Origin: a virus
Virus record (IMG/VR): IMGVR_UViG_3300033182_000991
Coordinates: 1-64,000 of that record
Reading direction: 5' to 3' (one strand)
DNA length: 64,000 nucleotides
Positions within the stretch are counted from its first letter, which is position 1. Each line of letters starts with the position of its first letter. Shown piece after piece: positions 1 to 64,000 of the stretch. The notes below the pieces were generated by a model. The model saw only the letters and a list, made by a program, of their open reading frames with translations. It searched no databases and was not told the origin of the DNA. The translations under genes and the position numbers were made by a program.

Positions 1-169
1 TTATGCGATTGTTGATGAAGTTGAAAACCTCAACAATATTAAAAATGCGTTGGATAGTAAAAAATTCAAAGACCTTATGGAACTGTGTGCGGTTGGTCAG
101 TTGACGGTAAACCATAAAGTTGTTGCAAAGTTCAAAAAAGACTTTTGGAGAGAGTTTATCAATGAATAG
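1..169 (+). CDS. 3' end of a gene running in from the left edge; possibly the C-terminal (target-recognition) part of an adenine DNA methyltransferase
   Basis: Open frame from base 2: YAIVDEVENLNNIKNALDSKKFKDLM...FKKDFWREFINE*; stop overlaps next ATG at 162. Confidence 0.45.
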   Translation, partial: YAIVDEVENLNNIKNALDSKKFKDLMELCAVGQLTVNHKVVAKFKKDFWREFINE

Positions 170-626
170 TTACATTGAACATAGTAGAAATAGAGAATAC
201 ATGTCAGGCGTTGAGCGTGACAAACTTCGAATAAAACAAACTGCCGAAGTTTTCACACCAACAGAACTGGTTCAAGAGATGTTAGATAAGCTTGAAGAAC
301 AAGACCCAACATTATTCTCAGACCCTAATAAGACCTTCTTAGACAACTCCTGTGGTGATGGACAGTTCTTATCTGAGGTTGTTATCCGAAAGATGGAGAA
401 GAGTGGTTGTTCATTAGAACAGGCATTAAGAACCACCTACGGTGTTGAACTGATGGAGGATAATGTTATTGAATGTAGAAAAAGATTAGCGGGACCAAAT
501 CCCACACCGGAAATATTACAAATTGTTGAATCCAATATTGTCTGTCACGACGCTTTAACCTATGACTATTCTTTTGAATCGGTTAAAAAAAAAGTAACGA
601 CTGACGGACAATATGAAATGTTCTAA
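162..626 (+). CDS. SAM-binding half of an N6-adenine DNA methyltransferase (Eco57I/N-6 type), no NPPY motif
   Basis: EVFTP, FLDNSCGDGQFL (motif I), YGVEL..DNV, NIVCHDAL then stops; ATG at 162 preferred over TTG at 120. Confidence 0.75.
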   Translation: MNSYIEHSRNREYMSGVERDKLRIKQTAEVFTPTELVQEMLDKLEEQDPTLFSDPNKTFLDNSCGDGQFLSEVVIRKMEKSGCSLEQALRTTYGVELMEDNVIECRKRLAGPNPTPEILQIVESNIVCHDALTYDYSFESVKKKVTTDGQYEMF

Positions 627-629
627 AAA

Positions 630-1169
630 ATGACAACAGAAGAACTTACTTACAAACAGCGTGGAACGGATAACTACTACCCACCATTAAACTACTACAC
701 AATGGAAGATGGAACGGCCATCGCTATCTATCAAGGATTCCGTGGAGAAAACCCTGACTTAGACTTCATTGTAAAATATAGAGAACCGGGTAAGAGGTTG
801 AGAACTCCATCTCACACTCACTGGATTGTAGACCTATTGGTCAAAGCAGAATACAACAAAGGGTTGGTAAGAGGTTTCGTTTACAACATGTTGGAGAAAT
901 ATGATGAAATGGACCCATTTCAGACTGTTGAGGAGAGAGATGGTTACCAGTTAGAAGTAAAGAACCAATTGGATTCTGTCTATGACGAGTTGAATGGTCA
1001 TGGTTACTATAACATGGATACATTGACTGCCTTTATTGAGTTGTTCACTCGTTGCGAGAAACAAACCACAGGTGCGTTCATGTTCAAGACATTGATGGAG
1101 TTGGTTAAAGATTACTGTGACGATAAAAAAGATTTCTACCAAGTTGTAGGATATTCCAAAAGAGTGTAA
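630..1169 (+). CDS. hypothetical protein
   Basis: 179-aa ORF tightly packed between neighbours. Confidence 0.7.
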   Translation: MTTEELTYKQRGTDNYYPPLNYYTMEDGTAIAIYQGFRGENPDLDFIVKYREPGKRLRTPSHTHWIVDLLVKAEYNKGLVRGFVYNMLEKYDEMDPFQTVEERDGYQLEVKNQLDSVYDELNGHGYYNMDTLTAFIELFTRCEKQTTGAFMFKTLMELVKDYCDDKKDFYQVVGYSKRV

Positions 1170-1558
1170 TGAAACTACGACCCCCATCTAAAATAGAGGT
1201 TAGGATGACTCCTGATAAGGGGTGGGGTGTTTTTGCCACGGAGTTTATTGGTGAAGGTGAGGTGATTGAAGAAACTCCTTTGGTTACCTTACCCATTGAT
1301 GTTGATAATCCCAATGAGGTGTTGGTGGACTATAGGTTCAACTGGCCGAGGGTGGAGAATCCTGATGAGTTGGTGTTGCCGATGGGTTATGGTTCAATGT
1401 ATAACCACAGTGAAGATTACAATGCGGTTTGGGAGGACCATCCTGAGTATAAGGCGTTTCAGTATGTTTCTATTAGGGACATCCAACCGGATGAAGAGAT
1501 TACTATATATTATGGTGATGATTTGTATTGGGAGTTTGGACGTAAAAGATTAACCTAA
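1169..1558 (+). CDS. SET-domain protein (putative lysine methyltransferase)
   Basis: KGWGVFA, GEVIEE, YNHSEDYNA, RDIQPDEEITIYYG = SET signature motifs. Confidence 0.9.
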   Translation: MKLRPPSKIEVRMTPDKGWGVFATEFIGEGEVIEETPLVTLPIDVDNPNEVLVDYRFNWPRVENPDELVLPMGYGSMYNHSEDYNAVWEDHPEYKAFQYVSIRDIQPDEEITIYYGDDLYWEFGRKRLT

Positions 1559-1588
1559 AAAGTTTTAGGATAATTCAAAAGAGTGTTG

Positions 1589-1596
1589 TATATTTG
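1589..1596 (+). promoter_or_regulatory. Bacteroidota-type -7 promoter element (TAnnTTTG)
   Basis: TATATTTG about 35 nt upstream of ATG 1631; same motif at 3088, 15272, 16207, 17662, 21854, 24743, 60690, 61617. Confidence 0.65.
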
Positions 1597-1630
1597 TGGT
1601 GTTGAAATAATAACATAAACCACAAGATAC

Positions 1631-2383
1631 ATGGAAGGATACGTATATATCGCAAGAATCATTGACCACGGAGGTAAATTTGTAAATGGGTACCACAAGA
1701 TTGGTCTATCAAAACAATACAAAGTTAGAGAAACTCAGTTGAATTCAACGCACTTACCGTTTGATGTGTTGATGACTCGTGTATTTGAGACTGAGGACAT
1801 GAAACAATTGGAAGGTCTCCTCCATTTATGTTTTGAAGATTACCGTGTGGTTAAAGAATATGATTACCGTAGAAATATAACTACTGAGTGGTTTGATGTG
1901 GGTGACATTGACATTTTTAATGATAGGGTTGATAAGTTTGTTGATTTGATGTCAATTAATGAATTAAATTTATCAGATAGCGTAGATAATGATACTACTA
2001 TGACTCAGGATGAAAAAAATCAGACGAAAGAAAGAATCGGTAAGGCAAAAGCTTCAAAAATTGTATTGAATATTGATGGTATGGAGTATAAAGATGATAC
2101 ACAGAGAAACTTGATGTCAATCGCTTATAAATATATTTGTGATACTGTGGGACACCAAGAAGTTGCGGATTTTGACCGTTTGGTTAGTGTGGATATCAAT
2201 AATTTTCGTAAGTACCTTGACACGTATAATCCAAATAAACAATTGAGAGATTCGTCGGCAATCAAAGACTTAGAGGGTTCTTATTTATGGACTGTTGTAG
2301 ATGCTAAGACTAAGGTAAAGCATATTAAAAAATTATGTGAAAGATTTCAAATTGAAAATTTGAGTTTTGAAATTGTCGAATAA
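1631..2383 (+). CDS. GIY-YIG-like (T5orf172/MUG113) domain protein
   Basis: GYVYI..HKIGLS..RETQLN..LEGLLH..TEWF. Confidence 0.75.
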   Translation: MEGYVYIARIIDHGGKFVNGYHKIGLSKQYKVRETQLNSTHLPFDVLMTRVFETEDMKQLEGLLHLCFEDYRVVKEYDYRRNITTEWFDVGDIDIFNDRVDKFVDLMSINELNLSDSVDNDTTMTQDEKNQTKERIGKAKASKIVLNIDGMEYKDDTQRNLMSIAYKYICDTVGHQEVADFDRLVSVDINNFRKYLDTYNPNKQLRDSSAIKDLEGSYLWTVVDAKTKVKHIKKLCERFQIENLSFEIVE

Positions 2384-2411
2384 AAAAACCCACCGTAATG
2401 GTGGGTTTCTT
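2383..2411. terminator. bidirectional intrinsic terminator
   Basis: aaaaaaacccacc-gtaat-ggtgggtttctt between convergent genes. Confidence 0.75.
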
Positions 2412-2429
2412 ATTTATATCATGGTTTGG

Positions 2430-3059
2430 TTAGAAGTCCATATTGTCGTAAGGTTCAATCAAACTTCTTTGTTTGAAACCTACACCACCAACGTATGATT
2501 CACCTGTTGGTAGTTTCTTAGCATAGTTCTCTAAAACTTTCATTGCTAACTTTCTATCGTATTCAACATCGTCCGTCTCAGGAATCATTCCGTCTATGTA
2601 GATAGAACCTCTGAATCTTCTCATTGGTCCGTCTGCTGACATGATGTCCGCAACGTCAGAATCGTCAAGGTCAAACATTGGGTCTTCAACAGGATACTTT
2701 CCTGGTTGTTCGTCCATATCTTCTTCCTCTTGTTCCATCATTGGTTCCATATCTTCAACATTGAAAAATGCCACGAATGGTTCACGGTCTTGGTCCATCT
2801 TCATAACGTATTCGTCAGATTCTCTTGATGGTTGAAGTAGTTCAGGGTTTTCACAGTGGAAGTCCACGTGAGCGGCGTAATCAGCCATTGTTACCACACC
2901 GTCACCATCAAGGTCAAAGTGTTGGTAAAGCTCTTCAGGAGAAATGATACCATCCTGATTTATATCAGCAGAATCCTCATTGATTTGGCCCAATTTTTGT
3001 TTTACAACCTTTTCAATCAATTCAGTCAATTGAGATTCTGTTAAAGAAATCTTTTTCAT
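2430..3059 (-). CDS. acidic EF-hand-containing protein, putative late/virion protein
   Basis: DINQDGIISPEE and DLDGDGVVTMADY loops; LTESQL N-terminus; TATTTAT upstream on - strand (3077-3083). Confidence 0.7.
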   Translation of the reverse strand: MKKISLTESQLTELIEKVVKQKLGQINEDSADINQDGIISPEELYQHFDLDGDGVVTMADYAAHVDFHCENPELLQPSRESDEYVMKMDQDREPFVAFFNVEDMEPMMEQEEEDMDEQPGKYPVEDPMFDLDDSDVADIMSADGPMRRFRGSIYIDGMIPETDDVEYDRKLAMKVLENYAKKLPTGESYVGGVGFKQRSLIEPYDNMDF

Positions 3060-3110
3060 ACTCTTTGTTTTTATAGATAAATATACTTACCTTTGGAAAA
3101 AATAAACGAT

Positions 3111-3689
3111 ATGTCAATAGAAAACAGTAACGAAACATACTTATTATTCGTGTTTGGAGACTTCACGAGTGATTATAAGGTTAAACAGGTCGGTAAGTCG
3201 GTTATCCTTGCCACCACCGATGAAACTATTAAATACATTTATGGTGCCTACCATATGATTATAAAGATTAATACAGACATCCCCTTTGATGAGTTTAAGA
3301 AATTCATCTATGAATCTTTGAAAGAGGATAAGTATGAATATTTCCTAATGCCGATGTCAGAGAAGACATCAGCGAAACTACCGAAAGACTTGGCGGACAA
3401 TCTCTTTGACTTAGAGAAAGACAACGAGAATGTAAAAATTATGATGAACATGCCTGAGATGGAAGTCAAACAGGATGATGAAGAGTTGGACCGCATCATT
3501 GAATATTTCACCAAAGAATTAGATTTCACCTTTGATATGGAGGAAGATGAGGAAGTTGACCCTATGTTGGTTGACAATTCTTTACCTTCAATGGATGATA
3601 TTTTGGATAAGTTGGTGGAGAATGGACCAGATTCCTTAACTTTGGACGAGCGTAGACTACTTGACCGTTATGCAAATGAATATAAATAA
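3111..3689 (+). CDS. hypothetical protein with C-terminal DUF6576-like helix pair
   Basis: C-term MDDILDKLVENGPDSLTLDERRLLD; TACCTTTG promoter at 3088. Confidence 0.6.
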   Translation: MSIENSNETYLLFVFGDFTSDYKVKQVGKSVILATTDETIKYIYGAYHMIIKINTDIPFDEFKKFIYESLKEDKYEYFLMPMSEKTSAKLPKDLADNLFDLEKDNENVKIMMNMPEMEVKQDDEELDRIIEYFTKELDFTFDMEEDEEVDPMLVDNSLPSMDDILDKLVENGPDSLTLDERRLLDRYANEYK

Positions 3690-3711
3690 TAATATAGAAA
3701 ACGAAAAATTT

Positions 3712-4497
3712 ATGAGTTCACCATTGAACCAAGAGGAGATTCAAATGTATCTCTCTGACATTAGAAAGATTAAAGTGATGACCCCTGAACGTGAGAAGGA
3801 ACTATCGGACATGATTTGTTCTGACGATATCACTGAAGCTCAGCGTGATGCTATCCATCAGGAGTTGTTGCAAGGAAACCTACGTTTCGTTATTACGGTG
3901 GCGAAGCAATATCAGAATCAGGGTCTACCATTGGGTGACTTGATTGCTGAGGGGAACCTGGGTCTTATGAAAGCCATCAAAAACTTTGATTGGACGAAGA
4001 AGTTACGTTTCATTAGTTATGCGGTGTGGTGGATTAAACAATCTATCATCCAAAGTTTGAACGAGAACTCTCGTACCATCCGTCTACCTGTTAATGTTGT
4101 TCAGGAGATGCATCGTGCAAAGAAGGAAGCTCAGAAGACTAATAAGGAGTTGGACGAGAAGTTCACCACCCTTCCAAAGGTCATTGATTTGGATATGAAC
4201 ATCAATGAGGAAGGTGATACGTTGGTTGACTTGATTGAGAACACCAATGCTGTCCAACCTGATGAGGGTTTCAACACTGCGGACCTATTGAAGCAGAAGA
4301 TGATTGAGATTATGGATGTGTTGGATGAACGTGAGAAGTCAATCATTATGGATTATTTCGGAATGACTGGTGTCCCACGAACATTGGAAGATATCGGTAC
4401 CGATTTCAGTCTAACGAAGGAACGTGTCCGTCAAATCAAGGAGAAAGCACTCCGTAAACTACGTAATGAATCCTCAGATTTGTTTGATTACATGTAA
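3712..4497 (+). CDS. rpoD: sigma-70 family RNA polymerase sigma factor (Bacteroidota RpoD-like, no region 1.1)
   Basis: NLRFVITVAKQYQNQGL..DLIAEGNLGL, FISYAVWWIKQSI, SRTIRLP, TLEDIG..LTKERVRQIKEKALRKL. Confidence 0.92.
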   Translation: MSSPLNQEEIQMYLSDIRKIKVMTPEREKELSDMICSDDITEAQRDAIHQELLQGNLRFVITVAKQYQNQGLPLGDLIAEGNLGLMKAIKNFDWTKKLRFISYAVWWIKQSIIQSLNENSRTIRLPVNVVQEMHRAKKEAQKTNKELDEKFTTLPKVIDLDMNINEEGDTLVDLIENTNAVQPDEGFNTADLLKQKMIEIMDVLDEREKSIIMDYFGMTGVPRTLEDIGTDFSLTKERVRQIKEKALRKLRNESSDLFDYM

Positions 4498-4502
4498 TAA
4501 AC

Positions 4503-4509
4503 TATTTAT
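4503..4509 (+). promoter_or_regulatory. putative phage late promoter motif TATTTAT
   Basis: Recurs in short intergenic gaps ahead of starts: + 4503, 9886, 14373, 14971, 16250, 28669, 34847, 51703, 57405, 62427, 63069; - 3077, 14909, 50807, 51032, 59824. Confidence 0.6.
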
Positions 4510-4539
4510 AATAAGGTGGTATCGCCTAAATAGTTTATT

Positions 4540-5724
4540 ATGAAAGAGATTCAAAAAAGGATTTTTCCATTTATTATAGCGTTGTCAGCTCTATCTGTGA
4601 GTTTGTCAGCAGCATTCTACTCTGTAACGGGGCTCTCTAAGTTATTCGCGGGAGCCTCGTTTCAGGTTTTAATTATGGCATCTTCATTGGAGGTTGCTAA
4701 ATTGGTCATTGCATCCCTACTTTATCAGTACTGGGGTGAACTTAACAAAATTTTAAGAACCTATCTAAGTTTGGCTGCATTTGTCTTGGTGTTAATCACC
4801 TCTGCGGGTATCTATGGGTTCTTATCTGCTGCGTTCCAAGAGACTGCGGCATCTGCGGGTATTGTGGATAAGGAAGTTGAGTTGATTGACCTAAAGAAAG
4901 GACGTTTTGAGGAAAACCGTACATACTACCTATCTGAAAAAGAAGCGTTGGACCAAAGTATTTCTGACCTAAGAGCAGGTTTGGCAAACAACGTCATACA
5001 ATATAAAGATAAAGAAACAGGTCAGATTATTACGACCACATCATCATCAACAAGACGAGCGTTACAAGCAGAGTTGGAAGAAGCAGTTGAAAGTAGAAAC
5101 GAGATATCTCAGAAATTGGAGATTGTTACCGATTCTATCACATCATTAGAAATCAAACGATTGGATGTTCAAGCAAACTCAGAGGTTGCTGCGGAGTTGG
5201 GTCCATTGAAATATATCAGTGAACTTACCAACACACCTATGAGTAAGGTGGTAAACATCCTTATGTTGGTCATCATCTTTGTGTTTGACCCATTGGCAAT
5301 TTCATTGGTTATTGCTGCGAACTTTGCATTCAACCGTCTACGTAAAAAGGGTGACGAACCACAACCAAAGGTTAAAGAACCTGTCAATATGAATGATGAG
5401 TTCTCAGACTTATTAGATTTACAAGAGTCCAAGAAACAGAATTGGGCTGACGACTTACCTGAGGAAGTGTTGGATGAAATCTTAGCGGGAGAGATATTTG
5501 TGGTGGATAATGAAAAGGAACCTGAACCCATCAATCCTACTGATGAAGATATTGAAAAGCTCAAAGAACATTTAGAAAAGATTGAAAATTCTAAAAAAGA
5601 GGTTAGTATTGAAGAAACACCTGAGGAAACTCCCAAAGAGGAAGACTCAAAACCTCAGATAAAGACTTTGAGATACCAACCACGAAATGCAAACAGAAGT
5701 ACACGAATTGACAGGATTCAATAA
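4540..5724 (+). CDS. multi-pass membrane protein with long coiled coil and acidic tail
   Basis: Three N-terminal TM segments, coiled coil, further TM (IIFVFDPLAISLVIA), acidic C-term. Confidence 0.7.
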   Translation: MKEIQKRIFPFIIALSALSVSLSAAFYSVTGLSKLFAGASFQVLIMASSLEVAKLVIASLLYQYWGELNKILRTYLSLAAFVLVLITSAGIYGFLSAAFQETAASAGIVDKEVELIDLKKGRFEENRTYYLSEKEALDQSISDLRAGLANNVIQYKDKETGQIITTTSSSTRRALQAELEEAVESRNEISQKLEIVTDSITSLEIKRLDVQANSEVAAELGPLKYISELTNTPMSKVVNILMLVIIFVFDPLAISLVIAANFAFNRLRKKGDEPQPKVKEPVNMNDEFSDLLDLQESKKQNWADDLPEEVLDEILAGEIFVVDNEKEPEPINPTDEDIEKLKEHLEKIENSKKEVSIEETPEETPKEEDSKPQIKTLRYQPRNANRSTRIDRIQ

Positions 5725-6292
5725 TGTTGGACGCTGGAAAAACAAAAAACAAATCATATTGACCCACACCTCACGTGATGGTGCGGAGTATGTTACTTCA
5801 TTAAAAACACGACACAACGGCAAGTACATGAAAGTCCCTCACTATCTTATTAGAAAAGATGGTAGGGTCTTTCAATTGCTGGACCCTGAGATGTATTCAG
5901 ATTACCTGAAAGATTACAAAAATCAAAAACAAACAATCGTCATTACTTTGGAGAATTTGGGTTGGTTAAAGAAAAACCCATTAAACGCTTCTTACATTAA
6001 CTGGATTGGTAATATTTATAGTGAAGGAGTATACGAACGCAAGTGGAGGGGACACTTTTTTTGGGACCCTTATACTGACTCTCAGATGGACTCACTACAA
6101 CAATTGTGTGTTGATTTGTGTGAGAGGTTTGAAATTCCTAAGACCTGTATAGGTCATAATGTAAAGGTGGACAATGTTGAGTTCTACGAAGGTATAGTGA
6201 CAAGAAGTAATTATTCTTCCAATGCAACCGACTTGAGTCCAGCTTTTGACTATGAAGAGTTATTAAAAGTATTAGAGAATGAATCAGTATGA
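5687..6292 (+). CDS. N-acetylmuramoyl-L-alanine amidase (Amidase_2-like)
   Basis: IILTHT, PHYLIRKDGRVFQL, YTDSQMDSL, IGHN, DLSPAFD. Confidence 0.75.
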   Translation: MQTEVHELTGFNNVGRWKNKKQIILTHTSRDGAEYVTSLKTRHNGKYMKVPHYLIRKDGRVFQLLDPEMYSDYLKDYKNQKQTIVITLENLGWLKKNPLNASYINWIGNIYSEGVYERKWRGHFFWDPYTDSQMDSLQQLCVDLCERFEIPKTCIGHNVKVDNVEFYEGIVTRSNYSSNATDLSPAFDYEELLKVLENESV

Positions 6293-6881
6293 TGAATTAA
6301 AATCTTTATTGGAAGCATCAAGAAAGATGTTAGGTAAAGGTAATTTGAACGAATCAAGAGACACATTAAAGAGAATGGGTCTTATTAATGAGCAAGAGGA
6401 TGTGGTAACTGACTTATCAGATGAGCCGGTAGATATTGACGTAGATAGTGAAGAAGAGATTGATATTGAAACTACACCTGATGAGGATAAGAGTCAATCT
6501 TATAGAGTGTCTGGTGGCATCATCACTTTACACGGTAAAAACAAACAACAAATAGAATTGTCTTCTGAAGAGAAAATTGCATTCCAAGAAACCATGGATG
6601 ATTTCGTAGACCAAGTATCTGACTTATCAGATTTCGGAACATTACACATGTATCCAAACAATGTAGAGTGGAGTGGTAAGGTTATTGACTTTGACTTGGA
6701 GTTCTTCTATTCAATCGGTGAAAACAATGGTGTATACATCAACGGTGATATGATTAAGTTGGATGAGTCTTTAGTGGAGTTAATCAATAAGTTAACTTCT
6801 TACTACCAACAGTTCAAATCTAAATGGGCTAAGGTATTGGTATCAAGAAAGAAAACTAAAAACGTAGATACTGAAGAGTAA
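6279..6881 (+). CDS. hypothetical protein (acidic, putative virion)
   Basis: 200-aa ORF with overlapping start/stop coupling; LLE/LNE/INE motifs. Confidence 0.65.
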   Translation: MNQYDELKSLLEASRKMLGKGNLNESRDTLKRMGLINEQEDVVTDLSDEPVDIDVDSEEEIDIETTPDEDKSQSYRVSGGIITLHGKNKQQIELSSEEKIAFQETMDDFVDQVSDLSDFGTLHMYPNNVEWSGKVIDFDLEFFYSIGENNGVYINGDMIKLDESLVELINKLTSYYQQFKSKWAKVLVSRKKTKNVDTEE

Positions 6882-7459
6882 TGAAAAAGTACGTCAGTTC
6901 AATACAGAATCTATTAATCCTTATATTGGTTGTGTTGGTATTATTCCAAAGTCAGTGTAGTAGGAAACCTGATGTTGAACCTGAAGTAATCGTAACCATT
7001 GAAACAAAGTGGGATACCGTTAATGTTGTTCAAACGGAATATGTTCCCAAATGGAGAACAAGAGTGGTGACCGAACGTGTTGAGGTACCCTCAGACATTG
7101 ATACGATGTCTATCTTAAGAGACTATTACGCTAAGTATTATTACACTGACACCCTAACTTTAGATACGTTAGGATTTTTGGTTTTGAATGATACTATCTC
7201 TCAGAATAGTGTTATGAGTAGAAGTTTCGTTTCTGACATTTCTATTCCGACGACAACAATTACAAAAGAGATATACCTTAAAAAGAGAGAGTTCTATTGG
7301 GGTATGGGTCTAAGTGGAGACAAATCACAACTCAACTATTTGGGTGGTGAATTTATGTATAAGAATAAACAAAGAAATATGTTCGGAGTGGGTATGGGTG
7401 TAAACCAAGATTTACAACCAGTGGTATCAGGAAGAATGTATTGGAAAATAGGAAAATAA
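6881..7459 (+). CDS. membrane-anchored/lipoprotein, possible spanin-like lysis protein
   Basis: N-terminal hydrophobic stretch ending in QSQCS; beta-rich C-term; lies near amidase. Confidence 0.5.
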   Translation: MKKYVSSIQNLLILILVVLVLFQSQCSRKPDVEPEVIVTIETKWDTVNVVQTEYVPKWRTRVVTERVEVPSDIDTMSILRDYYAKYYYTDTLTLDTLGFLVLNDTISQNSVMSRSFVSDISIPTTTITKEIYLKKREFYWGMGLSGDKSQLNYLGGEFMYKNKQRNMFGVGMGVNQDLQPVVSGRMYWKIGK

Positions 7460-7707
7460 TGGCGTTATCAAATTCAGATAAGAAGGAGATTGAAGTGATG
7501 GTTAGAAAAGAAATTAAGAGTTTCTTAGATTCTAACACCTTAAAGCAGTTTGAGGACAAAATGATTCAAACCATTCAGAAGGAAATCCAAAGGGGTAAAC
7601 TTCAGGGTGATGTTAATGATATCGTTGTTAAGATAATGCGTGAATTCTATAAAATTATGTGGACTCGTAGAAGTTTCTGGGAACCAACACTTAAATCAGT
7701 GAAGTAA
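7459..7707 (+). CDS. hypothetical protein
   Basis: ATG overlapping previous stop (TAATG). Confidence 0.65.
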   Translation: MALSNSDKKEIEVMVRKEIKSFLDSNTLKQFEDKMIQTIQKEIQRGKLQGDVNDIVVKIMREFYKIMWTRRSFWEPTLKSVK

Positions 7708-9878
7708 TGAAATTAAACGAAGAACAACTTAAGGATATGATACAAACGAGTTTGCAAAAAGCATTCTCACAAAATTTATCATCGCTTGGTGGTAACGATG
7801 CTATTACTGATAATTTTGTTTCATTGAATAAAGCTAAAAATATGGCTGAAGAAGAGGTGGAAGAAGAAAAAGGTTATTCGCCATTTCTTAAGTCTGATGA
7901 AAACCCAAAAGGTGAAACTGAAGGGTTGACTATTGATGTATTGAATCAAATCCTTATGAAGATTGTTCAGGACGAAGAAGGTGGAGAGACTACTGAAGCG
8001 ACAGGTGCGGGTTCGGCTGGTGGTTATTCTGCACCATTGTTTGTTGAGCCAAAGAAGAATACCATGTTCCAACCAGGTACTGAAGGTAACTTAACTACGA
8101 AGCCTGAGGGTGGTCCTGTTAATGAAGCGGAACTTAGAGATTTTGAAAAGCAAGAATTGATTAGAAAGTTAATGAAAGCTGCGGGTGGACCATCACCGTC
8201 TAAGAGTATCAGAAGAATTCTTGATGACCTTGAAAGAAAACTACAAAAAGGTAAGGCAACTGGTGTTAAGTATGCTCACGGTGTTAGGGTTGATGAACAA
8301 GAGGATGAAACAACACCTGAAGATGTGGATACAAATGATAACCAGTTTGATTTCTTCAAAGGTGAGTATGAACCTGAAACAAAGACGTATGTTGGTTCTT
8401 ATTTGGTAGGTGAAGAGACTCCAAAACAATTGGAAGTTTATAACATCATCGAAAGACCTGATAAAGATGCTTACTTTATGTCGGGACATCAACCTTATTC
8501 AATATCATTAAGAAAGGTGATGTTACCTATTTCTCAGATTGAAGTATTGGGTGATGTGCCAGGTAAAGAAGGTTTCAAATTTATTAGAATGCCGTATTGG
8601 TTCTTTAAGAAAAATCAAAACGATTTAAGGATTAGTAGATTGGATGGTAAGAAGATGTTATACATCATGGGTTACGATAGAAAAGATGAGAATATGTTGA
8701 GGTTGTTTGACCCAATGTTTGAAAAGTATATCGAGTCTATTGTATATGATGAAGACGACCAAAAGAAATACGATATTGCTAAGGACAACTATAAGAGGTT
8801 TAAGATGACACCAATCAATGAAGATGAAATCAAAGGTGGTAAGGCCGATGGTATGGACATTGAAGATGTTGCTGAGATGCATGGTATGAGTGTTGATGAG
8901 ATGTATGATGAATTCTCAAAAGGTGTTCAACATGAAATGGAACATACTTCAGAACCGAGAGTGGCTTTTGAAATTGCTTTGGACCATTTATACGAAGACC
9001 CTGAATACTATACTAAGTTAGAACGTATGGAAATGGGTGGTGAAACAACTGAAGCAACCACATCAGCATCTGCAGGTGTTTACGACGCACCATTTGGAGG
9101 ACCTAAGAAAGACCCATTAAAGTTATCTAACCCTGATACTGTTGATAAGGAGTTAAGGTCTGTAAAAGACAAGAACTTCCCTAAGTTCGGTGGTAAAGGT
9201 GGTAAGTTTGTAAAGATTAAGAAGAAGTGTTCTAAGTTCCCTTACTGTAATCAGGGTGACATCAATGCATTACAAATCTTCGAGAGAGACATTGTTAAGG
9301 AGATGGTTACTAATACTGCTAAGAGAACAAATCTTGAGGAGTATGTTGTAAGAAACATCATCGCAAAGGAATTGGGTTATATTCAGGAACAAGAAGAAGA
9401 CCATGATGAAGAATTTGCAACAATTGAAATTTTGGGTAAAGATGACTTAGGTGATAAGACTGAGTGGATTGATATGATTCCTGATGAGAAGGCTAAGTTC
9501 TTAATCAAAGAATTGAAAGATAAGGAGTTCGAATTTGATTCCAATGGATTATCAGGTAAGGTAAAGATTCTTGATGTAGGTCCAAAGGGTAAGATTGGTG
9601 GATTCTTTGGTGTTGCCAGTGAATATGATTTTAGTGACAGTAAGTATGCTGAGGTATGGGTGGAATTGTCTGACTTGAAATACAAAGGTAAAGACGTTTC
9701 CGTTGAGTTCTATGATATGATATCTCGATACTTACCAACCGAAGATGAAGATTCATATAGAGGTGACCCTATCGAATATGCTATTTTAGGTGGTCTTGAA
9801 CATGTTAATAGAGTAATGAAAAGTTTGGGTCTATACCTTGGTGGTATGAGAATAAATCCATATGCGAGATTTAGATAA
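7707..9878 (+). CDS. large acidic mosaic protein with DUF5661-like module, putative internal head protein
   Basis: KGVQHEMEHT..EIALDHLYEDPEYYTKL module; duplicated GGETTEAT..SAG.Y.AP motif. Confidence 0.65.
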   Translation: MKLNEEQLKDMIQTSLQKAFSQNLSSLGGNDAITDNFVSLNKAKNMAEEEVEEEKGYSPFLKSDENPKGETEGLTIDVLNQILMKIVQDEEGGETTEATGAGSAGGYSAPLFVEPKKNTMFQPGTEGNLTTKPEGGPVNEAELRDFEKQELIRKLMKAAGGPSPSKSIRRILDDLERKLQKGKATGVKYAHGVRVDEQEDETTPEDVDTNDNQFDFFKGEYEPETKTYVGSYLVGEETPKQLEVYNIIERPDKDAYFMSGHQPYSISLRKVMLPISQIEVLGDVPGKEGFKFIRMPYWFFKKNQNDLRISRLDGKKMLYIMGYDRKDENMLRLFDPMFEKYIESIVYDEDDQKKYDIAKDNYKRFKMTPINEDEIKGGKADGMDIEDVAEMHGMSVDEMYDEFSKGVQHEMEHTSEPRVAFEIALDHLYEDPEYYTKLERMEMGGETTEATTSASAGVYDAPFGGPKKDPLKLSNPDTVDKELRSVKDKNFPKFGGKGGKFVKIKKKCSKFPYCNQGDINALQIFERDIVKEMVTNTAKRTNLEEYVVRNIIAKELGYIQEQEEDHDEEFATIEILGKDDLGDKTEWIDMIPDEKAKFLIKELKDKEFEFDSNGLSGKVKILDVGPKGKIGGFFGVASEYDFSDSKYAEVWVELSDLKYKGKDVSVEFYDMISRYLPTEDEDSYRGDPIEYAILGGLEHVNRVMKSLGLYLGGMRINPYARFR

Positions 9879-9908
9879 TTACGTATATTTATTATAAAAA
9901 GAAATATT

Positions 9909-10913
9909 ATGAATATTGAAGAAACTATAAATAAGATTGTCGACAGAGTCCTTAATGAGGAATTGTCGAAGAAAATTGACGACGCTGTTGAAACCATTTC
10001 AGAAGACATGGGTAAAATGCCAGAAGATAGAGACAAGTTTGACGGTCGTGATTCAGAAGTTGTGGGTGTTGATTCTAACATCGAGAAGCAACGTATGGAA
10101 GAAGAAATTGACGAAGAAGAAGTTGAAGAAGGTAATGCTTTCAGTGCCGCAAGAGCTAAGGCGATTGAGAACGGTGAGGACTCATTTGAAGTTGATGGAA
10201 AAACATATCCTGTAACGGATGAAGAAGATGAGGTTAAAAAAGAGTCAACAAAGAACGTTGTTACTTTATCTGAATCAGAAATGATTGAACTTATCCAAAG
10301 ATTAGTTATGGAACAGAAAGAAGCAAAAGGTCTTAAAGACACTGAGAAAACATTGAAAGATTCAAAGAAGGTTAACGACGAAGCGATGAAGGAAGTTAAC
10401 AAGAAAATGAAAGACTATGTTAAGGCAGGTTCTGAAGAAGCATACACTCCTGATGCTGAACACTTCCCACAAGGTAACGGTGAATTAGGTGAAACTGAAA
10501 AGATGGCTTATACACCATCAAAACAGGTTGAAGAATTTATTGAGTTCATTTCAAGAACTGCAGGTCAAGAAGATTTAGGTTATGACCAAATCAAACCTGA
10601 TGAGGATTGGTTAGAGATGAATATCATGGGTAGTTCAAAGACAGGTAACAGTCAGGAATATGCAAATGCAGTTCCAACTGATGTTAACAAAAAGATTAAC
10701 GTAAAGAGAAAGAAACAAGAGTTGAACAAGTTGAAGGATATGGCGTATAACAAAGCACCTCAACCTGTTTATGACTTTGCAGGTAATAAGACACATAATG
10801 ATAGTTTTGCGGGTTTACAAACTGCATCGATTGATGAGAAAAAAGGTGAAAAAATTAACGAAGACATTGACAGAATGAAATCGTTGTTGGGACACAAGTA
10901 CAAAACACAATAA
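9909..10913 (+). CDS. acidic hypothetical protein, putative virion
   Basis: TATTTAT upstream; LNEE, LSESEM, INED motifs. Confidence 0.65.
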   Translation: MNIEETINKIVDRVLNEELSKKIDDAVETISEDMGKMPEDRDKFDGRDSEVVGVDSNIEKQRMEEEIDEEEVEEGNAFSAARAKAIENGEDSFEVDGKTYPVTDEEDEVKKESTKNVVTLSESEMIELIQRLVMEQKEAKGLKDTEKTLKDSKKVNDEAMKEVNKKMKDYVKAGSEEAYTPDAEHFPQGNGELGETEKMAYTPSKQVEEFIEFISRTAGQEDLGYDQIKPDEDWLEMNIMGSSKTGNSQEYANAVPTDVNKKINVKRKKQELNKLKDMAYNKAPQPVYDFAGNKTHNDSFAGLQTASIDEKKGEKINEDIDRMKSLLGHKYKTQ

Positions 10914-10956
10914 ACTTTAATATTTCTTTTATAAAGGTCCATCTTATCTTTCAAGT

Positions 10957-11439
10957 ATGAAAGAAGGGATGGACTTTTTTTTTAATTGGATTTCAAAACC
11001 TATGAATAAATCAGATGTTGATTTATGGTTTCGCGCACATAATATTCAGAGAGAATATTCGGAACTATTTGAGGACTATTGTTTTTCATTGATATACTTA
11101 ATTCAGGACACTTATCTCGGTGACAGCCATGGTGAGAGTAGGGAAACTAAAATATCGTTGAATGACGAGGATAAAAAAGGTCATTTCCAATGGTGTTGGA
11201 ATACGGTCATATCTAACTTTGAGAAAGAGAATATAAAATTCTCATTCAAAAACGATGATTACGATTACTTTGAAAGTTTCTTATTTGAAGTGTATTACGA
11301 CCAACCAGATGTAGAAATAAGAGAATCTATCGCACCCTTCTTGACTCAGTTGTTTGATATGAACAGAACTTTTACAAAGTCAGATTTGGAGATGTATACA
11401 GATATGTATAAGGTGTTGGAAAGGTCACTCGTTAATTAA
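10957..11439 (+). CDS. hypothetical protein
   Basis: 160-aa ORF. Confidence 0.7.
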   Translation: MKEGMDFFFNWISKPMNKSDVDLWFRAHNIQREYSELFEDYCFSLIYLIQDTYLGDSHGESRETKISLNDEDKKGHFQWCWNTVISNFEKENIKFSFKNDDYDYFESFLFEVYYDQPDVEIRESIAPFLTQLFDMNRTFTKSDLEMYTDMYKVLERSLVN

Positions 11440-11515
11440 TTTTTCCTTTATGGCTTTACAATAAACCCAGAAAAATTACTTTTTGTGTAATAAATTTTAT
11501 TAAAACTAAATTGAA

Positions 11516-11689
11516 ATGGAAACATTAGAAAACATCAAATCATTGGTTGAGGCTTTATCAGTAGATACTACAAAGTTCTACGCAGGAAATAAGTCAGCAG
11601 GAACAAGAGCAAGAAAAACTGCACAGGAATTGAAGGCATTACTTCAAGATTTGAGAAGTGAAGTCCTTGAGCACAAAAAAACACTATAA
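11516..11689 (+). CDS. histone H1-like (Hc1-type) small basic protein, not in ORF track
   Basis: METLENIKSLVEALSVDTTKFYAGNKSAGTRARKTAQELKALLQDLR..; GNK.AGTRARK is the Hc1-like signature. Confidence 0.8.
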   Translation: METLENIKSLVEALSVDTTKFYAGNKSAGTRARKTAQELKALLQDLRSEVLEHKKTL

Positions 11690-11886
11690 TGTATAACGAG
11701 ATAGTATCAAATATAACATTATTTATTTTTGTGTTCTCGGCTTTGGCGATGGTCAGATTGGGAGTGAACTTTGTTAGCTCATTACTTTCTGACCCTCCAA
11801 AACCTCTAAACTTAACAATACGTGAGATAATCGTTAGTGGGTTATTTTTAACGTATATTATTACATACATCATTACGTTACTATGA
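11689..11886 (+). CDS. small two-TM membrane protein
   Basis: Two hydrophobic segments; coupled start. Confidence 0.65.
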   Translation: MYNEIVSNITLFIFVFSALAMVRLGVNFVSSLLSDPPKPLNLTIREIIVSGLFLTYIITYIITLL

Positions 11887-12368
11887 TTTTTTCAACATTC
11901 ACAGAACAAACTAAAGGTTACTTAAAATCTATGAGGGTATTGAAAGACTATGTGTCTTTTGATATCTACATCAAATCTTCGTGGTCAATTCCAAAGAGAT
12001 TGGTAAAAGATATTGAAGTATTACCACAAGATTCATCAGAAAGACCAGACCAAAAATTATATGCGTTTGTGGTTAAGAATGAGTCGTCTCTTGTTGATGG
12101 TTTGGAAACTGCGGTAAAAGGAATCTTTGACTATAACTTGGAAAGAGAAGAAAAAGAAAAGTTATTCAAAGATAAGATTCAGGAGTTGAAGAGTATGTTT
12201 GAATCTAAGGATGTTAGCTCACTTAAGAGATTATACTTTGAGATTGATGAGAACACTACTTTGGATTTAGAAGAAAAATTAGAAGAAGATGGACAAACAG
12301 ACGGAGAATCTGATGACGTGGTTCAAGAGCGAGAAGCTGAAGGACAGTCAAGAGGAGAAGAAGTCTAA
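11883..12368 (+). CDS. hypothetical protein
   Basis: 161-aa ORF, ATGA overlap. Confidence 0.7.
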   Translation: MIFSTFTEQTKGYLKSMRVLKDYVSFDIYIKSSWSIPKRLVKDIEVLPQDSSERPDQKLYAFVVKNESSLVDGLETAVKGIFDYNLEREEKEKLFKDKIQELKSMFESKDVSSLKRLYFEIDENTTLDLEEKLEEDGQTDGESDDVVQEREAEGQSRGEEV

Positions 12369-12486
12369 GATAGACTTCATCAAAGAAATTAAGAAGGTTG
12401 AGCCTGACCAAATCAAAAATACTCCAGTGGTGGAGAAAAAGTACACGCTATGGCAGAGACTGAAACAAACTTTAGGGATGAACTAA
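12289..12486 (+). CDS. hypothetical protein
   Basis: 65 aa, overlaps neighbours in operon. Confidence 0.55.
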   Translation: MDKQTENLMTWFKSEKLKDSQEEKKSKIDFIKEIKKVEPDQIKNTPVVEKKYTLWQRLKQTLGMN

Positions 12487-12677
12487 GAAAATTGGCTGAG
12501 GTTTCTGAAATCTTGGACAATTCAATATTCCATAAAGGTAAAGTTTCTGTGATAGTAGAATTGGAACCGGTTGAATATAATAATGTGGTGGGGTTACTAA
12601 GTCCTCGTGATTTGAAATCTAATCAAGTTATTATAGATATTTCGGGTATTGAGTTTACTCTCGTTTTGAGTAAGTAG
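12450..12677 (+). CDS. hypothetical protein
   Basis: 75 aa. Confidence 0.55.
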   Translation: MAETETNFRDELRKLAEVSEILDNSIFHKGKVSVIVELEPVEYNNVVGLLSPRDLKSNQVIIDISGIEFTLVLSK

Positions 12678-13299
12678 TGTGTTGACGATAAAGTTTCTTT
12701 CTATCAAAACCGTTTCTTTCAAGCACATCGTATAACCACTTACGTTGGGTCGTAGATATGTCACGAACAAAGATGGCATCTTTACGACCCTTTTTTATGA
12801 AGTAGTTTTCCATGGTCTTAAGTGCTCGTTGAGCATCATCAATATTCTTTAATGAGAATAGTTTGAAGTCTTCTTCAATCTGTATGACAATTTTATTATT
12901 GAGGGTGGAGATACTTTTCATCTCTTTGATTGGGCAGTAGTCATAGATGAGTTTTTGCATATCAATCTTTGAATCAGTTTGCCAATCGTATATCTTTTCC
13001 TCCAACTGATACGGTTCAATATCTATAAAGGTATAATGACTATTCCCTTCAAGAAACACTTTTTCATTTCTACCAAATTCATCGGTATAGAACAGGGGTA
13101 GTTGAAAATCACGTTGTGTGGTTAGAAGACCCAACTCATGAACACAATACTCGGCGTTCTCATATTCCACAGGAAAAAGAACCTCATTTTCTTTGAGTAA
13201 TGTTTTGAATTTTTTACGAGCGTTACTTTCTGTTGCGTAACCTTTGATTATTCGTCTCTTTTTCTTATTCTTAAACAATACAATTATATAGTTGTCCAT
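12655..13299 (-). CDS. hypothetical protein
   Basis: 214-aa ORF with natural composition. Confidence 0.7.
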
Positions 13300-14248
13300 G
13301 AAAGATTATTATAAGATTTTAGGTGTCTCACGTGATGCGTCAGCCGACGAAATCAAGAAAGCATATAGGAAATTAAGTAAACAATATCACCCAGATGTAA
13401 ACCCTGACGGTGGTGATAAGTTCAAAGAGATAGGTGAGGCATACGGTGTTTTGAGTGATGAGACGAAAAGACGGCAGTATGATAACCCAAATCCATTTGG
13501 TGGAGGGGGAGGTTCTATGGAGGACTTCTTCAATATGTTCAATCAACAGGCTCAACAACAACAGAGACGTAAACCAAAAGCACCTGATAAAATTCTTAAT
13601 GTAGATATTAATCCAATAGAATCTTATAATGGTGTCGAGCGTGAATTGAGTTATCAGGTAAGAACGAGTTGTGATGGTTGTAACGGTACTGGTGGGGACC
13701 GTGAGGTGTGTAACACATGTCAGGGTCACGGTAGAGTCAGACAAAGATTCGGTTCTGGTATGTTTGCTCAGGTGGTTGAATCTGACTGTCCTCAATGTAG
13801 GGGTGAAGGATATAATATAATTAATCCTTGTCATAGTTGTGGAGGACAGAGGATAAAAAACTCGTTCACCAACGTTAGGGTAAATATCCCAAAAAATGTT
13901 GATAGTGGTGATTTCTTAAGGCTGCAAGGTAAGGGTGACTATTACCCTAATAGAGGTATTGGTGATTTAATCTTAAAAGTTAATATGGTTAAGGGTGAGG
14001 GTTTTGAAAAAATCAACAATGACCTGGTTTATTCTCATAAAGTAAATGTAAAAGACTTTATGAGTATGGATTCGATTCAGGTACCACACCCTGATTCAAA
14101 AATTAATATCCCTTTACCTGAAGTTCTTGATACGGAAAAACCGTTAAGAGTTCGAGGAAAGGGATATAGTATTCAGGGTTCCACTGGTGACCTGTTCATT
14201 AAGTTGAGTGTAACTCGTGATGAGGTTTTAGAAGTAACTGGCGACTAA
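13298..14248 (+). CDS. dnaJ: DnaJ/Hsp40 co-chaperone
   Basis: J domain [12 protein letters not shown]; CxxCxGxG zinc-finger repeats; C-terminal substrate domain. Confidence 0.93.
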
Positions 14249-14368
14249 TTCGTAGAGTTTGATTGTACCATATACTGATGCTATTAAAATATAGATAGAT
14301 AAAACCAACATACCTTTTTGTATACCGTTTAGATTCTCTTTACACTGTGAACATTCTTTCTCTGCCAT
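14228..14368 (-). CDS. small membrane protein with CxxC (46 aa), not in ORF track
   Basis: [46 protein letters not shown]. Confidence 0.55.
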
Positions 14369-14384
14369 AATATATTTATTTTAT

Positions 14385-14543
14385 ATGAAAGATATTATAA
14401 GAAATGTATTAAAGAAGTATATAGATGAGGAGCTCACTGAGAGAAAGATGAGTAAGTCATATTGTGAAAAAACCCTATGTAAGGATATGGGGTTCTCTCA
14501 GAAAGCTTCTTGTCGTCCTTATAAGAACTGTTACTCAAAATAA
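14385..14543 (+). CDS. small Cys-rich protein (52 aa), not in ORF track
   Basis: MKDIIRNVLKKYIDEELTERKMSKSYCEKTLCKDMGFSQKASCRPYKNCYSK*; TATTTAT at 14373. Confidence 0.55.
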   Translation: MKDIIRNVLKKYIDEELTERKMSKSYCEKTLCKDMGFSQKASCRPYKNCYSK

Positions 14544-14869
14544 CGTGTTTGAGCAGCACTAACTCTTTTGTTTTCTTCATAGACCACTTCATGAGTTATT
14601 TGTCCTTCTTTGTTATAGAATTTCCAACGTCCGTCTTTTTTACCCATATTAAAATGAGCAACGACTCTGACTTCACCACTACTAAAATAGGAAATCCATT
14701 CACCGTGGTGTTTCCCTGCTAATATAAACCCTTCTTCAATTTTTGTTCCGTCGTCTGATGTTTTAACATATTCAATGACGTTGTTGTTGTCCCAATCTGT
14801 GAGGGTAACATTTTGACCAAAAGATGATAAACCAAACAAGATGAATAGGGTAGTAAATAACTGTTTCAT
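14531..14869 (-). CDS. secreted MORN-variant repeat (YwqK-like) protein
   Basis: Signal peptide; GKHHGEWISYFSSG, GKKDGRWKFYNKEG repeats. Confidence 0.75.
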   Translation of the reverse strand: MKQLFTTLFILFGLSSFGQNVTLTDWDNNNVIEYVKTSDDGTKIEEGFILAGKHHGEWISYFSSGEVRVVAHFNMGKKDGRWKFYNKEGQITHEVVYEENKRVSAAQTRYFE

Positions 14870-14994
14870 AATACTTTAATTTAATGGTTTATTTACAATA
14901 TCTTAACAATAAATAGTTTGTGAATCAACTATAATCTAATGTTAAAGTAAAACTTAACATTGGATTGTTATATTTATAAGTAAAAATATACACT

Positions 14995-15207
14995 ATGAAA
15001 AAAGTATTAGATTTTATCAAAATGGTTTTTGCGGTATGTAAAAACTGGATTGTATCAAACGGTGTTGAAGGAATTTTAGGTCTATTAGTAGGTTTAGTTC
15101 TTTGGGCTATGGGATACAAGATTTGGGCAGGTTTCTCGTTCGGTGTTTTTGCAACACGTAACTGGGACATCCTAAAGGCCTGGGTTATGTCAAAATTAGG
15201 AAAATAA
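14995..15207 (+). CDS. small membrane protein
   Basis: Hydrophobic core; TATTTAT upstream; terminator downstream. Confidence 0.65.
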   Translation: MKKVLDFIKMVFAVCKNWIVSNGVEGILGLLVGLVLWAMGYKIWAGFSFGVFATRNWDILKAWVMSKLGK

Positions 15208-15210
15208 CCA

Positions 15211-15238
15211 AAAAGACCCCTCTCGGAGGGGTTTTTTC
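15211..15238 (+). terminator. intrinsic terminator
   Basis: gacccct-ctcgg-aggggtt followed by T run. Confidence 0.75.
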
Positions 15239-15295
15239 ATTTTAAGATTTGCCTTTTCCGTTTTTATTTACTATATTTGTGGAAAAGGATTTTTT

Positions 15296-16195
15296 ATGCT
15301 ATCATATATCGGAGGAAAAAGTAGAATTGGAAAGTGGATTGTGGACTATTACCCACAAGATATGGAAACGTATGTGGAGACATTCGGTGGGATGTTTTGG
15401 TGTTTCTACAATATGGATATGCAGAATTTTCCAAACCTTAAACGTATTGTATATAACGACTTTAATCCATTAAACTATAATTTGTTTCAATGTATTCAGA
15501 ACCCAACTGAGTTATTGAAGGCTGTGGAAGCTATTGAGTGTCAACAGAAGGGTGAGTTCCCAACTCCTGCGATTTATCGTTTACAGTTTGAACAATTTCA
15601 GAGTGAAATCTTTGCTGATGGGTTTGAGGTGAACGGTCCTGACTATGAGGTGGCTGCGAAGTATGTGTATATCCTTACTCAGGTCTTCAGTGGTAGTAAA
15701 CCTGAATCGTCTAAGTTCATTGACCTTAAGGGTAAATACAAATCAAAATACTTGACCTTCCGTGATAAGTTGAAGAACGAGAAGTGGTTGAAGAAGTTCT
15801 TGGCTATTACTCACGTTGAGAACATGGACTTTGAGGAGGTTATTAAGAAGTATGACTCACCAACGACATATATCTATTTGGACCCACCATATTGGAAAAC
15901 TGAAAACTATTATTCTAACCATGACTTTGACCGTCACGACCATGAAAGACTTGCTAACGTATTATCAGAAGTTGAGTCTAAGTATTCTTTATCTTATTAT
16001 GATTTTGACCTTTTACACCAGTGGTTCCCAAAGGAGAGTCACGCTTGGGTCACTAAGGACTTCTCCAAGGCTGCGGGTGCAAGTAGTGGAAAGGCTCAAT
16101 CCAAAGGGACGGAACTCTTAATTATGAACTATGAAGTTGAGGGTTTGAGTTCATATAAGGAGGTAGAAAAGGGTCAAATGACTTTGGATATCTAA
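15296..16195 (+). CDS. dam: Dam-like (D12 class) DNA adenine methyltransferase
   Basis: SYIGGKS, YVETFGG, YNDFN, YLDPPY. Confidence 0.88.
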   Translation: MLSYIGGKSRIGKWIVDYYPQDMETYVETFGGMFWCFYNMDMQNFPNLKRIVYNDFNPLNYNLFQCIQNPTELLKAVEAIECQQKGEFPTPAIYRLQFEQFQSEIFADGFEVNGPDYEVAAKYVYILTQVFSGSKPESSKFIDLKGKYKSKYLTFRDKLKNEKWLKKFLAITHVENMDFEEVIKKYDSPTTYIYLDPPYWKTENYYSNHDFDRHDHERLANVLSEVESKYSLSYYDFDLLHQWFPKESHAWVTKDFSKAAGASSGKAQSKGTELLIMNYEVEGLSSYKEVEKGQMTLDI

Positions 16196-16272
16196 AACCT
16201 TTTCTTTATCTTTGTGGTGTTGTAAGACCGAATCTTTTATTTATTTGTATATTTATAAGGAAAACAAACACT

Positions 16273-17625
16273 ATGGCAATTAAGTTTAGTAATTTAGTAA
16301 AGACAGTAATTCTTGAACAAGGTCGTTACGAACTTTTGTTGAAGACTTACACTGAGCCGAAAAAGAAAGGTGAAAAGACAAAACCTGCTCGCATGAGTAA
16401 GGAGGATTTCAACAAGATTATCTCTGCTGACCCTACAACTCGTAAGGACGGTGACGATATCAAAAAGGCTGGTAAGTATGTGAATTGGTTGTTGAAGCAA
16501 TTCCTACAGATTGAGCCTAATATTGAGGCTGACTACGGAACACCAGCATTCAAAGCTGAGAAGACTGAAAAGTTACGTTTGTTTTTTGAAGATTTATATA
16601 AGGTAACTCAGGACTTACAAAAGTTTGAGAGGTTCAAAGGTAAATTGGAGCGTGAGGACCGTGACATTAATAAGTTGAGTATTGATAGACTTAATGATTT
16701 GATGTTACCATATTCTTTGGAGAAGACCAAAGCAACCAAGGACGAAAAAGAAGAGGCAGCTAAAACTTACGACCACCCAGGTGGCGAAGTAATCTTCAGA
16801 GGTTCTAATTGGACTGTGGTAAGAATCAGTGATTCAAGTCAATTAGGTAAGGACGCGGCATGTTTTTACGGTGGTAATGACCAAAAACCTGGTAAGGGTG
16901 AGTCAGGATGGTGTACCTCTTCACCTGGTGGTTCAATGTTTAACCACTACATTAAGAGTGGTCCTTTATATGTTGTTCTTCCAAATGAGGCTGAAGAGTT
17001 TATGTCAGGTGGTCCTAAGGTTGGTCAAGTATCTGGCCTTCCTGCTAAGAGATACCAATTCCACTTCCCATCAAATCAGTTCATGGATGCCAATGACCGT
17101 TCAATTGATTTGATTAACTTCTTATTGGAAAACCCTGAATTGAAAGAGGTGTTCAAACCTGAGTTCGCAAAAGGTATGACATCATTGGACGGTAAGAAAG
17201 TAAACATTGATTACCCGAGAGACGCGGCTTCTAAATATATTGCGTTGTATGGTTTTGATGAGTTGTTCCAAAACTTACCAAACGACATTACATCGTTTGA
17301 CTTCACAAAGAGTACTGGTGGTTATGGATATAGAAGTCAAGATGTTAAAGACTTGGCGATGGATATCCCTGAGCAGTTGGGTAACTACAAAAACCTTATG
17401 GCCGTTCACTTTGAGGGTATTCTTAAATCACTTCCAAAGTCTTTGGGGAAATTGGAGAACCTACAGTTTTTATCAATTCCTAACAATCCTAACTTGAAGA
17501 CAATCCCTGAGGAGATTGCTCAGTTACCAAACTTGAAGGTAATCAACATTCAAGGAAACCCACAACTACAGCTTCCTGAGGCGGTAGAGAAGATGGCAGA
17601 AGAAGGGGTGTTTATCTCAAAATAA
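16273..17625 (+). CDS. putative virion protein with CxYG..WCT domain and C-terminal leucine-rich repeats
   Basis: AACFYGG..GWCTS..GPLYV; LKSLPKSLGKLENLQFLSI, LKTIPEEIAQLPNLKVINI. Confidence 0.7.
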   Translation: MAIKFSNLVKTVILEQGRYELLLKTYTEPKKKGEKTKPARMSKEDFNKIISADPTTRKDGDDIKKAGKYVNWLLKQFLQIEPNIEADYGTPAFKAEKTEKLRLFFEDLYKVTQDLQKFERFKGKLEREDRDINKLSIDRLNDLMLPYSLEKTKATKDEKEEAAKTYDHPGGEVIFRGSNWTVVRISDSSQLGKDAACFYGGNDQKPGKGESGWCTSSPGGSMFNHYIKSGPLYVVLPNEAEEFMSGGPKVGQVSGLPAKRYQFHFPSNQFMDANDRSIDLINFLLENPELKEVFKPEFAKGMTSLDGKKVNIDYPRDAASKYIALYGFDELFQNLPNDITSFDFTKSTGGYGYRSQDVKDLAMDIPEQLGNYKNLMAVHFEGILKSLPKSLGKLENLQFLSIPNNPNLKTIPEEIAQLPNLKVINIQGNPQLQLPEAVEKMAEEGVFISK

Positions 17626-17673
17626 TACTAAATAAGTCAGGACTTTTGTCCTGATTTTTTTTATATTTGAATT

Positions 17674-17958
17674 ATGAATGTAGATGTCCAAATATACGTG
17701 AGTAACTTTGTGAAATTTTTCACTGACAATCCTGAGGAGTTGCAGAAACTCATTGGTATTGCTGAGCCGAATAGTTTCTTTGATGAGGTGGAGAAGGCTG
17801 CCAATGAAAACTATGAAAAGGGTGAGGACATTGAACTCACACAAAAACAAATGATTAATATCATTCTCAAACTCAACCACATGCAACCTGAAGAAGAGGT
17901 CATCAATTTGGTTGAACCATATTTTGAAACTTCTTTCGGTAAAATATTTCTTAATTAA
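17674..17958 (+). CDS. hypothetical protein
   Basis: 94 aa, TATATTTG upstream. Confidence 0.65.
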   Translation: MNVDVQIYVSNFVKFFTDNPEELQKLIGIAEPNSFFDEVEKAANENYEKGEDIELTQKQMINIILKLNHMQPEEEVINLVEPYFETSFGKIFLN

Positions 17959-17995
17959 AAACCTTTCTTATTTTTCTTGAAATAGTTTTTAATTT

Positions 17996-20074
17996 ATGGA
18001 AGTCGTTAAAGAACCGCTGAATTATTATCGTGATGGTGTGGACCGTTTTATTGTTGTTACGGTTGCCACGGAAGATAATGATGAACTTTCTCGTTTCAAA
18101 GAATCATGTAAAAGATATAATATCCCATATTTGATATTGGGATTGGGTGACGAATGGAAGAGTGGATATGCTGAAAACGGTGTATTGATTTCTCAGGGTG
18201 GTGCTCAGAAGATTTTGTATCTAAGGGACGAGATGAGAACATGGGATAACTTACAGGATACCATTGTAATGTTTACAGATTCTTATGACGTGGTATTCAA
18301 TGGTGGGCCAAAACAAATTATTGATACATTTAGAAATATGAAGTCACCGATAGTGTTTGGTGCTGAGAAGACATGTTGGCCTGATGAGGATATTAAGACT
18401 ATGTATCCTAATACTCCGAGTGAATATAAGTATTTGAACTCAGGTGGTTTCATTGGTTATGGTGACCATATCTTTGAGATGATTAACAAAGACATCTCAA
18501 TTGAAGAGGATGACCAAAGGTACTACACCAATTACTTTTTAAGTACTGGTGGCGAGATTCCTGATAAGTTAGATTACGATTCAATTAAACCAAACCCATA
18601 TGAACCACACGAAAACGGTTCACCATTCGGGTGGATGAGTGAGACTTATTTTGATGAACACATTTATAAATACATCACAGGTAAGTGGGGTGAACATGCT
18701 ACTATGTTGGACATCGGTGGTGGTGATGGTAAGTGGGCACATGTATTAGGTTCATATATAAGAGACATTGATTGTGTTGAGGTCTTTGAGCCGTATGTTG
18801 AGAGGTATAACCTCAAAGAGATGTATAGGAATGTGTATGTTCAGAATTTCTTGGACTTTGACTTTGAACACTACCATATCGTGGTTATGGGTGATGTCTT
18901 TGAACACGTCACTCAAGAACAGGCGTTTGAATGGTTAACGAAGGTTAGGGATAAAGTAGATGAAATTATTATCATTGTTCCTTTTGAGTATGTGCAGGAT
19001 TGGGACGGTGTGTATGAAAATGTATATGGACATCACCACCAACCCGATTTGACACCTACAAATATGTTGGAGAGATATCCGATGTTGGAACTGATGGCTT
19101 GGACAGAACAAAAAAGTGTCTCTGAGGAAGGAAGTGGATTCGGTTGGTACGGATGGAAAGGAATGAAGAATAGAGTTGCCAATAATATTAAATTGGATTA
19201 CAACCAACAGATATTTCAAACTCTCAACCTATCATTGGATGAGATGAGGTTGAACAACTTGGAAGGTAAGGTATATAATAACAAGAAAAAAGTAACACCT
19301 TTGGTTATTCATGCGAATGGACCTTCAGATGTTAAAAACTATTTGTCAGAAATTGAAGATGTGGTATTGGGTAAGAACCTCTTTAAGAAGAAGATTATTG
19401 AGGTGACCAATAGAACGGTATTGATTAACGTATTTGCGGATAGACCTGTGGATGACCTTAATCAAGTGTTTGACCAAATTAGGTATTTGGAGTTCCCAAA
19501 GAAAAATATCTTTATCAACATATTATACTCTGACGTGTCTCACGAATATAAGATTGAAAAGTTTATTGATGAGTTCTCATCCGAATACATTGGTATTGAT
19601 ATGATTTATGTTAGAGGTGATGAAGTGGTATTGAGAGACAGGGCGTTGGAGTTAAGTATGAACTCACACATGGACTATTCATTATTAATGGATTGTAATT
19701 ACATTTTCAGAAACAGAAAGTCCTTACAAAGACTTATTGGTGAAGATAAGTACATTATTACTCCGATGATTAATAGTGAAGGTACAGAGTGGGTAAACTT
19801 CTTCTTCAATGTGGATGAAAATGGAAGGTTTGTTCCTTCAGATGAACAACAAGCAATCAAAGATTATCAGATACAGGATACATTCAGTGTTGGTTATACT
19901 GCTGGTATGTGGTTAATCAGTAATGAGATTATTATGAGGATACAAAACTATTTCAGTAAAAATATTGAAAGATATGGAACTGATAATTACGATATTTGTT
20001 TTTCACACAATCTGAGGGAGAGGGGATTTTATTTATATCTCACCAACAAAAGTTATTATGGTGGTGTAATATAA
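17996..20074 (+). CDS. PLOD/LH3-like glycosyltransferase plus accessory domain with inserted class I SAM methyltransferase
   Basis: VTVAT, LGLGDEW, GGAQKI, MFTDSYD, FGAEKTCWP, LNSGGFIG, DDQ, LDY..IFQ.LN, HANG, IITPM, DICFSHNLRERG.YLYL; insert LDIGGGDG..VEVF..MGDVFEH. Confidence 0.85.
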   Translation: MEVVKEPLNYYRDGVDRFIVVTVATEDNDELSRFKESCKRYNIPYLILGLGDEWKSGYAENGVLISQGGAQKILYLRDEMRTWDNLQDTIVMFTDSYDVVFNGGPKQIIDTFRNMKSPIVFGAEKTCWPDEDIKTMYPNTPSEYKYLNSGGFIGYGDHIFEMINKDISIEEDDQRYYTNYFLSTGGEIPDKLDYDSIKPNPYEPHENGSPFGWMSETYFDEHIYKYITGKWGEHATMLDIGGGDGKWAHVLGSYIRDIDCVEVFEPYVERYNLKEMYRNVYVQNFLDFDFEHYHIVVMGDVFEHVTQEQAFEWLTKVRDKVDEIIIIVPFEYVQDWDGVYENVYGHHHQPDLTPTNMLERYPMLELMAWTEQKSVSEEGSGFGWYGWKGMKNRVANNIKLDYNQQIFQTLNLSLDEMRLNNLEGKVYNNKKKVTPLVIHANGPSDVKNYLSEIEDVVLGKNLFKKKIIEVTNRTVLINVFADRPVDDLNQVFDQIRYLEFPKKNIFINILYSDVSHEYKIEKFIDEFSSEYIGIDMIYVRGDEVVLRDRALELSMNSHMDYSLLMDCNYIFRNRKSLQRLIGEDKYIITPMINSEGTEWVNFFFNVDENGRFVPSDEQQAIKDYQIQDTFSVGYTAGMWLISNEIIMRIQNYFSKNIERYGTDNYDICFSHNLRERGFYLYLTNKSYYGGVI

Positions 20075-20083
20075 TGTTAATAA

Positions 20084-20110
20084 GAGGGAGTTGTCTCCCT
20101 CTTTTCTTTT
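20084..20110 (+). terminator. intrinsic terminator
   Basis: agaggga-gttgtc-tccctct followed by T run. Confidence 0.7.
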
Positions 20111-20133
20111 TATTATACTTTGGGTAAACAAAA

Positions 20134-21822
20134 TTGTTTATGGAGACTCATTTCAAATTTCAGGACCAAACTGCGTGGATGTGGACATTCAATAACGAAT
20201 GTTCCATTGACGATTCCCCTAATAATATTCAAGACGATTTTGGTTTTAGATATAATGGACCTTCAAGTAAGAAACCATTGTGGGTTAAGAAACAAAAGGT
20301 CATCCTAAAAAGTGATGAGGACATCAAAGAATACTATGGTGACCAAACCAAATCTGTGTTCATTGAACGTGCTACATTGGTTGTTGAAGAGAAAGAGAAT
20401 TCAATAGCAATAAAGTTATATAACTTTTCTAAGGGTCGCAAGGTGGGTACATCCTATTTCGGTGTCACCCAACAGTTGTCATATGTGACTTATAACAAAA
20501 AGTATAATAACTTTTATTCGGGTATTCGTGTTCGTGGTAAGAAGAAAGTTAAGGGTGGTTCTATCAAGGTTAATAAATGGAATGATATTACATCCATCCT
20601 TTCCCATATGGTTCAGGTTATCAATGAGATTTCATTGTCAGGAACAGATTCAATGTGGTTGGACACCAAACATGGTTGGCAACAACTAAGGTCTGCGGTC
20701 AACATCTTCAATGAGAAGTTAGGTGTTTCTCATAAGTTTGATGATATTCAGAAACTGGTTGATAGTTTGTTTTTGTTTTACTACAAAGAGAACGGATTCA
20801 AACTACCTGATGGTCCATTTAAGTTTATGAATGTTCCGTTAAGTAAGGCTAAATTGAAGAAAACGGATTCTGTGGTGGATGCCTTTATGAAAATTTATGG
20901 TTATAGAGGTAAAAAGGTTAGAGGTATATTGAACTCACCTGATGAAGTTGACTACTACACCTTAAACTACCTTTATAATATGTTGGGTGTAGACTTCTTC
21001 AATAAGTTGGACCTCACTTTCACTTTCAATACCGCACAGGCAACACGTAATATGGGTATGGGTATGAGTAGTTATTATGAAGACTGTGGGTTGAATAATA
21101 GTGAGAAGAGTGCGATTGTAGATTTATGTAACGACTATGTGAAAAAGACTCAAGGGACCTCAATCATCAGTGTTGAACACTCATTGGTATCATTACTTAG
21201 AGACCACCTAAGGTTCAAAAACAATCTCAGGGAATTTGATGTGGATGTTAAGTTCAAAGCCAGAAATAAAGAGGAATTCAATCGTGAACATGATGAATGG
21301 ACCAACACTTTGGACAGTTACAAACACGGTATCATTGAAAGGAATTACCCTGAGATGATGGTCAAAGAATTACAAGAGATTATTATGGGTCCACATATGG
21401 ATTACTATCCTGTGTTATTGAGGAATAGTGATGACTACAATGAAGAGAGTGGACATCAAAAGAACTGTGTAAGAACGTATATTGAAAGACCTGACTGCTT
21501 CATCATCTCTATTAGAGAAGGTAGTAGAAACGGTAAGGAGAGGGCTACCATTGAGTTCAGATATGATAAGGGTGGTCACCCTACCAATGTTCAAGCATTG
21601 GGACGATTCAATGAGTTACTAAATACCAACTGGAACTATGTGTTGGAGGAGATTCAAAACAGGGTAAAAAGGTTAAGTGAGTTGAGAGTTATTGAGGTTC
21701 CTAAGATGAAAAAGACGTTTCCAAATGGTAAAGAAGTCACCAGACAATCCTATTGGAATAAAAAAATGTTGGTGTGGGACAACACTGACGGAACAAAAGA
21801 TGATTTTTTTGATTTCTTTTAA
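20134..21822 (+). CDS. PcfJ-like domain protein
   Basis: C-terminal EESGHQKNCVRTY..IISIR..RATIEF..VQALGRFN. Confidence 0.7.
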   Translation: MFMETHFKFQDQTAWMWTFNNECSIDDSPNNIQDDFGFRYNGPSSKKPLWVKKQKVILKSDEDIKEYYGDQTKSVFIERATLVVEEKENSIAIKLYNFSKGRKVGTSYFGVTQQLSYVTYNKKYNNFYSGIRVRGKKKVKGGSIKVNKWNDITSILSHMVQVINEISLSGTDSMWLDTKHGWQQLRSAVNIFNEKLGVSHKFDDIQKLVDSLFLFYYKENGFKLPDGPFKFMNVPLSKAKLKKTDSVVDAFMKIYGYRGKKVRGILNSPDEVDYYTLNYLYNMLGVDFFNKLDLTFTFNTAQATRNMGMGMSSYYEDCGLNNSEKSAIVDLCNDYVKKTQGTSIISVEHSLVSLLRDHLRFKNNLREFDVDVKFKARNKEEFNREHDEWTNTLDSYKHGIIERNYPEMMVKELQEIIMGPHMDYYPVLLRNSDDYNEESGHQKNCVRTYIERPDCFIISIREGSRNGKERATIEFRYDKGGHPTNVQALGRFNELLNTNWNYVLEEIQNRVKRLSELRVIEVPKMKKTFPNGKEVTRQSYWNKKMLVWDNTDGTKDDFFDFF

Positions 21823-21904
21823 CAGATACTTGTTTTTGTGAATTTATTTCGTATATATTTGTAGAGTTAAAACAAGTCAAACATTTAATAATTAGAAAAC
21901 CGAA

Positions 21905-22039
21905 ATGGCAAAACTAAACTCAATGGGAAAATTGGAGACACCACGCAAGTCTCGTCCAGGTGTTCACTCAAAGAACAACACGTCTCGTAACAAAACATCA
22001 AAAAATTACAAAAAGAAATATCGTGGTCAAGGAAGGTAA
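21905..22039 (+). CDS. small highly basic protein (44 aa), not in ORF track
   Basis: MAKLNSMGKLETPRKSRPGVHSKNNTSRNKTSKNYKKKYRGQGR*; TATATTTG promoter at 21854. Confidence 0.7.
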   Translation: MAKLNSMGKLETPRKSRPGVHSKNNTSRNKTSKNYKKKYRGQGR

Positions 22040-22104
22040 AACGATATATACCCAAACCGAAACCAATACCTCATGGAATAATGGGGCAATTAACCTGTAT
22101 ATCA

Positions 22105-22133
22105 AAGGCCGAAGGAACACTTCGGCTTTTTTT
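22105..22133 (+). terminator. intrinsic terminator just upstream of TonB-dependent receptor gene
   Basis: gccgaag-gaaca-cttcggc followed by T run. Confidence 0.75.
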
Positions 22134-22159
22134 ATAATAAATAAACAAAATAAATTAAC

Positions 22160-24688
22160 ATGAAAAAAGTAAATTTATTGGCCTTACTTGCTGGGGCATT
22201 ATTGACAGTAAACAGTGCCTTCGCTCAAGAGGCCCAAAATCTTGAAGCACTTGATTCCCTGTTCAACTCAGAAACATTGGACGAGGTCGTTGTAACGTCG
22301 GGAGTCATTGATATTGCTAAGGTAAGAGAAACACCAATTGCGGTATCTACGATTTCACCATCAGAAATCACATTGAAGACGGGTAACCAAGAGTTCCCTG
22401 AAATCATGAACAACACACCAGGTGTATACGCAACTAAACAAGGTGGTGGTTACGGTGACTCACGTTTGTCACTTCGTGGTTTTGACCAACGTAACACTTC
22501 TTTCCTTATTAACGGACAGCCCGTGAACGATATGGAGAATGGTTGGGTGTATTGGTCTAACTGGCAAGGTTTGACTGACGTGGCATCAGGTATTCAAATC
22601 CAAAGAGGTTTGGGAGCGTCACGTTTGGCGGTTCCATCTGTGGGTGGTACGGTATCTATCTTCACTAAAGCGGCTCAGAAGTCGGAAGGTGGTTCGGTAT
22701 CTCAGGTGGTAGGTAACAATGGTTACTTGAAAACAACTGTTAACTACAACACTGGTAAGAACGAGGATGGATGGGCAACATCATTCTTGTTGAGTAAATG
22801 GCAAGGTAACGGATATGTATACAACACTTCAGGTGAAGGTTGGACATACTTCGGTGCTGTTGGTTATGAACCAAAGGGTTCTGACCACAAATTGAACCTT
22901 TCTATCTTGGGTGCTGGTCAATGGCACCACCAAAGAGATGTATATGTTTCTATTCGTGACTATGAATACTTTGGTGAGGAAGGTATTGACCCTCGTTGGA
23001 ATTCTAACGGTGGTACCTTGAATGGTGAGGAGTTCTCTATGAGAAGAAACTTCTACAACAAACCATTGGCAACGTTCAACTGGGATTGGGACATCAATTC
23101 TACTTGGACGCTAAACACATCTTTCTACGGTTCGGCAGGTCGTGGTGGTGGTACTGGTCCTCGTGGTCGTAACTACTACAACGCAGAGACTGATATCTTA
23201 CCTTATCAGAAAGATTTGTATGAACACTACGTAGTAAACGGTCGTGGTTCTCGTAACGAGGATGGGTCAATTGACTTCGATGCGTTGGTTGCTTACAACC
23301 AAGCGAACACTGACGGTTACACAGGTGACTTACCATTCGGTGGTCAGTTGATTGGTTCTAACGGTTTCCGTGATTCAAATGTAAACAGAGCGGTTATCGT
23401 TCGTAGAGCATCTATGAACTCTCACGACTGGGTTGGTGCTATCTCTAACTTGGAAGGTGAGTTCGGTAATTGGACTACATCTATTGGTGTTGACCTTCGT
23501 AACTACAAAGGTTACCACTACCGTGTGTTGAATGACTTGATGGGTCTTGACGGTTACTATTCAACAGGTAACAAGAACTCAGCAGGACAAATCATCAACA
23601 CTACTGTAAATGCTTCTCCATTCAACAACACAGGTTTGAACGGTCCTAAGATTGACTACTTCAACACTGGTTTAGTAAGATGGGGTGGTTTGAACGGTAT
23701 GGTCGAATACAACGAAGATGGTAAATACAATGCTGTCATTCAAGCGGGTGTATCAAATCAGTCTTACCAAAGAGAAGACTTCTTTGACCAACCAGCACTT
23801 CCAACATCTGACGTTCACAGTCAGTTAGGTGGTTATGTTAAGGGTGGTGCAAACTACAATATGAACGAAAGTTCTAACATCTTCTTCAACGCAGGTTACA
23901 TCTCACGTCAACCTATGTTTGATGCGGTATTCCCTAACTACGCTAACTTGGTTAATGAAGAGTTACAGAATGAAGAAATCACTTCAGTTGAGATGGGTTA
24001 CGGTTATGTAACAAATGACTTGGTTGTTAATGTTAACGCTTACTCTACAAATTGGGGTAACCGTTTCATCACACGTTCTTTGTCTAACTCTCAAGGTGTT
24101 GACGGTTTCGCACAGTTCAAAGACATTGATGTTCGTCACAATGGTATTGAGGTTGAAGGTAAATATACAGTTAACAACAACTTGAAACTTAAAGGTATGA
24201 TGTCTGCAGGTGACTGGAGATATACTAAGGACTTTACTGCTACATTGTTTGACGAACAACAACAAGAGATTGGTACTGGTACATTGTATTTGAAAGATGC
24301 TAAGGTAGGTGATGCGGCTCAGTTCGTAACGAGCTTGGGTGCTGACTACAGAGTAGGTAAAGTGAACTTGGATGCAAACTACCGTTTTGTTGATGGTCTT
24401 TACGCTGACTACAACATCTTGGATGACGTGTTTACTGCTCCTGATAACGCAGGCGCATTGAAACTACCATCTTACGGATTGGTTGATATGGGTATGACTA
24501 CTCGTTTGGGTAAGATGACTCTTCGTTTGAATGTGAACAACTTGTTGAACACAACTTACATTGCAGAGTCTAATACTAACATCCACGCAACTGAGACTTC
24601 AGAGACTTGGAATGGTATTGATACTCGTAACTTCGTTTGGTTCGGTTTCGGTAGAACATGGAACGCAAGTTTGAAATACAACTTCTAA
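22160..24688 (+). CDS. TonB-dependent outer-membrane receptor
   Basis: Signal peptide, LDEVVVT, plug (LRGF..LINGQPVND..IQIQRG), beta-barrel, C-terminal GRTWNASLKYNF. Confidence 0.92.
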   Translation: MKKVNLLALLAGALLTVNSAFAQEAQNLEALDSLFNSETLDEVVVTSGVIDIAKVRETPIAVSTISPSEITLKTGNQEFPEIMNNTPGVYATKQGGGYGDSRLSLRGFDQRNTSFLINGQPVNDMENGWVYWSNWQGLTDVASGIQIQRGLGASRLAVPSVGGTVSIFTKAAQKSEGGSVSQVVGNNGYLKTTVNYNTGKNEDGWATSFLLSKWQGNGYVYNTSGEGWTYFGAVGYEPKGSDHKLNLSILGAGQWHHQRDVYVSIRDYEYFGEEGIDPRWNSNGGTLNGEEFSMRRNFYNKPLATFNWDWDINSTWTLNTSFYGSAGRGGGTGPRGRNYYNAETDILPYQKDLYEHYVVNGRGSRNEDGSIDFDALVAYNQANTDGYTGDLPFGGQLIGSNGFRDSNVNRAVIVRRASMNSHDWVGAISNLEGEFGNWTTSIGVDLRNYKGYHYRVLNDLMGLDGYYSTGNKNSAGQIINTTVNASPFNNTGLNGPKIDYFNTGLVRWGGLNGMVEYNEDGKYNAVIQAGVSNQSYQREDFFDQPALPTSDVHSQLGGYVKGGANYNMNESSNIFFNAGYISRQPMFDAVFPNYANLVNEELQNEEITSVEMGYGYVTNDLVVNVNAYSTNWGNRFITRSLSNSQGVDGFAQFKDIDVRHNGIEVEGKYTVNNNLKLKGMMSAGDWRYTKDFTATLFDEQQQEIGTGTLYLKDAKVGDAAQFVTSLGADYRVGKVNLDANYRFVDGLYADYNILDDVFTAPDNAGALKLPSYGLVDMGMTTRLGKMTLRLNVNNLLNTTYIAESNTNIHATETSETWNGIDTRNFVWFGFGRTWNASLKYNF

Positions 24689-24710
24689 TAAAAAAGTTGA
24701 AATATTTTAT

Positions 24711-24740
24711 GGAGGGAGTTTGACTCCCTCCTTTTTTTTG
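24711..24740 (+). terminator. intrinsic terminator
   Basis: ggagggagt-ttg-actccctcc followed by T8. Confidence 0.8.
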
Positions 24741-24775
24741 TCTAATTTTGTCATAAACATTAAATAAAATAAAAA

Positions 24776-24958
24776 ATGGCGAAACTAATTAGAGTTGAAA
24801 CGGATTACCGTTTCTACGCAGCAGAACTGAAAGATGAGCAATACGCTCTTTATCAAGAAGACGAAGACCAATTTTGGGATGAGTTTTGGGATTGGGACGT
24901 GGAATTTGAATTCACACGTGACAAAGATGGTGGAACCGATTATCATATCGAAGAATAA
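24776..24958 (+). CDS. small acidic hypothetical protein
   Basis: 60 aa after TAATTTTG promoter. Confidence 0.6.
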   Translation: MAKLIRVETDYRFYAAELKDEQYALYQEDEDQFWDEFWDWDVEFEFTRDKDGGTDYHIEE

Positions 24959-24959
24959 G

Positions 24960-25121
24960 ATGGATAAAGTAATTGCACAAAAAGTTAGTGACTACGCCCA
25001 AAAGAACTACAAGATGTTTGAGGGTAAAGAGTTAATCGTTAAAGAAGGTGAAAACGTTTTTTATGTTTCAGACCACAAAGACCGTTCGCCATTAATCTTA
25101 GGTAAATCAATTCTAAATTAA
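24960..25121 (+). CDS. hypothetical protein
   Basis: MDKVIAQK.. start right after previous stop. Confidence 0.55.
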   Translation: MDKVIAQKVSDYAQKNYKMFEGKELIVKEGENVFYVSDHKDRSPLILGKSILN

Positions 25122-25129
25122 TAAATAAA

Positions 25130-25735
25130 ATGGCAAACTATCTAAAAAGTATGATTGAGGTCCACGGCAATGAAGAGGTTGTTAAGAAGGTGGACGAACT
25201 ATTAGAAGGAGTTCAATACAGTGATGTATCTTCTTTCGCTAAAGCGTTTTACGAAAATGTGGAAATGGGTGAAAATGGTGAAGGTGTGTTGAATACGTGG
25301 TCCGCAGAAAACTTAGGTTCAAAGTGGACTTACTTATATGACATCCAAGGTGATGGAGAATTCAGTGTAGAATCAGCATGGTACCCACCATTACGTTTCT
25401 TCGTTCACCTGTATAATATGTTGGTGGAGTTGGACCCTGAAGTATTCATTGAGGTTCGTTATGAAGATGAGTCTTACAAACCTGTAGGTGCAGTCGTAAT
25501 TAAGAAAGACAGTGACGGAGACCCTGTTATCTACCAAGATGAGGATGAAGAAATGGAATATCCTGATGAGGACGATTACTGGGACGACGATGAAGATGAC
25601 GTAGACTACGATGCGTTTGATGACGCTACGATGAACTTCATGGAAGAGCTCGCAGAACGTCAAGATGAGATGGTTGTGTTCTGTCACGACATGATTTCAG
25701 ACGGTGATGGGGAACCAATTAACGAAGTAGAATAA
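25130..25735 (+). CDS. YubB/DUF1281-like ferredoxin-fold protein
   Basis: N..IEVHG, NLGSKW, ESAWYPP, YEDE motifs. Confidence 0.55.
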   Translation: MANYLKSMIEVHGNEEVVKKVDELLEGVQYSDVSSFAKAFYENVEMGENGEGVLNTWSAENLGSKWTYLYDIQGDGEFSVESAWYPPLRFFVHLYNMLVELDPEVFIEVRYEDESYKPVGAVVIKKDSDGDPVIYQDEDEEMEYPDEDDYWDDDEDDVDYDAFDDATMNFMEELAERQDEMVVFCHDMISDGDGEPINEVE

Positions 25736-25816
25736 AATTAAGGGGGGTCATCCCCCTTTTTTATTGATATTTTGGGGTAAGACCCCCATAATTATAGGGT
25801 ATAAAACAATATTTCT

Positions 25817-26944
25817 ATGAAAATTAAATTAGAATACATCTGGTTGGACGGTTACTACCCTGAGCCAAACCTGAGAAGTAAAGTAAAGGTAGTGAATGCA
25901 CCGACGCACGAGGTGAATGGAAAGAAAGTTCACGGTGTGGGATTAAATGATTGTCCTATGTGGGGATTTGATGGTTCATCAACACGTCAGGCTGAGGGAC
26001 ATTTCTCTGATTGTCTTTTGAAACCAGTAAGGTTGTATCCAAACCCAATGAATAAGGGTATGTTGGATAGTTACTTGGTTTTGTGTGAGGTATTGAACCC
26101 TGATGGGACACCTCACGAGACTAACACTCGTCATTTGATTGGTGAGGAAGAAGAAGGGTTGTGGTTCGGTTTTGAACAGGAATACACAATCATGAAGGAC
26201 GGTAAGCCGTTAGGTTTCCCAACGAATGGATATCCTGAACCACAGGGTAAGTATTACTGTGGTGTGGGTAACGGACAGGTTCACGGTCGTGAGTTTGTGG
26301 AACAACATATGGAGAACTGTATTATGGCTGGTATTGATATTACTGGTACCAATGCTGAGGTGATGTTAGGTCAATGGGAATACCAAGTTTTCGGTAAAGG
26401 AAAGTTAAAGGCGTCTGATGACCTATGGGTTTCTCGTTATATGTTAAACCAAATGTCTGAGGACTATGGTTTCAAGATTGAATTCCACCCGAAACCTGTG
26501 ACTGGTGATTGGAACGGTTCTGGTCTACACTGTAACTTCTCTAATGTGAAGATGAGAGAAGAGGGTGGTAAGGAGTACTTTGATGCTATCTTCAAAACTT
26601 TTGAGGGTCGTCACTTGGAACACATTAAGTGTTACGGTTCATCTAACGAGATGAGGTTGACAGGTCTTCACGAGACTCAAAGTATTGATAAATTCAGTTG
26701 GGGTGTATCTGACAGAGGTGCGTCTATCCGTGTTCCTTTATCTACTTCTGAAGATTGGAAGGGATATGTGGAAGATAGAAGACCAGCATCCAACGCAGAC
26801 CCATACAGAATTACTTACATCATTGCTCAGTCTATTGGTCAAGCTGAAGAGTTGGAAAAAACTTTACACAATATGTATAGTGAAGTAGAGGTTAGTGAAG
26901 AAGTGAAAGACCTTTACGAGGAAACAGTAAATAATGGAAAGTAA
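25817..26944 (+). CDS. glnA: glutamine synthetase, type II
   Basis: LEYIWLDG, FDGSST, FEQEY, NAEVMLGQWEYQ, HPKP..DWNGSGLH, RLTGLHET, RGASIRVP, EDRRPASNADPY. Confidence 0.95.
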   Translation: MKIKLEYIWLDGYYPEPNLRSKVKVVNAPTHEVNGKKVHGVGLNDCPMWGFDGSSTRQAEGHFSDCLLKPVRLYPNPMNKGMLDSYLVLCEVLNPDGTPHETNTRHLIGEEEEGLWFGFEQEYTIMKDGKPLGFPTNGYPEPQGKYYCGVGNGQVHGREFVEQHMENCIMAGIDITGTNAEVMLGQWEYQVFGKGKLKASDDLWVSRYMLNQMSEDYGFKIEFHPKPVTGDWNGSGLHCNFSNVKMREEGGKEYFDAIFKTFEGRHLEHIKCYGSSNEMRLTGLHETQSIDKFSWGVSDRGASIRVPLSTSEDWKGYVEDRRPASNADPYRITYIIAQSIGQAEELEKTLHNMYSEVEVSEEVKDLYEETVNNGK

Positions 26945-27275
26945 ATTATCAGAAAAGATTATTGAATTAGTTGAAAAGAGAGTGGGTGAATACCCCTCTC
27001 TTATTCAATCTGGTTGGTACCCCAAAGATGTTGTTATGACCTTATTGAAAAAGGGTAATAAAGAGATTTGGGGGAATAGTATCGTTGATGATGAGATAGA
27101 TAGATACGAAGGAGTTATTGAGTTTAGTGAAGGTTTTTCGTATATTTACTATAAGAGGAATGAGGATGATACAACCTATTGGTTGGTGTGTCTAACCAGT
27201 GAAAAGGGTCGTGATGGTATCTTATTCTTTATTAACAGTATTAAAAAACAAAAAATTAAATTACCATGGTATTAA
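26934..27275 (+). CDS. hypothetical protein
   Basis: 113 aa, overlapping operon packing. Confidence 0.6.
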   Translation: MESKLSEKIIELVEKRVGEYPSLIQSGWYPKDVVMTLLKKGNKEIWGNSIVDDEIDRYEGVIEFSEGFSYIYYKRNEDDTTYWLVCLTSEKGRDGILFFINSIKKQKIKLPWY

Positions 27276-27583
27276 CTTCACAAGAGTTGAGAGAAAAAAT
27301 GAATAGCGGTGAGAAGTTCATCGTTGACATGTATGCTGATTGGTGTGGACCTTGCCGAGTGTTGGGACCTATCGTTGAAAGGTATGCAACAAAATTAAAA
27401 GAAGAAGGTTCTGAGGTAGGTGTCTACAAGTTTGACATTGAATCAGATAAAGAGTTGGCTGTTGAGATGGGTGTTCGTTCTATCCCAACGATTAAAGCGG
27501 TATCTAATGGTGAGGTTATCGCAACTAAGACGGGTATCTTGCAAGAGGCTCAACTTGATGAATTGAAACAAACTATCCTGTAA
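27266..27583 (+). CDS. trxA: thioredoxin
   Basis: YADWCGPC, VRSIPT. Confidence 0.92.
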   Translation: MVLTSQELREKMNSGEKFIVDMYADWCGPCRVLGPIVERYATKLKEEGSEVGVYKFDIESDKELAVEMGVRSIPTIKAVSNGEVIATKTGILQEAQLDELKQTIL

Positions 27584-27861
27584 TGAAACAAGTTGTATTA
27601 TATTCTATGAAGGGTTGTCCTTTCTGTGACCAAATGAAAGACTTATTGAAGGAGTCTAAAATTTCATATATTGAAAGAGACATTGACGACCACGAAAGGG
27701 AATATGATAATTTCGTTCAAGCGACAGGTAATGAATTTATTCCAGCGTTTATGTTGATTGAACATAAAGGTGAGGAAGTGTTGGATGTAAAACTGATGGC
27801 CCCTGATAGGGATTTTGAGGACATCCATGAGGCATTAGAAAAAGTAAAACAATTCGTATAA
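27583..27861 (+). CDS. glutaredoxin-like protein
   Basis: LYSMKGCPFC, FIPAF. Confidence 0.85.
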   Translation: MKQVVLYSMKGCPFCDQMKDLLKESKISYIERDIDDHEREYDNFVQATGNEFIPAFMLIEHKGEEVLDVKLMAPDRDFEDIHEALEKVKQFV

Positions 27862-27890
27862 AAAAAGGGGACTTCGGTCCCCTTTCTTTT
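27861..27890. terminator. bidirectional intrinsic terminator
   Basis: aaaggggac-ttcg-gtccccttt between convergent genes. Confidence 0.8.
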
Positions 27891-28603
27891 TATATCATCA
27901 TAAAGTCTTTCATGTGGTCTAATCTGTGCCAAGGATAGTTCATTTCCTGATTGATGTAATCAATGAAGTCAAAGTTTTTCAAATCCATTTTATCAAATTC
28001 TTCTTGGAACTTTTCAGCAAAACAAGCGTCCACGACATTGTTTATAAAATCGATGCTGACGGTGGAATTACCTTTTATATATATGTTAATTTCCTGACTC
28101 TCACTGTTGATATCAATCGTAATCTCGTCATTGGTATAATTAGCACGATAAATATGATTGGCAATCTTTGCTGCCAAGAAGTAATAGTTTTTATAACTTA
28201 TTGATTGACCAAAGATATCTTGTGAGATTATTGGTTTTCTGAATACACCTGCAGTTGCGACAGTACGAGGGTCAGTAATTAGTGTATCATCATCTCGGTT
28301 AAATCTGTGGTAATGAAATCTTCTGTTTTGTGGTTTACTATTTTCACCATATCTTAAAAGGTCCACAATGTTAATCGGAATCCAATCCTCATCGTATATC
28401 TGAGATAGTTTTTCATTTATCACCGCTGAGGTGTCAAACACATTTGTTAATGTGGTGAATCCGTTCACCACAAAAAATCGGTCTACCCACGTCACCCAAA
28501 TTTTTGCTTCCAAATCGGGTTTTATTTCTTCTTGTTTCTGTATGATGATGGTTGCAATCATATCACAAATCTCATCACAGAACCTCAATTCTTTTTTATT
28601 CAT
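27890..28603 (-). CDS. hypothetical protein (faint resemblance to MetK N-terminus)
   Basis: 237 aa; ICDMIATII..FVVNGFTT. Confidence 0.6.
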   Translation of the reverse strand: MNKKELRFCDEICDMIATIIIQKQEEIKPDLEAKIWVTWVDRFFVVNGFTTLTNVFDTSAVINEKLSQIYDEDWIPINIVDLLRYGENSKPQNRRFHYHRFNRDDDTLITDPRTVATAGVFRKPIISQDIFGQSISYKNYYFLAAKIANHIYRANYTNDEITIDINSESQEINIYIKGNSTVSIDFINNVVDACFAEKFQEEFDKMDLKNFDFIDYINQEMNYPWHRLDHMKDFMMI

Positions 28604-28734
28604 TAGTCTTTAACTTGTCTATGGTGAAATTATATTAAAAAGGAATGAAAGGTTAAAGACCAATGATGTATTTATTGTATAGAATTGAGTTGGATTATAT
28701 TTATTAAAATAAACCTTGTGACCTTTATTATTGA

Positions 28735-31700
28735 ATGGCTAAAAATCTAAGAATTGTACCGAACCCCACGGGTTCTACACCGTATATATTATTTGAAAAT
28801 ACTTCAGGTGGAAAGATACAGATGAACATCAAGGATGATGGTTCTATTGTATTCTCTGGTGCAACCAATGGTGATGACTTATTTAAGATGGATGCCAACG
28901 CTCAGAACATTAGAGTTGGTAAGGATGTTAACTTTGAAAATGATATCTATTTTGATAATAAGTTAACCATTTCTGATGATGGTCAATGGGTTGGTACTGA
29001 TGTTGGTGTAAAAGGTAACAAAGGTAGTTTAGGTCCCACTGGCGACCAAGGTGAGAAAGGTCTTAAAGGTTTAAGAGGTTCTCAAGGTGGTGGTGGTGAC
29101 CAAGGTCCTACAGGTGATGATTTCCAAGGTTCAACAGGTCCACAGGGACCACAAGGTCCCACAGGTGAAGACAACACGAAGGGTGATGTCGGTTTCAAAG
29201 GTATTAAAGGTTCCCAAACAAAAGGTCAAAAAGGTCCACAGGGTAGTTCTCCAAGAGGTTCACAAGGTTCGCAAGGGGCATCTCCTAAAGGTATTAAAGG
29301 TGGTCAAGGTCCTCAGGGAGCGATAGGTCCCCAAGGTGGGCAAGGTGTCTCTACGAGGGGTCCTGAAGGTTCATTGGGGGATTCTTTCCAAGGTTCTACA
29401 GGTCCTACAGGTGATTCATCACCAGGGGATGTGGGTGGACAAGGTTCGCAGGGAGCTCAGGGTCCTGGTGGTGATAAGGGTGTTAAGGGACCTGGTGGTT
29501 TGCAAGGGGACAAAGGTCCTACCGCACCTAAAGGTCCAAAAGGATTGAAAGGACCTACCGCACCTAAGGGTCCTAAAGGTTATAAAGGTACAAAAGGTTT
29601 GAAGGGTACTAAGGGTGCTCAGGGTAATTCACCAAGAGGTGCTCTTGGACCACAAGGTGTTTCTCCTATCGGACCACAGGGTACTCAAGGTACGTCACCG
29701 AGAGGTAATCAAGGTGTTATCGGAATTCAGCCAGGTCGTGGTGCACAAGGTGATGCAAATCCAGGACCAACAGGACCTACGGGTTCCACAAATCAGGGAC
29801 CTCAAGGTTCTACAGGTCCAACCAACCAAGGTCCACAAGGTCCTGTTGGTTCTCAGGGTCCTGCGGGTAATGCAGGTCCGAAAGGTCTTAAAGGTTATAA
29901 AGGTACTAAGGGTACCAAAGGTCATAAAGGTTATAAAGGTAATATCGGTGCGTCACCTGTAGGTCCAAGAGGTCCACAAGGTGCGTCGCCTCAAGGACCT
30001 CAGGGTGGTCAGGGACCGCAAGGAGCAGCCAACCCAGGTCCTGTAGGGCCAGGTGGTTCTGCATTTACAGGTAGTGGTGGTGACCAAGGTCCTGTGGGTC
30101 CTCAGGGTAATGACGGACCAAAAGGTCCTAAAGGTATTAAGGGTAATCTTGGTTCCAAAGGTCTTAAAGGTACCAAAGGTAATATTGGTAACTCACCAAG
30201 AGGTCCACAAGGCTCTCAAGGAGCATCACCGAGAGGTGGTACTGGTGCGATAGGTACACAAGGAGCTGCGAATCCTGGACCACAAGGTCCAACAGGTTCA
30301 TCTTTCACTGGTGATGGTGGTGACCAAGGACCAACAGGGCCAACAGGAAACGACGGACCTAAGGGTCTCAAAGGGTACAAAGGTGCTACTGGAGCCAAAG
30401 GATATAAGGGACACAAAGGTTATCGTGGAGCATCACCTCAAGGTCCTATTGGTCCACAAGGTGCATCTCCTCAGGGTGGACAAGGTGCAAGGGGTAATCA
30501 AGGTGCGGCCAATCCAGGTCCTAAAGGTCCTGTAGGTTCAACTAACCAAGGTTCAACAGGACCTCAAGGTTCGGGAGGACCAACGGGTTATGATGGACCT
30601 AAGGGTCCAAAAGGTTACAAGGGAACCAAAGGATTGAAAGGTCGTAAGGGTTTCAAGGGATATATAGGTGGTTCTCCTCAAGGACCAAGAGGTGGTACAG
30701 GGTCTTCACCACAAGGGGGTCAAGGTAATCAGGGTCCTCAGGGTGATGCGAATCCGGGGCCACAAGGACCAACAGGACCATCTTTCCAAGGTTCTACAGG
30801 TCTTCAAGGACCGACAGGTCCAACTGCAGGTGATGGTCCTAAGGGACCAAAAGGTATCAAAGGACCTAAGGGATTGAAAGGTCGTAAGGGTATCAAAGGT
30901 AATGTTGGTAATTCGCCAAGGGGACCTCAAGGTGCTCAAGGAGCATCTCCACGAGGACCACAAGGTAACAGAGGTGGTACAGGTGCTGCCAACCCAGGAC
31001 CAAAAGGACCTGTAGGTTCTTCATTCCAAGGTGCACAAGGAGCTCAGGGTTCCACAGGTCCTACTGGTAATGATGGACCAAAAGGTTATAAGGGATATAA
31101 AGGTGCTTTGGGTGCCAAAGGTTATAAAGGTCATAAGGGTTATCGTGGTTCTTCACCACAAGGTCCTATTGGTAACCAAGGGGGTTCTCCTCAAGGACCG
31201 AGAGGTGCGGGTGGTCCACAAGGTGCCGCTAATCCAGGTCCAAAGGGTCCTGTTGGTGATACAAATCAAGGTTCAACAGGTCCACAAGGTTCAACAGGAC
31301 CACAGGGTAATGACGGACCAAAGGGGCCAAAAGGTTACAAGGGAACCAAAGGTCATAAGGGATATAAAGGACCTAAAGGTTATGTTGGTTCATCACCAAG
31401 GGGTCCTCAGGGTCCACAGGGTGCATCTCCAAGAGGTAATACAGGTGATAATAATCCTGGTCCGACTGGTCCAACAGGTTCTTCGTTCCAAGGTTCAACG
31501 GGTCCTCAGGGTAATGATGGAACAAAAGGTCATAAGGGTTATGTAAGTGCTAAGGGGCACAAAGGTTATATAGGTACGTCGCCAAGAGGTCCTCAAGGGT
31601 CTCAAGGAGCGTCTCCAAGGGGACCGCAGGGTGCTGCCAACCAAGGTGGTACGGGTCCAACGGGTTCTGCCTTCCAAGGTGATAAAGGACCTACAGGTAA

Positions 31701-32898
31701 TGCGGGTGCAAAAGGTTACAAAGGTCTTAAAGGTAGAAAGGGCCATAAAGGTTACATCGGTACTTCACCATTAGGTCCACGAGGTTCTGCGGGTGACTCA
31801 CCAAGAGGTGGTACAGGAGCCAACAATCCGGGGCCTCAAGGACCGACAGGTTCATCATTCCAAGGTTCAACAGGACCACAGGGTAATGACGGACCAAAGG
31901 GGCCGAAAGGTTATAAGGGTGCTAAGGGTCACAAAGGTTATATTGGTTCTAAGGGTCCACAGGGTTCTTCACCAAAAGGACCTATAGGTCCAACAGGTGA
32001 ATCAGAACCAGGTCCAAAAGGTCTTAAGGGACCTAAGGGTTATAAAGGTAGTCCTGGTACAGATGCTAAGGGACGTAAAGGTGGTCCCGGTGCCAAAGGT
32101 ACGAAAGGTCTTAAAGGTTATAAGGGTGATGTAAATACTCAAGCGGGTTCAACGGGTTCAACAGGTCTATATCCAGGTCCGAAGGGACCTAAAGGTTATG
32201 CGGGTAAGATTGGACCATCGGGTACAGGTCCTAAGGGTCCGAGAGGTAACCAAGGGGGTGCGGGCTCAAAAGGTTTGAAAGGTTATAAGGGTAATAAGGG
32301 ACCTAAAGGGTTCAAAGGTCCTGCATCTTCATGTTATTCGGTAACAATGTTCGGTCCGGCTGGTGACGCAGGTGAAGCTTGTATACCTGAGGAATGGAAT
32401 GGTTATTCTGACTGTTCAACTCCGGCTGATGGTTGTAAGGTTTATCAGGTAAGTACCTGTACTTCATGTACATCTTTAACGGGTTTATTCTTAAGTGACG
32501 GTGCAGATGTATTTGAAGTAGGACCTAACAGTGACCCTTGTGAATTAGTTTTTGTTCAAGGTTGTGGTCGTTCGGATGTTAGATTGAAGAATAACATTGA
32601 GACTCTAACAAATATCACAGAGAGAATTCTTGAGATTGATGTGAAAGAATATGATTGGAATGAGAATTTACCTAACTATCAAGACTTAAAAGATAAAGAT
32701 AAGTTACACTCTATCGGTATTATTGCTCAGGAATTGTTACCAATCTTCCCTGAGTTAGTGTATAGAAGAAGTGATGGGTACTACAGTATCTACTACTATA
32801 AGTTGAATGCCATATTAATTGAGGCTGTTAAAGAACAGCAAAGAGAGATTGAGTCTATTGACCAAGACATTAAACTATTATCACAAAAATTGAGTTAA
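28735..32898 (+). CDS. collagen-like tail/virion fibre 1 with Cys-rich tip and Peptidase_S74 chaperone
   Basis: About 1100 aa of Gly-X-Y; 8-Cys segment; SDVRLKNNI..GIIAQE..PELV..Y.KL. Confidence 0.9.
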   Translation: MAKNLRIVPNPTGSTPYILFENTSGGKIQMNIKDDGSIVFSGATNGDDLFKMDANAQNIRVGKDVNFENDIYFDNKLTISDDGQWVGTDVGVKGNKGSLGPTGDQGEKGLKGLRGSQGGGGDQGPTGDDFQGSTGPQGPQGPTGEDNTKGDVGFKGIKGSQTKGQKGPQGSSPRGSQGSQGASPKGIKGGQGPQGAIGPQGGQGVSTRGPEGSLGDSFQGSTGPTGDSSPGDVGGQGSQGAQGPGGDKGVKGPGGLQGDKGPTAPKGPKGLKGPTAPKGPKGYKGTKGLKGTKGAQGNSPRGALGPQGVSPIGPQGTQGTSPRGNQGVIGIQPGRGAQGDANPGPTGPTGSTNQGPQGSTGPTNQGPQGPVGSQGPAGNAGPKGLKGYKGTKGTKGHKGYKGNIGASPVGPRGPQGASPQGPQGGQGPQGAANPGPVGPGGSAFTGSGGDQGPVGPQGNDGPKGPKGIKGNLGSKGLKGTKGNIGNSPRGPQGSQGASPRGGTGAIGTQGAANPGPQGPTGSSFTGDGGDQGPTGPTGNDGPKGLKGYKGATGAKGYKGHKGYRGASPQGPIGPQGASPQGGQGARGNQGAANPGPKGPVGSTNQGSTGPQGSGGPTGYDGPKGPKGYKGTKGLKGRKGFKGYIGGSPQGPRGGTGSSPQGGQGNQGPQGDANPGPQGPTGPSFQGSTGLQGPTGPTAGDGPKGPKGIKGPKGLKGRKGIKGNVGNSPRGPQGAQGASPRGPQGNRGGTGAANPGPKGPVGSSFQGAQGAQGSTGPTGNDGPKGYKGYKGALGAKGYKGHKGYRGSSPQGPIGNQGGSPQGPRGAGGPQGAANPGPKGPVGDTNQGSTGPQGSTGPQGNDGPKGPKGYKGTKGHKGYKGPKGYVGSSPRGPQGPQGASPRGNTGDNNPGPTGPTGSSFQGSTGPQGNDGTKGHKGYVSAKGHKGYIGTSPRGPQGSQGASPRGPQGAANQGGTGPTGSAFQGDKGPTGNAGAKGYKGLKGRKGHKGYIGTSPLGPRGSAGDSPRGGTGANNPGPQGPTGSSFQGSTGPQGNDGPKGPKGYKGAKGHKGYIGSKGPQGSSPKGPIGPTGESEPGPKGLKGPKGYKGSPGTDAKGRKGGPGAKGTKGLKGYKGDVNTQAGSTGSTGLYPGPKGPKGYAGKIGPSGTGPKGPRGNQGGAGSKGLKGYKGNKGPKGFKGPASSCYSVTMFGPAGDAGEACIPEEWNGYSDCSTPADGCKVYQVSTCTSCTSLTGLFLSDGADVFEVGPNSDPCELVFVQGCGRSDVRLKNNIETLTNITERILEIDVKEYDWNENLPNYQDLKDKDKLHSIGIIAQELLPIFPELVYRRSDGYYSIYYYKLNAILIEAVKEQQREIESIDQDIKLLSQKLS
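29875..31890 (+). repeat. 240-nt (80-aa) collagen super-repeats followed by 186-nt (62-aa) variants
   Basis: Anchor GA(C/T)GG recurs at about 30112, 30352, 30592, 30832, 31072, 31312. Confidence 0.85.
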
Positions 32899-34844
32899 TG
32901 GCGCAGAATGTAATCATATATCCATCGGGTAGTACCAAGAATCCATACCCACACATTGAGTTTTCAGGTGTGAATGGATACTACTATTGGGAAATTAATG
33001 AGGATGGGGTGTTATACTCTTACCAACCTAACATTCCAACGAGTGGTCTGACTATGTATTTTGATGCTGCGGCATATGACTCATATTCAGGTGGTACGTT
33101 ATGGTGGGATTTGACGGGTGGTCGTTATCTAATTGGTGAAGGTGATGGTGTTCAATACGATGGTGTGATGACTGGTGCTACAAAATATAGAAACGTCAAT
33201 CAGTTGATACATACTGAAGCCTCTGCGATTAATGTTAATACAGTTAATGAGTGGTGGTTCTCAGATATTGCTAATGGGTTGGAAGATATTAACTTTAATA
33301 ATGATTATTATGACCAGCTGATTGCGGGAAATTATGATACTATATTTGTAAGACTTTATAAGTCTACTGAACCCGATACTTACTACCAAGTTTATAGTGG
33401 GAGTGGTGCGTCTTTAGTTGCTGGTGATGACCTTAAACTTAATATGGTTCGTATAGATGGTGTTAATAGTTGGGACGGTTCAGACATTTATAATACTCAA
33501 AGAGCAGGGTATCCTGGTTTGAATAACAAAGATTTAGATGGTGTGGTCACTGTTGAATTTATCCCATCAAGGAATGGTAGTGGACTAAGTGCTTCTACAA
33601 CAAATGCCAGTTTGGTTAATGCTCCTTACCACAATCCTATTAATGGTGGTGTATTCAGGTTTGATGCTACCAATGAATACGCAAGAGCCTTAGACCCAAA
33701 CATTCGTGGGGGAAGTATTTCTCGTACTATGATTGGATTCTTCAGTGCGGGTACATCTGAGAATGGATGTATTTTTGGTATTGGTGACCAACCTGAAAAT
33801 AACGGTGGTGCTAACTCATCATGGGAGTTATGGAATTATAATCAATCGTCAGGTGCGGGATTAAGAATCCATACTCAAAGTTTTAATTTTGGTACCAGTC
33901 CTGAATATAGATTGACTGACAATTTAGATAAGTGGTTGATGGCGGTTCTTAGTTATGATACTGATGCTAACGTTGCGTCACTAAAGATTTATGATGATGG
34001 TGTGGTAACCTCAGGTACGAGTAGTAATTCATCTATTGATACTATTACAAATAACTTCTCAGTTAATAAATCTGCATATGGTAGTGAAGGTGGTGGTATG
34101 ACAGGTAATTTTGCGTTAGCCTTATACTATGAAAGAGAAATTTTAGATAGTGAGATAGAACAAATTTATAGAGTATTCTCCCCAAGGTTTGGTGTGACTC
34201 CAGCTATTGTTAAGCCAGGACTTGAAATGTGGTTGGATGCCAAAAATACTAACAGTTATACTGGTGGTACTATATGGCATGACTTAACTGAAAACGGTAA
34301 TGATGGAACTATCAATGGTCCGACCCATACTGACTACTACTTAGACTTTGACGGTACTGACGATTACGTTTCTTTACCAGCACAGACTATGTACCGTTCA
34401 GGTGGTACGATATGTATGTTATTTAACAAAGATGCCGAGAACGGAGGATTGTTATGGGGTGCAAACTATGATAGACATTTATCAACACTATCAAATAATT
34501 TCTATGGTGAAACTGCATCAAACTGTAATAGTTTTAATTCACCAACTTACAGTGCAGGGACAGGTAATTGGGTTCAGTATACATTAGTTTTCACGGGGAA
34601 TAGTGCTTATCACTATATTGATGGTGTTTCCATTGGTGAGACTCCAAATTATGGTTCAATAAACTGTGGAAGTGCCACTACTCAATTAGAGGCTGACTTC
34701 CCATTTAGTAGAATTGGTAATTCAACACAATACGTTGGAAACTTTGATGGTAAGATTTCGGTGGTATTGAAATACGATAGACCATTAACTCAAACTGAAA
34801 TCACTAAAAACTACGATGCATTAAAGCAAAGATACAGTGATTAA
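32898..34844 (+). CDS. LamG/ConA-like lectin-domain fibre-associated protein
   Basis: GL.MY/WLDA..SY.GGT.W.DL repeated; FDGTDDYV; FDGKI..Y.R.LT..EI..NY. Confidence 0.8.
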   Translation: MAQNVIIYPSGSTKNPYPHIEFSGVNGYYYWEINEDGVLYSYQPNIPTSGLTMYFDAAAYDSYSGGTLWWDLTGGRYLIGEGDGVQYDGVMTGATKYRNVNQLIHTEASAINVNTVNEWWFSDIANGLEDINFNNDYYDQLIAGNYDTIFVRLYKSTEPDTYYQVYSGSGASLVAGDDLKLNMVRIDGVNSWDGSDIYNTQRAGYPGLNNKDLDGVVTVEFIPSRNGSGLSASTTNASLVNAPYHNPINGGVFRFDATNEYARALDPNIRGGSISRTMIGFFSAGTSENGCIFGIGDQPENNGGANSSWELWNYNQSSGAGLRIHTQSFNFGTSPEYRLTDNLDKWLMAVLSYDTDANVASLKIYDDGVVTSGTSSNSSIDTITNNFSVNKSAYGSEGGGMTGNFALALYYEREILDSEIEQIYRVFSPRFGVTPAIVKPGLEMWLDAKNTNSYTGGTIWHDLTENGNDGTINGPTHTDYYLDFDGTDDYVSLPAQTMYRSGGTICMLFNKDAENGGLLWGANYDRHLSTLSNNFYGETASNCNSFNSPTYSAGTGNWVQYTLVFTGNSAYHYIDGVSIGETPNYGSINCGSATTQLEADFPFSRIGNSTQYVGNFDGKISVVLKYDRPLTQTEITKNYDALKQRYSD

Positions 34845-34868
34845 ACTATTTATTAAAAGACTTGAATT

Positions 34869-35117
34869 ATGACAAATTATACTTACTTGATAATCAAAAC
34901 GAACGAGGTTGATAAGGTTGATTTCAGCCAAGTCAGAGAGACATCATCTGAAACTTTGAGACATAGTTTGGATGATACAAAGACATTTATTAAGTGGGAT
35001 AATGAAACGCCAACTTTTGTGAATAATTTTGAATGGACGGACGGTCCTTATAATCATACACAAATAATTAATATTTTATCTACGGATGAATGGGTTGATA
35101 CTAATGGGCCGAGTTAA
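34869..35117 (+). CDS. small tail-region protein
   Basis: VDFSQV.ETS..TLR.S.D.TK.F.KW..ILS..EW pattern; lies among fibre genes. Confidence 0.65.
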   Translation: MTNYTYLIIKTNEVDKVDFSQVRETSSETLRHSLDDTKTFIKWDNETPTFVNNFEWTDGPYNHTQIINILSTDEWVDTNGPS

Positions 35118-38100
35118 TGAAAGCAAGAATATTTCAAATATCTGATTCCGCAAATCCCCTAAAGATTTATGTAATCTCTAAGTTCAATGAAGGATTGGAT
35201 GTGAATTCCAATGCGGTTATTGATGCAAAAGGGCAATGGGTAGGTCCAATCACCAACCTTAAAGGTCTTAAGGGTGAGAAGGGTGATTTGGGTAACAAAG
35301 GTATTAAAGGAACTCAAGGTACCACTGGTGGAGGTGGTGACAAAGGTCTTAAAGGTAATAAGGGTCTTAAGTTCGGTAAGGGTCACAAAGGTTTAATTGG
35401 TGATAAGGGTATCAAAGGTCGTAAAGGTCTTGTTGCCGATAAAGGTCCAACAGGTACAACAGGTACAGGAACAAAAGGTACTCAGGGTCCTGTAGGTGAT
35501 TCAGTTCAAGGTTCTACAGGTCCTACGGGTTCAGCATTTATTGGTCCAACAGGTGGAGGAGGAGACCAAGGTCCACAAGGTGGTCAGGGTTCTACGGGTC
35601 CGACGGGTGCTGCTGGTGATAAAGGACCTAAAGGTGTTAAGGGAGCCAAAGGTAGTAAAGGTATTAAAGGACCAACTGCTGGTAAGGGTTTGAAAGGTGA
35701 TACAGGTTCAACAGGTGCTGGTGGTGATAAGGGATATAAAGGAGCTGCAGGTACAGGTCCTAAGGGTCAGAAAGGTCCTCAGGGTAATTCGCCAATTGGT
35801 GCTAAAGGTCCACAGGGAAGTTCTCCTCGTGGTAACTTTGGTGGTCAAGGAAATCAAGGTGGACAAGGTGGTGTTGGTGACAACAATCCAGGTCCAAAAG
35901 GACCAATAGGTTCAACTAATCAGGGTCCTATTGGTGACCAAGGACCTACATTCCAAGGGTCTACAGGTCTTCAAGGTTCAGGTGGTCCTGGTGGTGACAA
36001 AGGACCTCAGGGTAATGATGGTCCAAAAGGACCTAAAGGATATAAAGGTGGTGTTGGTGCCAAAGGTATTAAAGGTACTAAGGGTTCTACTGGTCCTAAG
36101 GGTCTTAAAGGTAGAAAAGGTAATATTGGTACATCACCAATCGGTCCTCAAGGTCCACAGGGTTCTTCACCATTAGGACCAAGAGGAGGTCAAGGTGCAC
36201 AAGGAGCTGCCAATCCAGGACCTCAAGGTCCAACGGGTTCTTCCTTCCAAGGTTCAGGTGGTGACCAAGGACCGACAGGTCCACAAGGAAACGATGGACC
36301 TAAGGGTATTAAAGGTACCAAAGGTACGAAGGGTCTCAAAGGACGTAAGGGTGTAAAAGGTTACATCGGTGGTTCACCACAAGGTCCTATCGGTCCTCAA
36401 GGAGCATCTCCACAAGGAGGTCAGGGTAATCAGGGACCTCAGGGTGATGCGAATCCAGGCCCAACAGGACCAACAGGTTCTTCATTTACAGGGGACGGTG
36501 GTGACCAAGGTCCAACTGGACCGACAGGGAACGATGGACCGAAGGGTCCAAAAGGTTACAAGGGAACCAAAGGATTAAAAGGACGTAAGGGTGTGAAGGG
36601 TTACATTGGTGCATCACCTCAAGGACCTATTGGTCCACAAGGTGCATCTCCACGTGGTCCACAAGGTGCAAGAGGTGGTACAGGAGCATCCAACCCAGGT
36701 CCTCAGGGTCCGACAGGTCCGTCATTTACAGGTAGTGGTGGTGACCAAGGTCCGGTAGGTCCACAAGGAAACGATGGTCCAAAAGGACCTAAGGGTATCA
36801 AAGGTGGTGCCGGAGCCAAAGGTTATAAAGGTCACAAAGGTTACAGAGGGACATCACCTCAAGGACCTCGTGGTGCAACAGGTGCGTCTCCCCAAGGTGC
36901 ACAGGGTGCAAGAGGTAATACAGGTTCTGCTAATCCTGGTCCAACAGGTCCAGGTGGTTCGGCTAACCCAGGTGCTCAGGGACCTGGTGGTGATAAAGGT
37001 CCGATAGGTAATGATGGGGCTAAGGGTTACAAAGGTACTAAAGGAGCCAAAGGTCATAAGGGATATAAAGGACCTAAAGGTTATGTTGGTAGTTCACCAC
37101 AAGGACCTATTGGTCCACAAGGTGCATCACCACAGGGTCCACAAGGTGGTCAAGGTCCTCAAGGGGCTAATAATCCAGGTCCAAAGGGACCTACAGGACC
37201 GGCGTATCAAGGTCCAATAGGGCCTGGTGGTTCAGGTGGTCCAACAGGTTATGACGGTCCAAAAGGACCTAAGGGTATAAAAGGACCAACTGGTCCTCAG
37301 GGTGATAAAGGTTTCAAAGGAAACATTGGTAATTCACCAAGAGGTCCATTCGGACCAACAGGTGCATCTCCACGAGGACCACAAGGTAACAGAGGTGGAA
37401 CAGGTGCTGGTAATCCTGGTCCTCAGGGTCCAGGTGGTTCTGCATTCCAAGGTAGTGGAGGTGCTCAAGGACCGACAGGACCACAAGGTAACGATGGACC
37501 AAAAGGTCCTAAAGGTTATAAAGGTGGTACTGGTGCCAAAGGATATAAAGGTCATAAGGGATATAGAGGTACTTCACCAACAGGTCCGAGAGGTGCACAA
37601 GGTGTATCCCCACGTGGTAATACAGGTGCACGTGGTGTTACAGGAGCTAATAATCCAGGACCAAAAGGTCCTGTTGGACCAGCATTCCAAGGAGATAAGG
37701 GTTACACTGCTCCTGATGGTGCAAAAGGTTACAAAGGACTCAAGGGTAGAAAAGGCCATAAAGGATATATTGGAGGTTCTCCATTAGGTCCACGTGGTTC
37801 GGCAGGTGCATCACCGAGAGGACCACAAGGTGCGGCTAATCCAGGACCAACAGGTCCAGGAGGTTCGGCCTTCCAAGGTGATAAGGGACCTACAGGTAAT
37901 GCAGGTGCTAAAGGTTACAAAGGACTCAAGGGTAGAAAAGGTCATAAAGGATATATTGGTACATCACCGAGAGGTCCACAAGGTAATCAAGGGGCATCTC
38001 CGAGAGGTAACCAAGGGTCAGCCAATCCAGGTCCGAAGGGACCTAAAGGGTATAGTAATCCTGGTTCAACAGGGCCTACAGGTTATGATGGTCCAAAGGG

Positions 38101-38905
38101 TCCTAAGGGTATTAAAGGGTCTAAGGGACACAAGGGATATATAGGTAATTCTCCTCAAGGTCCGAGAGGTGCCACAGGTGCTTCTCCACGAGGAGGTGGA
38201 GGTGATACAGGACCTGGTGGTTCTAATAATCCAGGACCAAAAGGTTATAAAGGTGCTGCGGGTTATGGTCCTATCGGATTACAAGGTAATAGAGGGGCGA
38301 CAGGTCCACAAGGTTCACCTGGATTAGAACCAGGTGAAGACGGTTCAACAGGTTCAACAGGTTTCCAAGGTCCAGCGAGTAACGCTAAGGGTCCTAAGGG
38401 TCCCAAAGGACCTAAAGGTTACATTGGTAATGCCCCTAAAGGTCCAAGAGGTCCTGCGGGTTCAACGGGTTCATCGGCGGTTGGTGCAAAGGGTCCTATT
38501 GGTTCAACGGGTGCTCAAGGTAACCAAGGTGGTAGAGGACCTCAAGGTGCTAAGGGTTATAGAGGTCCTCAGGGTCCATCATCGGATGAGAGATTAAAGA
38601 CAAACATCAAAGGATTGAAAGGTAACCTTTCTAAGTTGTTGTTATTGAAAGGTCTTTACTTTGATTGGAATGATGATGAGTTTACTACAAATTATCTGAA
38701 TGGTATTAAGGGTACCTCTATTGGTTTCGTTGCGCAGGAGGTTGAAGAAGTATTGCCTGATGTGGTTGAAAGAGACCCTCAAGGTGTGATGGGTGTGGAG
38801 TATGATATTATGTCAGTAATTGCCTTAGGTGCTCTCCAAGAACAACACACGAGAATACTTATGTTAAAGGATAGAATAAACAATTTGAAAGAGTTGGTTG
38901 ACTAA
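35117..38905 (+). CDS. collagen-like fibre 2 with Peptidase_S74 chaperone
   Basis: Gly-X-Y to GPQGPS then SDERLKTNI..GFVAQEVEEVLPDVV. Confidence 0.9.
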   Translation: MKARIFQISDSANPLKIYVISKFNEGLDVNSNAVIDAKGQWVGPITNLKGLKGEKGDLGNKGIKGTQGTTGGGGDKGLKGNKGLKFGKGHKGLIGDKGIKGRKGLVADKGPTGTTGTGTKGTQGPVGDSVQGSTGPTGSAFIGPTGGGGDQGPQGGQGSTGPTGAAGDKGPKGVKGAKGSKGIKGPTAGKGLKGDTGSTGAGGDKGYKGAAGTGPKGQKGPQGNSPIGAKGPQGSSPRGNFGGQGNQGGQGGVGDNNPGPKGPIGSTNQGPIGDQGPTFQGSTGLQGSGGPGGDKGPQGNDGPKGPKGYKGGVGAKGIKGTKGSTGPKGLKGRKGNIGTSPIGPQGPQGSSPLGPRGGQGAQGAANPGPQGPTGSSFQGSGGDQGPTGPQGNDGPKGIKGTKGTKGLKGRKGVKGYIGGSPQGPIGPQGASPQGGQGNQGPQGDANPGPTGPTGSSFTGDGGDQGPTGPTGNDGPKGPKGYKGTKGLKGRKGVKGYIGASPQGPIGPQGASPRGPQGARGGTGASNPGPQGPTGPSFTGSGGDQGPVGPQGNDGPKGPKGIKGGAGAKGYKGHKGYRGTSPQGPRGATGASPQGAQGARGNTGSANPGPTGPGGSANPGAQGPGGDKGPIGNDGAKGYKGTKGAKGHKGYKGPKGYVGSSPQGPIGPQGASPQGPQGGQGPQGANNPGPKGPTGPAYQGPIGPGGSGGPTGYDGPKGPKGIKGPTGPQGDKGFKGNIGNSPRGPFGPTGASPRGPQGNRGGTGAGNPGPQGPGGSAFQGSGGAQGPTGPQGNDGPKGPKGYKGGTGAKGYKGHKGYRGTSPTGPRGAQGVSPRGNTGARGVTGANNPGPKGPVGPAFQGDKGYTAPDGAKGYKGLKGRKGHKGYIGGSPLGPRGSAGASPRGPQGAANPGPTGPGGSAFQGDKGPTGNAGAKGYKGLKGRKGHKGYIGTSPRGPQGNQGASPRGNQGSANPGPKGPKGYSNPGSTGPTGYDGPKGPKGIKGSKGHKGYIGNSPQGPRGATGASPRGGGGDTGPGGSNNPGPKGYKGAAGYGPIGLQGNRGATGPQGSPGLEPGEDGSTGSTGFQGPASNAKGPKGPKGPKGYIGNAPKGPRGPAGSTGSSAVGAKGPIGSTGAQGNQGGRGPQGAKGYRGPQGPSSDERLKTNIKGLKGNLSKLLLLKGLYFDWNDDEFTTNYLNGIKGTSIGFVAQEVEEVLPDVVERDPQGVMGVEYDIMSVIALGALQEQHTRILMLKDRINNLKELVD
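36290..38110 (+). repeat. 240-nt collagen super-repeats plus shorter variants
   Basis: Anchors at 36291, 36531, 36771, 37011, 37251, 37491. Confidence 0.85.
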
Positions 38906-41900
38906 TGGCAAAGAACATTAAAATAACACCGAAAAGTGGTATCATTGAATTCTCAGGTGCTACGAGTTCATCAATTGATTTGGGACACAATGAGAGTTCT
39001 GATGAGTTGAAGTTCTCAGGGTCATCATTAGACCCTGTTAGGTTAACGGTTAAAGGTGGTTATACATTCAACTCTGACTCTAAGGTATTGGTTGAAAATA
39101 GTGGTGAGGTTCTATCTAAAGGTCAAAAGAGAATTGATAAAGGTGGTGTATGGCAAGGACCGAGAGCTCAGGATAAGGGTATTAAAGGTTTCAAAGGTAC
39201 TAAAGGACCAAATGCTGTTACTGCTGAAACGGGTGATAAGGGTTACCGTGGTACTCAGGGTACTATTGGTGCCAATCAAGCCGTAGGTACAAGAGGTAAT
39301 CAAGGACCACAAGGAGGTATTGGTTCTCAAGGACAAAAAGGTATTAAAGGACCTGCGGGTGGTGTAGGTTCAACAGCCGACCCATCACCAGCGGGTGATA
39401 AAGGACCTACAGCACCAAAGGGACCTAAAGGTTATAAGGGTACAAAAGGTGCTAAAGGTGGTGCTGGTGACAAAGGTCAGAAAGGTAATATCGGTAATAA
39501 GGGTATTAAAGGTATTGTCGGTACATCTCCGAAAGGTTTTATTGGTCCACAAGGTTCTTCCCCACAAGGTGAGAAAGGACCTCAGGGAGACTCTCCTAAG
39601 GGTATTAAAGGTGTTAAAGGTACTAAGGGTGACCGTGGTGGTTCTGGTACTGGTGGTGATAATAACCCAGGTGCTCAAGGACCTGTCGGTGATTCAGTAC
39701 AAGGTTCAACAGGACCAACTGGTATCTCTGTTCAGGGACCTGCGGGTTCACAGGGTCCAACAGGGCCAGGTGGTGATAAGGGACCTATTGCTCCTGATGG
39801 TGCAAAAGGTTTCAAGGGTATCAAAGGAACTACAGGTGACAAAGGTATAAAAGGTATCAAAGGGGTTAAAGGTGACAAGGGTTACAAAGGACCTAAAGGT
39901 ATTAAAGGACACAAAGGTTTTATTGGTTTATCACCTCAAGGACCAAGAGGTGCCACAGGTGCATCACCTATCGGACCGCAAGGACCACAAGGAGCCTCAC
40001 CAATTGGACCACAGGGTGGTCAGGGTGGACAAGGTAATGCAACACCAGGTCCTGAAGGTGATTTAGGTTCAGCGTTCCAAGGTAGTGGAGGTGCACAAGG
40101 ACCGACAGGACCACAAGGTAATGACGGTCCAAAAGGACCGAAAGGTTATAAAGGGTCTGAAGGATTGAAAGGTCGTAAAGGTATTAAAGGTAATATCGGT
40201 AACTCACCTATTGGTCCACAAGGACCTCAAGGGGCATCCCCTCAAGGTGCTCAGGGTGCAAGAGGTAATACAGGTGCTGCTAATCCAGGTCCTCAGGGAC
40301 CAGGTGGCTCTGCTAATCCTGGTGCTCAAGGACCTGGTGGTGACAAAGGACCGACAGGTAACGATGGAGCAAAAGGTTACAAAGGTACTAAGGGAGCCAA
40401 AGGACACAAAGGTTATAAAGGTAACAAAGGTTTGAGAGGTAATTCTCCTGTGGGTCCACGTGGTGGTACAGGTGCATCACCTCAAGGTGCTCAAGGTAAC
40501 AGAGGTGGTACAGGTGCCCCTAATCCAGGTCCAAAAGGACCTATCGGTGATACAAATCAGGGTTCTACAGGTCCTCAGGGTTCTGGTGGTCCAACGGGTT
40601 ATGATGGACCAAAAGGACCTAAGGGTATCAAAGGTCCTAAAGGGTTGAAAGGACGTAAAGGGGTTAAAGGTTACATCGGAACATCTCCACAAGGACCTAT
40701 TGGTCCACAGGGTGCGTCACCAAGAGGACCACAAGGTGCGAGGGGTGGTCAAGGAGCTGCTAATCCTGGTCCAACGGGACCTACAGGTTCTTCATTTACA
40801 GGTAGTGGAGGTGACCAAGGGCCGGTCGGACCACAAGGTAATGACGGACCAAAGGGACCTAAGGGTTACAAAGGTGCTTTGGGTGCTAAAGGTCTTAAAG
40901 GTAGAAAAGGTAATATCGGTAATTCGCCAAGAGGTCCACAGGGACCACAAGGAGCATCACCACGTGGTAACACAGGTGCTCGTGGTGTGACGGGAGCCAA
41001 CAATCCAGGTCCTCAGGGTCCAGGAGGGTCTTCATTCCAAGGTAGTGGTGGTGCTCAAGGACCTACAGGTCCAGGTGCTGGTGACGGTGCAAAAGGTTAT
41101 AAAGGTATAAAGGGTTCTCTTGGTGCTAAAGGTTATAAAGGTCATAAGGGATATAGAGGAGCTTCTCCTCAGGGTCCTATTGGTCCACAAGGTTCATCAC
41201 CTAAAGGTTATAGAGGTCCACAAGGTGTTCAAGGAGCAACTAATCCAGGTCCTAAAGGTCCTGTGGGTTCAACGAATCAAGGCTCAACGGGTCCACAAGG
41301 TTCAGGTGGACCGACAGGATATGACGGTCCAAAAGGACCTAAGGGTATAAAAGGACCTAAAGGGTTGAAAGGACACAAAGGTTATAAGGGTAACATAGGT
41401 AACTCACCACAAGGACCTATCGGTCCACAAGGGGCGTCACCAAGAGGTAACCAAGGTGCGAGGGGTGGTCAAGGAGCTGCTAATCCTGGTCCTACAGGTC
41501 CTACAGGTTCTGCATTCCAAGGTTCAACAGGACCTCAAGGTCCTACTGGGCCAACTGCGGGCGATGGTGCAAAAGGTTACAAAGGTCTTAAAGGTATAAA
41601 AGGGCATAAAGGTTATACTGGTTCTTCACCACGAGGACCGCAAGGTGCTCAAGGGGCTTCCCCAAGAGGTAATACAGGTGCTGCCAATCCGGGTCCAAAA
41701 GGTCCTAAAGGATATAGTAATCCTGGTGATAAAGGACCTACAGGTAATGATGGTGCAAAAGGTTACAAAGGACTTAAGGGTAGAAAAGGACATAAAGGTT
41801 ACATCGGTAATTCTCCAAGAGGTCCTCAAGGGTCTCAAGGAGCGTCTCCAAGGGGACCGCAGGGTGCTGCCAACCAAGGTGGCACAGGTCCTACAGGTTC

Positions 41901-42840
41901 TGCATTCCAAGGGTCAACAGGTCCTCAAGGTAACGACGGAACAAAAGGTCATAAGGGATATGTAAATACTAAAGGTCATAAGGGTTATAGAGGGGGTTCA
42001 CCACAAGGACCTATCGGTCCACAAGGTGCATCCCCGAGAGGGGGACAAGGTTCTGCTAATCCAGGTCCTACAGGACCAGGTGGTTCGGCATTCCAAGGAG
42101 ATAAAGGTCCACAAGGTCCAAAAGGTCCGACAGCACCTGATGGACCACGAGGTCCAACTGGAGCTACTGGTTCACCAGGACCTGAAGGGCCAATAGGTTC
42201 AACAGGACCACAAGGTTCTGTTGGTTCTCCAGGTGCTAATGGAGTAAAAGGACCAAAAGGTCCTAAAGGTGCACAGGGTTCTGCCGGTACAGGTGGTTCC
42301 ATAGGTTCTAAAGGTCCACGTGGTCCACAGGGTGCTGCCAATCCTGGTGGTACGGGTGACAAAGGTCCAAAGGGTCCTAAGGGTTACACTGCAACTGCTG
42401 CACCTGGTCCAAAAGGTCCTAAAGGATATATTGGTAATACTGGTGGTACGGGACCAGTAGGTGGTAGAGGTCCGATTGGTTCAACAGGTTCGTCAGGTTC
42501 TTCAGATAGAAGATTGAAGAAAAACTTCCGTGAAATCAAAGATGCATTGGATAAAGTATTGAAGATGCGTGGTGTTCACTTTACATGGGTTGAAGAGAAT
42601 ACTGTTGATGGTTCATATGTACCCACAGGTCAACAAGACATTGGTGTAATTGCACAGGAAATTAAGGAACAATTCCCTGAATTGGTAAGAGAAGAGGATA
42701 GTGGTATCTTAACTGTACAATACGCATTGATGGTTTCAATTTTGACTGAGGCTATTCAACAACAAAACTCAATTTTAGATAAGAAAGAGATTGAGTTAGA
42801 ACGTTTAGAAGTACTTGCGAAATCTAAAGGATTGTTATAA
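38905..42840 (+). CDS. collagen-like fibre 3 with Peptidase_S74 chaperone
   Basis: Gly-X-Y then SDRRLKKNF..GVIAQEIKEQFPELV. Confidence 0.9.
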   Translation: MAKNIKITPKSGIIEFSGATSSSIDLGHNESSDELKFSGSSLDPVRLTVKGGYTFNSDSKVLVENSGEVLSKGQKRIDKGGVWQGPRAQDKGIKGFKGTKGPNAVTAETGDKGYRGTQGTIGANQAVGTRGNQGPQGGIGSQGQKGIKGPAGGVGSTADPSPAGDKGPTAPKGPKGYKGTKGAKGGAGDKGQKGNIGNKGIKGIVGTSPKGFIGPQGSSPQGEKGPQGDSPKGIKGVKGTKGDRGGSGTGGDNNPGAQGPVGDSVQGSTGPTGISVQGPAGSQGPTGPGGDKGPIAPDGAKGFKGIKGTTGDKGIKGIKGVKGDKGYKGPKGIKGHKGFIGLSPQGPRGATGASPIGPQGPQGASPIGPQGGQGGQGNATPGPEGDLGSAFQGSGGAQGPTGPQGNDGPKGPKGYKGSEGLKGRKGIKGNIGNSPIGPQGPQGASPQGAQGARGNTGAANPGPQGPGGSANPGAQGPGGDKGPTGNDGAKGYKGTKGAKGHKGYKGNKGLRGNSPVGPRGGTGASPQGAQGNRGGTGAPNPGPKGPIGDTNQGSTGPQGSGGPTGYDGPKGPKGIKGPKGLKGRKGVKGYIGTSPQGPIGPQGASPRGPQGARGGQGAANPGPTGPTGSSFTGSGGDQGPVGPQGNDGPKGPKGYKGALGAKGLKGRKGNIGNSPRGPQGPQGASPRGNTGARGVTGANNPGPQGPGGSSFQGSGGAQGPTGPGAGDGAKGYKGIKGSLGAKGYKGHKGYRGASPQGPIGPQGSSPKGYRGPQGVQGATNPGPKGPVGSTNQGSTGPQGSGGPTGYDGPKGPKGIKGPKGLKGHKGYKGNIGNSPQGPIGPQGASPRGNQGARGGQGAANPGPTGPTGSAFQGSTGPQGPTGPTAGDGAKGYKGLKGIKGHKGYTGSSPRGPQGAQGASPRGNTGAANPGPKGPKGYSNPGDKGPTGNDGAKGYKGLKGRKGHKGYIGNSPRGPQGSQGASPRGPQGAANQGGTGPTGSAFQGSTGPQGNDGTKGHKGYVNTKGHKGYRGGSPQGPIGPQGASPRGGQGSANPGPTGPGGSAFQGDKGPQGPKGPTAPDGPRGPTGATGSPGPEGPIGSTGPQGSVGSPGANGVKGPKGPKGAQGSAGTGGSIGSKGPRGPQGAANPGGTGDKGPKGPKGYTATAAPGPKGPKGYIGNTGGTGPVGGRGPIGSTGSSGSSDRRLKKNFREIKDALDKVLKMRGVHFTWVEENTVDGSYVPTGQQDIGVIAQEIKEQFPELVREEDSGILTVQYALMVSILTEAIQQQNSILDKKEIELERLEVLAKSKGLL
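40120..42110 (+). repeat. 240-nt collagen super-repeats plus shorter variants
   Basis: Anchors at 40121, 40361, 40601, 40841, 41081, 41321, 41561. Confidence 0.85.
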
Positions 42841-42894
42841 AAATCTATTTTGTTTTTGGGTAATATGATTAACTTTTCTTAAAAAGAACGAGTT

Positions 42895-43944
42895 ATGTTT
42901 TACAATTACAAACCTTCCAAAGAAAGATATATTGTTTATAGAACCAACGACGGTGGTATTGGTGATAGATTGATAGGTGCAATGAATGCCTTCCTGATGG
43001 CGTTCGTTAACGATTATCATTTTAGAATCCAAGACAATACTAAAACACCAATGGTTGAAGTGTTCACAAGCAATCATAACTGGTGGAAAAGAGATTGGTT
43101 TGAGACTCCCATGAAACGAGGTAGGTTAAATCTACTATCTTCTTATGATGACTTAGTACAGTATATTACAGAAGGTACCATTGAAGATTACTACCCAAAC
43201 GCGGAGTGTTTGTATTTTTACTCCAACCAAAACTTAGTACCATACTTTTTCAAAAATCCTGAATATAAATTGAAACTTGATAAGATTGGGATTACTCAAG
43301 AGAATGTATACTCTGAAATGTTCAATTACCTGTTCACCTTGGAGGACGAATATAAAAAGAACTACAACTACCTTAAGAGTAAGTTGTTCTTAGATGTTAA
43401 GTATGTAATTGGTGTACATCTTAGAACCAATTGGAATTGGGGTGATGTACCACAAATAAGTAGAAACACCGTTCAAAAGTTTATCACAGCAATCAATCAG
43501 AATTACTTACCCAATGCAAGAGTATTGGTATCATCAGATTCACAGATGGGTTATGACATGTTGAAGGAAGGTATCAAAGGTATGGATGTTGTAAGAATTT
43601 CAGGTGATGCCGTTCACATTTCAAAAGATGATAATACTAAGTTAAATGACTTATTGAAAACGGTATTTGAAATCTATCTTTTGTCTGAATCTGATTTGTT
43701 GATTGGTTCTTATTGGTCAAACTTTACACGATTGTCAGTGATGAAAAGTCCAAAGAAATCAGTGATGGTAGAAATGGAAGTGGAACCGTATGATACTGCA
43801 AATGAATCCACAAAGTATTGGGTGGAGCAAATGGGTCATTCGTTAAGTGATGTGTATACAGACATTAAAAAAGCTTTTAGATTCCCACTAACAATAAAGG
43901 GTCACACAAAGTGCGACCCCGAAGTATTGTTTACTATTAAGTAA
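42895..43944 (+). CDS. fucosyltransferase-like GT-B glycosyltransferase (NodZ/GT23/O-FucT-like)
   Basis: GGIGDRL, IGVHLR, VSSDS, LLSESDLLIGSYWSNFT. Confidence 0.75.
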   Translation: MFYNYKPSKERYIVYRTNDGGIGDRLIGAMNAFLMAFVNDYHFRIQDNTKTPMVEVFTSNHNWWKRDWFETPMKRGRLNLLSSYDDLVQYITEGTIEDYYPNAECLYFYSNQNLVPYFFKNPEYKLKLDKIGITQENVYSEMFNYLFTLEDEYKKNYNYLKSKLFLDVKYVIGVHLRTNWNWGDVPQISRNTVQKFITAINQNYLPNARVLVSSDSQMGYDMLKEGIKGMDVVRISGDAVHISKDDNTKLNDLLKTVFEIYLLSESDLLIGSYWSNFTRLSVMKSPKKSVMVEMEVEPYDTANESTKYWVEQMGHSLSDVYTDIKKAFRFPLTIKGHTKCDPEVLFTIK

Positions 43945-45592
43945 TTAAATCAAAAAGATAGTTTGAATTGTATTGGGGGTTAATCTTTTCCTCCAACATA
44001 ATTCTATTCATCGGGTAGTAATTCCAATCGTGTGATTTTGATAATTCTTCATCAAAAAGATTTAACTCAGAAGAGATAAGTCCTTCCACATAACTCACAT
44101 CTTCATTGTAGTAATGAGAATCTAATCTTCTCATCAACTCCAAAGATTGTTCAGGTGTACCAAAGAATTCTAATTTCCATCCTCTAAATGTTTTTAAGAA
44201 GTGGTCCACCCAGTGGCTACGGTCTCTGAAATACTGAGCACCAAACTCTTTCAATCTATTAAAGGTACACATCTGAGTTCCTGAGATTTCGTAGTTATTA
44301 TTCTCAAGGTCAAAATTCCAAACGAAGTGTCTCATACGTAGAGTTAAGAATTCATATTCAATATAATCATAATGGAATATATTAGATTCAATAAGACGTG
44401 AGTCCATCACTTCGTCAGTGTTTGAAATGAATATGTAATCAGTATCTTTCACATTGAGGTATTCCAACAATGGTGTAATACTATTTCTATGGTGTGATTG
44501 ACGATGGTAATATGGGTCATCATCCAATATTTCTTCAGGTTCATCAACCACGGTGTATATAATCTTATCGTCGTAGTCTTTGAATCTCCATAACTCATTC
44601 TTAAGTGTAGGTTCTTGAGGTTCACCATCGTAGGTGTATGAGGTTTCAAGGATAATGAAGTAATCCATCTCTTCATTTAACTCCTTTAATCTCATCTCTA
44701 ATACATCCAATTCACCATTGTATATGATACAGTCATATCTTTTGGGATAGTCCTCCACATCAAAGAACATAAGTTGTTCAGGGTTGGGTGGAAGATAGTC
44801 ACCCTCTACTTTGATTAACCTTTCAGTGGTACCTTTAGGTGTTTCAGGTGGTAAACCTTCTTTGATAAGGTGAGCAATATTCCTCTTAGAAGAGAAGAAG
44901 TTAGATGCGGTTTCACTGTGAGCGAAAGAGAACATCTTATCTTGAATAAACTTAGGACTACCAAACCATGATAGGTGCCAACCACAGTAGGTACGAACAA
45001 ACTCATCACTATCATCATCCCAACGAATATTCCTTAGGTGTTGGATGATATCGTTATCCTCGTCCAACTGTTTCTTTGTAATGATACTGGTACCACCCCA
45101 AATGTAATTCTTCTCCCAATTGGTATTCCATATAAACCATCTCTGTTCACAGATGACTGGTTTGATGTCCACCAATGGTTCAATCTTATACATCAAATCT
45201 AAGTCAGGTAGTTCATCAACATCAGAAACGAAGATGATGTCTTCAGGTGAAAGATTAAGTTTGTCAATACCTCTGCTGATTGCTCTACGTTGGTGGTGTT
45301 CCCTTACCCAGTTCATATTCTGAATCTCAGGGATTGCCACCAGCTCATTGATTTGTTCTTGAGTGAGGTTCTCAGGGAAGTCAGTGACGATGATGTGAGT
45401 AATCTTATCCAAATACTTTTGGTACCTCTTCTTATGTATGGTGAAGTATAATGGTTTCTCTGCACCAGTATGTGTTTTATTAGACTCTACTAATATGAAG
45501 TGGTCCACTTTGTCGTATAGTGTTTCTAATCTATACTCCAACACATCAAATTCATTGTAAAAGATAAACGAATCTACTAATTTTCTACTCAT
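43937..45592 (-). CDS. tandem GT17-like (MGAT3-like GlcNAc transferase) protein
   Basis: Two copies: FYNEFDVLEYRL..FILVESNKTHTG..SDVDE..GWHLSWF and YNGELDVLEMRL..FIILETSYTYDG..SNTDE..GWKLEFF. Confidence 0.8.
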   Translation of the reverse strand: MSRKLVDSFIFYNEFDVLEYRLETLYDKVDHFILVESNKTHTGAEKPLYFTIHKKRYQKYLDKITHIIVTDFPENLTQEQINELVAIPEIQNMNWVREHHQRRAISRGIDKLNLSPEDIIFVSDVDELPDLDLMYKIEPLVDIKPVICEQRWFIWNTNWEKNYIWGGTSIITKKQLDEDNDIIQHLRNIRWDDDSDEFVRTYCGWHLSWFGSPKFIQDKMFSFAHSETASNFFSSKRNIAHLIKEGLPPETPKGTTERLIKVEGDYLPPNPEQLMFFDVEDYPKRYDCIIYNGELDVLEMRLKELNEEMDYFIILETSYTYDGEPQEPTLKNELWRFKDYDDKIIYTVVDEPEEILDDDPYYHRQSHHRNSITPLLEYLNVKDTDYIFISNTDEVMDSRLIESNIFHYDYIEYEFLTLRMRHFVWNFDLENNNYEISGTQMCTFNRLKEFGAQYFRDRSHWVDHFLKTFRGWKLEFFGTPEQSLELMRRLDSHYYNEDVSYVEGLISSELNLFDEELSKSHDWNYYPMNRIMLEEKINPQYNSNYLFDLIT

Positions 45593-47388
45593 TTGATTAA
45601 CATTTTATTATTGATAACAACGGCGTCTATATCTGAATTATTGAAAAGTTCTATGGCTTCCTCAGGGGTTTCCACAATCGGTTGTCCATTCACATTAAGC
45701 GAAGTGTTCAATACGATTGGGACTCCTGTGTGTGTACCCAACTTCTCAATCAAACTATAGAGTTTGTCATTTATTTCTTTGGTTAGTGTTTGTACTCTCG
45801 CTGTACCATCAACATGGGTTACTGCGGGTATTTCCCACGGCTTCTTAACAGGACAAGTGTATAACATATAAGGTGAATCTACATCTATGTCAAACCATTC
45901 ACTCACTCTTTCTTTTAATACGATAGGTGCAAACGGTCTAAACCATTCTCTATGTTTCACCCTCGCGTTTAATATCTCTTTCATCTTCGGGTCCGTTGGG
46001 TTAGCTAAGAACGAACGGTGACCTAAGGCACGTGGACCGAACTCACTCCTCCCTTGAAACCAAGCGACTATCTTAGAATCGGCTAACATCTGAGCGATGA
46101 CATCTTCATCGTAGTCAATACCCGCCTCAATGTCTTCATAGTCATTACCTGTAAAACATACATCACTAATCTCAAACCTCTGACGTGGAATGTCCTCCAA
46201 ATTGTATGAACAGTAAAGTGCTGCACCGACAGATAATCCATCATCACCAGTGGCTGGATATAAGTGAAGGTCATCAAACCTCATAGTGTTCAATAACTTA
46301 TAGTTGGAGGTACAGTTCAACATAGTCCCACCAACAATACATAAGTTACCTTCGTTCATCCCATCAGTCAATGTGTAGAGTTGGTCAACATATTTTTGTA
46401 TGGTCTTCTCTAACACAAACTGAATAGATGCAGAATGATTGAACCTCTCTTCCAAAGTCATCTCCTCGTGTTTGTCTAATATTTTGGTTGGGTAAAGGAA
46501 ACTATCCATCCTTTCAATGGCTTCATTACGTTCCTCTTCAATCCAAATTCTGAGTTCTCTCCAAGGTCTTTCGGTTATGTAAGATGATGCCCAACAATTA
46601 AAGGTTACATTATCAGTATGATTGGTCATCATATGTTGTGGTTCAGAAAGTAGTTCCCAATTGTTCTTAATCTTTTCTGATACCTTTCCATATGATGAGG
46701 CTCCCATAGTCGTACCTGCTTTGAATATACCAGGTCCGAAGTCTAACATCTCAGTCATTACGGTATATAGATTTCCAATAGTTGTGTTGGGTGAACCTAT
46801 ATAAGTAATCTGATTACCATCACCTAAAAAATAGGCTGAAGACCTTTCCCCACTGATACCTGAGGCATCCAAAGAAAGGATTGCAGACCTCTCTAAGTTG
46901 TTAGTATAATATACAGACGCTGCGTGTGCTGTATGGTGGTTAATAATATTACCACCTTTAAGGACCTTACCACCTAAAAGAACATTACAACTGATGAAGT
47001 TACGTTGGTTGTAGTCCGCTAAAGGAACATAGAAATGATTGTGTTCAAATATCTCATAACCATATTCAGGATGAAGATTATTACCGTCATTGACAATACT
47101 TCTGAAGGTTGGGTGTAAAGTACCAAAAGGATATTCGTAAAGGTCTTCCTCTCTGAAGAACAATCTCACAAATGTATCGGTGTAATCTATATTACCAATG
47201 GCGACGTAATCAATATCATCAATGGTCAACCCATGAGGTTTCAAAATATAGTCAATGACTTCCCAACTAAGATATTTATCTTTCTTTATACGTGATATTC
47301 TCTCTGTGGAAACAGAAGATATTAACTGACCGTCAATCACCAAACATGCGGATGAATCGTGACCACTTGTAAGACCGAGTATTTTCAT
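45589..47388 (-). CDS. carbamoyltransferase (NodU/CmcH/TobZ family)
   Basis: GHDSSACL, HHTAHAAS, GGTMLNC, PATGDDG, EFGPRALGHRS, KHREWFRPFAP, HVDGTARVQ, LNTSLN. Confidence 0.93.
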   Translation of the reverse strand: MKILGLTSGHDSSACLVIDGQLISSVSTERISRIKKDKYLSWEVIDYILKPHGLTIDDIDYVAIGNIDYTDTFVRLFFREEDLYEYPFGTLHPTFRSIVNDGNNLHPEYGYEIFEHNHFYVPLADYNQRNFISCNVLLGGKVLKGGNIINHHTAHAASVYYTNNLERSAILSLDASGISGERSSAYFLGDGNQITYIGSPNTTIGNLYTVMTEMLDFGPGIFKAGTTMGASSYGKVSEKIKNNWELLSEPQHMMTNHTDNVTFNCWASSYITERPWRELRIWIEEERNEAIERMDSFLYPTKILDKHEEMTLEERFNHSASIQFVLEKTIQKYVDQLYTLTDGMNEGNLCIVGGTMLNCTSNYKLLNTMRFDDLHLYPATGDDGLSVGAALYCSYNLEDIPRQRFEISDVCFTGNDYEDIEAGIDYDEDVIAQMLADSKIVAWFQGRSEFGPRALGHRSFLANPTDPKMKEILNARVKHREWFRPFAPIVLKERVSEWFDIDVDSPYMLYTCPVKKPWEIPAVTHVDGTARVQTLTKEINDKLYSLIEKLGTHTGVPIVLNTSLNVNGQPIVETPEEAIELFNNSDIDAVVINNKMLIK

Positions 47389-47452
47389 TAAAAATCTACT
47401 TTATTTTTAAGTAATGATAAGTTATACTTTATGAAAATTAAACAACTTATTT

Positions 47453-48061
47453 ATGTATTATTCAGACCCATTTATTGACGACCACAAAAGTGAAGAGGTT
47501 CACTATTACACATACTATTCATTTGAAAACGTATTCAACGATGAAGATATTGAATACATAAAACAATGGGGTGCACACTTCCCTTCTTCGGACGGTGAAG
47601 TAGGTGGTGAAGACACACTCGGTATCAATGAAGATATTCGTATTAGTAAGGTAAGTTGGATTCAACTTGAAGAAGGTACTCAATGGATTTTTGATAGACT
47701 GGCTCAGTGTGCTATTACTGCGAACAAAGAGATGGGTTGGGACTTTGACCTTTCAGGATTCGGTGATGAGATTCAATACACAGAATACTTTGGTGAGAAC
47801 AATGGTCACTACTCTTGGCACGGTGATATCGGTCCAAACGTACCACATAGAAAGTTGTCTATTGTTGTTCAACTTACAGACCCTGAAGAATATGAAGGTG
47901 GTGAGTTAGAATTAAGTGCTGGTAGTTTCTTAGTTGATGCACCTAACAAAAAAGGTTCAGTCATCGTATTCCCATCATTTGTTCTACACAGAGTATTACC
48001 ACTTACCTCAGGTGAGAGAAGGTCATTGGTAAGTTGGATTTCTGGTCCAAGATTCAAGTAA
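47453..48061 (+). CDS. 2OG-Fe(II) oxygenase (prolyl-hydroxylase-like)
   Basis: WHGD, RKLS, YEGGEL, FPSFVLHRV, RRSLVSW. Confidence 0.9.
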   Translation: MYYSDPFIDDHKSEEVHYYTYYSFENVFNDEDIEYIKQWGAHFPSSDGEVGGEDTLGINEDIRISKVSWIQLEEGTQWIFDRLAQCAITANKEMGWDFDLSGFGDEIQYTEYFGENNGHYSWHGDIGPNVPHRKLSIVVQLTDPEEYEGGELELSAGSFLVDAPNKKGSVIVFPSFVLHRVLPLTSGERRSLVSWISGPRFK

Positions 48062-48062
48062 C

Positions 48063-48494
48063 ATGTTGGTAAGGTATACAGGAGGAAGTTACACTGACTT
48101 ATTCAAAGAACATGAGAAATTTATTCTATTAGTGTTCATTGATTTACAGTTGGTATTTAATCCTGGATGGAACCTATCATTATCTCCATCCTTTGGTACC
48201 ACACCAGAGCAATCTAATCACAATGTAGAGATAATGAAAAACTTCCCTGACGTGGTGTACGTTGAAACCATGCACAGTGAGGCTTACGATATGATTAATA
48301 ACTTTGGTTTTGATTATGACAATGAAATAATGGACTTACACAACGGTCATTACAAACCAATGATTGTAGGTGTAAAGAAAGGGAGAGTAGTTAGTCACTC
48401 CATCGGAAGATGTTATTGTGTTGAAACATATGTGGATATCATCCACAGTCTATATCCTGAATTATTTGAACCAACCAGTGTAAGTGAGTCTTAA
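48063..48494 (+). CDS. hypothetical protein
   Basis: 143 aa. Confidence 0.6.
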   Translation: MLVRYTGGSYTDLFKEHEKFILLVFIDLQLVFNPGWNLSLSPSFGTTPEQSNHNVEIMKNFPDVVYVETMHSEAYDMINNFGFDYDNEIMDLHNGHYKPMIVGVKKGRVVSHSIGRCYCVETYVDIIHSLYPELFEPTSVSES

Positions 48495-49184
48495 CTGTTC
48501 CACACCTGGATTTACGTGAGATACGTAATGCCACTTCCCAACACCTTTAGGTAAATCAAACAATGTCAAAGTGTTGAACTGAGGTACTTCTACTCTTTCA
48601 ACATCCATAGTATCGTGATTCATAAAGTGTAGATTACCACCGTATTGAGGTAACCAATCTTTGGTGAGTTGGTATACAAATCCTGTTGTTCCATTTGGTG
48701 AGTCTACGTGAGGGGAAAGGAAATCGCCAGGTAGATATACGGCAGCAAATACTTCATCAGTTGTAGTGACTGTTGAGTCAATCACTTCATTGATAAATGA
48801 AATAGACTCCTCACCCAACAACCATTGCCTGAGTTCACATTCAAAACAACTACAGGTAGATTGATGGTCGTCAACGGTTCTGTGGAAACAATAGGAGAAG
48901 TCTCCATTACCAAATGCTTTTGTTGCAATTGAATAGTTTTTTCTAATCTCGTCTTCATGTTCAGGTGAGAATATAACTGAGTCGAACCCATCACCTCCGT
49001 TTGATTTTGGATGAGTAGAAACTCTCCACCAATCCCTTGGCATTTCTTCGGTTAAGTAATGGTGTATACGTTCGGCGTATTCATCCTTTAAGAAGTCTTC
49101 AATGACTACTACTCTTTTAGTGATGTACTCCTCTCTGATTGACTGAATATCTAAATCAGGGTTGATGATATCTTTCAAGGTCAT
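48462..49184 (-). CDS. 2OG-Fe(II) oxygenase (OGFOD1/Tpa1-like)
   Basis: GDFLSPHVD, W..QYGGNL, PQFNTL, WHYVS, RLTYTGWF. Confidence 0.85.
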   Translation of the reverse strand: MTLKDIINPDLDIQSIREEYITKRVVVIEDFLKDEYAERIHHYLTEEMPRDWWRVSTHPKSNGGDGFDSVIFSPEHEDEIRKNYSIATKAFGNGDFSYCFHRTVDDHQSTCSCFECELRQWLLGEESISFINEVIDSTVTTTDEVFAAVYLPGDFLSPHVDSPNGTTGFVYQLTKDWLPQYGGNLHFMNHDTMDVERVEVPQFNTLTLFDLPKGVGKWHYVSHVNPGVEQLRLTYTGWFK

Positions 49185-49186
49185 AA

Positions 49187-49765
49187 TTAATATTCTGTGT
49201 TGAAGAAAAATACTTGAAATAGTCTTCCATCATTTATATCTCTACCGAAGTAATCTAATGAGATATGGAAATTGTCGGCTCTATACATAACCATTCGATT
49301 AAATAGATTTCCAAACTTATCTACCTGTTCCCATTTGGTAATGTCTTTTGCCGTTTCCATTGGTGAGTTAGGGTCGAACTCATCGTCCTTATGTTCCTCA
49401 TAATTCCAACTCATCAGTCCTGTGTGTTTGTGACGATAAATTCCTGTTCCTGCGGTTACAGGTGCGTCGGGTGTTAGATATAGTACTGCTGCCCAATCAG
49501 TATAAGAGTCTGAGTGAATCCATGAACGGTCTTGGGCGGTCGTATACTGGAATGAACCTGTATATTCACCACCCCAAAAGGTTACCTCACCTGCGATGGG
49601 TCTTAAAATATCTGCTAAACCTTCTTTAATATCTTCATTAAGGTGTGGTTTGGTTCTGAAACCTGGAAAGTTGCCAGTCACGTCAAACTCTTGCTGAAGA
49701 GCAAAGTCTCGTACCTCGTAAGGGTTGCTGTAAAAATCATCAATGATTAATGAATTGACTCTCAT
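49187..49765 (-). CDS. DUF6445-like / 2OG-oxygenase-fold protein
   Basis: IIDDFY.NP, FPGFRT, WIHSD, VLYLTP, FNRMVMY, FH, RLFQVFF. Confidence 0.7.
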   Translation of the reverse strand: MRVNSLIIDDFYSNPYEVRDFALQQEFDVTGNFPGFRTKPHLNEDIKEGLADILRPIAGEVTFWGGEYTGSFQYTTAQDRSWIHSDSYTDWAAVLYLTPDAPVTAGTGIYRHKHTGLMSWNYEEHKDDEFDPNSPMETAKDITKWEQVDKFGNLFNRMVMYRADNFHISLDYFGRDINDGRLFQVFFFNTEY

Positions 49766-49816
49766 AGTATCTTTTTTGTTAAAGATAAATCAAAAGGATA
49801 TAAAGAAAATATGATT

Positions 49817-50791
49817 TTATAGATAATCTTTGAAGTTGTCATTGATGAATTCTCTTACTCTTCCATCATCTGCCCATTCAGGCCAACTAACACGAATGGA
49901 TTCACCTTCTTCAACTAAGAAATATTCTAATAGACTTTCAAGACTTCCGTAATATTCAAAGTCATTATCACTTTGGTAACCACCCCAATTTAAAACTTTT
50001 TTAACTACTCTTGGTAGTAATTTTGTTACATCAACTTGTGTATAGGTATCATCAACTTCAATTGGTTGATTGGTGCCGGCTTTGTAAGTCTTTCTTTTAT
50101 AAGGGACTTCACGCATGAAGAAGTGTTCCTCAAATAAATTTCTTAGTCCATTCATCACATCGTCATACAACTCATCATAGTAAGCTGATTCCTCAGCATT
50201 TATATGAATAGTTTCTAATTCTTGTAAAACTTCAGGAGCATTTTCTTTGATAAATGATGATAGTTCATCGTCATCCATATTATCAATAAGGTCAAAGGTT
50301 GCAATGTCTTTAACATCATTCACTTCCACTTCTTTACCTTCAACTTCTTGGTAAACGGATTGCTTCAAATAATTAACATTATCGGGAGTAAGCTCTCCAA
50401 TGAAATAGGTAAGGTCATAAATCTGTGAATCTATATCTAAGAAAGGTGTATCATCTTGTAGAATTAACTTAGCTAAACCTTGTGAGTTGTCTCTATCATC
50501 TCTGAAGAATTTTGACAAATCCTCACGGTCAATCCTCATCCAATATTTATTACCATCCATAGTAACATCGTCAAGGTAACCAAGGAGAAATTCAACAACA
50601 AACTTAGGGTCATCCTCGTAGTGAGCGTTCATCACCTCAGTTAAATAACCTTCTTCAATGAGGTGGTCTAACATTTCACCTAACAGATTTTTGGATTTTA
50701 AGAATTTAATAAAAGCATCGGAATCTCCATTGAAATATTTACCGATGAAATCCCCGAGGTCGTTATCTTCTAAGAATTGGATTAAGTCCAT
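49817..50791 (-). CDS. acidic hypothetical protein
   Basis: 324 aa; TATTTAT upstream on - strand. Confidence 0.7.
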   Translation of the reverse strand: MDLIQFLEDNDLGDFIGKYFNGDSDAFIKFLKSKNLLGEMLDHLIEEGYLTEVMNAHYEDDPKFVVEFLLGYLDDVTMDGNKYWMRIDREDLSKFFRDDRDNSQGLAKLILQDDTPFLDIDSQIYDLTYFIGELTPDNVNYLKQSVYQEVEGKEVEVNDVKDIATFDLIDNMDDDELSSFIKENAPEVLQELETIHINAEESAYYDELYDDVMNGLRNLFEEHFFMREVPYKRKTYKAGTNQPIEVDDTYTQVDVTKLLPRVVKKVLNWGGYQSDNDFEYYGSLESLLEYFLVEEGESIRVSWPEWADDGRVREFINDNFKDYL

Positions 50792-50815
50792 TGTTATTGT
50801 TTTATTATAAATACA

Positions 50816-50845
50816 AAAAAAGGGAGAAATAATTCCTCCCTTTTA
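50816..50845 (-). terminator. intrinsic terminator
   Basis: aaaagggag..ctccctttt hairpin with A run. Confidence 0.6.
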
Positions 50846-50868
50846 TTCTGTTTAATTTTTTCTTTCTA

Positions 50869-50994
50869 TTACTTCTTTTCGTAATACTTTTCAACAGTCT
50901 TTTTAATGGCGTTTTGAACCTGAGTCTGTGTTGAGGCAGCTTGAGTTTGAGTTTGTTTTGCTGCTTGTGCTTTTTGTTTACATCCGCATCCCAT
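50869..50994 (-). CDS. small MGCGCK-start protein (41 aa), not in ORF track
   Basis: MGCGCKQKAQAAKQTQTQAASTQTQVQNAIKKTVEKYYEKK*; TATTTAT at 51032 (-), terminator downstream. Confidence 0.65.
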   Translation of the reverse strand: MGCGCKQKAQAAKQTQTQAASTQTQVQNAIKKTVEKYYEKK

Positions 50995-51063
50995 AGTTTT
51001 ATTTTTTTAAGGTGAAAAAGTTTATTTACTAATAAATATATTTGGTTTTAATTATCTGTAAAG

Positions 51064-51699
51064 ATGAACGCAAGTAAAAAATGTAATTTAATATACTGGG
51101 GGACTGCGGGATGTGGTTCTCGTAGTATCGGTAGTTTCATTCAAAGAGTTGGATGTGACGATTTTAAGAACACCGTGTACGACCAACTCATTGCAGTGGA
51201 ATGTTCCCATACTCATAACGTAGGAATACCTGAAGGTTATGAAGATTGTGATATCGTTGCCGTGGTTAGAAACCCATATTCATTATTTGTGAGTAGGTGG
51301 TTTGACGAGTCCAATGACTTTGAATACGAAGAAGTAAGAAATGGATTCAAAGATTTTGTGTATAATAATCCGTTGTGGGATTACTTTGGACAAGGTGATT
51401 TCTTTTTCCTACATCAATGGAAAGAGATTGGTAGGTTTCCCAACCATATTATAAGGATGGAACATATGGAAGAAGACTTAAATAAGGTCAAAGTCCTTAG
51501 AGATATGGAAAAGTTTGATGAAAGTATCGAAACATATGTCACGCAAAATATATTCAAGAACGGTTCTAAGAACGACAGTTACATCGGTGAACATCAGGAT
51601 TATAAGATTTATTGGACAGAAGATATTGCAGACTTCTTTTATGAGAAGATGGAGGAATATTTCACCACCTTCAATTATGATAGAGATTCTTGGAAGTAA
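51064..51699 (+). CDS. sulfotransferase-family-like protein
   Basis: AGCGSRS (degenerate 5'-PSB), VRNPYSLFVS, IRMEHMEEDL, Y..YW..FNY. Confidence 0.65.
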   Translation: MNASKKCNLIYWGTAGCGSRSIGSFIQRVGCDDFKNTVYDQLIAVECSHTHNVGIPEGYEDCDIVAVVRNPYSLFVSRWFDESNDFEYEEVRNGFKDFVYNNPLWDYFGQGDFFFLHQWKEIGRFPNHIIRMEHMEEDLNKVKVLRDMEKFDESIETYVTQNIFKNGSKNDSYIGEHQDYKIYWTEDIADFFYEKMEEYFTTFNYDRDSWK

Positions 51700-51724
51700 G
51701 AGTATTTATAGTAAACGATAATGT

Positions 51725-53320
51725 ATGAGTCTTAGTCAGATATTACTTGAGGGGAGAAAAGATGATTTCTTAAATAAGTTTAGGGATAAGTTTACTGGTG
51801 AAGAGTTGAAAGATATCTTCATGTTGTCTCGTGATTTGGCATCCAACCATAAGTTCTTAATGTTCTTAGGTAAGGTGTTGGAAACAGGTAAGGTAGATAT
51901 CAATAAGACCAGAGACCTTATTCAGAACTTCGTGAAATACCAAAAGGTATTACCAACGAAAGACATTTACTTATTTGATAGTCTTCAATCTATTCAAGAT
52001 GAGATTGACCAACACGAAAACAAAGTCAGAAGGCAGGTTAAGGAGTTGGAAGGTGCCGACCAAGTATATGAAGACGACAGGTTCGTTATTGTAACACCAA
52101 AGAATCACAAAACAAGTTGTTATTATGGTGCTGGTACCAAATGGTGTACTGCGTCTATGGATGGTTCTTCACACTTTGACCGTTACAATCAAGACGGTAA
52201 GTTGTTCTACATCATTGATAAGAAAGCCAAATCTCAGGACCGTTTTTACAAAGTTGCATTACTAAACAAATATGATGGTAACCAAACATTCTATGATGCT
52301 CCTGATAAAGCCTTCAATGAAGGTTGGATTTTAGGTTCAGAACAATGGAACAAAATGAATGGTGCTATTCAAGACTACATTCAAAGTAAATTCAAAAGAG
52401 AGATTGATATTTTCAAAGATAAGGAAGCGGCACGTCTTGAGATGGAAAGAATCCGTAGAGAACAACAGGCTGAGAGAACAAGACAAAAACTACAAACTCA
52501 AAGAGAACGTAAAGAAAATGACGAATGGAATCTCAATAACAATCCTGATGAAATGGGTATTCATGCTAATGCCGTATTCAACATACTTGATGATTTGGGT
52601 GTTGAAGTGGGTGAAGGTGAAAGTGTTTATAACTTAGTACCAGCGGACCACGGTCATATGGGTCTAACAACTTTTGAATGGTTGGGTGAAGACGAGCAAG
52701 GAAGAGAGATTGCGGTAGGTGATTGGGACCAAGTGTGGGAAGCGGCAAAAGATTACTACCAAAACGTTTGGGATGAAATGGGTATTGAAGGTTGGAATAG
52801 AGACTTCATTGAATCACACTTAGATACTGATAAGGTTGAGGATTACTTTGAAGAGATATATGAGTCAATGATTGATGACGACCCACAGTCTTATTTTGAC
52901 GAAGATGAATTACCTTTATCTGAAGAACAACAACAAAAGGTTGAGAAACTTAGAGAAGAGATTGAAGAGTTGAATGATATTGTCAATTACTCTGAAGATG
53001 AAGATGAGATTGGTTTTGCCGAAGAAAGAATCCAAGAGATTGAATCAGAGATAGAAGACGAAGAAAACAATCCTGAAGGTGAACCTACAGTAGGTCAGAT
53101 AGAGGACAAAGTTCAAGATATGTTGTATGATGTAAAACAGAACCCTCTTGACTACTTGAATGACTATGGATTTGACATTGGTGGTTTTGTTGATGTTGAC
53201 GAGCTCATTGAAGATTCCCTTAATTACGACGGTGTTGGACCTGCATTATCATCTTATGATGGTGAGGTATATGAATCACTTATAAATGGTGAGTGGTATC
53301 ACGTAGTTATTGTTGAATAA
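51725..53320 (+). CDS. putative virion protein with CxYG..WCT domain and acidic C-terminal region
   Basis: SCYYGAGTKWCTAS..FDRY..GKLFYII; LLEG N-terminus; TATTTAT upstream. Confidence 0.7.
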   Translation: MSLSQILLEGRKDDFLNKFRDKFTGEELKDIFMLSRDLASNHKFLMFLGKVLETGKVDINKTRDLIQNFVKYQKVLPTKDIYLFDSLQSIQDEIDQHENKVRRQVKELEGADQVYEDDRFVIVTPKNHKTSCYYGAGTKWCTASMDGSSHFDRYNQDGKLFYIIDKKAKSQDRFYKVALLNKYDGNQTFYDAPDKAFNEGWILGSEQWNKMNGAIQDYIQSKFKREIDIFKDKEAARLEMERIRREQQAERTRQKLQTQRERKENDEWNLNNNPDEMGIHANAVFNILDDLGVEVGEGESVYNLVPADHGHMGLTTFEWLGEDEQGREIAVGDWDQVWEAAKDYYQNVWDEMGIEGWNRDFIESHLDTDKVEDYFEEIYESMIDDDPQSYFDEDELPLSEEQQQKVEKLREEIEELNDIVNYSEDEDEIGFAEERIQEIESEIEDEENNPEGEPTVGQIEDKVQDMLYDVKQNPLDYLNDYGFDIGGFVDVDELIEDSLNYDGVGPALSSYDGEVYESLINGEWYHVVIVE

Positions 53321-53356
53321 TTCTTCCAATAACTTATATTACTAAAAACTTTACGG

Positions 53357-54100
53357 ATGCAATTAGACTGGATTATTCAAGACCCAATAGATTTCGAGCA
53401 CAAACAATATTTGATTCTCGATTATATAAAGAAGACTGGTGAGAAGTTGGAGAGATTTGAACTCTACCCTGCTTTTCAGGAATTGTCTTTGTTATATAGT
53501 AGTGCTCAGAGAGTTTTGGACCACGGTCAATTCATTACGTTTAAGAGAGAACCTGAGGAAATAGATGATGAAATATTATTTATTGATTTGATATATAATA
53601 CCATTAGATTCAAAGATTCTGAGGAGGGTAACGAAATATTAAAGATTGCGGAATTTGCCACTAAGTCATTCAAGGAATTGTTTATGGTTGCAAAATCTTT
53701 ATGGTCGATTATAAATGACAGTGTTAGTTTAGAAATCACAAACGACTTAAATAGAGCTAAGGGTGGTTGGGGTTACTTTTATTTTGACTATAATGGTGAG
53801 TTATATGTATATGAATATCATATAAAACTTTTGAATCCAAAGGCCCGTGAAAATAAATGTTATATCACAAACATCTATAGAGGTAAAGAGAAAGATATTG
53901 ATGAAATTATCACAGAAAAGGGGTATTTTGGTATTAATGGTGAAAAACCGAATGAACATTTTGGTTTGGAATTTCCGATTTTTAAGATTACATTTGACCA
54001 AACCTTTCCATTGGAAGGGTGTTTACTTTCTTTGAGTAAGAGGAAAGTAATGAATTACATATTTCAATCGATTAAAATAAAAGACCTTAAAATAAATTAA
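53357..54100 (+). CDS. hypothetical protein
   Basis: 247 aa; W..PIDFEHKQY.LDY N-terminus. Confidence 0.7.
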   Translation: MQLDWIIQDPIDFEHKQYLILDYIKKTGEKLERFELYPAFQELSLLYSSAQRVLDHGQFITFKREPEEIDDEILFIDLIYNTIRFKDSEEGNEILKIAEFATKSFKELFMVAKSLWSIINDSVSLEITNDLNRAKGGWGYFYFDYNGELYVYEYHIKLLNPKARENKCYITNIYRGKEKDIDEIITEKGYFGINGEKPNEHFGLEFPIFKITFDQTFPLEGCLLSLSKRKVMNYIFQSIKIKDLKIN

Positions 54101-54101
54101 G

Positions 54102-54221
54102 ATGGATATTACAACAAAAATTGACACAGAGTACCTTTACCAATTAGTAAAAGAGACACCAAACGATTTAGAGTTAGGTGGAAAAATCAGAGCCTACATT
54201 TATGAAGTCGAAGAAGCCTGA
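54102..54221 (+). CDS. small hypothetical protein (39 aa), not in ORF track
   Basis: MDITTKIDTEYLYQLVKETPNDLELGGKIRAYIYEVEEA*. Confidence 0.5.
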   Translation: MDITTKIDTEYLYQLVKETPNDLELGGKIRAYIYEVEEA

Positions 54222-54609
54222 TAATGTTGTATGGGACGATAAACTTCAAAAGTATAACGCTTCTTTATTACCTTACTCCACTAATGTTAGTGGGCCAGTC
54301 ATCAAGTTAGATGATGTAGGTGCATTCAAAGAAAGGGGTGTTAACAGAGTTCAAAAGACCTTCAGTGCGAAATATAAAGAATTGGTTGATGAATACAATC
54401 ACCTCATCAGTGAAGTAGAACTGAATGAGATGATTTATAATTCAAATTATTCTTTTGAACCTGTTATTGGTGAAATTTATCATTTGTATATTAGAAATAA
54501 TGGAAAATATTTCTTATCTTTGATATCTCCACGAGAGTGGAATATGGAATACATAACATCAGTAAGACTTAATTCAGAACATAAATGGGTTTCAACAAAA
54601 GATTTCTAA
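54202..54609 (+). CDS. DUF2452-like protein
   Basis: KKPDNVV, LLPYSTNV..P.I, FEPVIGEIYHLY, LSLISPREW. Confidence 0.65.
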   Translation: MKSKKPDNVVWDDKLQKYNASLLPYSTNVSGPVIKLDDVGAFKERGVNRVQKTFSAKYKELVDEYNHLISEVELNEMIYNSNYSFEPVIGEIYHLYIRNNGKYFLSLISPREWNMEYITSVRLNSEHKWVSTKDF

Positions 54610-54770
54610 ACAAAGAGGTAATCCTTAGGACCGAAGAAAAATTCTTGGACGATTTATTCAGTGCAGATGCTTTCATCATGGACGAATGGTCAGAAAAGTT
54701 TATGAAGCTTCACGAAGATGGATTAGATAAACTTCAAATTATTGGAATGTTAGATGATGGAGAAAATTAA
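54585..54770 (+). CDS. hypothetical protein
   Basis: MGFNKRFL.. 61 aa. Confidence 0.55.
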   Translation: MGFNKRFLNKEVILRTEEKFLDDLFSADAFIMDEWSEKFMKLHEDGLDKLQIIGMLDDGEN

Positions 54771-55740
54771 TTTTTCCGACTCTTCATTATACCACCCAAA
54801 AGGTATATTGAGGAAACCTATCAACATTGAAATCACTGACGATGTAATCTCAGTGGTTTTAGCTGGTGGTTTGGGTAACATGATGTTCCAAATATCCACC
54901 ATCTTATCTTACGCCAAAGATAATAATCTACGACCTCTTATTGGTTATTGGACCACACACCAATCAGAAAGTTCCCGATGGTCAAAGAGGTTGAATCGTT
55001 ATGCGAGGAATCATCACTTTGAACCGTGGGGTGGACACATCTTACAAGACAGACCAGTTTCGTTGGGTGAGGTATACCCAAAGTTACCGTGGTTTAACGA
55101 TAGACCAAACGCATTTGAGTGGTGGTTCAATCAAGACTTTGCGTATGAATTAGATACTGGTAAGTCTGGGTTGTTTGTGGATATTGGTAAGGATTTGACT
55201 CCACCATTTTTAGTTCAGGGTTACTTCTTCAACTACAGATTTTGGCACCACAACAGAGACTATATCTTGGATATGTTTACATTGGATGAGGAACTAAGGG
55301 ATTGGATGTACTACCACTATGGTAACCTTTTCCAAGAAAAGACAATCTCAGTACACTTACGATTAGGTAATGATACAGACTTTATGCCTGTTGAGAAGGT
55401 TCCAATGAAATGGGTGATAGATAAAATTGAGTCATTAGTTGAAGGTAAAGATGACAATGTATTAATTTTTTCAGATAATTTACCTGCTGCAAAAAAAATG
55501 TTGTATCTTAACTGTGATGTTCGTCGTTCACAATTACATTTCATTGAGGATGACCCTTACATTTGTATGGAGTTGATGTCACGATGTGAAAAACACATAT
55601 TATCCAATTCAACCTTATCTTTTTGGGGTGCATATATGGATAGAAATGAAAACAATCCCGAGACTTATATACACGAGTCTTTCTTCAAGGAACACCCAAT
55701 TGAGATGATTCCTTATGACAACTGGAAAATAGAAGAATAA
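54754..55740 (+). CDS. alpha-1,2-fucosyltransferase-like (GT11)
   Basis: GGLGNMMFQ, QGYF, SVHLRLGND, IFSDN, MSRCEKHILSNSTLSFWGAY. Confidence 0.88.
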   Translation: MMEKINFSDSSLYHPKGILRKPINIEITDDVISVVLAGGLGNMMFQISTILSYAKDNNLRPLIGYWTTHQSESSRWSKRLNRYARNHHFEPWGGHILQDRPVSLGEVYPKLPWFNDRPNAFEWWFNQDFAYELDTGKSGLFVDIGKDLTPPFLVQGYFFNYRFWHHNRDYILDMFTLDEELRDWMYYHYGNLFQEKTISVHLRLGNDTDFMPVEKVPMKWVIDKIESLVEGKDDNVLIFSDNLPAAKKMLYLNCDVRRSQLHFIEDDPYICMELMSRCEKHILSNSTLSFWGAYMDRNENNPETYIHESFFKEHPIEMIPYDNWKIEE

Positions 55741-55757
55741 TTATAAATAAAAGAACC

Positions 55758-55952
55758 ATGAGAAAACCAAAATCCGATTTTGAACTTTTAGCTCCAAAGA
55801 TGAGACAACCGATTCACATTACTTATCTCGCTAAATACATCCTTAAAAAGACTATTGAAGAAACGCAAGAAGTGATTAACAGAGGTGTTGATATGGGAAT
55901 ATTTGAGGAAGTAAAATTTAATGGTTACTTCAAACTAAAAAACCAAGATTAA
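55758..55952 (+). CDS. small hypothetical (winged-helix-like) protein
   Basis: 64 aa. Confidence 0.55.
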   Translation: MRKPKSDFELLAPKMRQPIHITYLAKYILKKTIEETQEVINRGVDMGIFEEVKFNGYFKLKNQD

Positions 55953-55953
55953 G

Positions 55954-56175
55954 ATGAGTAAAGAGTTGGTTAACCATCCCGACCATTACGGTGGGGAAGA
56001 GAATCCGTATGAGGTGGTGAAGATTGCTGAGGCGACAGGGATTGATAAAGATGCCTACCTATTCAATGTACTGAAATATATTGTCAGAAGTGGAAAGAAA
56101 GATGACAATCCACCTTTACAAGATTTGAAAAAAGCGTTATGGTATTTGGAACGCAGAATTAAAACAATGGAATAA
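55954..56175 (+). CDS. DUF3310 (SaV-like) protein
   Basis: VNHPDHY, NVLKYIVRSGKK, DLKKALWYL. Confidence 0.85.
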   Translation: MSKELVNHPDHYGGEENPYEVVKIAEATGIDKDAYLFNVLKYIVRSGKKDDNPPLQDLKKALWYLERRIKTME

Positions 56176-56351
56176 TGGCGATATTGATTAACTATCTATT
56201 CATCGGAGTATTGGTGGCATTTCTTTTGGAGATGTTGGTCGGTAAAGTTGCTGGTGAAAGATTCACATTCGGTGAAAGACTATTTGTAATCACACTATGG
56301 CCGATTTCCCTTATGGTGTTCCTAACAGGATTTTTTAACGAAGGAGAATGA
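56175..56351 (+). CDS. small two-TM membrane protein (58 aa), not in ORF track
   Basis: MAILINYLFIGVLVAFLLEML..LWPISLMVFL; start and stop overlap both neighbours. Confidence 0.6.
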   Translation: MAILINYLFIGVLVAFLLEMLVGKVAGERFTFGERLFVITLWPISLMVFLTGFFNEGE

Positions 56352-57232
56352 AAGAAATAAAAGAATTAATAGGAGACATTCACTGTTCGGATACAGTGAA
56401 GTTTATGAATGAAATGCCTGAGAAGTCGATTGACTTGATTGTCACATCACCACCTTATGGGGTTGGGATTGACTATGACTGTTGGGACGATGATAAATAC
56501 TTTTCTGAGTATATGGAGTTTACTCGTGAATGGTTAAGTGCTGCGTACCGCGTGTTGAAAGACGATGGTCGTATTGCGGTAAACATTCCATATGAGATTA
56601 ACCGTCAGAAGAAAGGTGGTCGTATCTATTTCTCTGCGGAGATTTGGATGGTAATGAAACATCTGGGTTTCGGGTTCTTTGGTCTTGTGGATTTGGAAGA
56701 GAGTTCACCACACAGAAGTAAGACAACTGCTTGGGGTAGTTGGATGAGTCCATCCGCACCATACATCTACAATCCGAAAGAGTGTGTCATCTTAGCGTAT
56801 AAGAATCTTCCAAAGAAAAAAACAAAGGGAACACCTCAATGGGAAGGTGAATACCAAATGGTTCCAAACGAGAAGATTGAGGGTGAGTTCAGAAAGAAGT
56901 TGGTTTATGATGAGAAAGATAAGAAAGACTTTATGTCTTTGGTCTTCGGTCAGTGGAACTACTTTGCGGATACTCAACAGAAGACTAAGGCGACCTTCTC
57001 TTTGGACATTCCATACAGAGCGATTAAGATTATGTCTTACAAAGAAGATTTAGTATTTGACCCATTCAACGGTTCAGGAACAACATGTTTAGCTGCTGAG
57101 ATGTTGGGACGACCATGGTTGGGATGTGATATATCAAAGGACTATTGTGACGTTGCCAAAGAAAGACTCCAAGAGTATAAACTGGAACAGCAGCAGTTAG
57201 AAATTGTATTAGATGAGCATTCAAAACATTAA
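56348..57232 (+). CDS. DNA methyltransferase, N4-C/N6-A beta class
   Basis: DLIVTSPPY; VFDPFNGSGTT. Confidence 0.9.
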   Translation: MKEIKELIGDIHCSDTVKFMNEMPEKSIDLIVTSPPYGVGIDYDCWDDDKYFSEYMEFTREWLSAAYRVLKDDGRIAVNIPYEINRQKKGGRIYFSAEIWMVMKHLGFGFFGLVDLEESSPHRSKTTAWGSWMSPSAPYIYNPKECVILAYKNLPKKKTKGTPQWEGEYQMVPNEKIEGEFRKKLVYDEKDKKDFMSLVFGQWNYFADTQQKTKATFSLDIPYRAIKIMSYKEDLVFDPFNGSGTTCLAAEMLGRPWLGCDISKDYCDVAKERLQEYKLEQQQLEIVLDEHSKH

Positions 57233-57383
57233 AGTGATTGATGGTGATACTTTGATAATCACCACAACAGACAACGAGGTAAGGTGGTACGATAAGAACA
57301 AACTCAGTGGACCACAGAGAGCGTGGTTTGATAACATCTTAGCTTGTAGTGTATCATTAGTAGACGAAACCCCTTCAAGATAA
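57213..57383 (+). CDS. small hypothetical protein (56 aa), not in ORF track
   Basis: MSIQNIKVIDGDTLIITTTDNEVRWYDK..; ends inside terminator. Confidence 0.5.
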   Translation: MSIQNIKVIDGDTLIITTTDNEVRWYDKNKLSGPQRAWFDNILACSVSLVDETPSR

Positions 57384-57394
57384 GGGGTTTTTTC
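57367..57394 (+). terminator. intrinsic terminator
   Basis: aaacccctt-caagat-aaggggttt followed by T run. Confidence 0.7.
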
Positions 57395-57427
57395 TTGTTA
57401 AGGATATTTATAGTAAAGATTTTGTTG

Positions 57428-58042
57428 ATGAGAAGATATAGAATGACTGAGTCAGAAAAGAAAAGGATATTAACTTTACATGAGACTGCCACAAAAAATG
57501 TATATTTGAGTGAACAGAGTAGTGAAGTTGACTTTGGGTATGGACATGAAGGTAAACCTGCTGGTCAAGAAGTGTTTGACCACATTAGGAGTTTTGAAAA
57601 GTTTGTTCCTTATGTTTATGATGACGCGGTTTTCCCATCAAAGCCTTATGACCCTAACTCAGGTAGTCCCAAGGGAACACTAACTATTGGTTATGGTACT
57701 ACTAACCCTGACATTATCCAAAAATATCTTAATAAAATGACTCAGGAAGAGGCAATGAGGCTTTCAGCTGAGGATATAAAAGACGCTGCGAAGACCGTTA
57801 AGGACTGGCAAAGTAAAGACCCTGAAAATCGAAAACTAACCAAGGGTATGTATATTGCTCTGATTGATATGGCGTATAATAGAGGTCGTACTAACTTCAT
57901 GCAGAGTGGGGTATTAAAACAAATCACAAAAGGAAATTATAAACAAGCCGCACAGGAAATATTAAATGGTAAAGGTATTTGGGGTCACCCAGAGAGATTG
58001 AAAAAAGACTATGAGATGTTCTGTAGAGACGGAGGTTGTTAA
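57428..58042 (+). CDS. phage lysozyme (GH24-like) with N-terminal extension
   Basis: E..(FEKFVPYVYDD), LTIGYG, ALIDMAYNRG, AAQEI; MTESEKKRIL.LHE leader. Confidence 0.8.
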   Translation: MRRYRMTESEKKRILTLHETATKNVYLSEQSSEVDFGYGHEGKPAGQEVFDHIRSFEKFVPYVYDDAVFPSKPYDPNSGSPKGTLTIGYGTTNPDIIQKYLNKMTQEEAMRLSAEDIKDAAKTVKDWQSKDPENRKLTKGMYIALIDMAYNRGRTNFMQSGVLKQITKGNYKQAAQEILNGKGIWGHPERLKKDYEMFCRDGGC

Positions 58043-58053
58043 ATTATAGACAG

Positions 58054-59469
58054 ATGAAAACATTATTAAAAGAAACGGGTTTACGTAACATTGGTGAGTT
58101 AGCCAAAAGATATCCAAAGGCAAAGATTTACTTCCACCAAGATTTGGATGGGGTAACAACAGCTTTGGCGATGAAGAATTATTTGGAAGACAATGGTATC
58201 AAAGTGGTTGATGCTGAGATTATCCAATACGGTGATAAAGAGTTTGCGGTTAAGAAACAAGATGCCACGGGTGATACGATGCCAGTCTTAGTTGACTTTG
58301 CTCACGGTAAACCAATGTTCGTTATCCACACTGACCACCACGATAGTCAAAGTGGTGTTGAAGGTGATACCGCCACATCATTTAGACCTTCACGTTCAAA
58401 TGTTGCAACAATCTCAGATGTGATGTCACCAAAGGACATCTTTCCTGCTGACGATATTACTTTAATTTCAACTGTGGATTCTGCAGACTTTGCTAAGTAT
58501 GGATTGAAACCAAAAGATATTATGAACTTCATCTTTAGATTAGATAAAGATAAGTCGCTACAAAAGAATAAAATGGCTTTAGGTTTGGCCGCAAACAAAT
58601 TGATGTTGGCGTATAAGAACAAACCTGGTTTTATGGAGGAGTTGGTGATGACATCAAAACCATCATTGTTGAACATCTTCCAAAACATTAGAAGAATTGC
58701 TGACAGAGAAAACTATGCGTCTCCATTGATGATGGCTGCGAATCAAGAAGACTACATTGAGCAGAGAAATCAAGACCCGAACCTTAATTATAAAGATGGT
58801 ATCATTTACCAATACGGTGGAGGTAAGATGTTCAAACCAGGTTCATACGACAGATACACACCATTTGAATTACATCCTGACGCTGACTTCTTAATTACGG
58901 TTTGGCCGATGGGATTGGTTCAGGCATCATGTAACCCATTCAAAAAAGAAAGAGAGTTAAAAGGTGTGAACTTAGGTGAGATTGCTCAAGAAGTGTTGAG
59001 TAAGTGGGAACCTAAATTAAGAGAGAAGATTATTCCTTTATCAACCATCAAATGGATTTCTGAGAGTAGTAAACAATTTGGTGAGGATTCTGTAGGTTTC
59101 ACAAACGCAGATTTGGAAGCGTTCTACGGTAAGAAGATTAGAGGAATGGAAGGTGGTGACCAGTATATGGAAAACCTAAAACAAATTATGGATAAGAACT
59201 TCTCTGAGTTAAGTGAAGATGAAATGAAAGTGTTGGACAACTTGGGTGTTCCTGCTTGGGAGATGATTCAAGCAAACTCAGGTGGTCACAAATGTATTAC
59301 AAATATTTCAGCTCTTAACTACTTTGGTAGAAGTAACAGACCTCCTCAAGGTGGATACAAATATAACAGAGGTGGTGGAGATGCACCATACGTTAAGTTC
59401 GCTAAGATGATAGGACAGGAGTTCTATAGAATATTAAGGGAAAAGATTGACGGAAGTAAATCAGAATAA
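58054..59469 (+). CDS. DHH-family phosphoesterase-like protein
   Basis: HQDLDG, LVDF, TDHH, C-terminal SGGH. Confidence 0.7.
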   Translation: MKTLLKETGLRNIGELAKRYPKAKIYFHQDLDGVTTALAMKNYLEDNGIKVVDAEIIQYGDKEFAVKKQDATGDTMPVLVDFAHGKPMFVIHTDHHDSQSGVEGDTATSFRPSRSNVATISDVMSPKDIFPADDITLISTVDSADFAKYGLKPKDIMNFIFRLDKDKSLQKNKMALGLAANKLMLAYKNKPGFMEELVMTSKPSLLNIFQNIRRIADRENYASPLMMAANQEDYIEQRNQDPNLNYKDGIIYQYGGGKMFKPGSYDRYTPFELHPDADFLITVWPMGLVQASCNPFKKERELKGVNLGEIAQEVLSKWEPKLREKIIPLSTIKWISESSKQFGEDSVGFTNADLEAFYGKKIRGMEGGDQYMENLKQIMDKNFSELSEDEMKVLDNLGVPAWEMIQANSGGHKCITNISALNYFGRSNRPPQGGYKYNRGGGDAPYVKFAKMIGQEFYRILREKIDGSKSE

Positions 59470-59817
59470 TGAGAAGGAGACTTTGTCTCCTTTTTTTATG
59501 CCGAGTTGTTTTGTCATACCTGCTGGTAGTTCCAATACTTTATCACCATAACCAGTATAAGATTCACATTCCAACTCATCTTTACAGATAGGACAATTTT
59601 CGTGGATGGTATCTACTTCGTCGTTATTGATAAAAATAATATCCAAAGGAACAATACAATCAAACATCCAAAACGATTGTTCACCTTTGGTTGGCATCAA
59701 GAAATACATACCTTGAAACTCATCATTAAAACGCTGTCCTTGCATTCCTTTGGTGATGGCTTCTTTGGTAACACAAAGTTTAACTTTGATATCTGTATTT
59801 CCTATTGAAACTTTCAT
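59461..59817 (-). CDS. DUF192 family protein
   Basis: KGMQ, GMYF, FWM..CIVPLDIIFI, VLELPAG..GIKKGD; start at MKVSIG. Confidence 0.85.
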   Translation of the reverse strand: MKVSIGNTDIKVKLCVTKEAITKGMQGQRFNDEFQGMYFLMPTKGEQSFWMFDCIVPLDIIFINNDEVDTIHENCPICKDELECESYTGYGDKVLELPAGMTKQLGIKKGDKVSFSLF

Positions 59818-59846
59818 ATACTTATAAATATCTAAACAATCATAAT

Positions 59847-60254
59847 ATGAATAAATACGGAGGAGTAATTGTAAGGTGTAACAATAAGGTATTGTTATGT
59901 AAAAGAAATGCTGAAGGCTCATTACCTGGTCATTGGTCGTGTCCGGCTGGTAGTGTTGAAGAAGGTGAAGAACCATTGAAAGGTGCGATGAGAGAGTTTT
60001 TTGAAGAAACTAACATCAAACTATTGAAAACGCCACAGTTTTGTGGTATAATTAAGAGAACCAATAGAGACGGTAGTGAGATTAAAGGTGAAATGTATTG
60101 TTACCTTTATGATTGTGAAGAAGAAGTATATCCTGATTTAGATAAAGCTAAGGACGGTGATGAACATACAGAATGTGGTTACTTCGGAAAAGACGAGTTA
60201 CCTTCTCCAATGACGGAACAATTTAATAAATTACTAAATATAATCTTAAAATGA
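59847..60254 (+). CDS. NUDIX hydrolase
   Basis: GSVEEGEEPLKGAMREFFEETN Nudix box. Confidence 0.9.
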   Translation: MNKYGGVIVRCNNKVLLCKRNAEGSLPGHWSCPAGSVEEGEEPLKGAMREFFEETNIKLLKTPQFCGIIKRTNRDGSEIKGEMYCYLYDCEEEVYPDLDKAKDGDEHTECGYFGKDELPSPMTEQFNKLLNIILK

Positions 60255-60466
60255 GTTTAATGTATCAAGCCCTCGTAGCAAAATACGAAGCAGACCTTTT
60301 AGAAGCAAAGGCAACCTTAGAAGTTTACCTAAACAATTCAGTTGGTATTGGTGAACACCCTCAACACTTGGAAGAAATGGACAAGATGGTCGGGAGAATG
60401 GAATCTGCAAGTGGAAAATTAAAAGCGCTTAAATCTAATTTCAATGAAAAGGGTATGGCAATCTAA
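60251..60466 (+). CDS. conserved phage hypothetical protein
   Basis: YL.NSVGIGEHP motif. Confidence 0.65.
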   Translation: MSLMYQALVAKYEADLLEAKATLEVYLNNSVGIGEHPQHLEEMDKMVGRMESASGKLKALKSNFNEKGMAI

Positions 60467-60555
60467 CGAGCCACTAAGGAAACATTCAGGGTATTTCAAA
60501 CTATCTTATAACCCAATGGGTTACATCATAAAGGAAATGACCAAAAAAATTAAGA

Positions 60556-60583
60556 AAACTGCTTGACCGAGCAGTTTTTTTTA
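60556..60583 (+). terminator. intrinsic terminator
   Basis: aaaactgct-tgaccg-agcagtttt followed by T run. Confidence 0.75.
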
Positions 60584-60665
60584 TTATCTTCATATAACTT
60601 TTGACAGATAAGGGAATATTTATACTTTACCCTACTGATTTAATCAGAAAAATTTGTTAAAATAA

Positions 60666-60697
60666 TTTGACACTTCCAAAAATATGTTTTAGATTTG
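60666..60697 (+). promoter_or_regulatory. Bacteroidota-type promoter for the large ncRNA
   Basis: TTTG (60666) and TAGATTTG (60690-60697). Confidence 0.65.
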
Positions 60698-60701
60698 TCA
60701 A

Positions 60702-61583
60702 AGTTCTTTGAAATATTGGTCATGTTTATGGACCGACTTTTGTATTATCTCTTCGGAGATTATCCTTTCCAAAGGAGTTGGACATAGACAGACACGGCGG
60801 TTTAGCGTCGTTAGATAACCCCTGTGAGGGGACTAAAGGGATTGAAGCGGGATTAGTACACCGTGGATATTCGCAGTCGTGAGGCTGACAACTAAACAAA
60901 GTGGCTACGGCTGATTCCCCGAGGGCAACTGCTGGGGGGAAGAGGTTACTCTGAGTCCGTGGAATATCAGAGTTGAGATGGTGACATCAACAGGAAAAGC
61001 TACAGGTGACGGTTCGACACACTCTGCAAGGTGTCGTAGGGCTGGGTACCAGTCTGATGGGTTTCCGAGACGTTAAAGTCTACGAAGTCCTGACTGACCG
61101 TAAGTTTGCAGACTTACAGAGAGGTGTGAAGCATTCTGTTCTCCAAAGGAACGGACCTTCTCCCGAAGCACATCTTTCCTTCTTCCACAATGCTAATTTA
61201 ATTAATCAATTAAATACGAGCAAGAGTCTTCGGGCGTTGACAACGAAAGGTGTCTAAAACTCCGAGTGTAAACTAACGGAGTCATTGATAGACCGCAAGT
61301 CTTTCAATGTCAATTACAAAAGACCTGTTGGGACGGCCATCCCTTCATGAACTCGCAAGGTTCAACAGAGTTAAGTAGTAGTTGAGTAGTTGTTAACGAA
61401 TACGAGTGGTTAACGTAAGTAACCGACACTGACTTGATACGATAGGCAACTATTGTGGACAATGTGAGCAACCGACTATTAGGGTACACTCACGAAAGAC
61501 AGGTCACATAAACGTGTAGTCTCAGCGTTCTATACCTCATATACCTTCCTTGACCTCGGTGCTAACCCACCGAGGTTTTTTTT
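60702..61583 (+). ncRNA. large structured non-coding RNA, GOLLD-like candidate
   Basis: About 880 nt without a credible ORF, GC above flanks, many GNRA/UUCG-capped hairpins on + strand, AT-rich mid linker, own promoter and terminator. Confidence 0.7.
61553..61583 (+). terminator. intrinsic terminator
   Basis: acctcggt-gctaaccc-accgaggt followed by T7. Confidence 0.8.
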
Positions 61584-61632
61584 ATGCTCTTAGTTGTTTG
61601 ATAAGAAAATATTTCTTATCTTTGTATAACAA

Positions 61633-61920
61633 ATGAAGACAACTATGGTATTAGAAAGAAACATCAAAATCATCCACCCACAATTCGGAGAACTATTGAA
61701 CGACTTCTACAATGACGAGGTTCAGTTTAAGTTGTTCCTTCAGATGGTTCACTCTTGTGTGGAGTTGAAGCAGGACCTATCGTTCTTCAACGGTCGTGAT
61801 TTCTACGTTCATGTTCCTTACGAACTTCTTCGTCAATCCATCATCTTGGGTAATACTAAACCTCAGGAGGAATTGACTTTGGGTCAGTATGCTGTCCGTA
61901 AATCTAAGATGGAGGAGTAA
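61633..61920 (+). CDS. hypothetical protein
   Basis: 95 aa after TATCTTTG. Confidence 0.65.
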   Translation: MKTTMVLERNIKIIHPQFGELLNDFYNDEVQFKLFLQMVHSCVELKQDLSFFNGRDFYVHVPYELLRQSIILGNTKPQEELTLGQYAVRKSKMEE

Positions 61921-61923
61921 GTT

Positions 61924-62085
61924 ATGGAGAAGTCGGTCATTGAACAAGCTATAGATATCTTTGAGGTCCACTCAAATGTATACCGTGATAAAAAAAATGA
62001 ATCACCTGAAATGGAGTTTTATTATAGAGGCAAAGCGGAAGCTTACGAACAGGCTATTCAGGTTCTAAAATCGTTATCTTCATAA
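61924..62085 (+). CDS. small hypothetical protein (53 aa), not in ORF track
   Basis: MEKSVIEQAIDIFE..YYRGKAEAYEQAIQVLKSLSS*. Confidence 0.55.
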   Translation: MEKSVIEQAIDIFEVHSNVYRDKKNESPEMEFYYRGKAEAYEQAIQVLKSLSS

Positions 62086-62088
62086 GTT

Positions 62089-62283
62089 ATGTATAAGGTC
62101 GGTGGTAGTGTTGTGATTCCTGAGACAAAGGAAATCAAGGAAATTAAAGAGATTGAGAGGTTCGAAGATGACGTTGTTATTTACACTACCGATGGAATGG
62201 CTTATGGTATTAGGGAATGTAGAACAGTGGATGACGCATTCAATGAAGAAATAGAAAAACTATTAGGTAAATGGAAAGTCTAA
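62089..62283 (+). CDS. hypothetical protein
   Basis: 64 aa. Confidence 0.6.
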   Translation: MYKVGGSVVIPETKEIKEIKEIERFEDDVVIYTTDGMAYGIRECRTVDDAFNEEIEKLLGKWKV

Positions 62284-62319
62284 AATTACAATGGTAAACT
62301 TGATTTAATAGTTGAATAG

Positions 62320-62416
62320 GTTTATCATTTATTTCCCGAAAGGGTGGTGGAGTAGCCGACCTCACGTATAGCCGTGTCGGCCCCAAAGGTGGAGAGTTTT
62401 TTTCTCCACCTTTTTT
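62320..62416. ncRNA. candidate small structured RNA followed by terminator
   Basis: ccc-gaaa-ggg hairpin, gccgac/gtcggc stem, then ggtggaga/tctccacc plus T6. Confidence 0.4.
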
Positions 62417-62437
62417 ATTTCCATGATATTTATGAGT

Positions 62438-63049
62438 ATGAATTTTATAAAAATACTTTCTGACGTTATTAGTGAACAGCCAAGACCGAGACAAGGTGCG
62501 TCACCAATCGGTGGGGGTGTTACGTCAAGTGGTGGTGCCGGTGTAAACGCAGGTGCAAACGCTGCCCAATCAAATAGTTCATCAAGTGGTTGGTCAAGAG
62601 TTTCTTCACATAGTTGGAAAAGTGGTAGTAAAATAGATTCACCATTGAAAAATCCTGGCAAATGTAAAAACTACGGTCAGTACAGAGGTTCAGGGCGTGG
62701 GTATCATAATGCTTGTGATATTTCAGTAAATGTTGGAACTGCAGTATTTGCACCTCATGATGGTACTTTCACTGAAGTGGATAACAGTGTATGTGGTAAT
62801 GGTATTATTATCAAAGGTCAAGATGAAAATGGTAAGGAATTACATTCAGGATTCTGTCACCTTAGAGGTCGTGAAGTGCCTTCTGACGGTAAGGTAAAAA
62901 AAGGTGACCTAATTGGGTTTACTGGTGGTGGTTATGTACATGGTTCACAAACAGAAAAAGAGCCAGGTGCGGGTAGAAGTTCAGGACCTCACTTACATTG
63001 GACTTTCAAAGTAGGGGGACAACCAACAAATCCGTATACCTATAATTAA
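62438..63049 (+). CDS. M23 family peptidase with low-complexity N-terminal extension
   Basis: HNACD (HxxxD), FCHL, VKKGDLIG.TG, SSGPHLH; likely start MNFIKIL after TATTTAT. Confidence 0.88.
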   Translation: MNFIKILSDVISEQPRPRQGASPIGGGVTSSGGAGVNAGANAAQSNSSSSGWSRVSSHSWKSGSKIDSPLKNPGKCKNYGQYRGSGRGYHNACDISVNVGTAVFAPHDGTFTEVDNSVCGNGIIIKGQDENGKELHSGFCHLRGREVPSDGKVKKGDLIGFTGGGYVHGSQTEKEPGAGRSSGPHLHWTFKVGGQPTNPYTYN

Positions 63050-63092
63050 TTTTATTGGAAACATAATATATTTATAAATAAAGATAAAAAGT

Positions 63093-63392
63093 ATGGCAAA
63101 CATTATTCTAACAGAAGCACAATTGGAGAGGTTGAAGGCTTCCTTGACTGAAGGAAAATATGATGGGTCGTACATGGCGAAACAACAACTCTTTACCATC
63201 GCCACCTTAGCATATAAGATGTGGGAGATGATGGAAGATGGTGAACAATTGGAAGATTGGATGGAGAGTAAGTTGGCTCAAGCAGAACAAGGCGTAGTTG
63301 CCGTAGTGAAAGCGTACATGTATGATGAGGTCGAGGAAGAATTAACAGGTATGAGTAAATTAGACTATTCCGATTTAGTCATCGGAAAATAG
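63093..63392 (+). CDS. hypothetical late/virion protein
   Basis: ILTEAQL leader; YMAKQQL..LEDWMESK; TATTTAT upstream. Confidence 0.65.
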   Translation: MANIILTEAQLERLKASLTEGKYDGSYMAKQQLFTIATLAYKMWEMMEDGEQLEDWMESKLAQAEQGVVAVVKAYMYDEVEEELTGMSKLDYSDLVIGK

Positions 63393-63415
63393 GTGAAAAA
63401 ATAATTGATTATTAA

Positions 63416-63450
63416 GACCCCTTTGTTATAATAGACGAAGGGGTTTTTTA
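63416..63450 (+). terminator. intrinsic terminator
   Basis: gacccctt..aaggggtt followed by T run. Confidence 0.6.
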
Positions 63451-63484
63451 ATGCCCGATTAACAATAACAATAACAAAAATATT

Positions 63485-63694
63485 ATGCAAAACTATCTAA
63501 AGTTTAACACAAAAAAACACAAATTGTCTGTCATCTATGAAGATGGTACAGTCGGAGTTTCTGACCTTGAGAATGTGACAACAATCAGAGAAGGTGAAGG
63601 TTTCTATGAGGTTCTTCAAAGACAAGAGAATGGTAAGAACGCACCAATCTACAGATTTCCAATCCATAACACAGTGATTAGATATTTCCACTAA
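63485..63694 (+). CDS. hypothetical protein
   Basis: 69 aa. Confidence 0.6.
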
Positions 63695-64000
63695 TGAACC
63701 AATTAGATATTGACTATCAGGATTTATTAAAAGACATCATGACTAATGGTGTTGAGAAGCGTGACCGAACAGGTACTGGTACGGTTTCGGTCTTTGGTCG
63801 TCAGATAAGACACGATATGAGTAAAGGGTTTCCATTGTTGACTACTAAGAAGATGGCGATTAAGACCATGATGACGGAATTAAAGTGGTTCCTCAAAGGA
63901 GATACCAACATCAAGTATTTGGTGGAGAACGGGTGTAACATTTGGAATGGTGATGCATATAAGAGATATAAGGAAGATAAGGGAACCTTGGCTATGGGTC
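63694..64000 (+). CDS. thyA: thymidylate synthase (5' part, runs off window)
   Basis: [25 protein letters not shown]...[22 protein letters not shown]. Confidence 0.93.

Follow-up and report, generated by a model that had tools for sequence, protein, structure and literature searches.

What reaction is carried out by a phage protein in which a methyltransferase is embedded within a glycosyltransferase of the collagen-modifying type? The gene that raises this question encodes 692 amino acids, and lies in a stretch of 64,000 nt of viral DNA, here called the window. The source contig has a length of 113 kb, is ~38% complete, and comes from a large marine-type or jumbo phage. To our knowledge, Glc-Gal linked to hydroxylysine (Hyl) counts as a hallmark of animal collagens, and mimivirus is the only exception among viruses. 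We propose, with a probability of around 0.6, that the product of this gene is a bifunctional enzyme that decorates the virion of a jumbo phage, with a glucosyltransferase of the R699/LH3 type and a nested methyltransferase acting on collagen-like fibres.

Domain organization and the insertion site

The features of the window are collected in Table 1. The protein comprises a PLOD-type glycosyltransferase (GT) domain in two parts, with a SAM-dependent methyltransferase (MTase) located between them, followed by an accessory (AC) domain. The Pfam profile GT_PLOD (PF25342, curated cut-off 27 bits) matches the 692-aa protein with 215.4 bits (E = 9.5e-64) in two stretches, and at the DNA level the split falls between profile positions 169 and 170, with nt 18547 and 19166 on its two sides. 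Human LH3 aligns in phmmer (E = 8.6e-51) in a colinear manner over the GT and AC domains, with residues 16–185 of the query matching 14–180 of the LH3 chain, and 397–690 matching 186–491. From these alignment blocks ~211 residues of the query stand in place of five in LH3. The earlier note on this DNA had placed an insert of ~210 aa within the GT domain at ~18545–19185, which is right; 18551–19183 is used here. All the GT motifs that it quoted are found, i.e. VTVAT (21–25), LGLGDEW (48–54), DSYD (95–98), CWP (127–129), LNSGGFIG (147–154), DDQ (172–174) and HANG (439–442).

Table 1. Features of the window, with positions numbered from its first nucleotide
Feature	Position	Strand	Basis or remarks
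PLOD-type GT with nested MTase, then AC domain	17996..20074	+	692-aa ORF; GT_PLOD profile, LH3 phmmer, AF2, Foldseek
GT domain, N-terminal part (residues 16–185)	18041..18550	+	Aligned to LH3 37–203 (UniProt numbering)
Inserted class I SAM-dependent MTase domain (residues 186–396)	18551..19183	+	Interruption of GT_PLOD profile, fold, motifs
GT domain, C-terminal part (residues 397–470)	19184..19405	+	LH3 209 onward; GT_PLOD positions 170–232
Accessory (AC) GT-A-like domain (residues 471–692)	19406..20071	+	Aligned to LH3 AC domain up to residue 514
Collagen-like tail fibre 1, 1387 aa, putative substrate	28735..32898	+	193 G-X-Y triplets, Lys ~47% of Y
Collagen-like tail fibre 2, 1262 aa	35117..38905	+	206 triplets, Lys ~44% of Y
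Collagen-like tail fibre 3, 1311 aa	38905..42840	+	195 triplets, Lys ~46% of Y
Glycan gene beside fibres, unassigned, faint fucosyltransferase hint	42895–43944	+	
GT17-like gene beside fibres	43937–45592	-	
NodU-like O-carbamoyltransferase gene beside fibres	45589–47388	-	
Small 2OG-Fe(II) oxygenase, PKHD/PiuC-like	47453..48061	+	Pfam 2OG-FeII_Oxy_3; PDB comparison
Oxygenase-type gene, P4H-like	48462–49184	-	2OG-FeII_Oxy_4
Oxygenase-type gene	49187–49765	-	DUF6445
GT11-like gene (alpha-1,2-fucosyltransferase family)	54754..55740	+	

The match to LH3 stops at the start of the lysyl-hydroxylase (LH) domain, around LH3 residue 514, in agreement with the earlier suggestion that the protein ends where that domain would begin. 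There is no Pfam match to a 2OG domain within the 692-aa protein. Since the C-terminal Fe(II)/2OG lysyl-hydroxylase domain is absent, the protein is of the R699 type (GT + AC) and not a PLOD. The AC domain has a weak match to COLGALT1, and that of the relatives is assigned to Pfam PF13704 in the precomputed annotation. The sequence MDCNY stands where DxD would be, so the AC domain is probably non-catalytic.

The GT active site and predicted fold

The UDP-sugar and Mn site is formed from both parts of the GT domain. The N-terminal part provides W54, K72, D95, Y97, D98, E124, W128, N148 and D172-D173-Q174, while the C-terminal part provides N411, H439 and N441. D95, D98 and H439 (the third Mn ligand) correspond to the Mn2+ ligands D112, D115 and H253 of LH3. 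The remaining counterparts, in the order given, are LH3 W75, K89, Y114, E141, W145, N165, D190, D191, Q192, N223 and N255. Twelve of the 13 mapped glucosyltransferase residues of LH3 are kept, and across 121 relatives the counterparts of the Glc-T hot-spot residues do not vary, H439 and N441 included; the roles of the hot-spot residues in LH3 are taken from PMC10342707. LH3 W148 is not conserved, being E131 in the phage protein; its mutation has a mild effect in LH3 (PMC10342707).

The AF2 model of the whole protein has a mean pLDDT of 91.9 and a pTM of 0.55. Its top match in Foldseek is LH3 (E = 8e-39), with R699 at E = 4e-31, and the GT domain of LH3 alone gives a TMt of 0.86. The predicted fold is GT-A, most similar to LH3 and R699, followed by the AC domain. 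The LH3-like identity that had been proposed from the motifs is borne out by this comparison, the best structural match being human LH3 and not an unrelated GT.

Comparison with known collagen-modifying enzymes

Human LH3 (PLOD3; PDB 6fxk, 6wfv, 8zgc; PMC10342707) is the best match in both sequence and structure, and is colinear through the AC domain. It differs in having the C-terminal Fe/2OG lysyl-hydroxylase domain that the phage protein lacks, and a loop of five residues (~204–208) where the phage protein has the 211-aa MTase. LH3 is an animal enzyme of the ER lumen, whereas the phage protein is cytoplasmic. The label animal-type in the earlier note is misleading, however, as phages and giant viruses have many members of the family.

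That note had also cited mimivirus L230 as an enzyme that glycosylates hydroxylysine in collagen, but the closest characterised protein is mimivirus R699, while the GT domain of L230 is GLT25D1-like (PMC9614988), i.e. similar to GT25 and not to the PLOD GT. R699 is a collagen galactosylhydroxylysyl glucosyltransferase (PDB 9dyt, 9dzs, 9e92; PMC9546862, PMC12279948) that matches in sequence with E = 4.7e-33. Both are viral proteins with a PLOD-type GT and an AC domain, no lysyl-hydroxylase domain and shared catalytic residues. R699 lacks an inserted MTase and comes from a giant virus of amoebae, and its activity was shown experimentally, whereas the assignment for this tailed-phage protein is a prediction. 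The GT25-GT_PLOD-AC-2OG 'three-in-one' enzymes of phages and mimivirus, and L230 (PMC9614988), share a pathway context with the phage protein, the hydroxylation and glycosylation of virion collagen at G-X-K. They have a hydroxylase and no MTase, while the phage protein has neither GT25 nor hydroxylase.

The inserted methyltransferase

Modelled alone, the insert has a pLDDT of 91.6 and a pTM of 0.89, and all its top matches in Foldseek are class I MTases, with E-values down to 4e-9. As modelled, it thus folds on its own as a class I Rossmann-fold SAM-MTase. Both motifs quoted in the earlier note are present; these are motif I (LDIGGGDG, 238–245) and MGDVFEH (298–304), the latter including G299-D300 and E303-H304. 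Further motifs are E262 and the block H347-x-Q349-x-D351-L352. In 63 insert bearers and 10 free-standing relatives motif I and E262 show little or no variation, GD and EH are conserved, and the HxQxDL block is conserved in the insert bearers and common to the free-standing relatives.

Assignment to a specific family is less sharp. The Pfam profiles Methyltransf_23, 12, 25 and 11 score 15–25 bits on the insert, all below their gathering thresholds, and the search of NCBIfam with the insert gave no match. The free relatives P0243, P0254 and P0191 pass the Pfam cut-offs for Methyltransf_11/23/25. In the protein atlas the insert falls only in generic clusters described as class I SAM MTase, mostly viral.

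The possibility that the insert is an intein or a mobile element was rejected; it has an MTase fold, is in frame, and occupies one site in 63 sequence clusters. The sequence KLDY, reported earlier at both edges of the insert, is indeed present at residues 191–194 and 399–402, but the repetition is due to chance and is without meaning. The right-hand copy belongs to the conserved GT core (LNLDH in LH3), while the left-hand copy is KLPY in a relative of 83% identity and is absent from other relatives. In the DNA the two copies form a 13-nt repeat, matching at 11/13 positions, and ten other chance repeats within the same 781 nt are as good. KLDY was therefore rejected as a scar resembling a target-site duplication, being not conserved in relatives and at chance level as a DNA repeat.

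Family and origin of the nested form

The nested GT-MTase form constitutes a large phage family that is without annotation. It is common in metagenomes from marine and fresh water. One relative (P0002), on a 304-kb contig, is 98% identical. Among ten distant GT_PLOD matches that were examined, there was no tandem PLOD-GT/FkbM fusion. The insertion site is identical in all insert bearers. The inserts group together against the free MTases with 99% SH-aLRT, and the sub-clades of the inserts match the tree of the core. On these sequence comparisons, the history is one ancient insertion, followed by vertical inheritance, several clean losses and one decay. The decay is seen in a sister class of 626–631 aa, which has a shrunken, motif-less remnant at the insertion site, ~60 aa smaller; a 99%-complete genome of 297 kb is of this type. 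Many other lineages have lost the insert entirely, without replacement, and in natural insert-free relatives such as P0065 a bridge of 12–17 residues spans the site.

The remnant, the losses without replacement and the sub-threshold Pfam scores are what might be expected if the inserted MTase were catalytically dead, and helped the GT only in its structure, its oligomerisation or the sensing of SAM. We regard this as very improbable. The catalytic-type motifs, from motif I through HxQxDL, are kept in the 63 bearers and the free relatives, and the phage protein has undergone neither the motif loss nor the shrinkage of the decayed class. Moreover the conservation of the insert equals that of the catalytic N-terminal part of the GT, and exceeds that of the AC domain (84/82/86% against P0003 and 73/66/50% against P0010).

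No free MTase of the insert family was found within 10 kb of the insert-free GTs, nor elsewhere in four large related phage records, one of them 99% complete. With no free MTase in these phages to make up for the missing insert, methylation is dispensable. Likewise the decayed sister class and the lineages that have lost the insert entirely indicate that the GT works without methylation.

The methyl acceptor

Relatives of the insert that occur as free-standing MTases are joined to, or lie next to, GTs of at least five unrelated families, the fusions and neighbours comprising GT2, DUF7164, GT4+GT9, HtrL/YibB and DUF2827. A capsid-MTase-GT4 cassette is found among these loci, and phage Phrappuccino has a GT-GalT-GalT-MTase gene run (gp142–145). 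The MTase of the latter, gp145, is homologous to the insert (33% identity, E = 5e-7), and is the last gene after three annotated glycosyl- or galactosyltransferase genes; it shares its GT linkage with the insert family. It differs from the insert in being a separate gene, with neither a PLOD-type GT nor collagen in its surroundings, and the function of this actinobacteriophage virion-glycosylation cassette is that given by its annotation. A collagen-like ORF occurs in only two of ~74 free-MTase loci. Since the MTase family is repeatedly linked to other GTs without collagen, a sugar is favoured over hydroxylysine as the methyl acceptor, and the genomic associations point to a sugar.

Linkage to GTs thus appears across independent contexts, as for sugar O-methyltransferases such as domain A064R-D3. 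A064R of chlorovirus PBCV-1 is a GT-GT-methyltransferase (PMC9614988), in which one polypeptide adds sugars to the glycan of a virion protein and uses SAM to O-methylate the last of them. The logic proposed for the phage enzyme is the same. In A064R the domains are in tandem, belong to unrelated GT and MTase families, and act on a capsid N-glycan, whereas in the phage protein they are nested, with Hyl-linked collagen sugars as the proposed substrate.

The GT might act as proposed while the MTase modifies a protein atom, either the epsilon-amine of Lys or (glycosyl)hydroxylysine, or the N-terminus of a fibre. The nearest solved folds to the insert are the protein N-terminal amine methyltransferases NTMT1/NRMT, with the alpha-N-methyltransferases NTMT1 and NRMT2 as top structural neighbours (E = 4e-9, TM ~0.57). 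Methyltransf_PK (PF05891, cut-off 27 bits) comes near to its threshold, the insert scoring 22 bits and the relative P0193 scoring 26.4 bits. In addition the fibres are rich in G-P-K, and methylation of phage tail proteins matters for infectivity (PMC13445384). However, NTMT1 leads TehB, Hen1 and a large number of generic class I MTases by a small margin only, and in Foldseek the insert is no closer to NTMT1/NRMT than to these, the TM being equal to that of TehB and generic MTases. The loci in which the MTase family is associated with unrelated GT families also lack collagen and a PLOD-type GT, and a glycan is the feature that they share. Methylation of protein is in our view quite unlikely.

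Collagen-like fibres and the genomic neighbourhood

Three G-X-K-rich fibre genes, each of ~1,300 aa and rich in G-P-K, start 8.7 kb downstream of the GT-MTase gene. Each has a Peptidase_S74 domain, which in fibre 1 is a C-terminal chaperone. The association is general, in that a collagen-like ORF, in most cases with many Lys at Y, lies no more than 10 kb from the GT gene in 38 of 48 viral loci. Beside the fibres of the window there are also three oxygenase-type genes and the NodU-like, GT17-like and GT11-like genes. The genes around the GT-MTase gene are unrelated, and encode a Dam MTase, an LRR protein, a PcfJ-like protein and a TonB-dependent receptor.

The sugar added by GT domains of the PLOD type is the second one, glucose onto Gal/Glc-Hyl (PMC12279948, PMC10342707), so that both a lysyl hydroxylase and an enzyme for the first sugar must act in trans. 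The first-sugar enzyme, GT25, was searched for on the 113-kb, 38%-complete contig and was not found. GT25 is fused N-terminally to the GT in many relatives, P0010 among them, and fused or adjacent in most, but in related jumbo phages, one 99% complete, it is present far from the GT gene. Its absence from a partial contig is consequently uninformative. LH-type 2OG domains are repeatedly fused to GTs of the same family. On the 113-kb contig no LH-type hydroxylase was identified, a weak similarity of the small oxygenase at 47453–48061 being the only indication. This matches the C-terminal LH-type core of two phage GT25-GT_PLOD-2OG enzymes (P0133 and P0171) with E-values of 6e-6 and 4e-5, which are weak and come from a small database. 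It may nevertheless be the best candidate on the contig for a lysyl hydroxylase acting in trans, as a weak suggestion from sequence.

The missing GT25 and hydroxylase, together with the 8.7-kb distance from the fibres and the unrelated genes between which the enzyme is encoded, could also suggest another glycan as substrate, such as a kojibiose-like free disaccharide, a glycan on capsid or other virion proteins, or, during infection, a polysaccharide of the host surface. In vitro, R699 converts free glucose to kojibiose; its preference for free glucose there indicates that acceptor specificity in the GT family can be loose (PMC12279948). Some free MTase relatives lie in cassettes resembling those for capsid glycosylation. 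Against this, there are the collagen-like ORFs near most of the viral GT genes and the repeated fusion of GT25 (COLGALT-like) and LH-type domains to the GT in relatives, and the contig is incomplete. We consider a different glycan unlikely, and collagen-like fibres remain the preferred substrate.

Discussion

The outcome of this pathway is most likely a methylated-sugar decoration of the three Lys-rich collagen-like tail fibres, a modification not described so far. This is in line with the earlier note, which had suggested a GT-MTase fusion that adds a sugar to phage collagen and methylates it, and the sequence and structure comparisons support that reading. We infer the substrate protein, the identities of the sugars, the methyl acceptor and its position, and the order of the steps. 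Lysine at the Y position of the G-X-K triplets would be hydroxylated by a separate 2OG oxygenase, for which the gene at 47453–48061 is the candidate. The first hexose would then be added by an enzyme of the GT25/COLGALT type, which was not found on this partial contig, and the next by the PLOD-type retaining GT domain, using a UDP-sugar with Mn2+. Finally the tethered MTase would O-methylate the glycan, probably as a terminal cap. The MTase, beginning 11 residues after Q174, is predicted to occupy a surface loop that comes after the 'poly-Asp helix', where the GT pocket opens. The freshly added sugar might thus be passed directly to the tethered MTase, to give methylated (Glc-)hexosyl-hydroxylysine on the phage fibres; this part of the proposal is tentative.

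A large family of tailed-phage enzymes with the same catalytic machinery adjoins G-X-K collagen-like fibres. In one major lineage the MTase is built into the GT fold, which predicts a new modification of collagen, a methylated Hyl-glycan. The protein is a natural and evolutionarily stable enzyme within an enzyme, and the family, in which the insert arose once, was cleanly lost several times and decayed once, is well suited to the study of domain insertion. Such compact bifunctional enzymes could serve in the glyco-engineering of recombinant collagen-like materials. For the phage, a heavy multi-step decoration of the fibres is suggested, with sugars, methyl and probably carbamoyl groups, that is likely to be relevant to host recognition. 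If the proposal is correct, the methyl cap would set the length of the glycan, and would tune receptor binding by the fibres or their resistance to proteases.

Source contig and gene

The 112,919-bp contig, whose first 64 kb form the window, has an estimated completeness of ~38% (CheckV), which suggests that it derives from a jumbo tailed phage. Among its genes are those for a sigma factor, for DNA methyltransferases and for tail-fibre proteins that match phage PHROGs. The ORF encoding the glycosyltransferase (GT) has exactly the coordinates assigned in the earlier note, and every motif quoted there is found, at colinear positions.

Features of the contig, with coordinates in nucleotides
Feature	Coordinates	Strand	Remarks
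Leucine-rich repeat protein	16273-17625	+	450 aa, repeats C-terminal; immediately upstream of GT gene
PLOD-type GT with nested methyltransferase	17996-20074	+	ORF, 692 aa
Inserted methyltransferase domain	18551-19183	+	residues 186-396
TonB-dependent receptor	22160-24688	+	842 aa; Plug domain, signal peptide
GlnII-type glutamine synthetase-like gene	25817-26944	+	
Collagen-like fibre 1	28735-32898	co-oriented	1,262-1,387 aa each (fibres 1-3)
Collagen-like fibre 2	35117-38905	co-oriented	
Collagen-like fibre 3	38905-42840	co-oriented	
Fibre tandem repeats	30501-31079, 36208-36777, 40585-41523		
Lectin-domain protein	32898-34844	+	648 aa; C-terminal Laminin_G_3/ConA-like domain; between fibres 1 and 2
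GT17-like protein	43937-45592	-	551 aa, C-terminal ~300 aa unassigned; directly after fibres
NodU-like O-carbamoyltransferase	45589-47388	-	directly after fibres
ORF with weak oxygenase similarity	47453-48061		
Small 2OG-FeII_Oxy_3 oxygenases	85446-85712; 94232-94537	+; -	full contig (G000), outside window

The glycosyltransferase and accessory domains

The protein scores 215 bits (E = 9.5e-64) against the Pfam GT_PLOD profile (PF25342; cut-off 27), in two stretches. The first, profile positions 4-169, ends on the DNA at nt 18547; the second, positions 170-232, takes up again at nt 19166. Among the sequences of solved structures, human LH3 matches best (E = 8.6e-51), followed by mimivirus R699 (E = 4.7e-33). 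Residues 16-185 align with LH3 37-203 and residues 397-690 with LH3 209-514 (UniProt numbering); ~211 residues of the phage protein occupy the place of five in LH3. The alignment extends across the accessory (AC) domain as far as the expected start of the lysyl hydroxylase (LH) domain, in agreement with the domain limits drawn earlier from motifs.

An AlphaFold2 model of the whole protein, based upon 72 relatives, has a mean pLDDT of 91.9 and a pTM of 0.55. In the PDB it is closest to LH3 (E = 8e-39), to R699 (E = 4e-31) and to the LH3 GT domain taken alone (TMt 0.86). The best structural match is thus not an unrelated glycosyltransferase, the finding that the earlier note had named as contrary to its assignment. 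COLGALT1 is the next match, for the AC-like half of the model.

The residues essential for the glucosyltransferase activity of LH3 are known from mutagenesis and crystallography (PMC10342707). Identical residues are present in the phage protein for W75→W54, K89→K72, D112→D95, Y114→Y97, D115→D98, E141→E124, W145→W128, N165→N148, D190/D191/Q192→D172/D173/Q174, N223→N411, H253→H439 and N255→N441 (LH3→phage). W148, mutation of which is mild in LH3 (PMC10342707), is the sole mapped essential residue lacking an identical counterpart. The phage equivalents are invariant in 121 relatives, in a comparison covering all but K72, E124 and N411. In the AC domain MDCNY takes the place of a DxD, which would accord with a domain that, like its LH3 counterpart, is not catalytic.

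R699 has the same layout, GT plus AC with no LH domain; it is experimentally shown to be a Gal-hydroxylysine glucosyltransferase, and also glucosylates glucose (PMC9546862, PMC12279948). Mimivirus L230 differs in layout, and its GT domain is GLT25D1-like (PMC9614988).

The inserted methyltransferase

The insert matches generic methyltransferase families in Pfam, all below threshold. Modelled alone it forms a compact domain (pLDDT 91.6, pTM 0.89), and its structural neighbours are without exception class I Rossmann SAM-methyltransferases, bearing out the proposal of such an enzyme inside the GT domain. Its conserved elements are motif I LDIGGGDG (238-245), the ribose-binding acidic residue E262, G299-D300, E303-H304 and the block H347-x-Q349-x-D351-L352. 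The motifs are retained in 63/63 insert-bearing relatives, and in free-standing ones. From sequence and model secondary structure the insert starts 11 residues past Q174, in the model at the C-terminal end of helix 173-183. In LH3 the equivalent helix has an Asp pair at its N-terminus, which borders the entrance to the GT pocket (PMC10342707).

The earlier note had remarked on KLDY at both edges of the insert. This is a chance repeat: the left copy already differs in a relative of 83% identity, and the underlying DNA repeat is unremarkable.

A probable single insertion

Searching 5.8 billion proteins gave 405 relatives, none of them functionally named; source annotations are few and read 'hypothetical protein' or a generic 'GR25 family glycosyltransferase'. 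Architectures were sorted among the best 121. The full insert is present in 63 (685-699 aa, or 898-938 aa with an N-terminal GT25/COLGALT-like domain), while 53 have none (464-491 aa, or 718-723 aa with GT25) and span the site by 12-17 residues. The remaining five (626-631 aa) carry at the same site a shorter remnant (~150 aa) without the motifs, and form a natural 'dead insert' control for the methyltransferase. This class includes the relatives P0063, P0068, P0071 and P0072, and locus L018 (10001-11878) of G002, a related phage record (297 kb, 99% complete).

A tree of the GT and AC core, leaving out the insert columns, requires at least four to five changes of insert state. In the insert tree the inserted methyltransferases form a single group with respect to ten free-standing relatives (99% SH-aLRT), with sub-clades that agree with those of the core; both trees come from quick searches, with the root placed by distant insert-free sequences. 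The two trees fit one ancient insertion, inherited vertically, with several clean losses and one decay. Identities for the methyltransferase, the N-terminal part of the GT and the AC domain are 84, 82 and 86% with relative P0003, and 73, 66 and 50% with P0010. By these values the insert is as conserved as the catalytic half of the GT and more so than the AC domain.

Collagen-like fibres and neighbouring genes

Each of the three fibres contains 193-206 G-X-Y triplets in runs, with Lys at ~45% of Y positions and Pro the commonest X, and ends in a Peptidase_S74 chaperone; all have phage tail-fibre PHROG matches. In animal and mimivirus collagen the Y-position Lys of G-X-K is the site of hydroxylation and glycosylation. 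A collagen-like ORF lies within 10 kb in 38 of the 48 viral contigs encoding a relative of the GT. As a rough background, such an ORF is near 2 of ~74 loci chosen for a free methyltransferase and without PLOD-type GT.

Higher-order tandem repeats of 240 nt (80 aa) and 186 nt are common to all three fibre paralogues, suggesting recent unequal recombination or fibre length variation. The 648-aa lectin-domain protein is possibly a receptor-binding tip or a fibre-associated lectin.

Near the fibres lie the GT17-like and NodU-like genes, three genes of 2OG-Fe(II) oxygenase (2OG) type and a GT11-like gene, which suggests an elaborate, decorated fibre glycan; the adjacent NodU-like gene suggests that it is carbamoylated too. 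PLOD-type GT domains are second-sugar enzymes; for the first sugar most relatives have a GT25 enzyme, either as a fusion or encoded alongside. GT25 was not found on the 113-kb contig. Where the GT of a related jumbo phage is unfused, as in the 297-kb record, a stand-alone GT25 (~257 aa) is encoded at a distant site, so its absence from a contig ~38% complete is uninformative. The contig has no clearly LH-type oxygenase; ORF 47453-48061 shows weak similarity to phage GT25-GT_PLOD-2OG enzymes, in their C-terminal catalytic core. With the two small oxygenases outside the window, oxygenase-type genes number five in all.

The TonB-dependent receptor gene (local GC ~42%, ~36% in its surroundings) could be an auxiliary gene taken from the host, which it may mark as Gram-negative and perhaps Bacteroidota-like. 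The GlnII-type gene (NCBIfam GlnII, 408 bits, under the cut-off of 500) is a possible auxiliary metabolic gene.

The methyl acceptor

The top structural matches of the insert are NTMT1 and NRMT2 (E = 4e-9, TM ~0.57), a ranking that speaks for N-methylation of Lys or hydroxylysine. TehB, Hen1 and many small methyltransferases are practically level with them, so the modelled fold leaves the acceptor unnamed.

An exhaustive profile search finds free-standing relatives of 40-46% identity (e.g. P0193, P0243 and P0254, 171-184 aa) in a mainly viral family, recurrently joined to glycosyltransferases of unrelated families. The fusions are methyltransferase with GT2, with DUF7164, with GT4 and GT9, and with HtrL/YibB, and DUF2827 with methyltransferase. 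In Mycobacterium phage Phrappuccino the methyltransferase comes last after a glycosyltransferase and two galactosyltransferases, and in phage DSL-LC01 a copy lies amid GTs and a UDP-galactopyranose mutase. Collagen-like ORFs are scarce at loci that lack the PLOD-type GT (2 of ~74). The factor common to these contexts is the glycan, not hydroxylysine; this favours O-methylation of a sugar, with N-methylation the less likely rival. Such a pairing has a viral precedent: the polypeptide A064R of PBCV-1 attaches sugars and afterwards methylates the terminal sugar, although its domains follow one another in tandem and are not related to those nested here (PMC9614988). No compensating free methyltransferase was found in the phages examined whose GT has no insert or a decayed one; methylation would thus be an optional decoration.

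The GT4-GT9 fusions (L083 6001-9459, L084 2358-5987; 1,150-1,210 aa, methyltransferase N-terminal) lie on contigs of up to 326 kb. At locus L102 (3317-6019) a major capsid protein, a 169-aa methyltransferase of the insert family and a GT4 form a compact cassette, found again in ~12 small viral contigs, that looks like a capsid glycosylation-methylation module.

From sequence and models together, the protein probably (about 0.6) puts a methylated sugar on the collagen-like fibres, using a GT and a methyltransferase nested within it. We found no paper that describes either a tailed-phage GT of PLOD type or a methyltransferase nested in such an enzyme, and in BFVD no viral protein matched over the full length. 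The present analysis adds the nested architecture, its apparently single origin and the link to a glycan-associated family of viral methyltransferases.

Follow-up and report, generated by a model that had tools for sequence, protein, structure and literature searches.

In humans, LH3/PLOD3 and COLGALT1/GLT25D1 convert the lysines of procollagen to hydroxylysine, galactosylhydroxylysine and finally glucosylgalactosylhydroxylysine (PDB 6fxk, 8zgc; PMC11897130). In mimivirus, R699 is a collagen galactosylhydroxylysyl glucosyltransferase (PDB 9dyt; PMC9546862, PMC12279948), and L230 is a lysyl hydroxylase (LH)-glycosyltransferase (PDB 6ax6). As for bacteria, 2OG dioxygenases and sulfotransferases were predicted to modify co-encoded collagen-like proteins (Iyer, Abhiman, de Souza and Aravind 2010; PMC2938197). 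No paper describing collagen lysine hydroxylation or glycosylation chemistry in a phage was found in the literature.

The 64,000-nt stretch analyzed here (the window) belongs to a viral record of 113 kb in total. Its source is a T4-like phage of ~300 kb, relatives of which carry the gp23 capsid protein. The window probably contains the central portion of a collagen-fiber maturation system dispersed over the genome, with fibers hydroxylated and glycosylated by the phage's own enzymes, since three giant Lys-rich collagens are co-encoded with a genuine homologue of the collagen glycosyltransferase (GT) of animals and mimivirus. If so, a chemistry found described solely for animals and giant viruses would extend to a phage. 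The direct support consists of homology, the conservation of catalytic residues, synteny and co-occurrence; we infer the substrates, which sugars are added and in what order, and the virion-fiber status of the collagens. A first-pass annotation had proposed such a modification system. Its substrates and its PLOD-GT pathway are supported, its details on oxygenases, priming and carbamoyltransferase are not, and its decorating enzymes are placed by adjacency. The fiber genes are the following:

28735..32898, + strand: collagen-like fiber protein 1, 1387 aa; S74 from ~nt 32572 (Peptidase_S74 1.4e-13); 108 X-Lys-Gly
32898..34844, + strand: 648-aa protein with a C-terminal Laminin_G_3/concanavalin-like domain (Pfam 8.7e-12)
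35117..38905, + strand: collagen-like fiber protein 2, 1262 aa; S74 from ~nt 38582 (Peptidase_S74 1.1e-13); 113 X-Lys-Gly
38905..42840, + strand: collagen-like fiber protein 3, 1311 aa; S74 from ~nt 42502 (Peptidase_S74 2.8e-17); 111 X-Lys-Gly

Pfam Collagen matches of the whole 113-kb record are confined to the three paralogous collagen ORFs, each with a Gly-X-Y region of ~1100 residues built on a super-repeat of ~80 residues. Blocks of Lys recur at ~80-residue spacing. The claim that three collagens of 1.26-1.39k aa concentrate Lys at Y was confirmed by counts of G-x-y-G triplets: in collagens 1, 2 and 3, Lys occupies Y 100, 104 and 101 times and X 1, 0 and 0 times, with 108-113 X-Lys-Gly per chain. 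Proline shows the reverse distribution (98, 99 and 93 at X; 2, 3 and 2 at Y). The C-terminal end of each ORF is a self-cleaving S74 chaperone. This domain, together with annotations in cultured phages, suggests that the collagens are virion fibers. In the relative G006, the 648-aa protein and collagen 1 both match a single ORF, and between the collagens of G005 and G011 the protein is absent; it is possibly a fiber tip or adaptor, and its membership in the system is uncertain.

Upstream of the collagens lies the gene which links the locus to the animal pathway:

17996..20074, + strand: LH3/PLOD-type collagen GT, with GT and accessory domains and no LH domain (Pfam GT_PLOD 9.5e-64)
18548..19165, + strand: class I SAM methyltransferase domain inside the GT domain (Methyltransf_23/12 hits, residues 232-319)

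In PDB phmmer searches, the protein matches LH3 (6fxk) at 8.6e-51 across LH3 residues 14-491 and mimivirus R699 at 4.7e-33. It had been described as a PLOD-like GT without its hydroxylase and, indeed, the ORF stops at the point corresponding to the beginning of the LH domain in LH3. The GT_PLOD profile is interrupted: positions 4-169 stop at nt 18547, and positions 170-232 restart at nt 19166. The methyltransferase insert of ~205 aa in between is missing from homologues of ~477 aa. All 19 homologues compared, insert-bearing and insert-free alike, keep the DSYD, CWP, DDQ and HANG residues unchanged. Of these residues, D95/D98, W128, D172/D173 and H439 align opposite the DSYD, CWP, DDDDDQ and VVHGNGP stretches of LH3, which we take to be Mn2+-, UDP-sugar- and acceptor-site residues. 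The insert-bearing form of 692 aa recurs in other contigs at 98, 83 and 67% identity, and this conservation argues for selection. The enzyme is predicted from its homology to glycosylate (galactosyl-)hydroxylysine. It had been proposed as the primer of the glycan; extension by a second sugar is more probable, as the second sugar is the one attached by LH3-GT and R699-type enzymes (PMC9546862, PMC12279948).

Both LH and GT25 were sought in the 113-kb record and neither was found; the pathway was pieced together from relatives and from a near-identical 304-kb contig. This contig of 303,974 bp overlaps the window with 94.5-96.3% nucleotide identity in both aligning segments (window 1170-1597 and 2379-3200), and its PLOD-GT is 98% identical to that of the window. 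It carries an LH gene ~7.3-8.7 kb before window position 1, and G005, G006 and G012 have the gene in the corresponding colinear position. The LH of the lineage is a separate gene of ~215 aa, ~26 kb from the PLOD-type GT, and matches the LH domain of LH3 at 9.3e-27 and L230 at 2.2e-22. The complete relative G005 also carries a GT25, and the COLGALT-like GT25 of relatives, stand-alone or fused, is the candidate for priming. Smaller phage contigs encode the GT within a GT25-GT_PLOD-2OG fusion, the parts of which match COLGALT1 (5e-21), the LH3 GT (5e-46) and the mimivirus L230 LH (8e-9). The fusion gene adjoins a collagen-S74 gene.

Alternatively, the Lys blocks could be an unmodified polycationic adhesive for anionic host surfaces, with the PLOD-like protein inactive or otherwise employed. 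The collagen regions are strongly basic (K+R 127-131 vs D+E 32-35, ~4:1), the methyltransferase insert breaks the GT domain, and the record contains neither partner enzyme. Nevertheless, the invariance of the catalytic residues with or without the insert, the retention of the 692-aa form elsewhere, the LH gene of the 304-kb contig and the GT25 of G005 all speak against an idle enzyme, and we regard this explanation as quite improbable.

Modification of the collagens is further supported by gene content across viruses. The association of PLOD-like GTs with GxK collagens, which the first-pass annotation had named as a check, was observed: of 42 viral records that could be searched and have a GT_PLOD homologue, 40 also encode Pfam Collagen, fragments of 4-10 kb among them; such counts come from phylogenetically non-independent records and from locus sets picked by query genes. 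The collagen ORF lies ≤10 kb from the GT_PLOD homologue, and its Lys content is far higher at Y than at X. Across 109 dereplicated collagen loci, the median Y-Lys fraction is 0.30 with LH or PLOD-GT and 0.00 without (MWU p 5e-13, Fisher p 3e-17; the loci are not phylogenetically independent). Six of the eight exceptions belong to the lineage of the phage studied here, for which the 10-kb span considered falls short of the GT. Lys favors Y in collagens generally (4568 at Y vs 125 at X, pooled over collagens), so the X/Y asymmetry by itself is not diagnostic. As a control within the lineage, among 80 Trx-anchored loci, PLOD-GT is present in 8, all with Lys-rich collagens, and 66 have neither. 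In three loci (L252, L260 and L261), much of the gene order is retained with no PLOD-GT hit, and the collagens contain 0-8 Y-Lys per ~260-310 triplets. In L252, which reads LRR-PcfJ-Trx-collagen x3, the LRR-PcfJ slot is visibly empty; L260 has no PcfJ hit and L261 no LRR hit. In the cultured phages S-CAM9 and CRP-6, the GT gene adjoins annotated tail-fiber genes, and the fiber collagen regions contain 22 and 26 Lys at Y, respectively, and 0 at X. Given the homology, the conserved catalytic residues and the strong co-occurrence across viral contigs, the collagens are the most likely substrates of a Lys modification pathway of the animal/mimivirus type, with the PLOD-like GT as one of its enzymes.

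Several further enzymes are encoded downstream of the collagens:

42895..43944, + strand: fucosyltransferase-superfamily-like protein (NodZ/FUT8/O-FucT-like; Pfam XG_FTase 0.007, below cut-off; Atlas clusters)
43937..45592, - strand: GT17 glycosyltransferase with an internal duplication (Pfam 1.4e-41, two stretches)
45589..47388, - strand: NodU/CmcH-type carbamoyltransferase (Pfam)
47453..48061, + strand: Oxy1, prolyl-4-hydroxylase-like 2OG/Fe(II) oxygenase (Pfam 2OG-FeII_Oxy_3 1.2e-14)
48063..48494, + strand: ORF of 143 aa, no Pfam hit
48462..49184, - strand: Oxy2, 2OG/Fe(II) oxygenase (Pfam 2OG-FeII_Oxy_4 7.5e-12)
49187..49765, - strand: Oxy3, DUF6445, 2OG/Fe(II) oxygenase fold (Pfam 7.7e-14)
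51064..51699, + strand: sulfotransferase-like protein (no Pfam hit; Atlas Sulfotransfer_2 clusters at 0.96)
54754..55740, + strand: GT11, alpha-1,2-fucosyltransferase family (Pfam 4.9e-9, 36.3 bits, cut-off 23.9)

The H123/D125/H179/R189 residues of Oxy1 are kept in 44 homologues, and its AF2 model (pLDDT 89) best matches the P. putida P4H 4iw3 (TM 0.74), PHD2 and the PBCV-1 collagen P4H in the PDB. In 41 of 58 homologue clusters, the Oxy1 homologue adjoins a collagen gene, often <50 nt downstream of it. These homologues track collagen genes with or without Lys, many having none at all; in 2 of the 41 collagen-bearing loci (L185, L192), the collagens lack Pro at both X and Y. Oxy1 is predicted to be a collagen prolyl hydroxylase. 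Hydroxylation of Pro by a downstream oxygenase had been proposed; the prolines are at X and not at the Y position of classical collagen P4Hs. The 143-aa ORF between Oxy1 and Oxy2 is conserved in G005, G011, L123 and L124. Oxy2 has weak PDB matches (a putative hydroxylase and a P4H-domain protein). The HxD...H residues of Oxy3 (H84/D86/H167/R181) are invariant, its structure matches the generic DSBH only, and its homologues are also common next to carbamoyltransferases at collagen-free loci.

One of these oxygenases had also been expected to hydroxylate Lys in trans. All three are of the 2OG/Fe(II) type with intact HxD...H motifs, and Oxy1 homologues adjoin GT_PLOD fusions and collagens in L029, L031, L032, L048 and others. 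However, those fusions already bear their own LH domain, many Oxy1-linked collagens are Lys-free, and the fold of Oxy1 is nearest to prolyl hydroxylases. Moreover, an LH HMM built from seven fused LH domains reaches Oxy1 at 1.4e-6, in its C-terminal half only, vs 1e-26 to 1e-30 for the stand-alone LHs of relatives. None of the three is LH-like, the true LH being the separate gene upstream of the record, and an LH role for any of them is very hard to credit.

The FucT-like gene also adjoins collagens in G005, L364, L368 and L369, and its part in fiber decoration is conjectural; the tentative fucosyltransferase label draws on the sub-threshold Pfam hit and the Atlas clusters. The roles of GT17 and GT11 are likewise conjectural. 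The supposed tandem GT17 belongs to that family but is a single ORF with halves that share 30% identity (E 4e-22). The gene accompanies the Oxy cassette, and in G011 this cassette is 75 kb away from the collagens, so the downstream enzymes are separable from them. GT11 is found in the same position, 3' of a DUF2452 gene, in G011, G012 and G002. The sulfotransferase-like protein has conserved GCGSR and RNPY motifs, the latter supporting the tentative label alongside the Atlas clusters while Pfam is silent. In L037 and L042, a homologue lies directly 3' of the GT25-GT_PLOD-LH fusion gene, and most distant homologues are away from collagens; it is a possible decorating enzyme. The carbamoyltransferase had been taken for a glycan decorator, but it is located elsewhere in G005 and G011, and the 79 unrelated viral loci that carry a homologue contain neither PLOD-GT (0/79) nor Lys-rich collagens (0/79). 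It is probably outside the system. Glycan extension or decoration by GT17, GT11, the FucT-like and sulfotransferase-like proteins, Oxy2 and Oxy3 is possible, as had been proposed from an adjacency that is conserved within this lineage only.

The GTs, oxygenases, carbamoyltransferase and sulfotransferase-like protein might instead be auxiliary genes of a variable island, with host envelope polysaccharide, LPS or small molecules as substrates and an incidental collagen adjacency. LPS and glycan enzymes are known from the GT25, GT11 and GT17 families. The collagen-free settings of the carbamoyltransferase and Oxy3 homologues and the remote cassette of G011 fit this explanation, as do the secondary-metabolite roles proposed for cyanophage dioxygenase arrays (Iyer et al. 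2010; PMC2938197). Incidental adjacency fails for the PLOD-type GT, LH and Oxy1 in view of the 40/42 co-occurrence, the fusions adjoining collagens in short fragments, the correlation with Lys content and the empty slot with Lys-poor collagens, a direct counter-example. For the system as a whole, this explanation is unlikely, and it is limited to GT17, GT11, the FucT-like and sulfotransferase-like proteins, the carbamoyltransferase, Oxy2 and Oxy3.

Under the preferred reading of a fiber maturation system, the three collagen chains would be synthesized in the host cytoplasm. The stand-alone LH, with 2OG, Fe2+ and O2, would turn Y-position Lys into hydroxylysine prior to folding, and a COLGALT-like GT25 encoded outside this record would probably attach the first sugar. 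The LH3/R699-type GT (17996-20074) would then attach the next from a UDP-sugar, by an Mn2+ and DxxD mechanism, and Oxy1 would probably hydroxylate the abundant prolines at X. The S74 chaperone at the C-terminus would trimerize the chains, nucleate the triple helix and cleave itself off, yielding long glycosylated virion fibers.

Compared to the human pathway, the phage GT and accessory domains are homologous to those of LH3 (E 8.6e-51) with conserved catalytic residues, X-Lys-Gly is abundant in the collagens, and the lineage has homologues of LH (9.3e-27) and GT25. Unlike in LH3, the LH is unfused to the GT, which bears an inserted SAM methyltransferase, and the setting is the bacterial cytoplasm instead of the ER. 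The phage collagens differ from human ones in being nearly devoid of Y-position Pro and in their periodic G-4-G interruptions, and they would trimerize through the self-cleaving S74 chaperone in place of C-propeptides. Oxy1 shares its fold (TM 0.63-0.74) and HxD...H...R residues with PBCV-1 vCPH (5c5t), P. putida PPHD (4iw3) and PHD2, at a sequence identity of only ~20%, and classical collagen P4H uses Y whereas the phage collagens carry Pro at X. As in the hydroxylation-sulfation operons with collagen-like/tail-collar genes (Iyer et al. 2010), the window joins oxygenases and a sulfotransferase-like gene with collagens; those operons are bacterial and lack the LH, LH3-GT and GT25 that define the animal pathway. 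With Acanthamoeba polyphaga mimivirus R699/L230, the phage shares virus-encoded homologous enzymes and virus-encoded collagens as presumed substrates. In contrast to mimivirus, it is a tailed T4-like phage of a bacterial host, its enzymes are predicted from sequence, and the domain layout differs, with split genes in this lineage and GT25-GT_PLOD-LH triple fusions in smaller phages.

Three collagen-like proteins are encoded in the window, and all 19 above-cut-off matches to Pfam Collagen (PF01391) in the 112,919-bp record fall inside their ORFs:

28735-32898, + strand, collagen-like protein 1 (1387 aa)
35117-38905, + strand, collagen-like protein 2 (1262 aa)
38905-42840, + strand, collagen-like protein 3 (1311 aa)

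Each ORF contains 267-281 G-x-y-G triplets, and the chains carry about 45-50 G-4-G interruptions each. In the first-pass annotation, lysine was described as concentrated at the Y position of the Gly-X-Y triplets. The counts confirm this: in collagens 1, 2 and 3, Lys is found at Y 100, 104 and 101 times and at X 1, 0 and 0 times, and every chain has 108-113 X-Lys-Gly sites. As for proline, it occupies X (98, 99 and 93) and is rare at Y (2, 3 and 2). The G-x-K triplets run in blocks of 2-9 with a block period of ~80 residues, and basic residues are about four times as frequent as acidic ones. All three proteins end in a Peptidase_S74 domain (51-63 bits vs a cut-off of 22), the self-cleaving trimerisation module (intramolecular chaperone) of phage tail fibres and spikes. 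Its cleavage motif, S-D/E-x-R-L-K, is present as SDVRLK, SDERLK and SDRRLK at residues 1280, 1156 and 1200 of collagens 1, 2 and 3. Between collagens 1 and 2 lies a Laminin_G_3 (concanavalin-like) protein (32898-34844). In the related genome G006, one and the same ORF matches both this protein and collagen 1, as if a lectin-like fibre tip were fused to the collagen in some phages and separate in others.

Upstream of the collagens, the 692-aa ORF at 17996-20074 (+) matches Pfam GT_PLOD (PF25342) with 215 bits vs a cut-off of 27. By sequence comparison, it is truly homologous to the glycosyltransferase (GT) and accessory domains of the human lysyl hydroxylase (LH) LH3/PLOD3 (E 8.6e-51, LH3 residues 14-491) and to mimivirus R699 (4.7e-33), a demonstrated collagen galactosylhydroxylysyl glucosyltransferase (PMC9546862, PMC12279948). 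Residues D95/D98, H439, W128 and D172/D173 stand opposite the LH3 stretches DSYD, VVHGNGP, CWP and DDDDDQ. Among 19 homologues there is no variation in the DSYD motif, at the CWP Trp, in the acidic DDQ stretch or at the HANG His. In LH3, the DxxD, the HxNG His, the CWP Trp and the DDQ stretch serve Mn2+, UDP-sugar and acceptor binding. The GT domain is followed by the accessory (AC), second Rossmann-like domain, residues 397-690 aligning with LH3 186-491. The protein is not a full-length PLOD, as the ORF ends at the AC domain, where the LH3 hydroxylase domain would begin. A class I SAM methyltransferase of ~205 residues (18548-19165) interrupts the LH3-type GT domain within a loop, at the junction of GT_PLOD profile positions 169 and 170; its candidate substrates are a sugar, hydroxylysine and Lys. 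Homologues bearing the insert are 692 aa long, or ~920 aa with an added GT25 domain; those free of it (in G006, G011 and G012, for example) measure ~477 aa.

The window makes up the first 64 kb of the IMG/VR record, which is 38% complete according to CheckV. G005 (297 kb, 99% complete), G006 and G011 are closely related to it and each have a T4-type gp23 capsid gene, so the source is a ~300-kb T4-like tailed phage. In the first-pass annotation, the PLOD-like GT was said to lack its hydroxylase. The claim stands for the ORF and for the record; it fails for the phage, since an LH gene is present on a ~95%-identical contig. With an HMM built from seven fused LH domains, the best matches in the 113-kb record reached only 1.4e-6 (Oxy1, C-terminal half) and 4e-6, vs 1e-26 to 1e-30 for the stand-alone gene pairs of G005, G012 and G006. 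The G006 LH gene matches the LH domain of LH3 at 9.3e-27 and that of the mimivirus collagen-modifying enzyme L230 at 2.2e-22, and the HxD...H...R residues line up. Window 627-42837 is colinear with G006, which places the LH pair ~7-8.4 kb ahead of the start of the record. Scanning metagenome contigs turned up an LH gene on the 303,974-bp contig WLWG01000005.1 (locus L433, 9992-10654); no cluster on that contig was among the LH homologue matches listed, and the link came from the contig scan. Where this locus and the window overlap (window 1170-3200), they share 94.5-96.3% of their nucleotides; by that overlap, the LH pair lies ~7.3-8.7 kb ahead of window position 1. The window GT, too, has a 98%-identical copy on a contig of 303,974 bp. 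LH and GT are thus separate genes in the lineage of the source phage, and the system is split.

The LH role had been assigned to the three stand-alone 2OG/Fe(II) oxygenases downstream of the collagens, Oxy1 (47453-48061, +), Oxy2 (48462-49184, -) and Oxy3 (49187-49765, -, DUF6445). This assignment is rejected: PDB searches gave no LH-likeness for any of the three, the LH HMM scored weakly, and Oxy1 is linked to Lys-free collagens. Further small 2OG-oxygenase-like ORFs lie at 85110-85721 and 107449-108006 of the record (LH HMM 4e-6; Oxy1-like 6e-8), and they were discarded as the missing hydroxylase because they are insufficiently LH-like. No GT25 match (PF01755) was obtained in the 112,919 bases at E<=0.1. 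In G005, a stand-alone GT25 (7e-13) is located about 180 kb away, on the minus strand at 16448-17212 of locus L092, and G011 also has one. In relatives of the G002 type, the PLOD-type GT carries GT25 as a C-terminal fusion, and the proteins are ~920-937 aa long.

The near-identical phages differ locally. The first ~1.1 kb of the window (1-1169) does not align with L433 on the otherwise ~95%-identical 304-kb contig, and a ~500-bp indel separates the two between 1597 and 2379; both reflect local variation in gene content. An exact 35-nt pattern of the window start had no match in the metagenome contigs, whereas the protein-based scan did find the contig.

The co-occurrence of PLOD-like GTs and Lys-rich collagens, proposed earlier as a check, was examined and proved to hold. 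A profile-guided IMG/VR scan yielded 48 loci with GT_PLOD homologues, for which 42 records could be searched for collagen. Pfam Collagen is also encoded in 40 of these 42 records, fragments of 4-10 kb included, and the two records lacking it are fragments. Within 10 kb on either side, nearly every locus has a collagen-like ORF adjoining the GT, and the Lys residues of these ORFs sit at Y and hardly ever at X. On smaller contigs, the GT forms the central part of a GT25-GT_PLOD-2OG-oxygenase fusion. The parts match the COLGALT1 catalytic domain (5e-21), the LH3 GT (5e-46) and the mimivirus L230 LH domain (8e-9), and the fusion gene adjoins a collagen-S74 gene. All three animal collagen-lysine activities are therefore predicted in a single ORF beside its putative substrate gene. 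Cultured phages show similar arrangements. In Synechococcus phage S-CAM9, the GT gene (gp218) comes after an annotated tail fibre, a small hypothetical ORF and two 2OG oxygenases, in that order; Roseobacter phage CRP-6 has two tail fibres and then a tail protein ahead of its GT gene (gp58). The collagen regions of their fibres, gp222 of S-CAM9 and gp60 of CRP-6, have 22 and 26 Lys at Y, respectively, and none at X.

Loci anchored on thioredoxin were used as a sample of the phage's own wider lineage (n=80). The PLOD-type GT is present in eight of them, all eight with Lys-rich collagens, and 66 have neither (Fisher p 1e-7). Three loci, L252, L260 and L261, keep much of the gene order, which is complete in L252 (LRR, PcfJ-like, thioredoxin, then three collagens); L260 is without a PcfJ-like match and L261 without an LRR match. 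No PLOD-type GT match was found in these three loci, and the slot between LRR and PcfJ-like is visibly empty in L252. Their collagens have just 0-8 Y-Lys per ~260-310 triplets. L252 (4854-20287), L260 and L261 form a natural presence/absence contrast for the GT and collagen lysine. Carbamoyltransferase-anchored loci provided a base rate: a weak collagen-like ORF in 13 of 79, and neither Lys-rich collagens nor the GT in any.

Collagen-bearing loci were pooled and dereplicated (109 loci), and the presence of GT or LH was scored within a 10-kb window. The median Y-Lys fraction is 0.30 with LH or PLOD-type GT (n=60) vs 0.00 without (n=49; MWU p 5e-13). At a threshold of 5% Y-Lys, the split is 56/4 vs 8/41 (Fisher p 3e-17). 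Neither these counts nor the preceding ones are phylogenetically independent, but phages of clearly different types repeat the pattern. Six of the eight exceptions belong to the lineage of the source phage, where the 10-kb window stops short of the GT. Judged by sequence, homologues of LH, GT25 and the LH3 GT occur widely among marine tailed phages. Both gene position and statistics link them to Lys-rich collagen-like tail fibres, those of the cultured S-CAM9 and CRP-6 included.

Oxy1 belongs to a different collagen-linked family, with homologues at >565 viral loci. Its context was studied in the best 80 of these (58 clusters at 80% identity). A collagen-like gene is found within 10 kb in 41 of the 58 clusters, and Oxy1 often starts <50 nt downstream. 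Many of the linked collagens have no Lys at all. In the same set, the presence of LH went together with Lys-rich collagens (11/1 vs 2/27, p 2.8e-7). Oxy1 thus follows collagen, whereas LH follows collagen lysine. The HxD...H iron triad and the 2OG-binding Arg (H123/D125/H179/R189) are conserved in Oxy1, which has the features expected of PF13640. According to its AlphaFold model (pLDDT 89), the fold is closest to prolyl 4-hydroxylases: Foldseek retrieved P. putida PPHD (4iw3, TM 0.74) and PHD2, with the PBCV-1 collagen P4H (5c5t) lower in the list. Oxy1 is a putative collagen hydroxylase, most likely a prolyl one, and action on peptidyl proline is supported by the linkage to collagen genes in the 41 clusters. 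Two points call for caution: proline sits at X in the window collagens, and the collagens of two Oxy1 loci (L185, L192) are without Pro at X or Y. The family may be a general phage collagen hydroxylase.

The remaining downstream enzymes were also proposed to decorate the fibres. The FucT-like ORF (42895-43944) has a weak fucosyltransferase likeness. GT17 (43937-45592, -; 143 bits), GT11 (54754-55740; 36 bits) and the NodU/CmcH carbamoyltransferase (45589-47388, -; 232+137 bits) exceed curated cut-offs, which indicates family membership and not the substrate. The GT17 assignment is correct, but the reported tandem is a single ORF with an internal duplication. The SulfT-like ORF (51064-51699) has no Pfam sulfotransferase match and falls with Atlas Sulfotransfer_2 clusters (0.96); GCGSR and RNPY are conserved, and the canonical 5'-PSB Lys is missing. 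In two other contigs, a homologue comes directly after the fusion gene. A trimmed scan gave only three independent contexts with collagen modifiers, and most of the distant homologues stand alone, so that the tie of this gene to the collagen system is weak.

A block running from the collagens through FucT-like, GT17, Oxy1, a small ORF, Oxy2, Oxy3, u49817, SulfT-like, u51725, u53357 and DUF2452, sometimes to GT11, is kept in G005 and at least five other contigs, within the lineage. In G011, 75 kb separate the Oxy/GT17 cassette and the collagens, and the position of the carbamoyltransferase shifts among relatives. PHROGs assigned no function to the neighbours u49817, u51725, u53357, DUF2452, PcfJ-like and LRR, nor to the collagen N-terminus. 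The fold search with Oxy3 returned generic DSBH matches only (TM 0.5-0.6), and its homologues are equally common beside carbamoyltransferases and beside collagens. By adjacency, FucT-like, GT17, GT11, SulfT-like, Oxy2 and Oxy3 are possible members of the collagen system. The carbamoyltransferase, proposed to modify the collagen glycan, probably lies outside it and was rejected as a member, given its mobile position and the 0 of 79 homologue loci with GT or Lys-rich collagens.

Other genes of the region were recorded as well. An 842-aa protein with a TonB-dependent receptor Plug domain (22160-24688; 3.1e-12) is kept in G005, G006 and locus L003. A conserved block at 25130-27583 comprises an acidic ORF, a glutamine-synthetase-like enzyme, a small ORF and thioredoxin. 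At least one neighbouring lineage marker (u25130, glutamine-synthetase-like, u26934, PcfJ-like, LRR) accompanies 74 of the 80 thioredoxin-anchored viral loci, most of which are without collagens; the block consists of lineage genes outside the collagen system. Two DNA methyltransferases flank the region (15296-16195 and 56348-57232; D12-class N6-adenine and N6_N4_Mtase).

Fibre maturation most likely follows an order of five steps. The stand-alone LH would hydroxylate Y-Lys of the nascent, unfolded fibre chains, and Oxy1 would then hydroxylate their Pro. A GT25-type enzyme would put the first sugar on hydroxylysine (Hyl), to which the window's LH3/R699-type GT would add the next one. Finally, the S74 domain would trimerise the chains, zip up the helix and cleave itself off. 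From the observed homology, catalytic residues, synteny and co-occurrence, we infer the substrates, the sugars, the step order and the location in the virion. A broader reading, which we consider improbable, is that tailed phages run a complete collagen maturation in the bacterial cytoplasm, with Lys hydroxylation, glycosylation of Hyl in two steps and hydroxylation of Pro by the collagen-linked P4H-like family. The ~300-kb lineage would add fucose or GlcNAc (GT11, FucT-like, GT17), sulfate (SulfT-like) and methylation (GT insert), yielding heavily decorated fibres of ~300 nm, and the animal and mimivirus enzymes would share their origin with a widespread phage/bacterial toolkit.

The proposed modification of phage collagens can now be tested by mass spectrometry using existing isolates. 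The compact, bacterially expressed enzymes could serve in the production of hydroxylated, glycosylated recombinant collagen, and their distribution is relevant to how the collagen-modifying enzymes of animals arose. Lys hydroxylation of collagen with subsequent Gal-Glc glycosylation counts as a trait of animals, and mimivirus is regarded as its sole viral case. According to a 2022 review, prokaryotic collagens, bacterial and phage, are generally without these modifications, and mimivirus is the viral case (PMC8968730). Hydroxylation and sulfation of bacterial collagen-like proteins were predicted, through other oxygenase families (Iyer et al. 2010; PMC2938197). Full-text searches of the literature gave no description of Lys hydroxylation or Hyl glycosylation of phage collagens. 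Animals and mimivirus therefore already have a system of this kind; as a system of tailed phages it is new, and so are the features that the window adds, namely split and dispersed genes in a ~300-kb phage, a methyltransferase-bearing GT variant and a separate P4H-like family that follows phage collagen genes whatever their lysine content.

Follow-up and report, generated by a model that had tools for sequence, protein, structure and literature searches.

Three paralogous collagen-like fibre genes with a shared 80-residue super-repeat in an uncultured virus

Three long collagen-like genes lie close together in the window (the whole analysed stretch of viral DNA, 64,000 nucleotides). They raise the question of whether their products build one mixed rod or three separate fibres, and what part the regular interruptions of their Gly-X-Y sequences might play.

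Fibre genes and their super-repeat

The three genes, here named A, B and C, all encode an N-terminal module, a collagen rod and a C-terminal Peptidase_S74 domain (Pfam). The features of this region are (genes A, B and C from open reading frames and their translations):

28735-32898, +, fibre gene A, 1387 aa
28735-29004, +, N-terminal module of A (aa 1-90)
29005-32325, +, Gly-spaced collagen rod of A (aa 91-1197)
29875-31944, +, super-repeat array of A (~aa 381-1070; anchors aa 405, 485...885, 947, 1009)
aa 1198-1279 of A, +, Cys-rich tip
32572-32898, +, Peptidase_S74 chaperone of A from Ser1280 (S-D-x3-K motif at residue 1280)
32898-34844, +, lectin-like protein, 648 aa (Laminin_G_3 at aa 485-635, Pfam E 8.7e-12)
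35117-38905, +, fibre gene B, 1262 aa (Peptidase_S74 E 2.2e-12)
aa 1-49 of B, +, N module
35264-38581, +, collagen rod of B (aa 50-1155)
36056-38329, +, super-repeat array of B (~aa 314-1071; anchors aa 338...818, 886, 948, 1010)
38582-38905, +, Peptidase_S74 of B from Ser1156
38905-42840, +, fibre gene C, 1311 aa (Peptidase_S74 E 5.7e-16)
aa 1-91 of C, +, N module
39178-42501, +, collagen rod of C (aa 92-1199)
39886-42177, +, super-repeat array of C (~aa 328-1091; anchors aa 352...832, 906, 968, 1030)
from Ser1200 of C, +, Peptidase_S74

The start of gene C and the stop of gene B overlap by one base. In gene A, Pfam detected Collagen (E 1.1e-50) and Peptidase_S74 (E 2.5e-12, 47.3 bits, cut-off 22); across the three fibres Peptidase_S74 scored 47-59 bits against this cut-off. 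The S74 domains of A, B and C are mutually 25-30% identical and represent three conserved lineages. All 18 fibres compared, taken from 6 records, have an S-D/E-x3-K motif at the start of the domain. The fibres thereby match the endosialidase/phage-fibre chaperone (Peptidase_S74, PF13884) with its S-x4-K at the domain start, whose Ser/Lys pair we take, from work on endosialidase, to be the catalytic pair. In contrast to other S74 fibres, the domain follows directly after the collagen rod in B and C, and the cleaved fibre would have no globular tip; in the predicted mature chain B, collagen would be the C-terminal end. The Cys-rich tip is present only in chain A. The best PHROG matches of the fibres are the tail-fibre families 6320/5073/819, matches that the composition of collagen and S74 may account for. 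A search of a large protein collection revealed no relatives of the N-terminal fibre module, and its predicted fold is poor; the fibres may accordingly be attached to the tail or to the head. An alignment showed that the initial ~25 residues of the lectin-like protein carry a motif common to the modules N_A and N_C.

Self-identity of the DNA at lags of 240, 480 and 720 nt was 0.418, 0.407 and 0.398 for gene A, 0.441, 0.431 and 0.430 for gene B and 0.429, 0.420 and 0.430 for gene C, compared with a mean of 0.310-0.326 (sd 0.027-0.031) over every multiple-of-9 lag. Protein self-identity at lag 80 was 0.371 (A), 0.383 (B) and 0.360 (C). Shuffling the order of Gly-started tokens 200 times gave 0.146, 0.159 and 0.151 respectively (sd 0.019-0.021); over lags 30 to 299, the maximum reached by any shuffle was 0.241-0.254. 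This confirmed the exact 240-nt period that a sequence-only reading had described for all three genes. The unit layout given there also matches the sequence: 8 K-rich triplets, GxSPx, 2 triplets, GxSPx, 3 triplets, GAANP, 2 triplets, GSxFQ and 5 triplets. GSTNQ or GSANP may replace GSxFQ, and the final 5 triplets close with GND or GYD. Seven anchors per gene ('G.SP.-2 triplets-G.SP.') stand at exact 80-residue spacing, corresponding to six periods. These are followed by shortened units of 62+62 residues in A, 68+62+62 in B and 74+62+62 in C, and the 62-residue variants reported near the C-termini indeed close each array. They keep all four breaks and miss two triplets at each of three places. 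The span originally assigned to the repeat (29875-42110) also includes non-repeat gene ends and the unrelated lectin-like gene.

The four breaks per 80 residues have a fixed spacing of 11, 14 and 11 residues, and each chain contains 56, 53 or 50 five-residue tokens (A, B, C) versus 264-268 triplets. DNA identity among units is just 58-78%, despite the exact period length. Each unit has a mean of 9.1 basic versus 2.0 acidic residues; the Asp-containing block of the earlier description is present but weak. The net charge is +102 per chain (pI 10.4-10.5), and Lys occupies the Y position 98-99 times and the X position 0-1 times per chain. The distance from the collagen start to the array is 314 residues in A, 288 in B and 260 in C; modulo 80 the phases are 74/48/20, in steps of roughly a third of the period.

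Gly-X4-Gly ('G4G') breaks within long Gly-X-Y runs are found in type IV and other interrupted non-fibrillar animal collagens, where the helix probably tolerates the five-residue Gly-to-Gly steps as points of local softness. In contrast, the breaks of the window are strictly periodic and have the fixed motifs G-x-S-P-x, G-A-A-N-P and G-S-x-F-Q.

Related viruses, rod lengths and exchange of segments

All relatives are metagenome assemblies. A phage context is indicated by the virus record G000, which encodes an endolysin, a sigma factor and a head maturation protease, and by the relative G002, 297 kb long and 99% complete. The window and its relatives L004 and L005 have three collagen fibre genes each; G003, G004, G005 and G007 each have three long S74-ended ORFs in tandem. 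In L004, which is 65% identical to the window, 44 of 44-45 non-triplet tokens of the N-proximal rods have the same position and length, at 79-83% amino-acid identity. L005 displays the same break motif classes and K-blocks, with end modules just 41-56% identical and a period of 132 residues. In relatives further removed, K-blocks are combined with breaks of 6 and 7 residues, and the periods are 82/41/40. The alternation of K-blocks and breaks is kept in all lineages examined. Because break positions are conserved in L004 and their motif classes recur in L005, it is plausible that the breaks are periodic soft spots or kinks; of the earlier proposal of regular kinks, the regularity of the breaks has been borne out.

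The rods of A, B and C comprise 1107, 1106 and 1109 Gly-spaced residues. The corresponding lengths are 1052/1053/1057 in L004, 1159/1153 in L005 (its third, insert-bearing chain has 1327), 1054/1037/1044 in G003, 1091/1073/1080 in G004 and 1130/1110/1125 in G005. The three rods match in length within each virus and vary between viruses; 0 of 20,000 label permutations reached within-genome length ranges this small. The number of units shifts in step across the three genes and the lengths stay equal. Non-collagen inserts of 219-359 residues lie within the rod of one L005 chain and of the middle gene of G003, G004 and G005.

Comparison of the window with L004 paired the N modules as A with L4a (86%), B with L4c (94%) and C with L4b (91%), and the C modules as A with L4b, B with L4a (92%) and C with L4c (70%). 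Colinear blastn blocks join window 30111-38049 to L004 8125-16023 and window 36209-41989 to L004 4209-9956, and the best match switches inside the arrays. According to block synteny, the lectin-like gene, C_A and N_B move as one swapped block. Both inter-array segments have exchanged places in related phages, cyclically re-pairing N and C modules. The window's pairing is also present in L005 and that of L004 in G003, G004 and G005. With the window and L004 as closest relatives, this distribution requires no fewer than two swaps.

The homologous, frame-sharing arrays of the three genes may serve as recombination substrates; segment exchange would then re-pair docking modules with tips cyclically, with the three rods remaining equal in length. 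Against this, a unit identity of 58-78% is a poor substrate for ordinary homologous recombination. Duplessis and Moineau (2001) reportedly proposed the collagen-like repeats of a phage antireceptor as recombination hot spots. In the Streptococcus thermophilus phage antireceptor, collagen-like repeats separate the domains (PMC5601072) and, as in the window, lie between exchangeable modules, there for host recognition. In the window, by contrast, the exchange is among three paralogues of one genome, concerns whole inter-array blocks and keeps rod length.

Assembly of the chains

We consider it reasonably probable that A, B and C are paralogous tail-fibre-like virion fibres of a large uncultured marine-type phage, segmented, end-swapped and Lys-modified, each likely a homotrimer. 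In a register test, the fraction of axial levels holding one and only one Gly was 0.88-0.89 in each homotrimer. The combination A:B:C scored 0.51 when its ends were flush and no more than 0.73 when they were offset by 50-100 residues (all-offset background 0.44 +/- 0.07). The common register is limited to the arrays and absent from ~550 flanking collagen residues. Judged by these Gly levels, each chain most likely forms a homotrimer. The short N-terminal module would be the docking part of each chain, followed by the rod of ~1,107 Gly-spaced residues (~316 nm if entirely triple-helical) and an optional tip between rod and S74, in A a Cys-rich knob. The Peptidase_S74 intramolecular chaperone would gather three chains at the C-terminus and then cut itself at the conserved Ser, acting like a procollagen C-propeptide. 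Each 80-residue unit would alternate a strongly cationic regular stretch of ~44 residues (eight G-X-Lys triplets and a spacer) with a ~36-residue stretch that carries the four G-X4 breaks. Where three identical chains pair, these breaks would align at one level, giving a segmented, periodically softened fibre.

Similar proteins are the EPcl proteins of E. coli O157 prophages. Their description shows the same order of N-terminal domain, Gly-X-Y rod and C-terminal trimerising cap, the same end domains modularly combined across genomes and occasional Gly-X-Y interruptions, as in the window fibres (PMC3368898). The longest collagen domain named there has 322 residues and a single interruption (PMC3368898), whereas the window rods have ~1,107 residues, and every chain has 50-56 breaks that follow a strict super-repeat of 80 residues. 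The window fibres further differ from the EPcl proteins in their cap, which is an S74 domain (predicted to be self-cleaving) and not PfC, and in being three equal-length tandem paralogues.

The sequence-only reading had suggested that the shared register would allow heterotrimers. A single A:B:C rod, comparable to C1q or type IV collagen and zipped by the 80-residue register, would account for three tandem genes per virus, for rod lengths that are equal within and co-vary between genomes and for array phases one third of a period apart, features that the homotrimer model leaves unexplained; the re-pairing of N and C modules would also be harmless if every module landed in one fibre. However, the Gly levels given above do not support it, nor does pairwise Gly coincidence, which reached a maximum of 0.63-0.69 over offsets. 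A mixed helix could not accommodate the rod inserts of the relatives, the Cys-rich tip is confined to one chain, and each chain has its own divergent S74 trimerising domain; we regard such a rod as unlikely. Slightly more doubtful still are fibres packed side by side in banded bundles or a nine-chain rope, with a fixed stagger encoded by the third-period phase offsets. Besides the equal rods, this arrangement finds support in L005, where the phases are also near thirds (130/37/79 mod 132 from the rod end), and in the N-terminal motif common to A, C and the lectin-like protein, which could dock at one site. Of the stagger proposed earlier, the phase offsets exist in the sequences, but the complementary charge does not; neighbouring rods, all strongly cationic, would repel each other, and the suggested charge-driven D-banding is not supported. 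The phases can moreover be explained without contact: algebraically, equal rods in both gene arrangements force phase differences to 0 or one third of the period and the length difference between arrangements to a third or two thirds of it. The difference found, 1107 - 1054 = 53, is near two thirds of 80.

Very unlikely, in our view, is a super-repeat that merely reflects neutral tandem duplications within a gene of low complexity, with functionless breaks, blocks and period. Period and break length do vary by lineage (80, 132 or 82/41/40 residues; breaks of 5 residues in the window and 6-7 in the distant group), but all units, though old by their DNA identity, retain the K-block and their four breaks, L004 shows full conservation of the break positions, the alternation persists in all lineages and unit number changes jointly in the three genes. 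The least credible alternative, highly improbable, is that end-swapping reflects metagenome mis-assembly across similar repeats. Every record is an assembly, identical words of 26-68 bases recur among the arrays, and contigs from four public runs end inside arrays, with 0 bridging a whole array. A mis-join in a single assembly remains conceivable; yet each arrangement recurs in independent, divergent contigs, every record has unbroken reading frames and equally long rods, and a consistent cyclic permutation requires two coordinated mis-joins.

Candidate lysine-modifying enzymes

Five further genes of the window encode candidate modifying enzymes:

17996-20074, +, LH3/PLOD-type collagen glycosyltransferase homologue, 692 aa, GT and accessory domains (Pfam GT_PLOD E 9.5e-64)
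43937-45592, -, GT17-family glycosyltransferase, directly downstream of the fibres (Pfam E 1.4e-41)
45589-47388, -, carbamoyltransferase, downstream of the fibres (Pfam E 4.8e-69)
47453-48061, +, 2OG-Fe(II) oxygenase, 202 aa (Pfam 2OG-FeII_Oxy_3 E 1.2e-14)
48462-49184, -, second 2OG-Fe(II) oxygenase, 240 aa (Pfam 2OG-FeII_Oxy_4/3; weak PDB hydroxylase matches, E 3e-4)

The LH3/PLOD-type homologue, 8.7 kb upstream of the fibre genes, matched human LH3 (PDB: 6fxk; E 8.6e-51) and mimivirus R699 (PDB: 9dyt; E 4.7e-33). Its DSYD motif aligns with DSYD of LH3 and is unchanged in all 3 relatives, homologues being present in all 3 related records. The protein has a SAM-methyltransferase-like insert (~aa 230-366) and lacks an LH domain; it is a candidate modifier of the G-X-Lys blocks. 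The oxygenase at 47453-48061 matches positions 442-631 of phrog_61 (E 3.2e-36), the GT part of which matches the LH3-type homologue. Its PDB matches are PKHD-type hydroxylases only (E 2.7e-7), and it is a candidate Lys/Pro hydroxylase. No clear LH-type lysyl-hydroxylase domain was found, the 2OG oxygenases matching generic PKHD/P4H-type enzymes only.

In mimivirus, collagen-like proteins and LH3-type GT (enzymes L230 and R699) are both virus-encoded, as here (PMC12279948, PMC4691112, PMC9546862). The X-Lys-Gly context and an acidic metal-binding motif are common to mimivirus, LH3/PLOD3-COLGALT and the window (PMC12279948, PMC4691112). In contrast to mimivirus and animal LH3, the host of the window's virus would be bacterial, the GT has the methyltransferase-like insert in place of an LH domain, the chemistry is predicted and the oxygenases are separate genes of generic type.

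Among IMG/VR loci around homologues of the glycosyltransferase, 17 of 19 contained a collagen-like ORF in which Lys fills 15-55% of the Y positions, compared with 1 of 80 control loci around thymidylate synthase (Lys in Y 0%). The 19 loci form 12 clusters at 80% identity, the window's included, of which 10 have a collagen ORF in the locus (11 counting L005). In the cultured Synechococcus phage S-8S55, a GT25+GT_PLOD protein adjoins a pair of 2OG oxygenases as well as a tail-fibre gene whose collagen run spans 165 residues (43% Lys in Y). The phage's 2OG oxygenases and LH3-like transferase probably add hydroxyl groups and sugars to the Y-position Lys blocks; alternatively, Lys in Y might be favoured by helix stability alone. 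The GT17 glycosyltransferase and carbamoyltransferase pair (43937-47388) is syntenic in L004, and extra glycan decoration by these enzymes is possible.

Fibre anatomy and the 80-residue super-repeat

Three collagen-like fibres, A, B and C, are encoded in the window together with a lectin-like gene:

28735-32898, + strand, fibre gene A, ORF of 1387 aa
32898-34844, gene between A and B, Laminin_G_3 protein of 648 aa
35117-38905, + strand, fibre gene B, ORF of 1262 aa
38905-42840, + strand, fibre gene C, ORF of 1311 aa

The Pfam Collagen domain (PF01391) matched the three fibres with E-values of 1.1e-50, 3.9e-43 and 2.7e-50. All three end in a Peptidase_S74 domain (47.3, 47.5 and 59 bits; cut-off 22), a family of intramolecular, self-cleaving chaperones known from endosialidases and phage fibres. 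An S-D/E-x3-K motif marks the start of this domain in 18 of the 18 fibres collected; from endosialidase work, we take its Ser and Lys, five residues apart, to be the catalytic pair at the cleavage site. After the predicted removal of S74, with cleavage expected at Ser1280 (A), Ser1156 (B) and Ser1200 (C), B and C would end in collagen, and A would retain a Cys-rich domain of ~80 residues. The Gly-spaced rods comprise 1107 (A), 1106 (B) and 1109 (C) residues, which would correspond to ~316 nm at the collagen axial rise of 0.286 nm per residue, with a soft spot expected roughly every 23 nm. G-x-W-x-G stands directly ahead of the rod in all fibres, and A, C and the Laminin_G_3 protein have a short N-terminal motif in common. 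Matches to tail-fibre PHROGs (phrog_6320, E 3.2e-114; also phrog_5073 and phrog_819) run mostly via the collagen and S74 parts. A word-based protein search with the N-terminal module of A revealed no homologue among 198 candidates (proteins of 762-2428 residues), and tblastn with that of C no match in 50,697 phage records. The AlphaFold2 model of the A module, built from a 6-sequence alignment, was poor (pLDDT 58.9). One-base overlaps between the stop of A and the start of the lectin-like gene (32896-32900) and between the stop of B and the start of C (38903-38907) suggest coupled translation within one operon.

The super-repeat in the middle of each gene, here called its array, is real. An exact 240-nt period had been proposed for all three genes from inspection, and the DNA bears this out: self-identity peaked at lags of 240, 480 and 720 (0.40-0.44 in A, B and C) over a baseline of 0.31-0.33 (sd 0.03; mean over lags divisible by 9). 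Autocorrelation of the proteins gave a lag-80 self-identity of 0.36-0.38 versus 0.146-0.159 (sd ~0.02) in controls, in which the order of the Gly-started tokens was shuffled 200 times and no lag exceeded 0.254. Paired 'G.SP.' anchors occur seven times per gene, spaced by exactly 80 residues and followed by units of 62-74 residues. Each unit consists of eight G-X-K triplets, GxSPx, two triplets, GxSPx, three triplets and GAANP, then two triplets, GSxFQ (or GSTNQ/GSANP) and five triplets with GND/GYD at the end. The Lys triplets, the four breaks and the shorter end units thus stand as described in the sequence-only reading; its Asp-containing block is weak, with 9.1 basic versus 2.0 acidic residues per unit. 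The chains contain 264-268 triplet tokens and 50-56 five-residue breaks each, plus a few breaks of other kinds.

DNA identity between units is only 58-78%. Recent gene conversion was considered as the source of the likeness between arrays and rejected, because no unit pair lies above 78%. Some unit subtypes recur (B4 and C2, and B3 and C4, at 78%; A5 and B6 at 77%). Gene C hints at a repeat one level higher, made up of three units or 240 aa: its lag-240 identity (0.308) equals its lag-80 identity (0.307), and lag 720 tops the long lags of the DNA.

The parent record of the window has 112,919 bases, is classed as virus and is estimated to be 38% complete. It encodes a head maturation protease, a sigma factor, endolysins and DNA methylases, and apart from A, B and C no further collagen-like ORF was found in its 112,919 bases. 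A giant-virus origin was ruled out by the head protease, of phage type, and by the sigma factor and endolysins of the contig. The window also encodes a full-length DnaJ, with its J, Zn-finger and C domains, and two DNA methyltransferases; together with the sigma factor, these lie at 3661-4497, 13292-14248, 15296-16195 and 56348-57232. Two further genes are syntenic in L004, a related viral contig: 22160-24688, an 842-aa protein with a TonB-dependent-receptor Plug domain (E 3.1e-12), and 25817-26944, a 375-aa glutamine-synthetase-like protein between a glycosyltransferase and the fibres.

Proposed chain assembly and probable lysine modification

The common period had raised the idea that a shared register would allow A, B and C to form heterotrimers, and that regular kinks and alternating charge could drive staggered lateral assembly akin to D-banding; neither idea was supported. 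We scored register as the share of axial levels with exactly one Gly for three chains at given offsets. Homotrimers reached 0.88-0.89, the breaks making up the remainder. The A:B:C combination scored 0.51 when the ends were flush and no more than 0.73 at any offset, this maximum with the ends shifted by 50-100 residues, over a background of 0.44 +/- 0.07 across all offsets; the picture in L004 was as in the window. In heterotrimeric collagens such as C1q and type IV, the Gly residues and interruptions of the chains stand in one register, which is not so for A:B:C. Homotrimers are also favoured by inserts of 219-359 residues inside the rod of one chain in relatives. Charge-matched banding is argued against by the strong positive net charge (+102 per chain) and the excess of basic residues per unit. 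D-periodic fibril-forming collagens (animal types I-III) have an uninterrupted Gly-X-Y rod and a complementary charge/hydrophobic pattern favouring stagger, whereas the window fibres carry 50-56 five-residue breaks per chain and lack such a pattern on charge. Judged from their sequences, A, B and C are most likely three segmented, homotrimeric collagen fibres of a large phage, most likely capped by putative self-cleaving S74 chaperones. A trimer predicted from three copies of C residues 567-726, which span two repeat units, scored 0.09 against a mark of 0.32, uninformative either way. Gly-X4-Gly interruptions are termed 'G4G' in collagen nomenclature; a literature search for 'G4G' interruptions gave clinical papers only.

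Lys occupies the Y position 98-99 times per chain and X 0-1 times, Pro X 93-98 times and Y 1-2 times. A candidate modifying enzyme is encoded nearby:

17996-20074, LH3/PLOD-type protein of 692 aa, 8.7 kb upstream of the fibres, Pfam GT_PLOD E 9.5e-64

This protein matched human LH3 (6fxk) with an E-value of 8.6e-51 and mimivirus R699 (9dyt) with 4.7e-33. Its DSYD (D95-S-Y-D98) aligns with the DSYD of LH3 and is invariant in three of three relatives. In R699, Mn2+ is held by two active-site Asp (PMC12279948). A SAM-methyltransferase-like domain (~aa 230-366) is inserted between the parts that align with LH3 residues to ~180 and from ~186. A GT_PLOD-type gene is present in three of three related records; the 626-aa copy of L005, a 297-kb record, retains an insert, and the copies of a more distant group (~470 aa) are without it.

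Of the 19 IMG/VR loci around transferase homologues (12 clusters at 80% identity, that of the window included), 17 contain a collagen-like ORF in which Lys fills 15-55% of the Y positions and ~0% of the X positions. L005's record is one of the two exceptions, and its fibres begin 9.8 kb away. Control loci around thymidylate synthase homologues held a collagen-like ORF in 1/80 cases, with no Lys in Y. Several 2OG-FeII_Oxy_3 proteins matched only PKHD or P4H types in the PDB (E 2.7e-7 to 2.5e-5); the window's 2OG oxygenases are of generic type, and no lysyl hydroxylase was identified among them. Such oxygenases lie at 47453-48061 and 48462-49184, with another at 85134-85724 of the contig. The Lys blocks are probably modified. 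In the cultured Synechococcus phage S-8S55, one tail-fibre gene encodes a collagen run of 165 residues with 43% Lys in Y. At 28142-31184 of this phage's record, a protein with GT25 and GT_PLOD domains follows directly after two 2OG-FeII_Oxy_3 and three tail-fibre genes, and the C-terminal part of this protein resembles a 2OG oxygenase. That LH3/PLOD-type transferases are so tightly linked to Lys-in-Y collagen genes in viruses of bacteria suggests collagen lysine glycosylation beyond animals and giant viruses, and cultured cyanophages such as S-8S55 allow phage collagen lysine modification to be tested. Sugar genes also adjoin the fibres (43937-47388, 54754-55740, 42895-43944); their products, a GT17, a carbamoyltransferase, a GT11-like protein and one of 349 aa that faintly matches fucosyltransferases, could extend or cap a fibre glycan.

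Re-paired termini and matched rod lengths in relatives

L004 is a 42-kb viral contig with three fibres (~65% identical), a lectin-like gene and an 80-residue period. L005 (99% complete) has N- and C-terminal modules 41-56% identical to the window's and three fibres with break motifs and Lys blocks as in the window, but a 132-residue period. A search that started from the neighbouring glycosyltransferase reached a more distant group (G003, G004, G005 and G007), each record of which has a tandem of three fibre genes ending in S74, with Lys blocks, breaks of 6 and 7 residues and a period of 82/41 or 40. Since L005 and this group keep Lys blocks and breaks at other periods, the alternation of the two is, in these predicted proteins, conserved, and period and break length are lineage-specific. 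The N-proximal rods of the window and L004 keep non-triplet tokens in position and length in 44 of 44-45 cases, at 79-83% aa identity. Megablast with window positions 16000-29000 revealed no match in 50,697 phage records, and a locus search with A and C only two related contigs. Searching proteins by words of the repeat region detected 2,960 of them (best 48% identical); the eight examined were ordinary collagen fibres without the 80-residue unit.

The window pairs its N- and C-terminal modules as N_A-C_A, N_B-C_B and N_C-C_C, and L004 as N_A-C_B, N_C-C_A and N_B-C_C. L004 modules are 86-94% (N) and 62-92% (C) identical to the corresponding window modules, versus ~25-33% to the others. The re-pairing arises because two segments between the three arrays have exchanged places, as blastn revealed: window 30111-38049 (arrays A and B, with C_A, the lectin gene and N_B between them) runs colinear to L004 8125-16023, and window 36209-41989 (arrays B and C, with C_B and N_C between them) to L004 4209-9956. 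Within each L004 gene, the window gene that matches best changes inside the super-repeat, where all three match equally (0.65-0.75). L005 also has the window pairing, and G003, G004 and G005 the pairing and order of L004. The window and L004 are mutual closest relatives (PLOD-type proteins 84% identical); because they differ while each pairing recurs elsewhere, a minimum of two events, swaps or transfers of an arrangement, would be needed. Plausibly, one segment and a repeat were excised via recombination between two arrays and re-entered at the third.

All records are assemblies, and the arrays have exact words of 26-68 bases in common. In public runs, 20 rows in 12 studies carry a fifth to a quarter of the sampled words. 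Pieces from four of these metagenomes (sponge, estuary, seawater and aquatic) measured 0.3-4.2 kb at ~90-95% likeness and ended inside the arrays, and the joints listed had sides of at most 27 letters; no contig in the four bridged a whole array, and neither gene arrangement is confirmed or refuted thereby. Most likely, the shared arrays are in-frame exchange zones. In S. thermophilus phages, collagen-like repeats have been proposed as recombination hot spots.

Rod lengths are alike within each record and unlike between records, and within-record ranges this small occurred in 0/20,000 permutations.

Rod lengths (residues) of the three fibres in each record
Window: 1107/1106/1109
L004: 1052/1053/1057
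L005: 1159/1153; the third chain, 1327, contains an insert
G003, inserts subtracted: 1054/1037/1044
G004, inserts subtracted: 1091/1073/1080
G005, inserts subtracted: 1130/1110/1125

The window arrays start 314, 288 and 260 residues past the rod start, at phases 74, 48 and 20 mod 80 and hence about one third of a period apart; by arithmetic with a tolerance of ~7 residues, the L005 phases are roughly thirds of 132, too. Algebraically, equal rods in both arrangements and in-register crossovers fix the phase differences at 0 or one third of the period, and the lengths of the two arrangements then differ by one or two thirds of it. The observed difference (1107 - 1054 = 53) is near two thirds of 80. 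Homotrimers leave equal length and one-third phases unaccounted for; the matched lengths together with the recurring arrangements point to a length constraint on the fibres.

We propose, tentatively and as a possibility more doubtful than probable, that these phages possess a full 'procollagen' system of their own, comprising S74 release, lysine sugars, a crossover repeat and a one-third phase offset. Three fibres of ~0.3 micrometres would be nucleated and then released by self-cleaving C-terminal domains, and phage LH3-like enzymes would hydroxylate and glycosylate the periodic G-X-Lys blocks of these fibres, placing a cluster of sugars every ~23 nm. The super-repeat, in frame and common to the three genes, might serve as a built-in crossover zone, by which virion anchors are cyclically re-paired with fibre tips, and the phase offset would keep the three fibres equally long after every swap. 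In the literature searched, with most subscription journals outside it, no account of these findings in phages was found; further papers cited are PMC3368898, PMC8968730, PMC1079782, PMC4691112, PMC5601072 and PMC9546862.

The rods match animal type I collagen in length and follow a strict higher-order repeat of rigid Lys-rich segments and fixed five-residue breaks. Collagen-like fibres have been described in phages before, mostly as short proteins regarded as plain spacers. The repeat offers a natural design rule for segmented triple helices, testable with peptides and usable in bacterial collagen engineering, and the paralogues show repeats acting, most likely, as in-frame exchange zones, with two anchor/tip arrangements recurring across divergent phages.

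One of the three fibres carries ~220-360 non-collagen residues within its rod in L112 (5659-10341), L113 (5759-10942), L114 (5022-10343) and L005 (1991-6850), at aa 473-691 or 240-598, and near the N-terminus in the L005 fibre L5a. Such an insert is likely an extra knob on the fibre.
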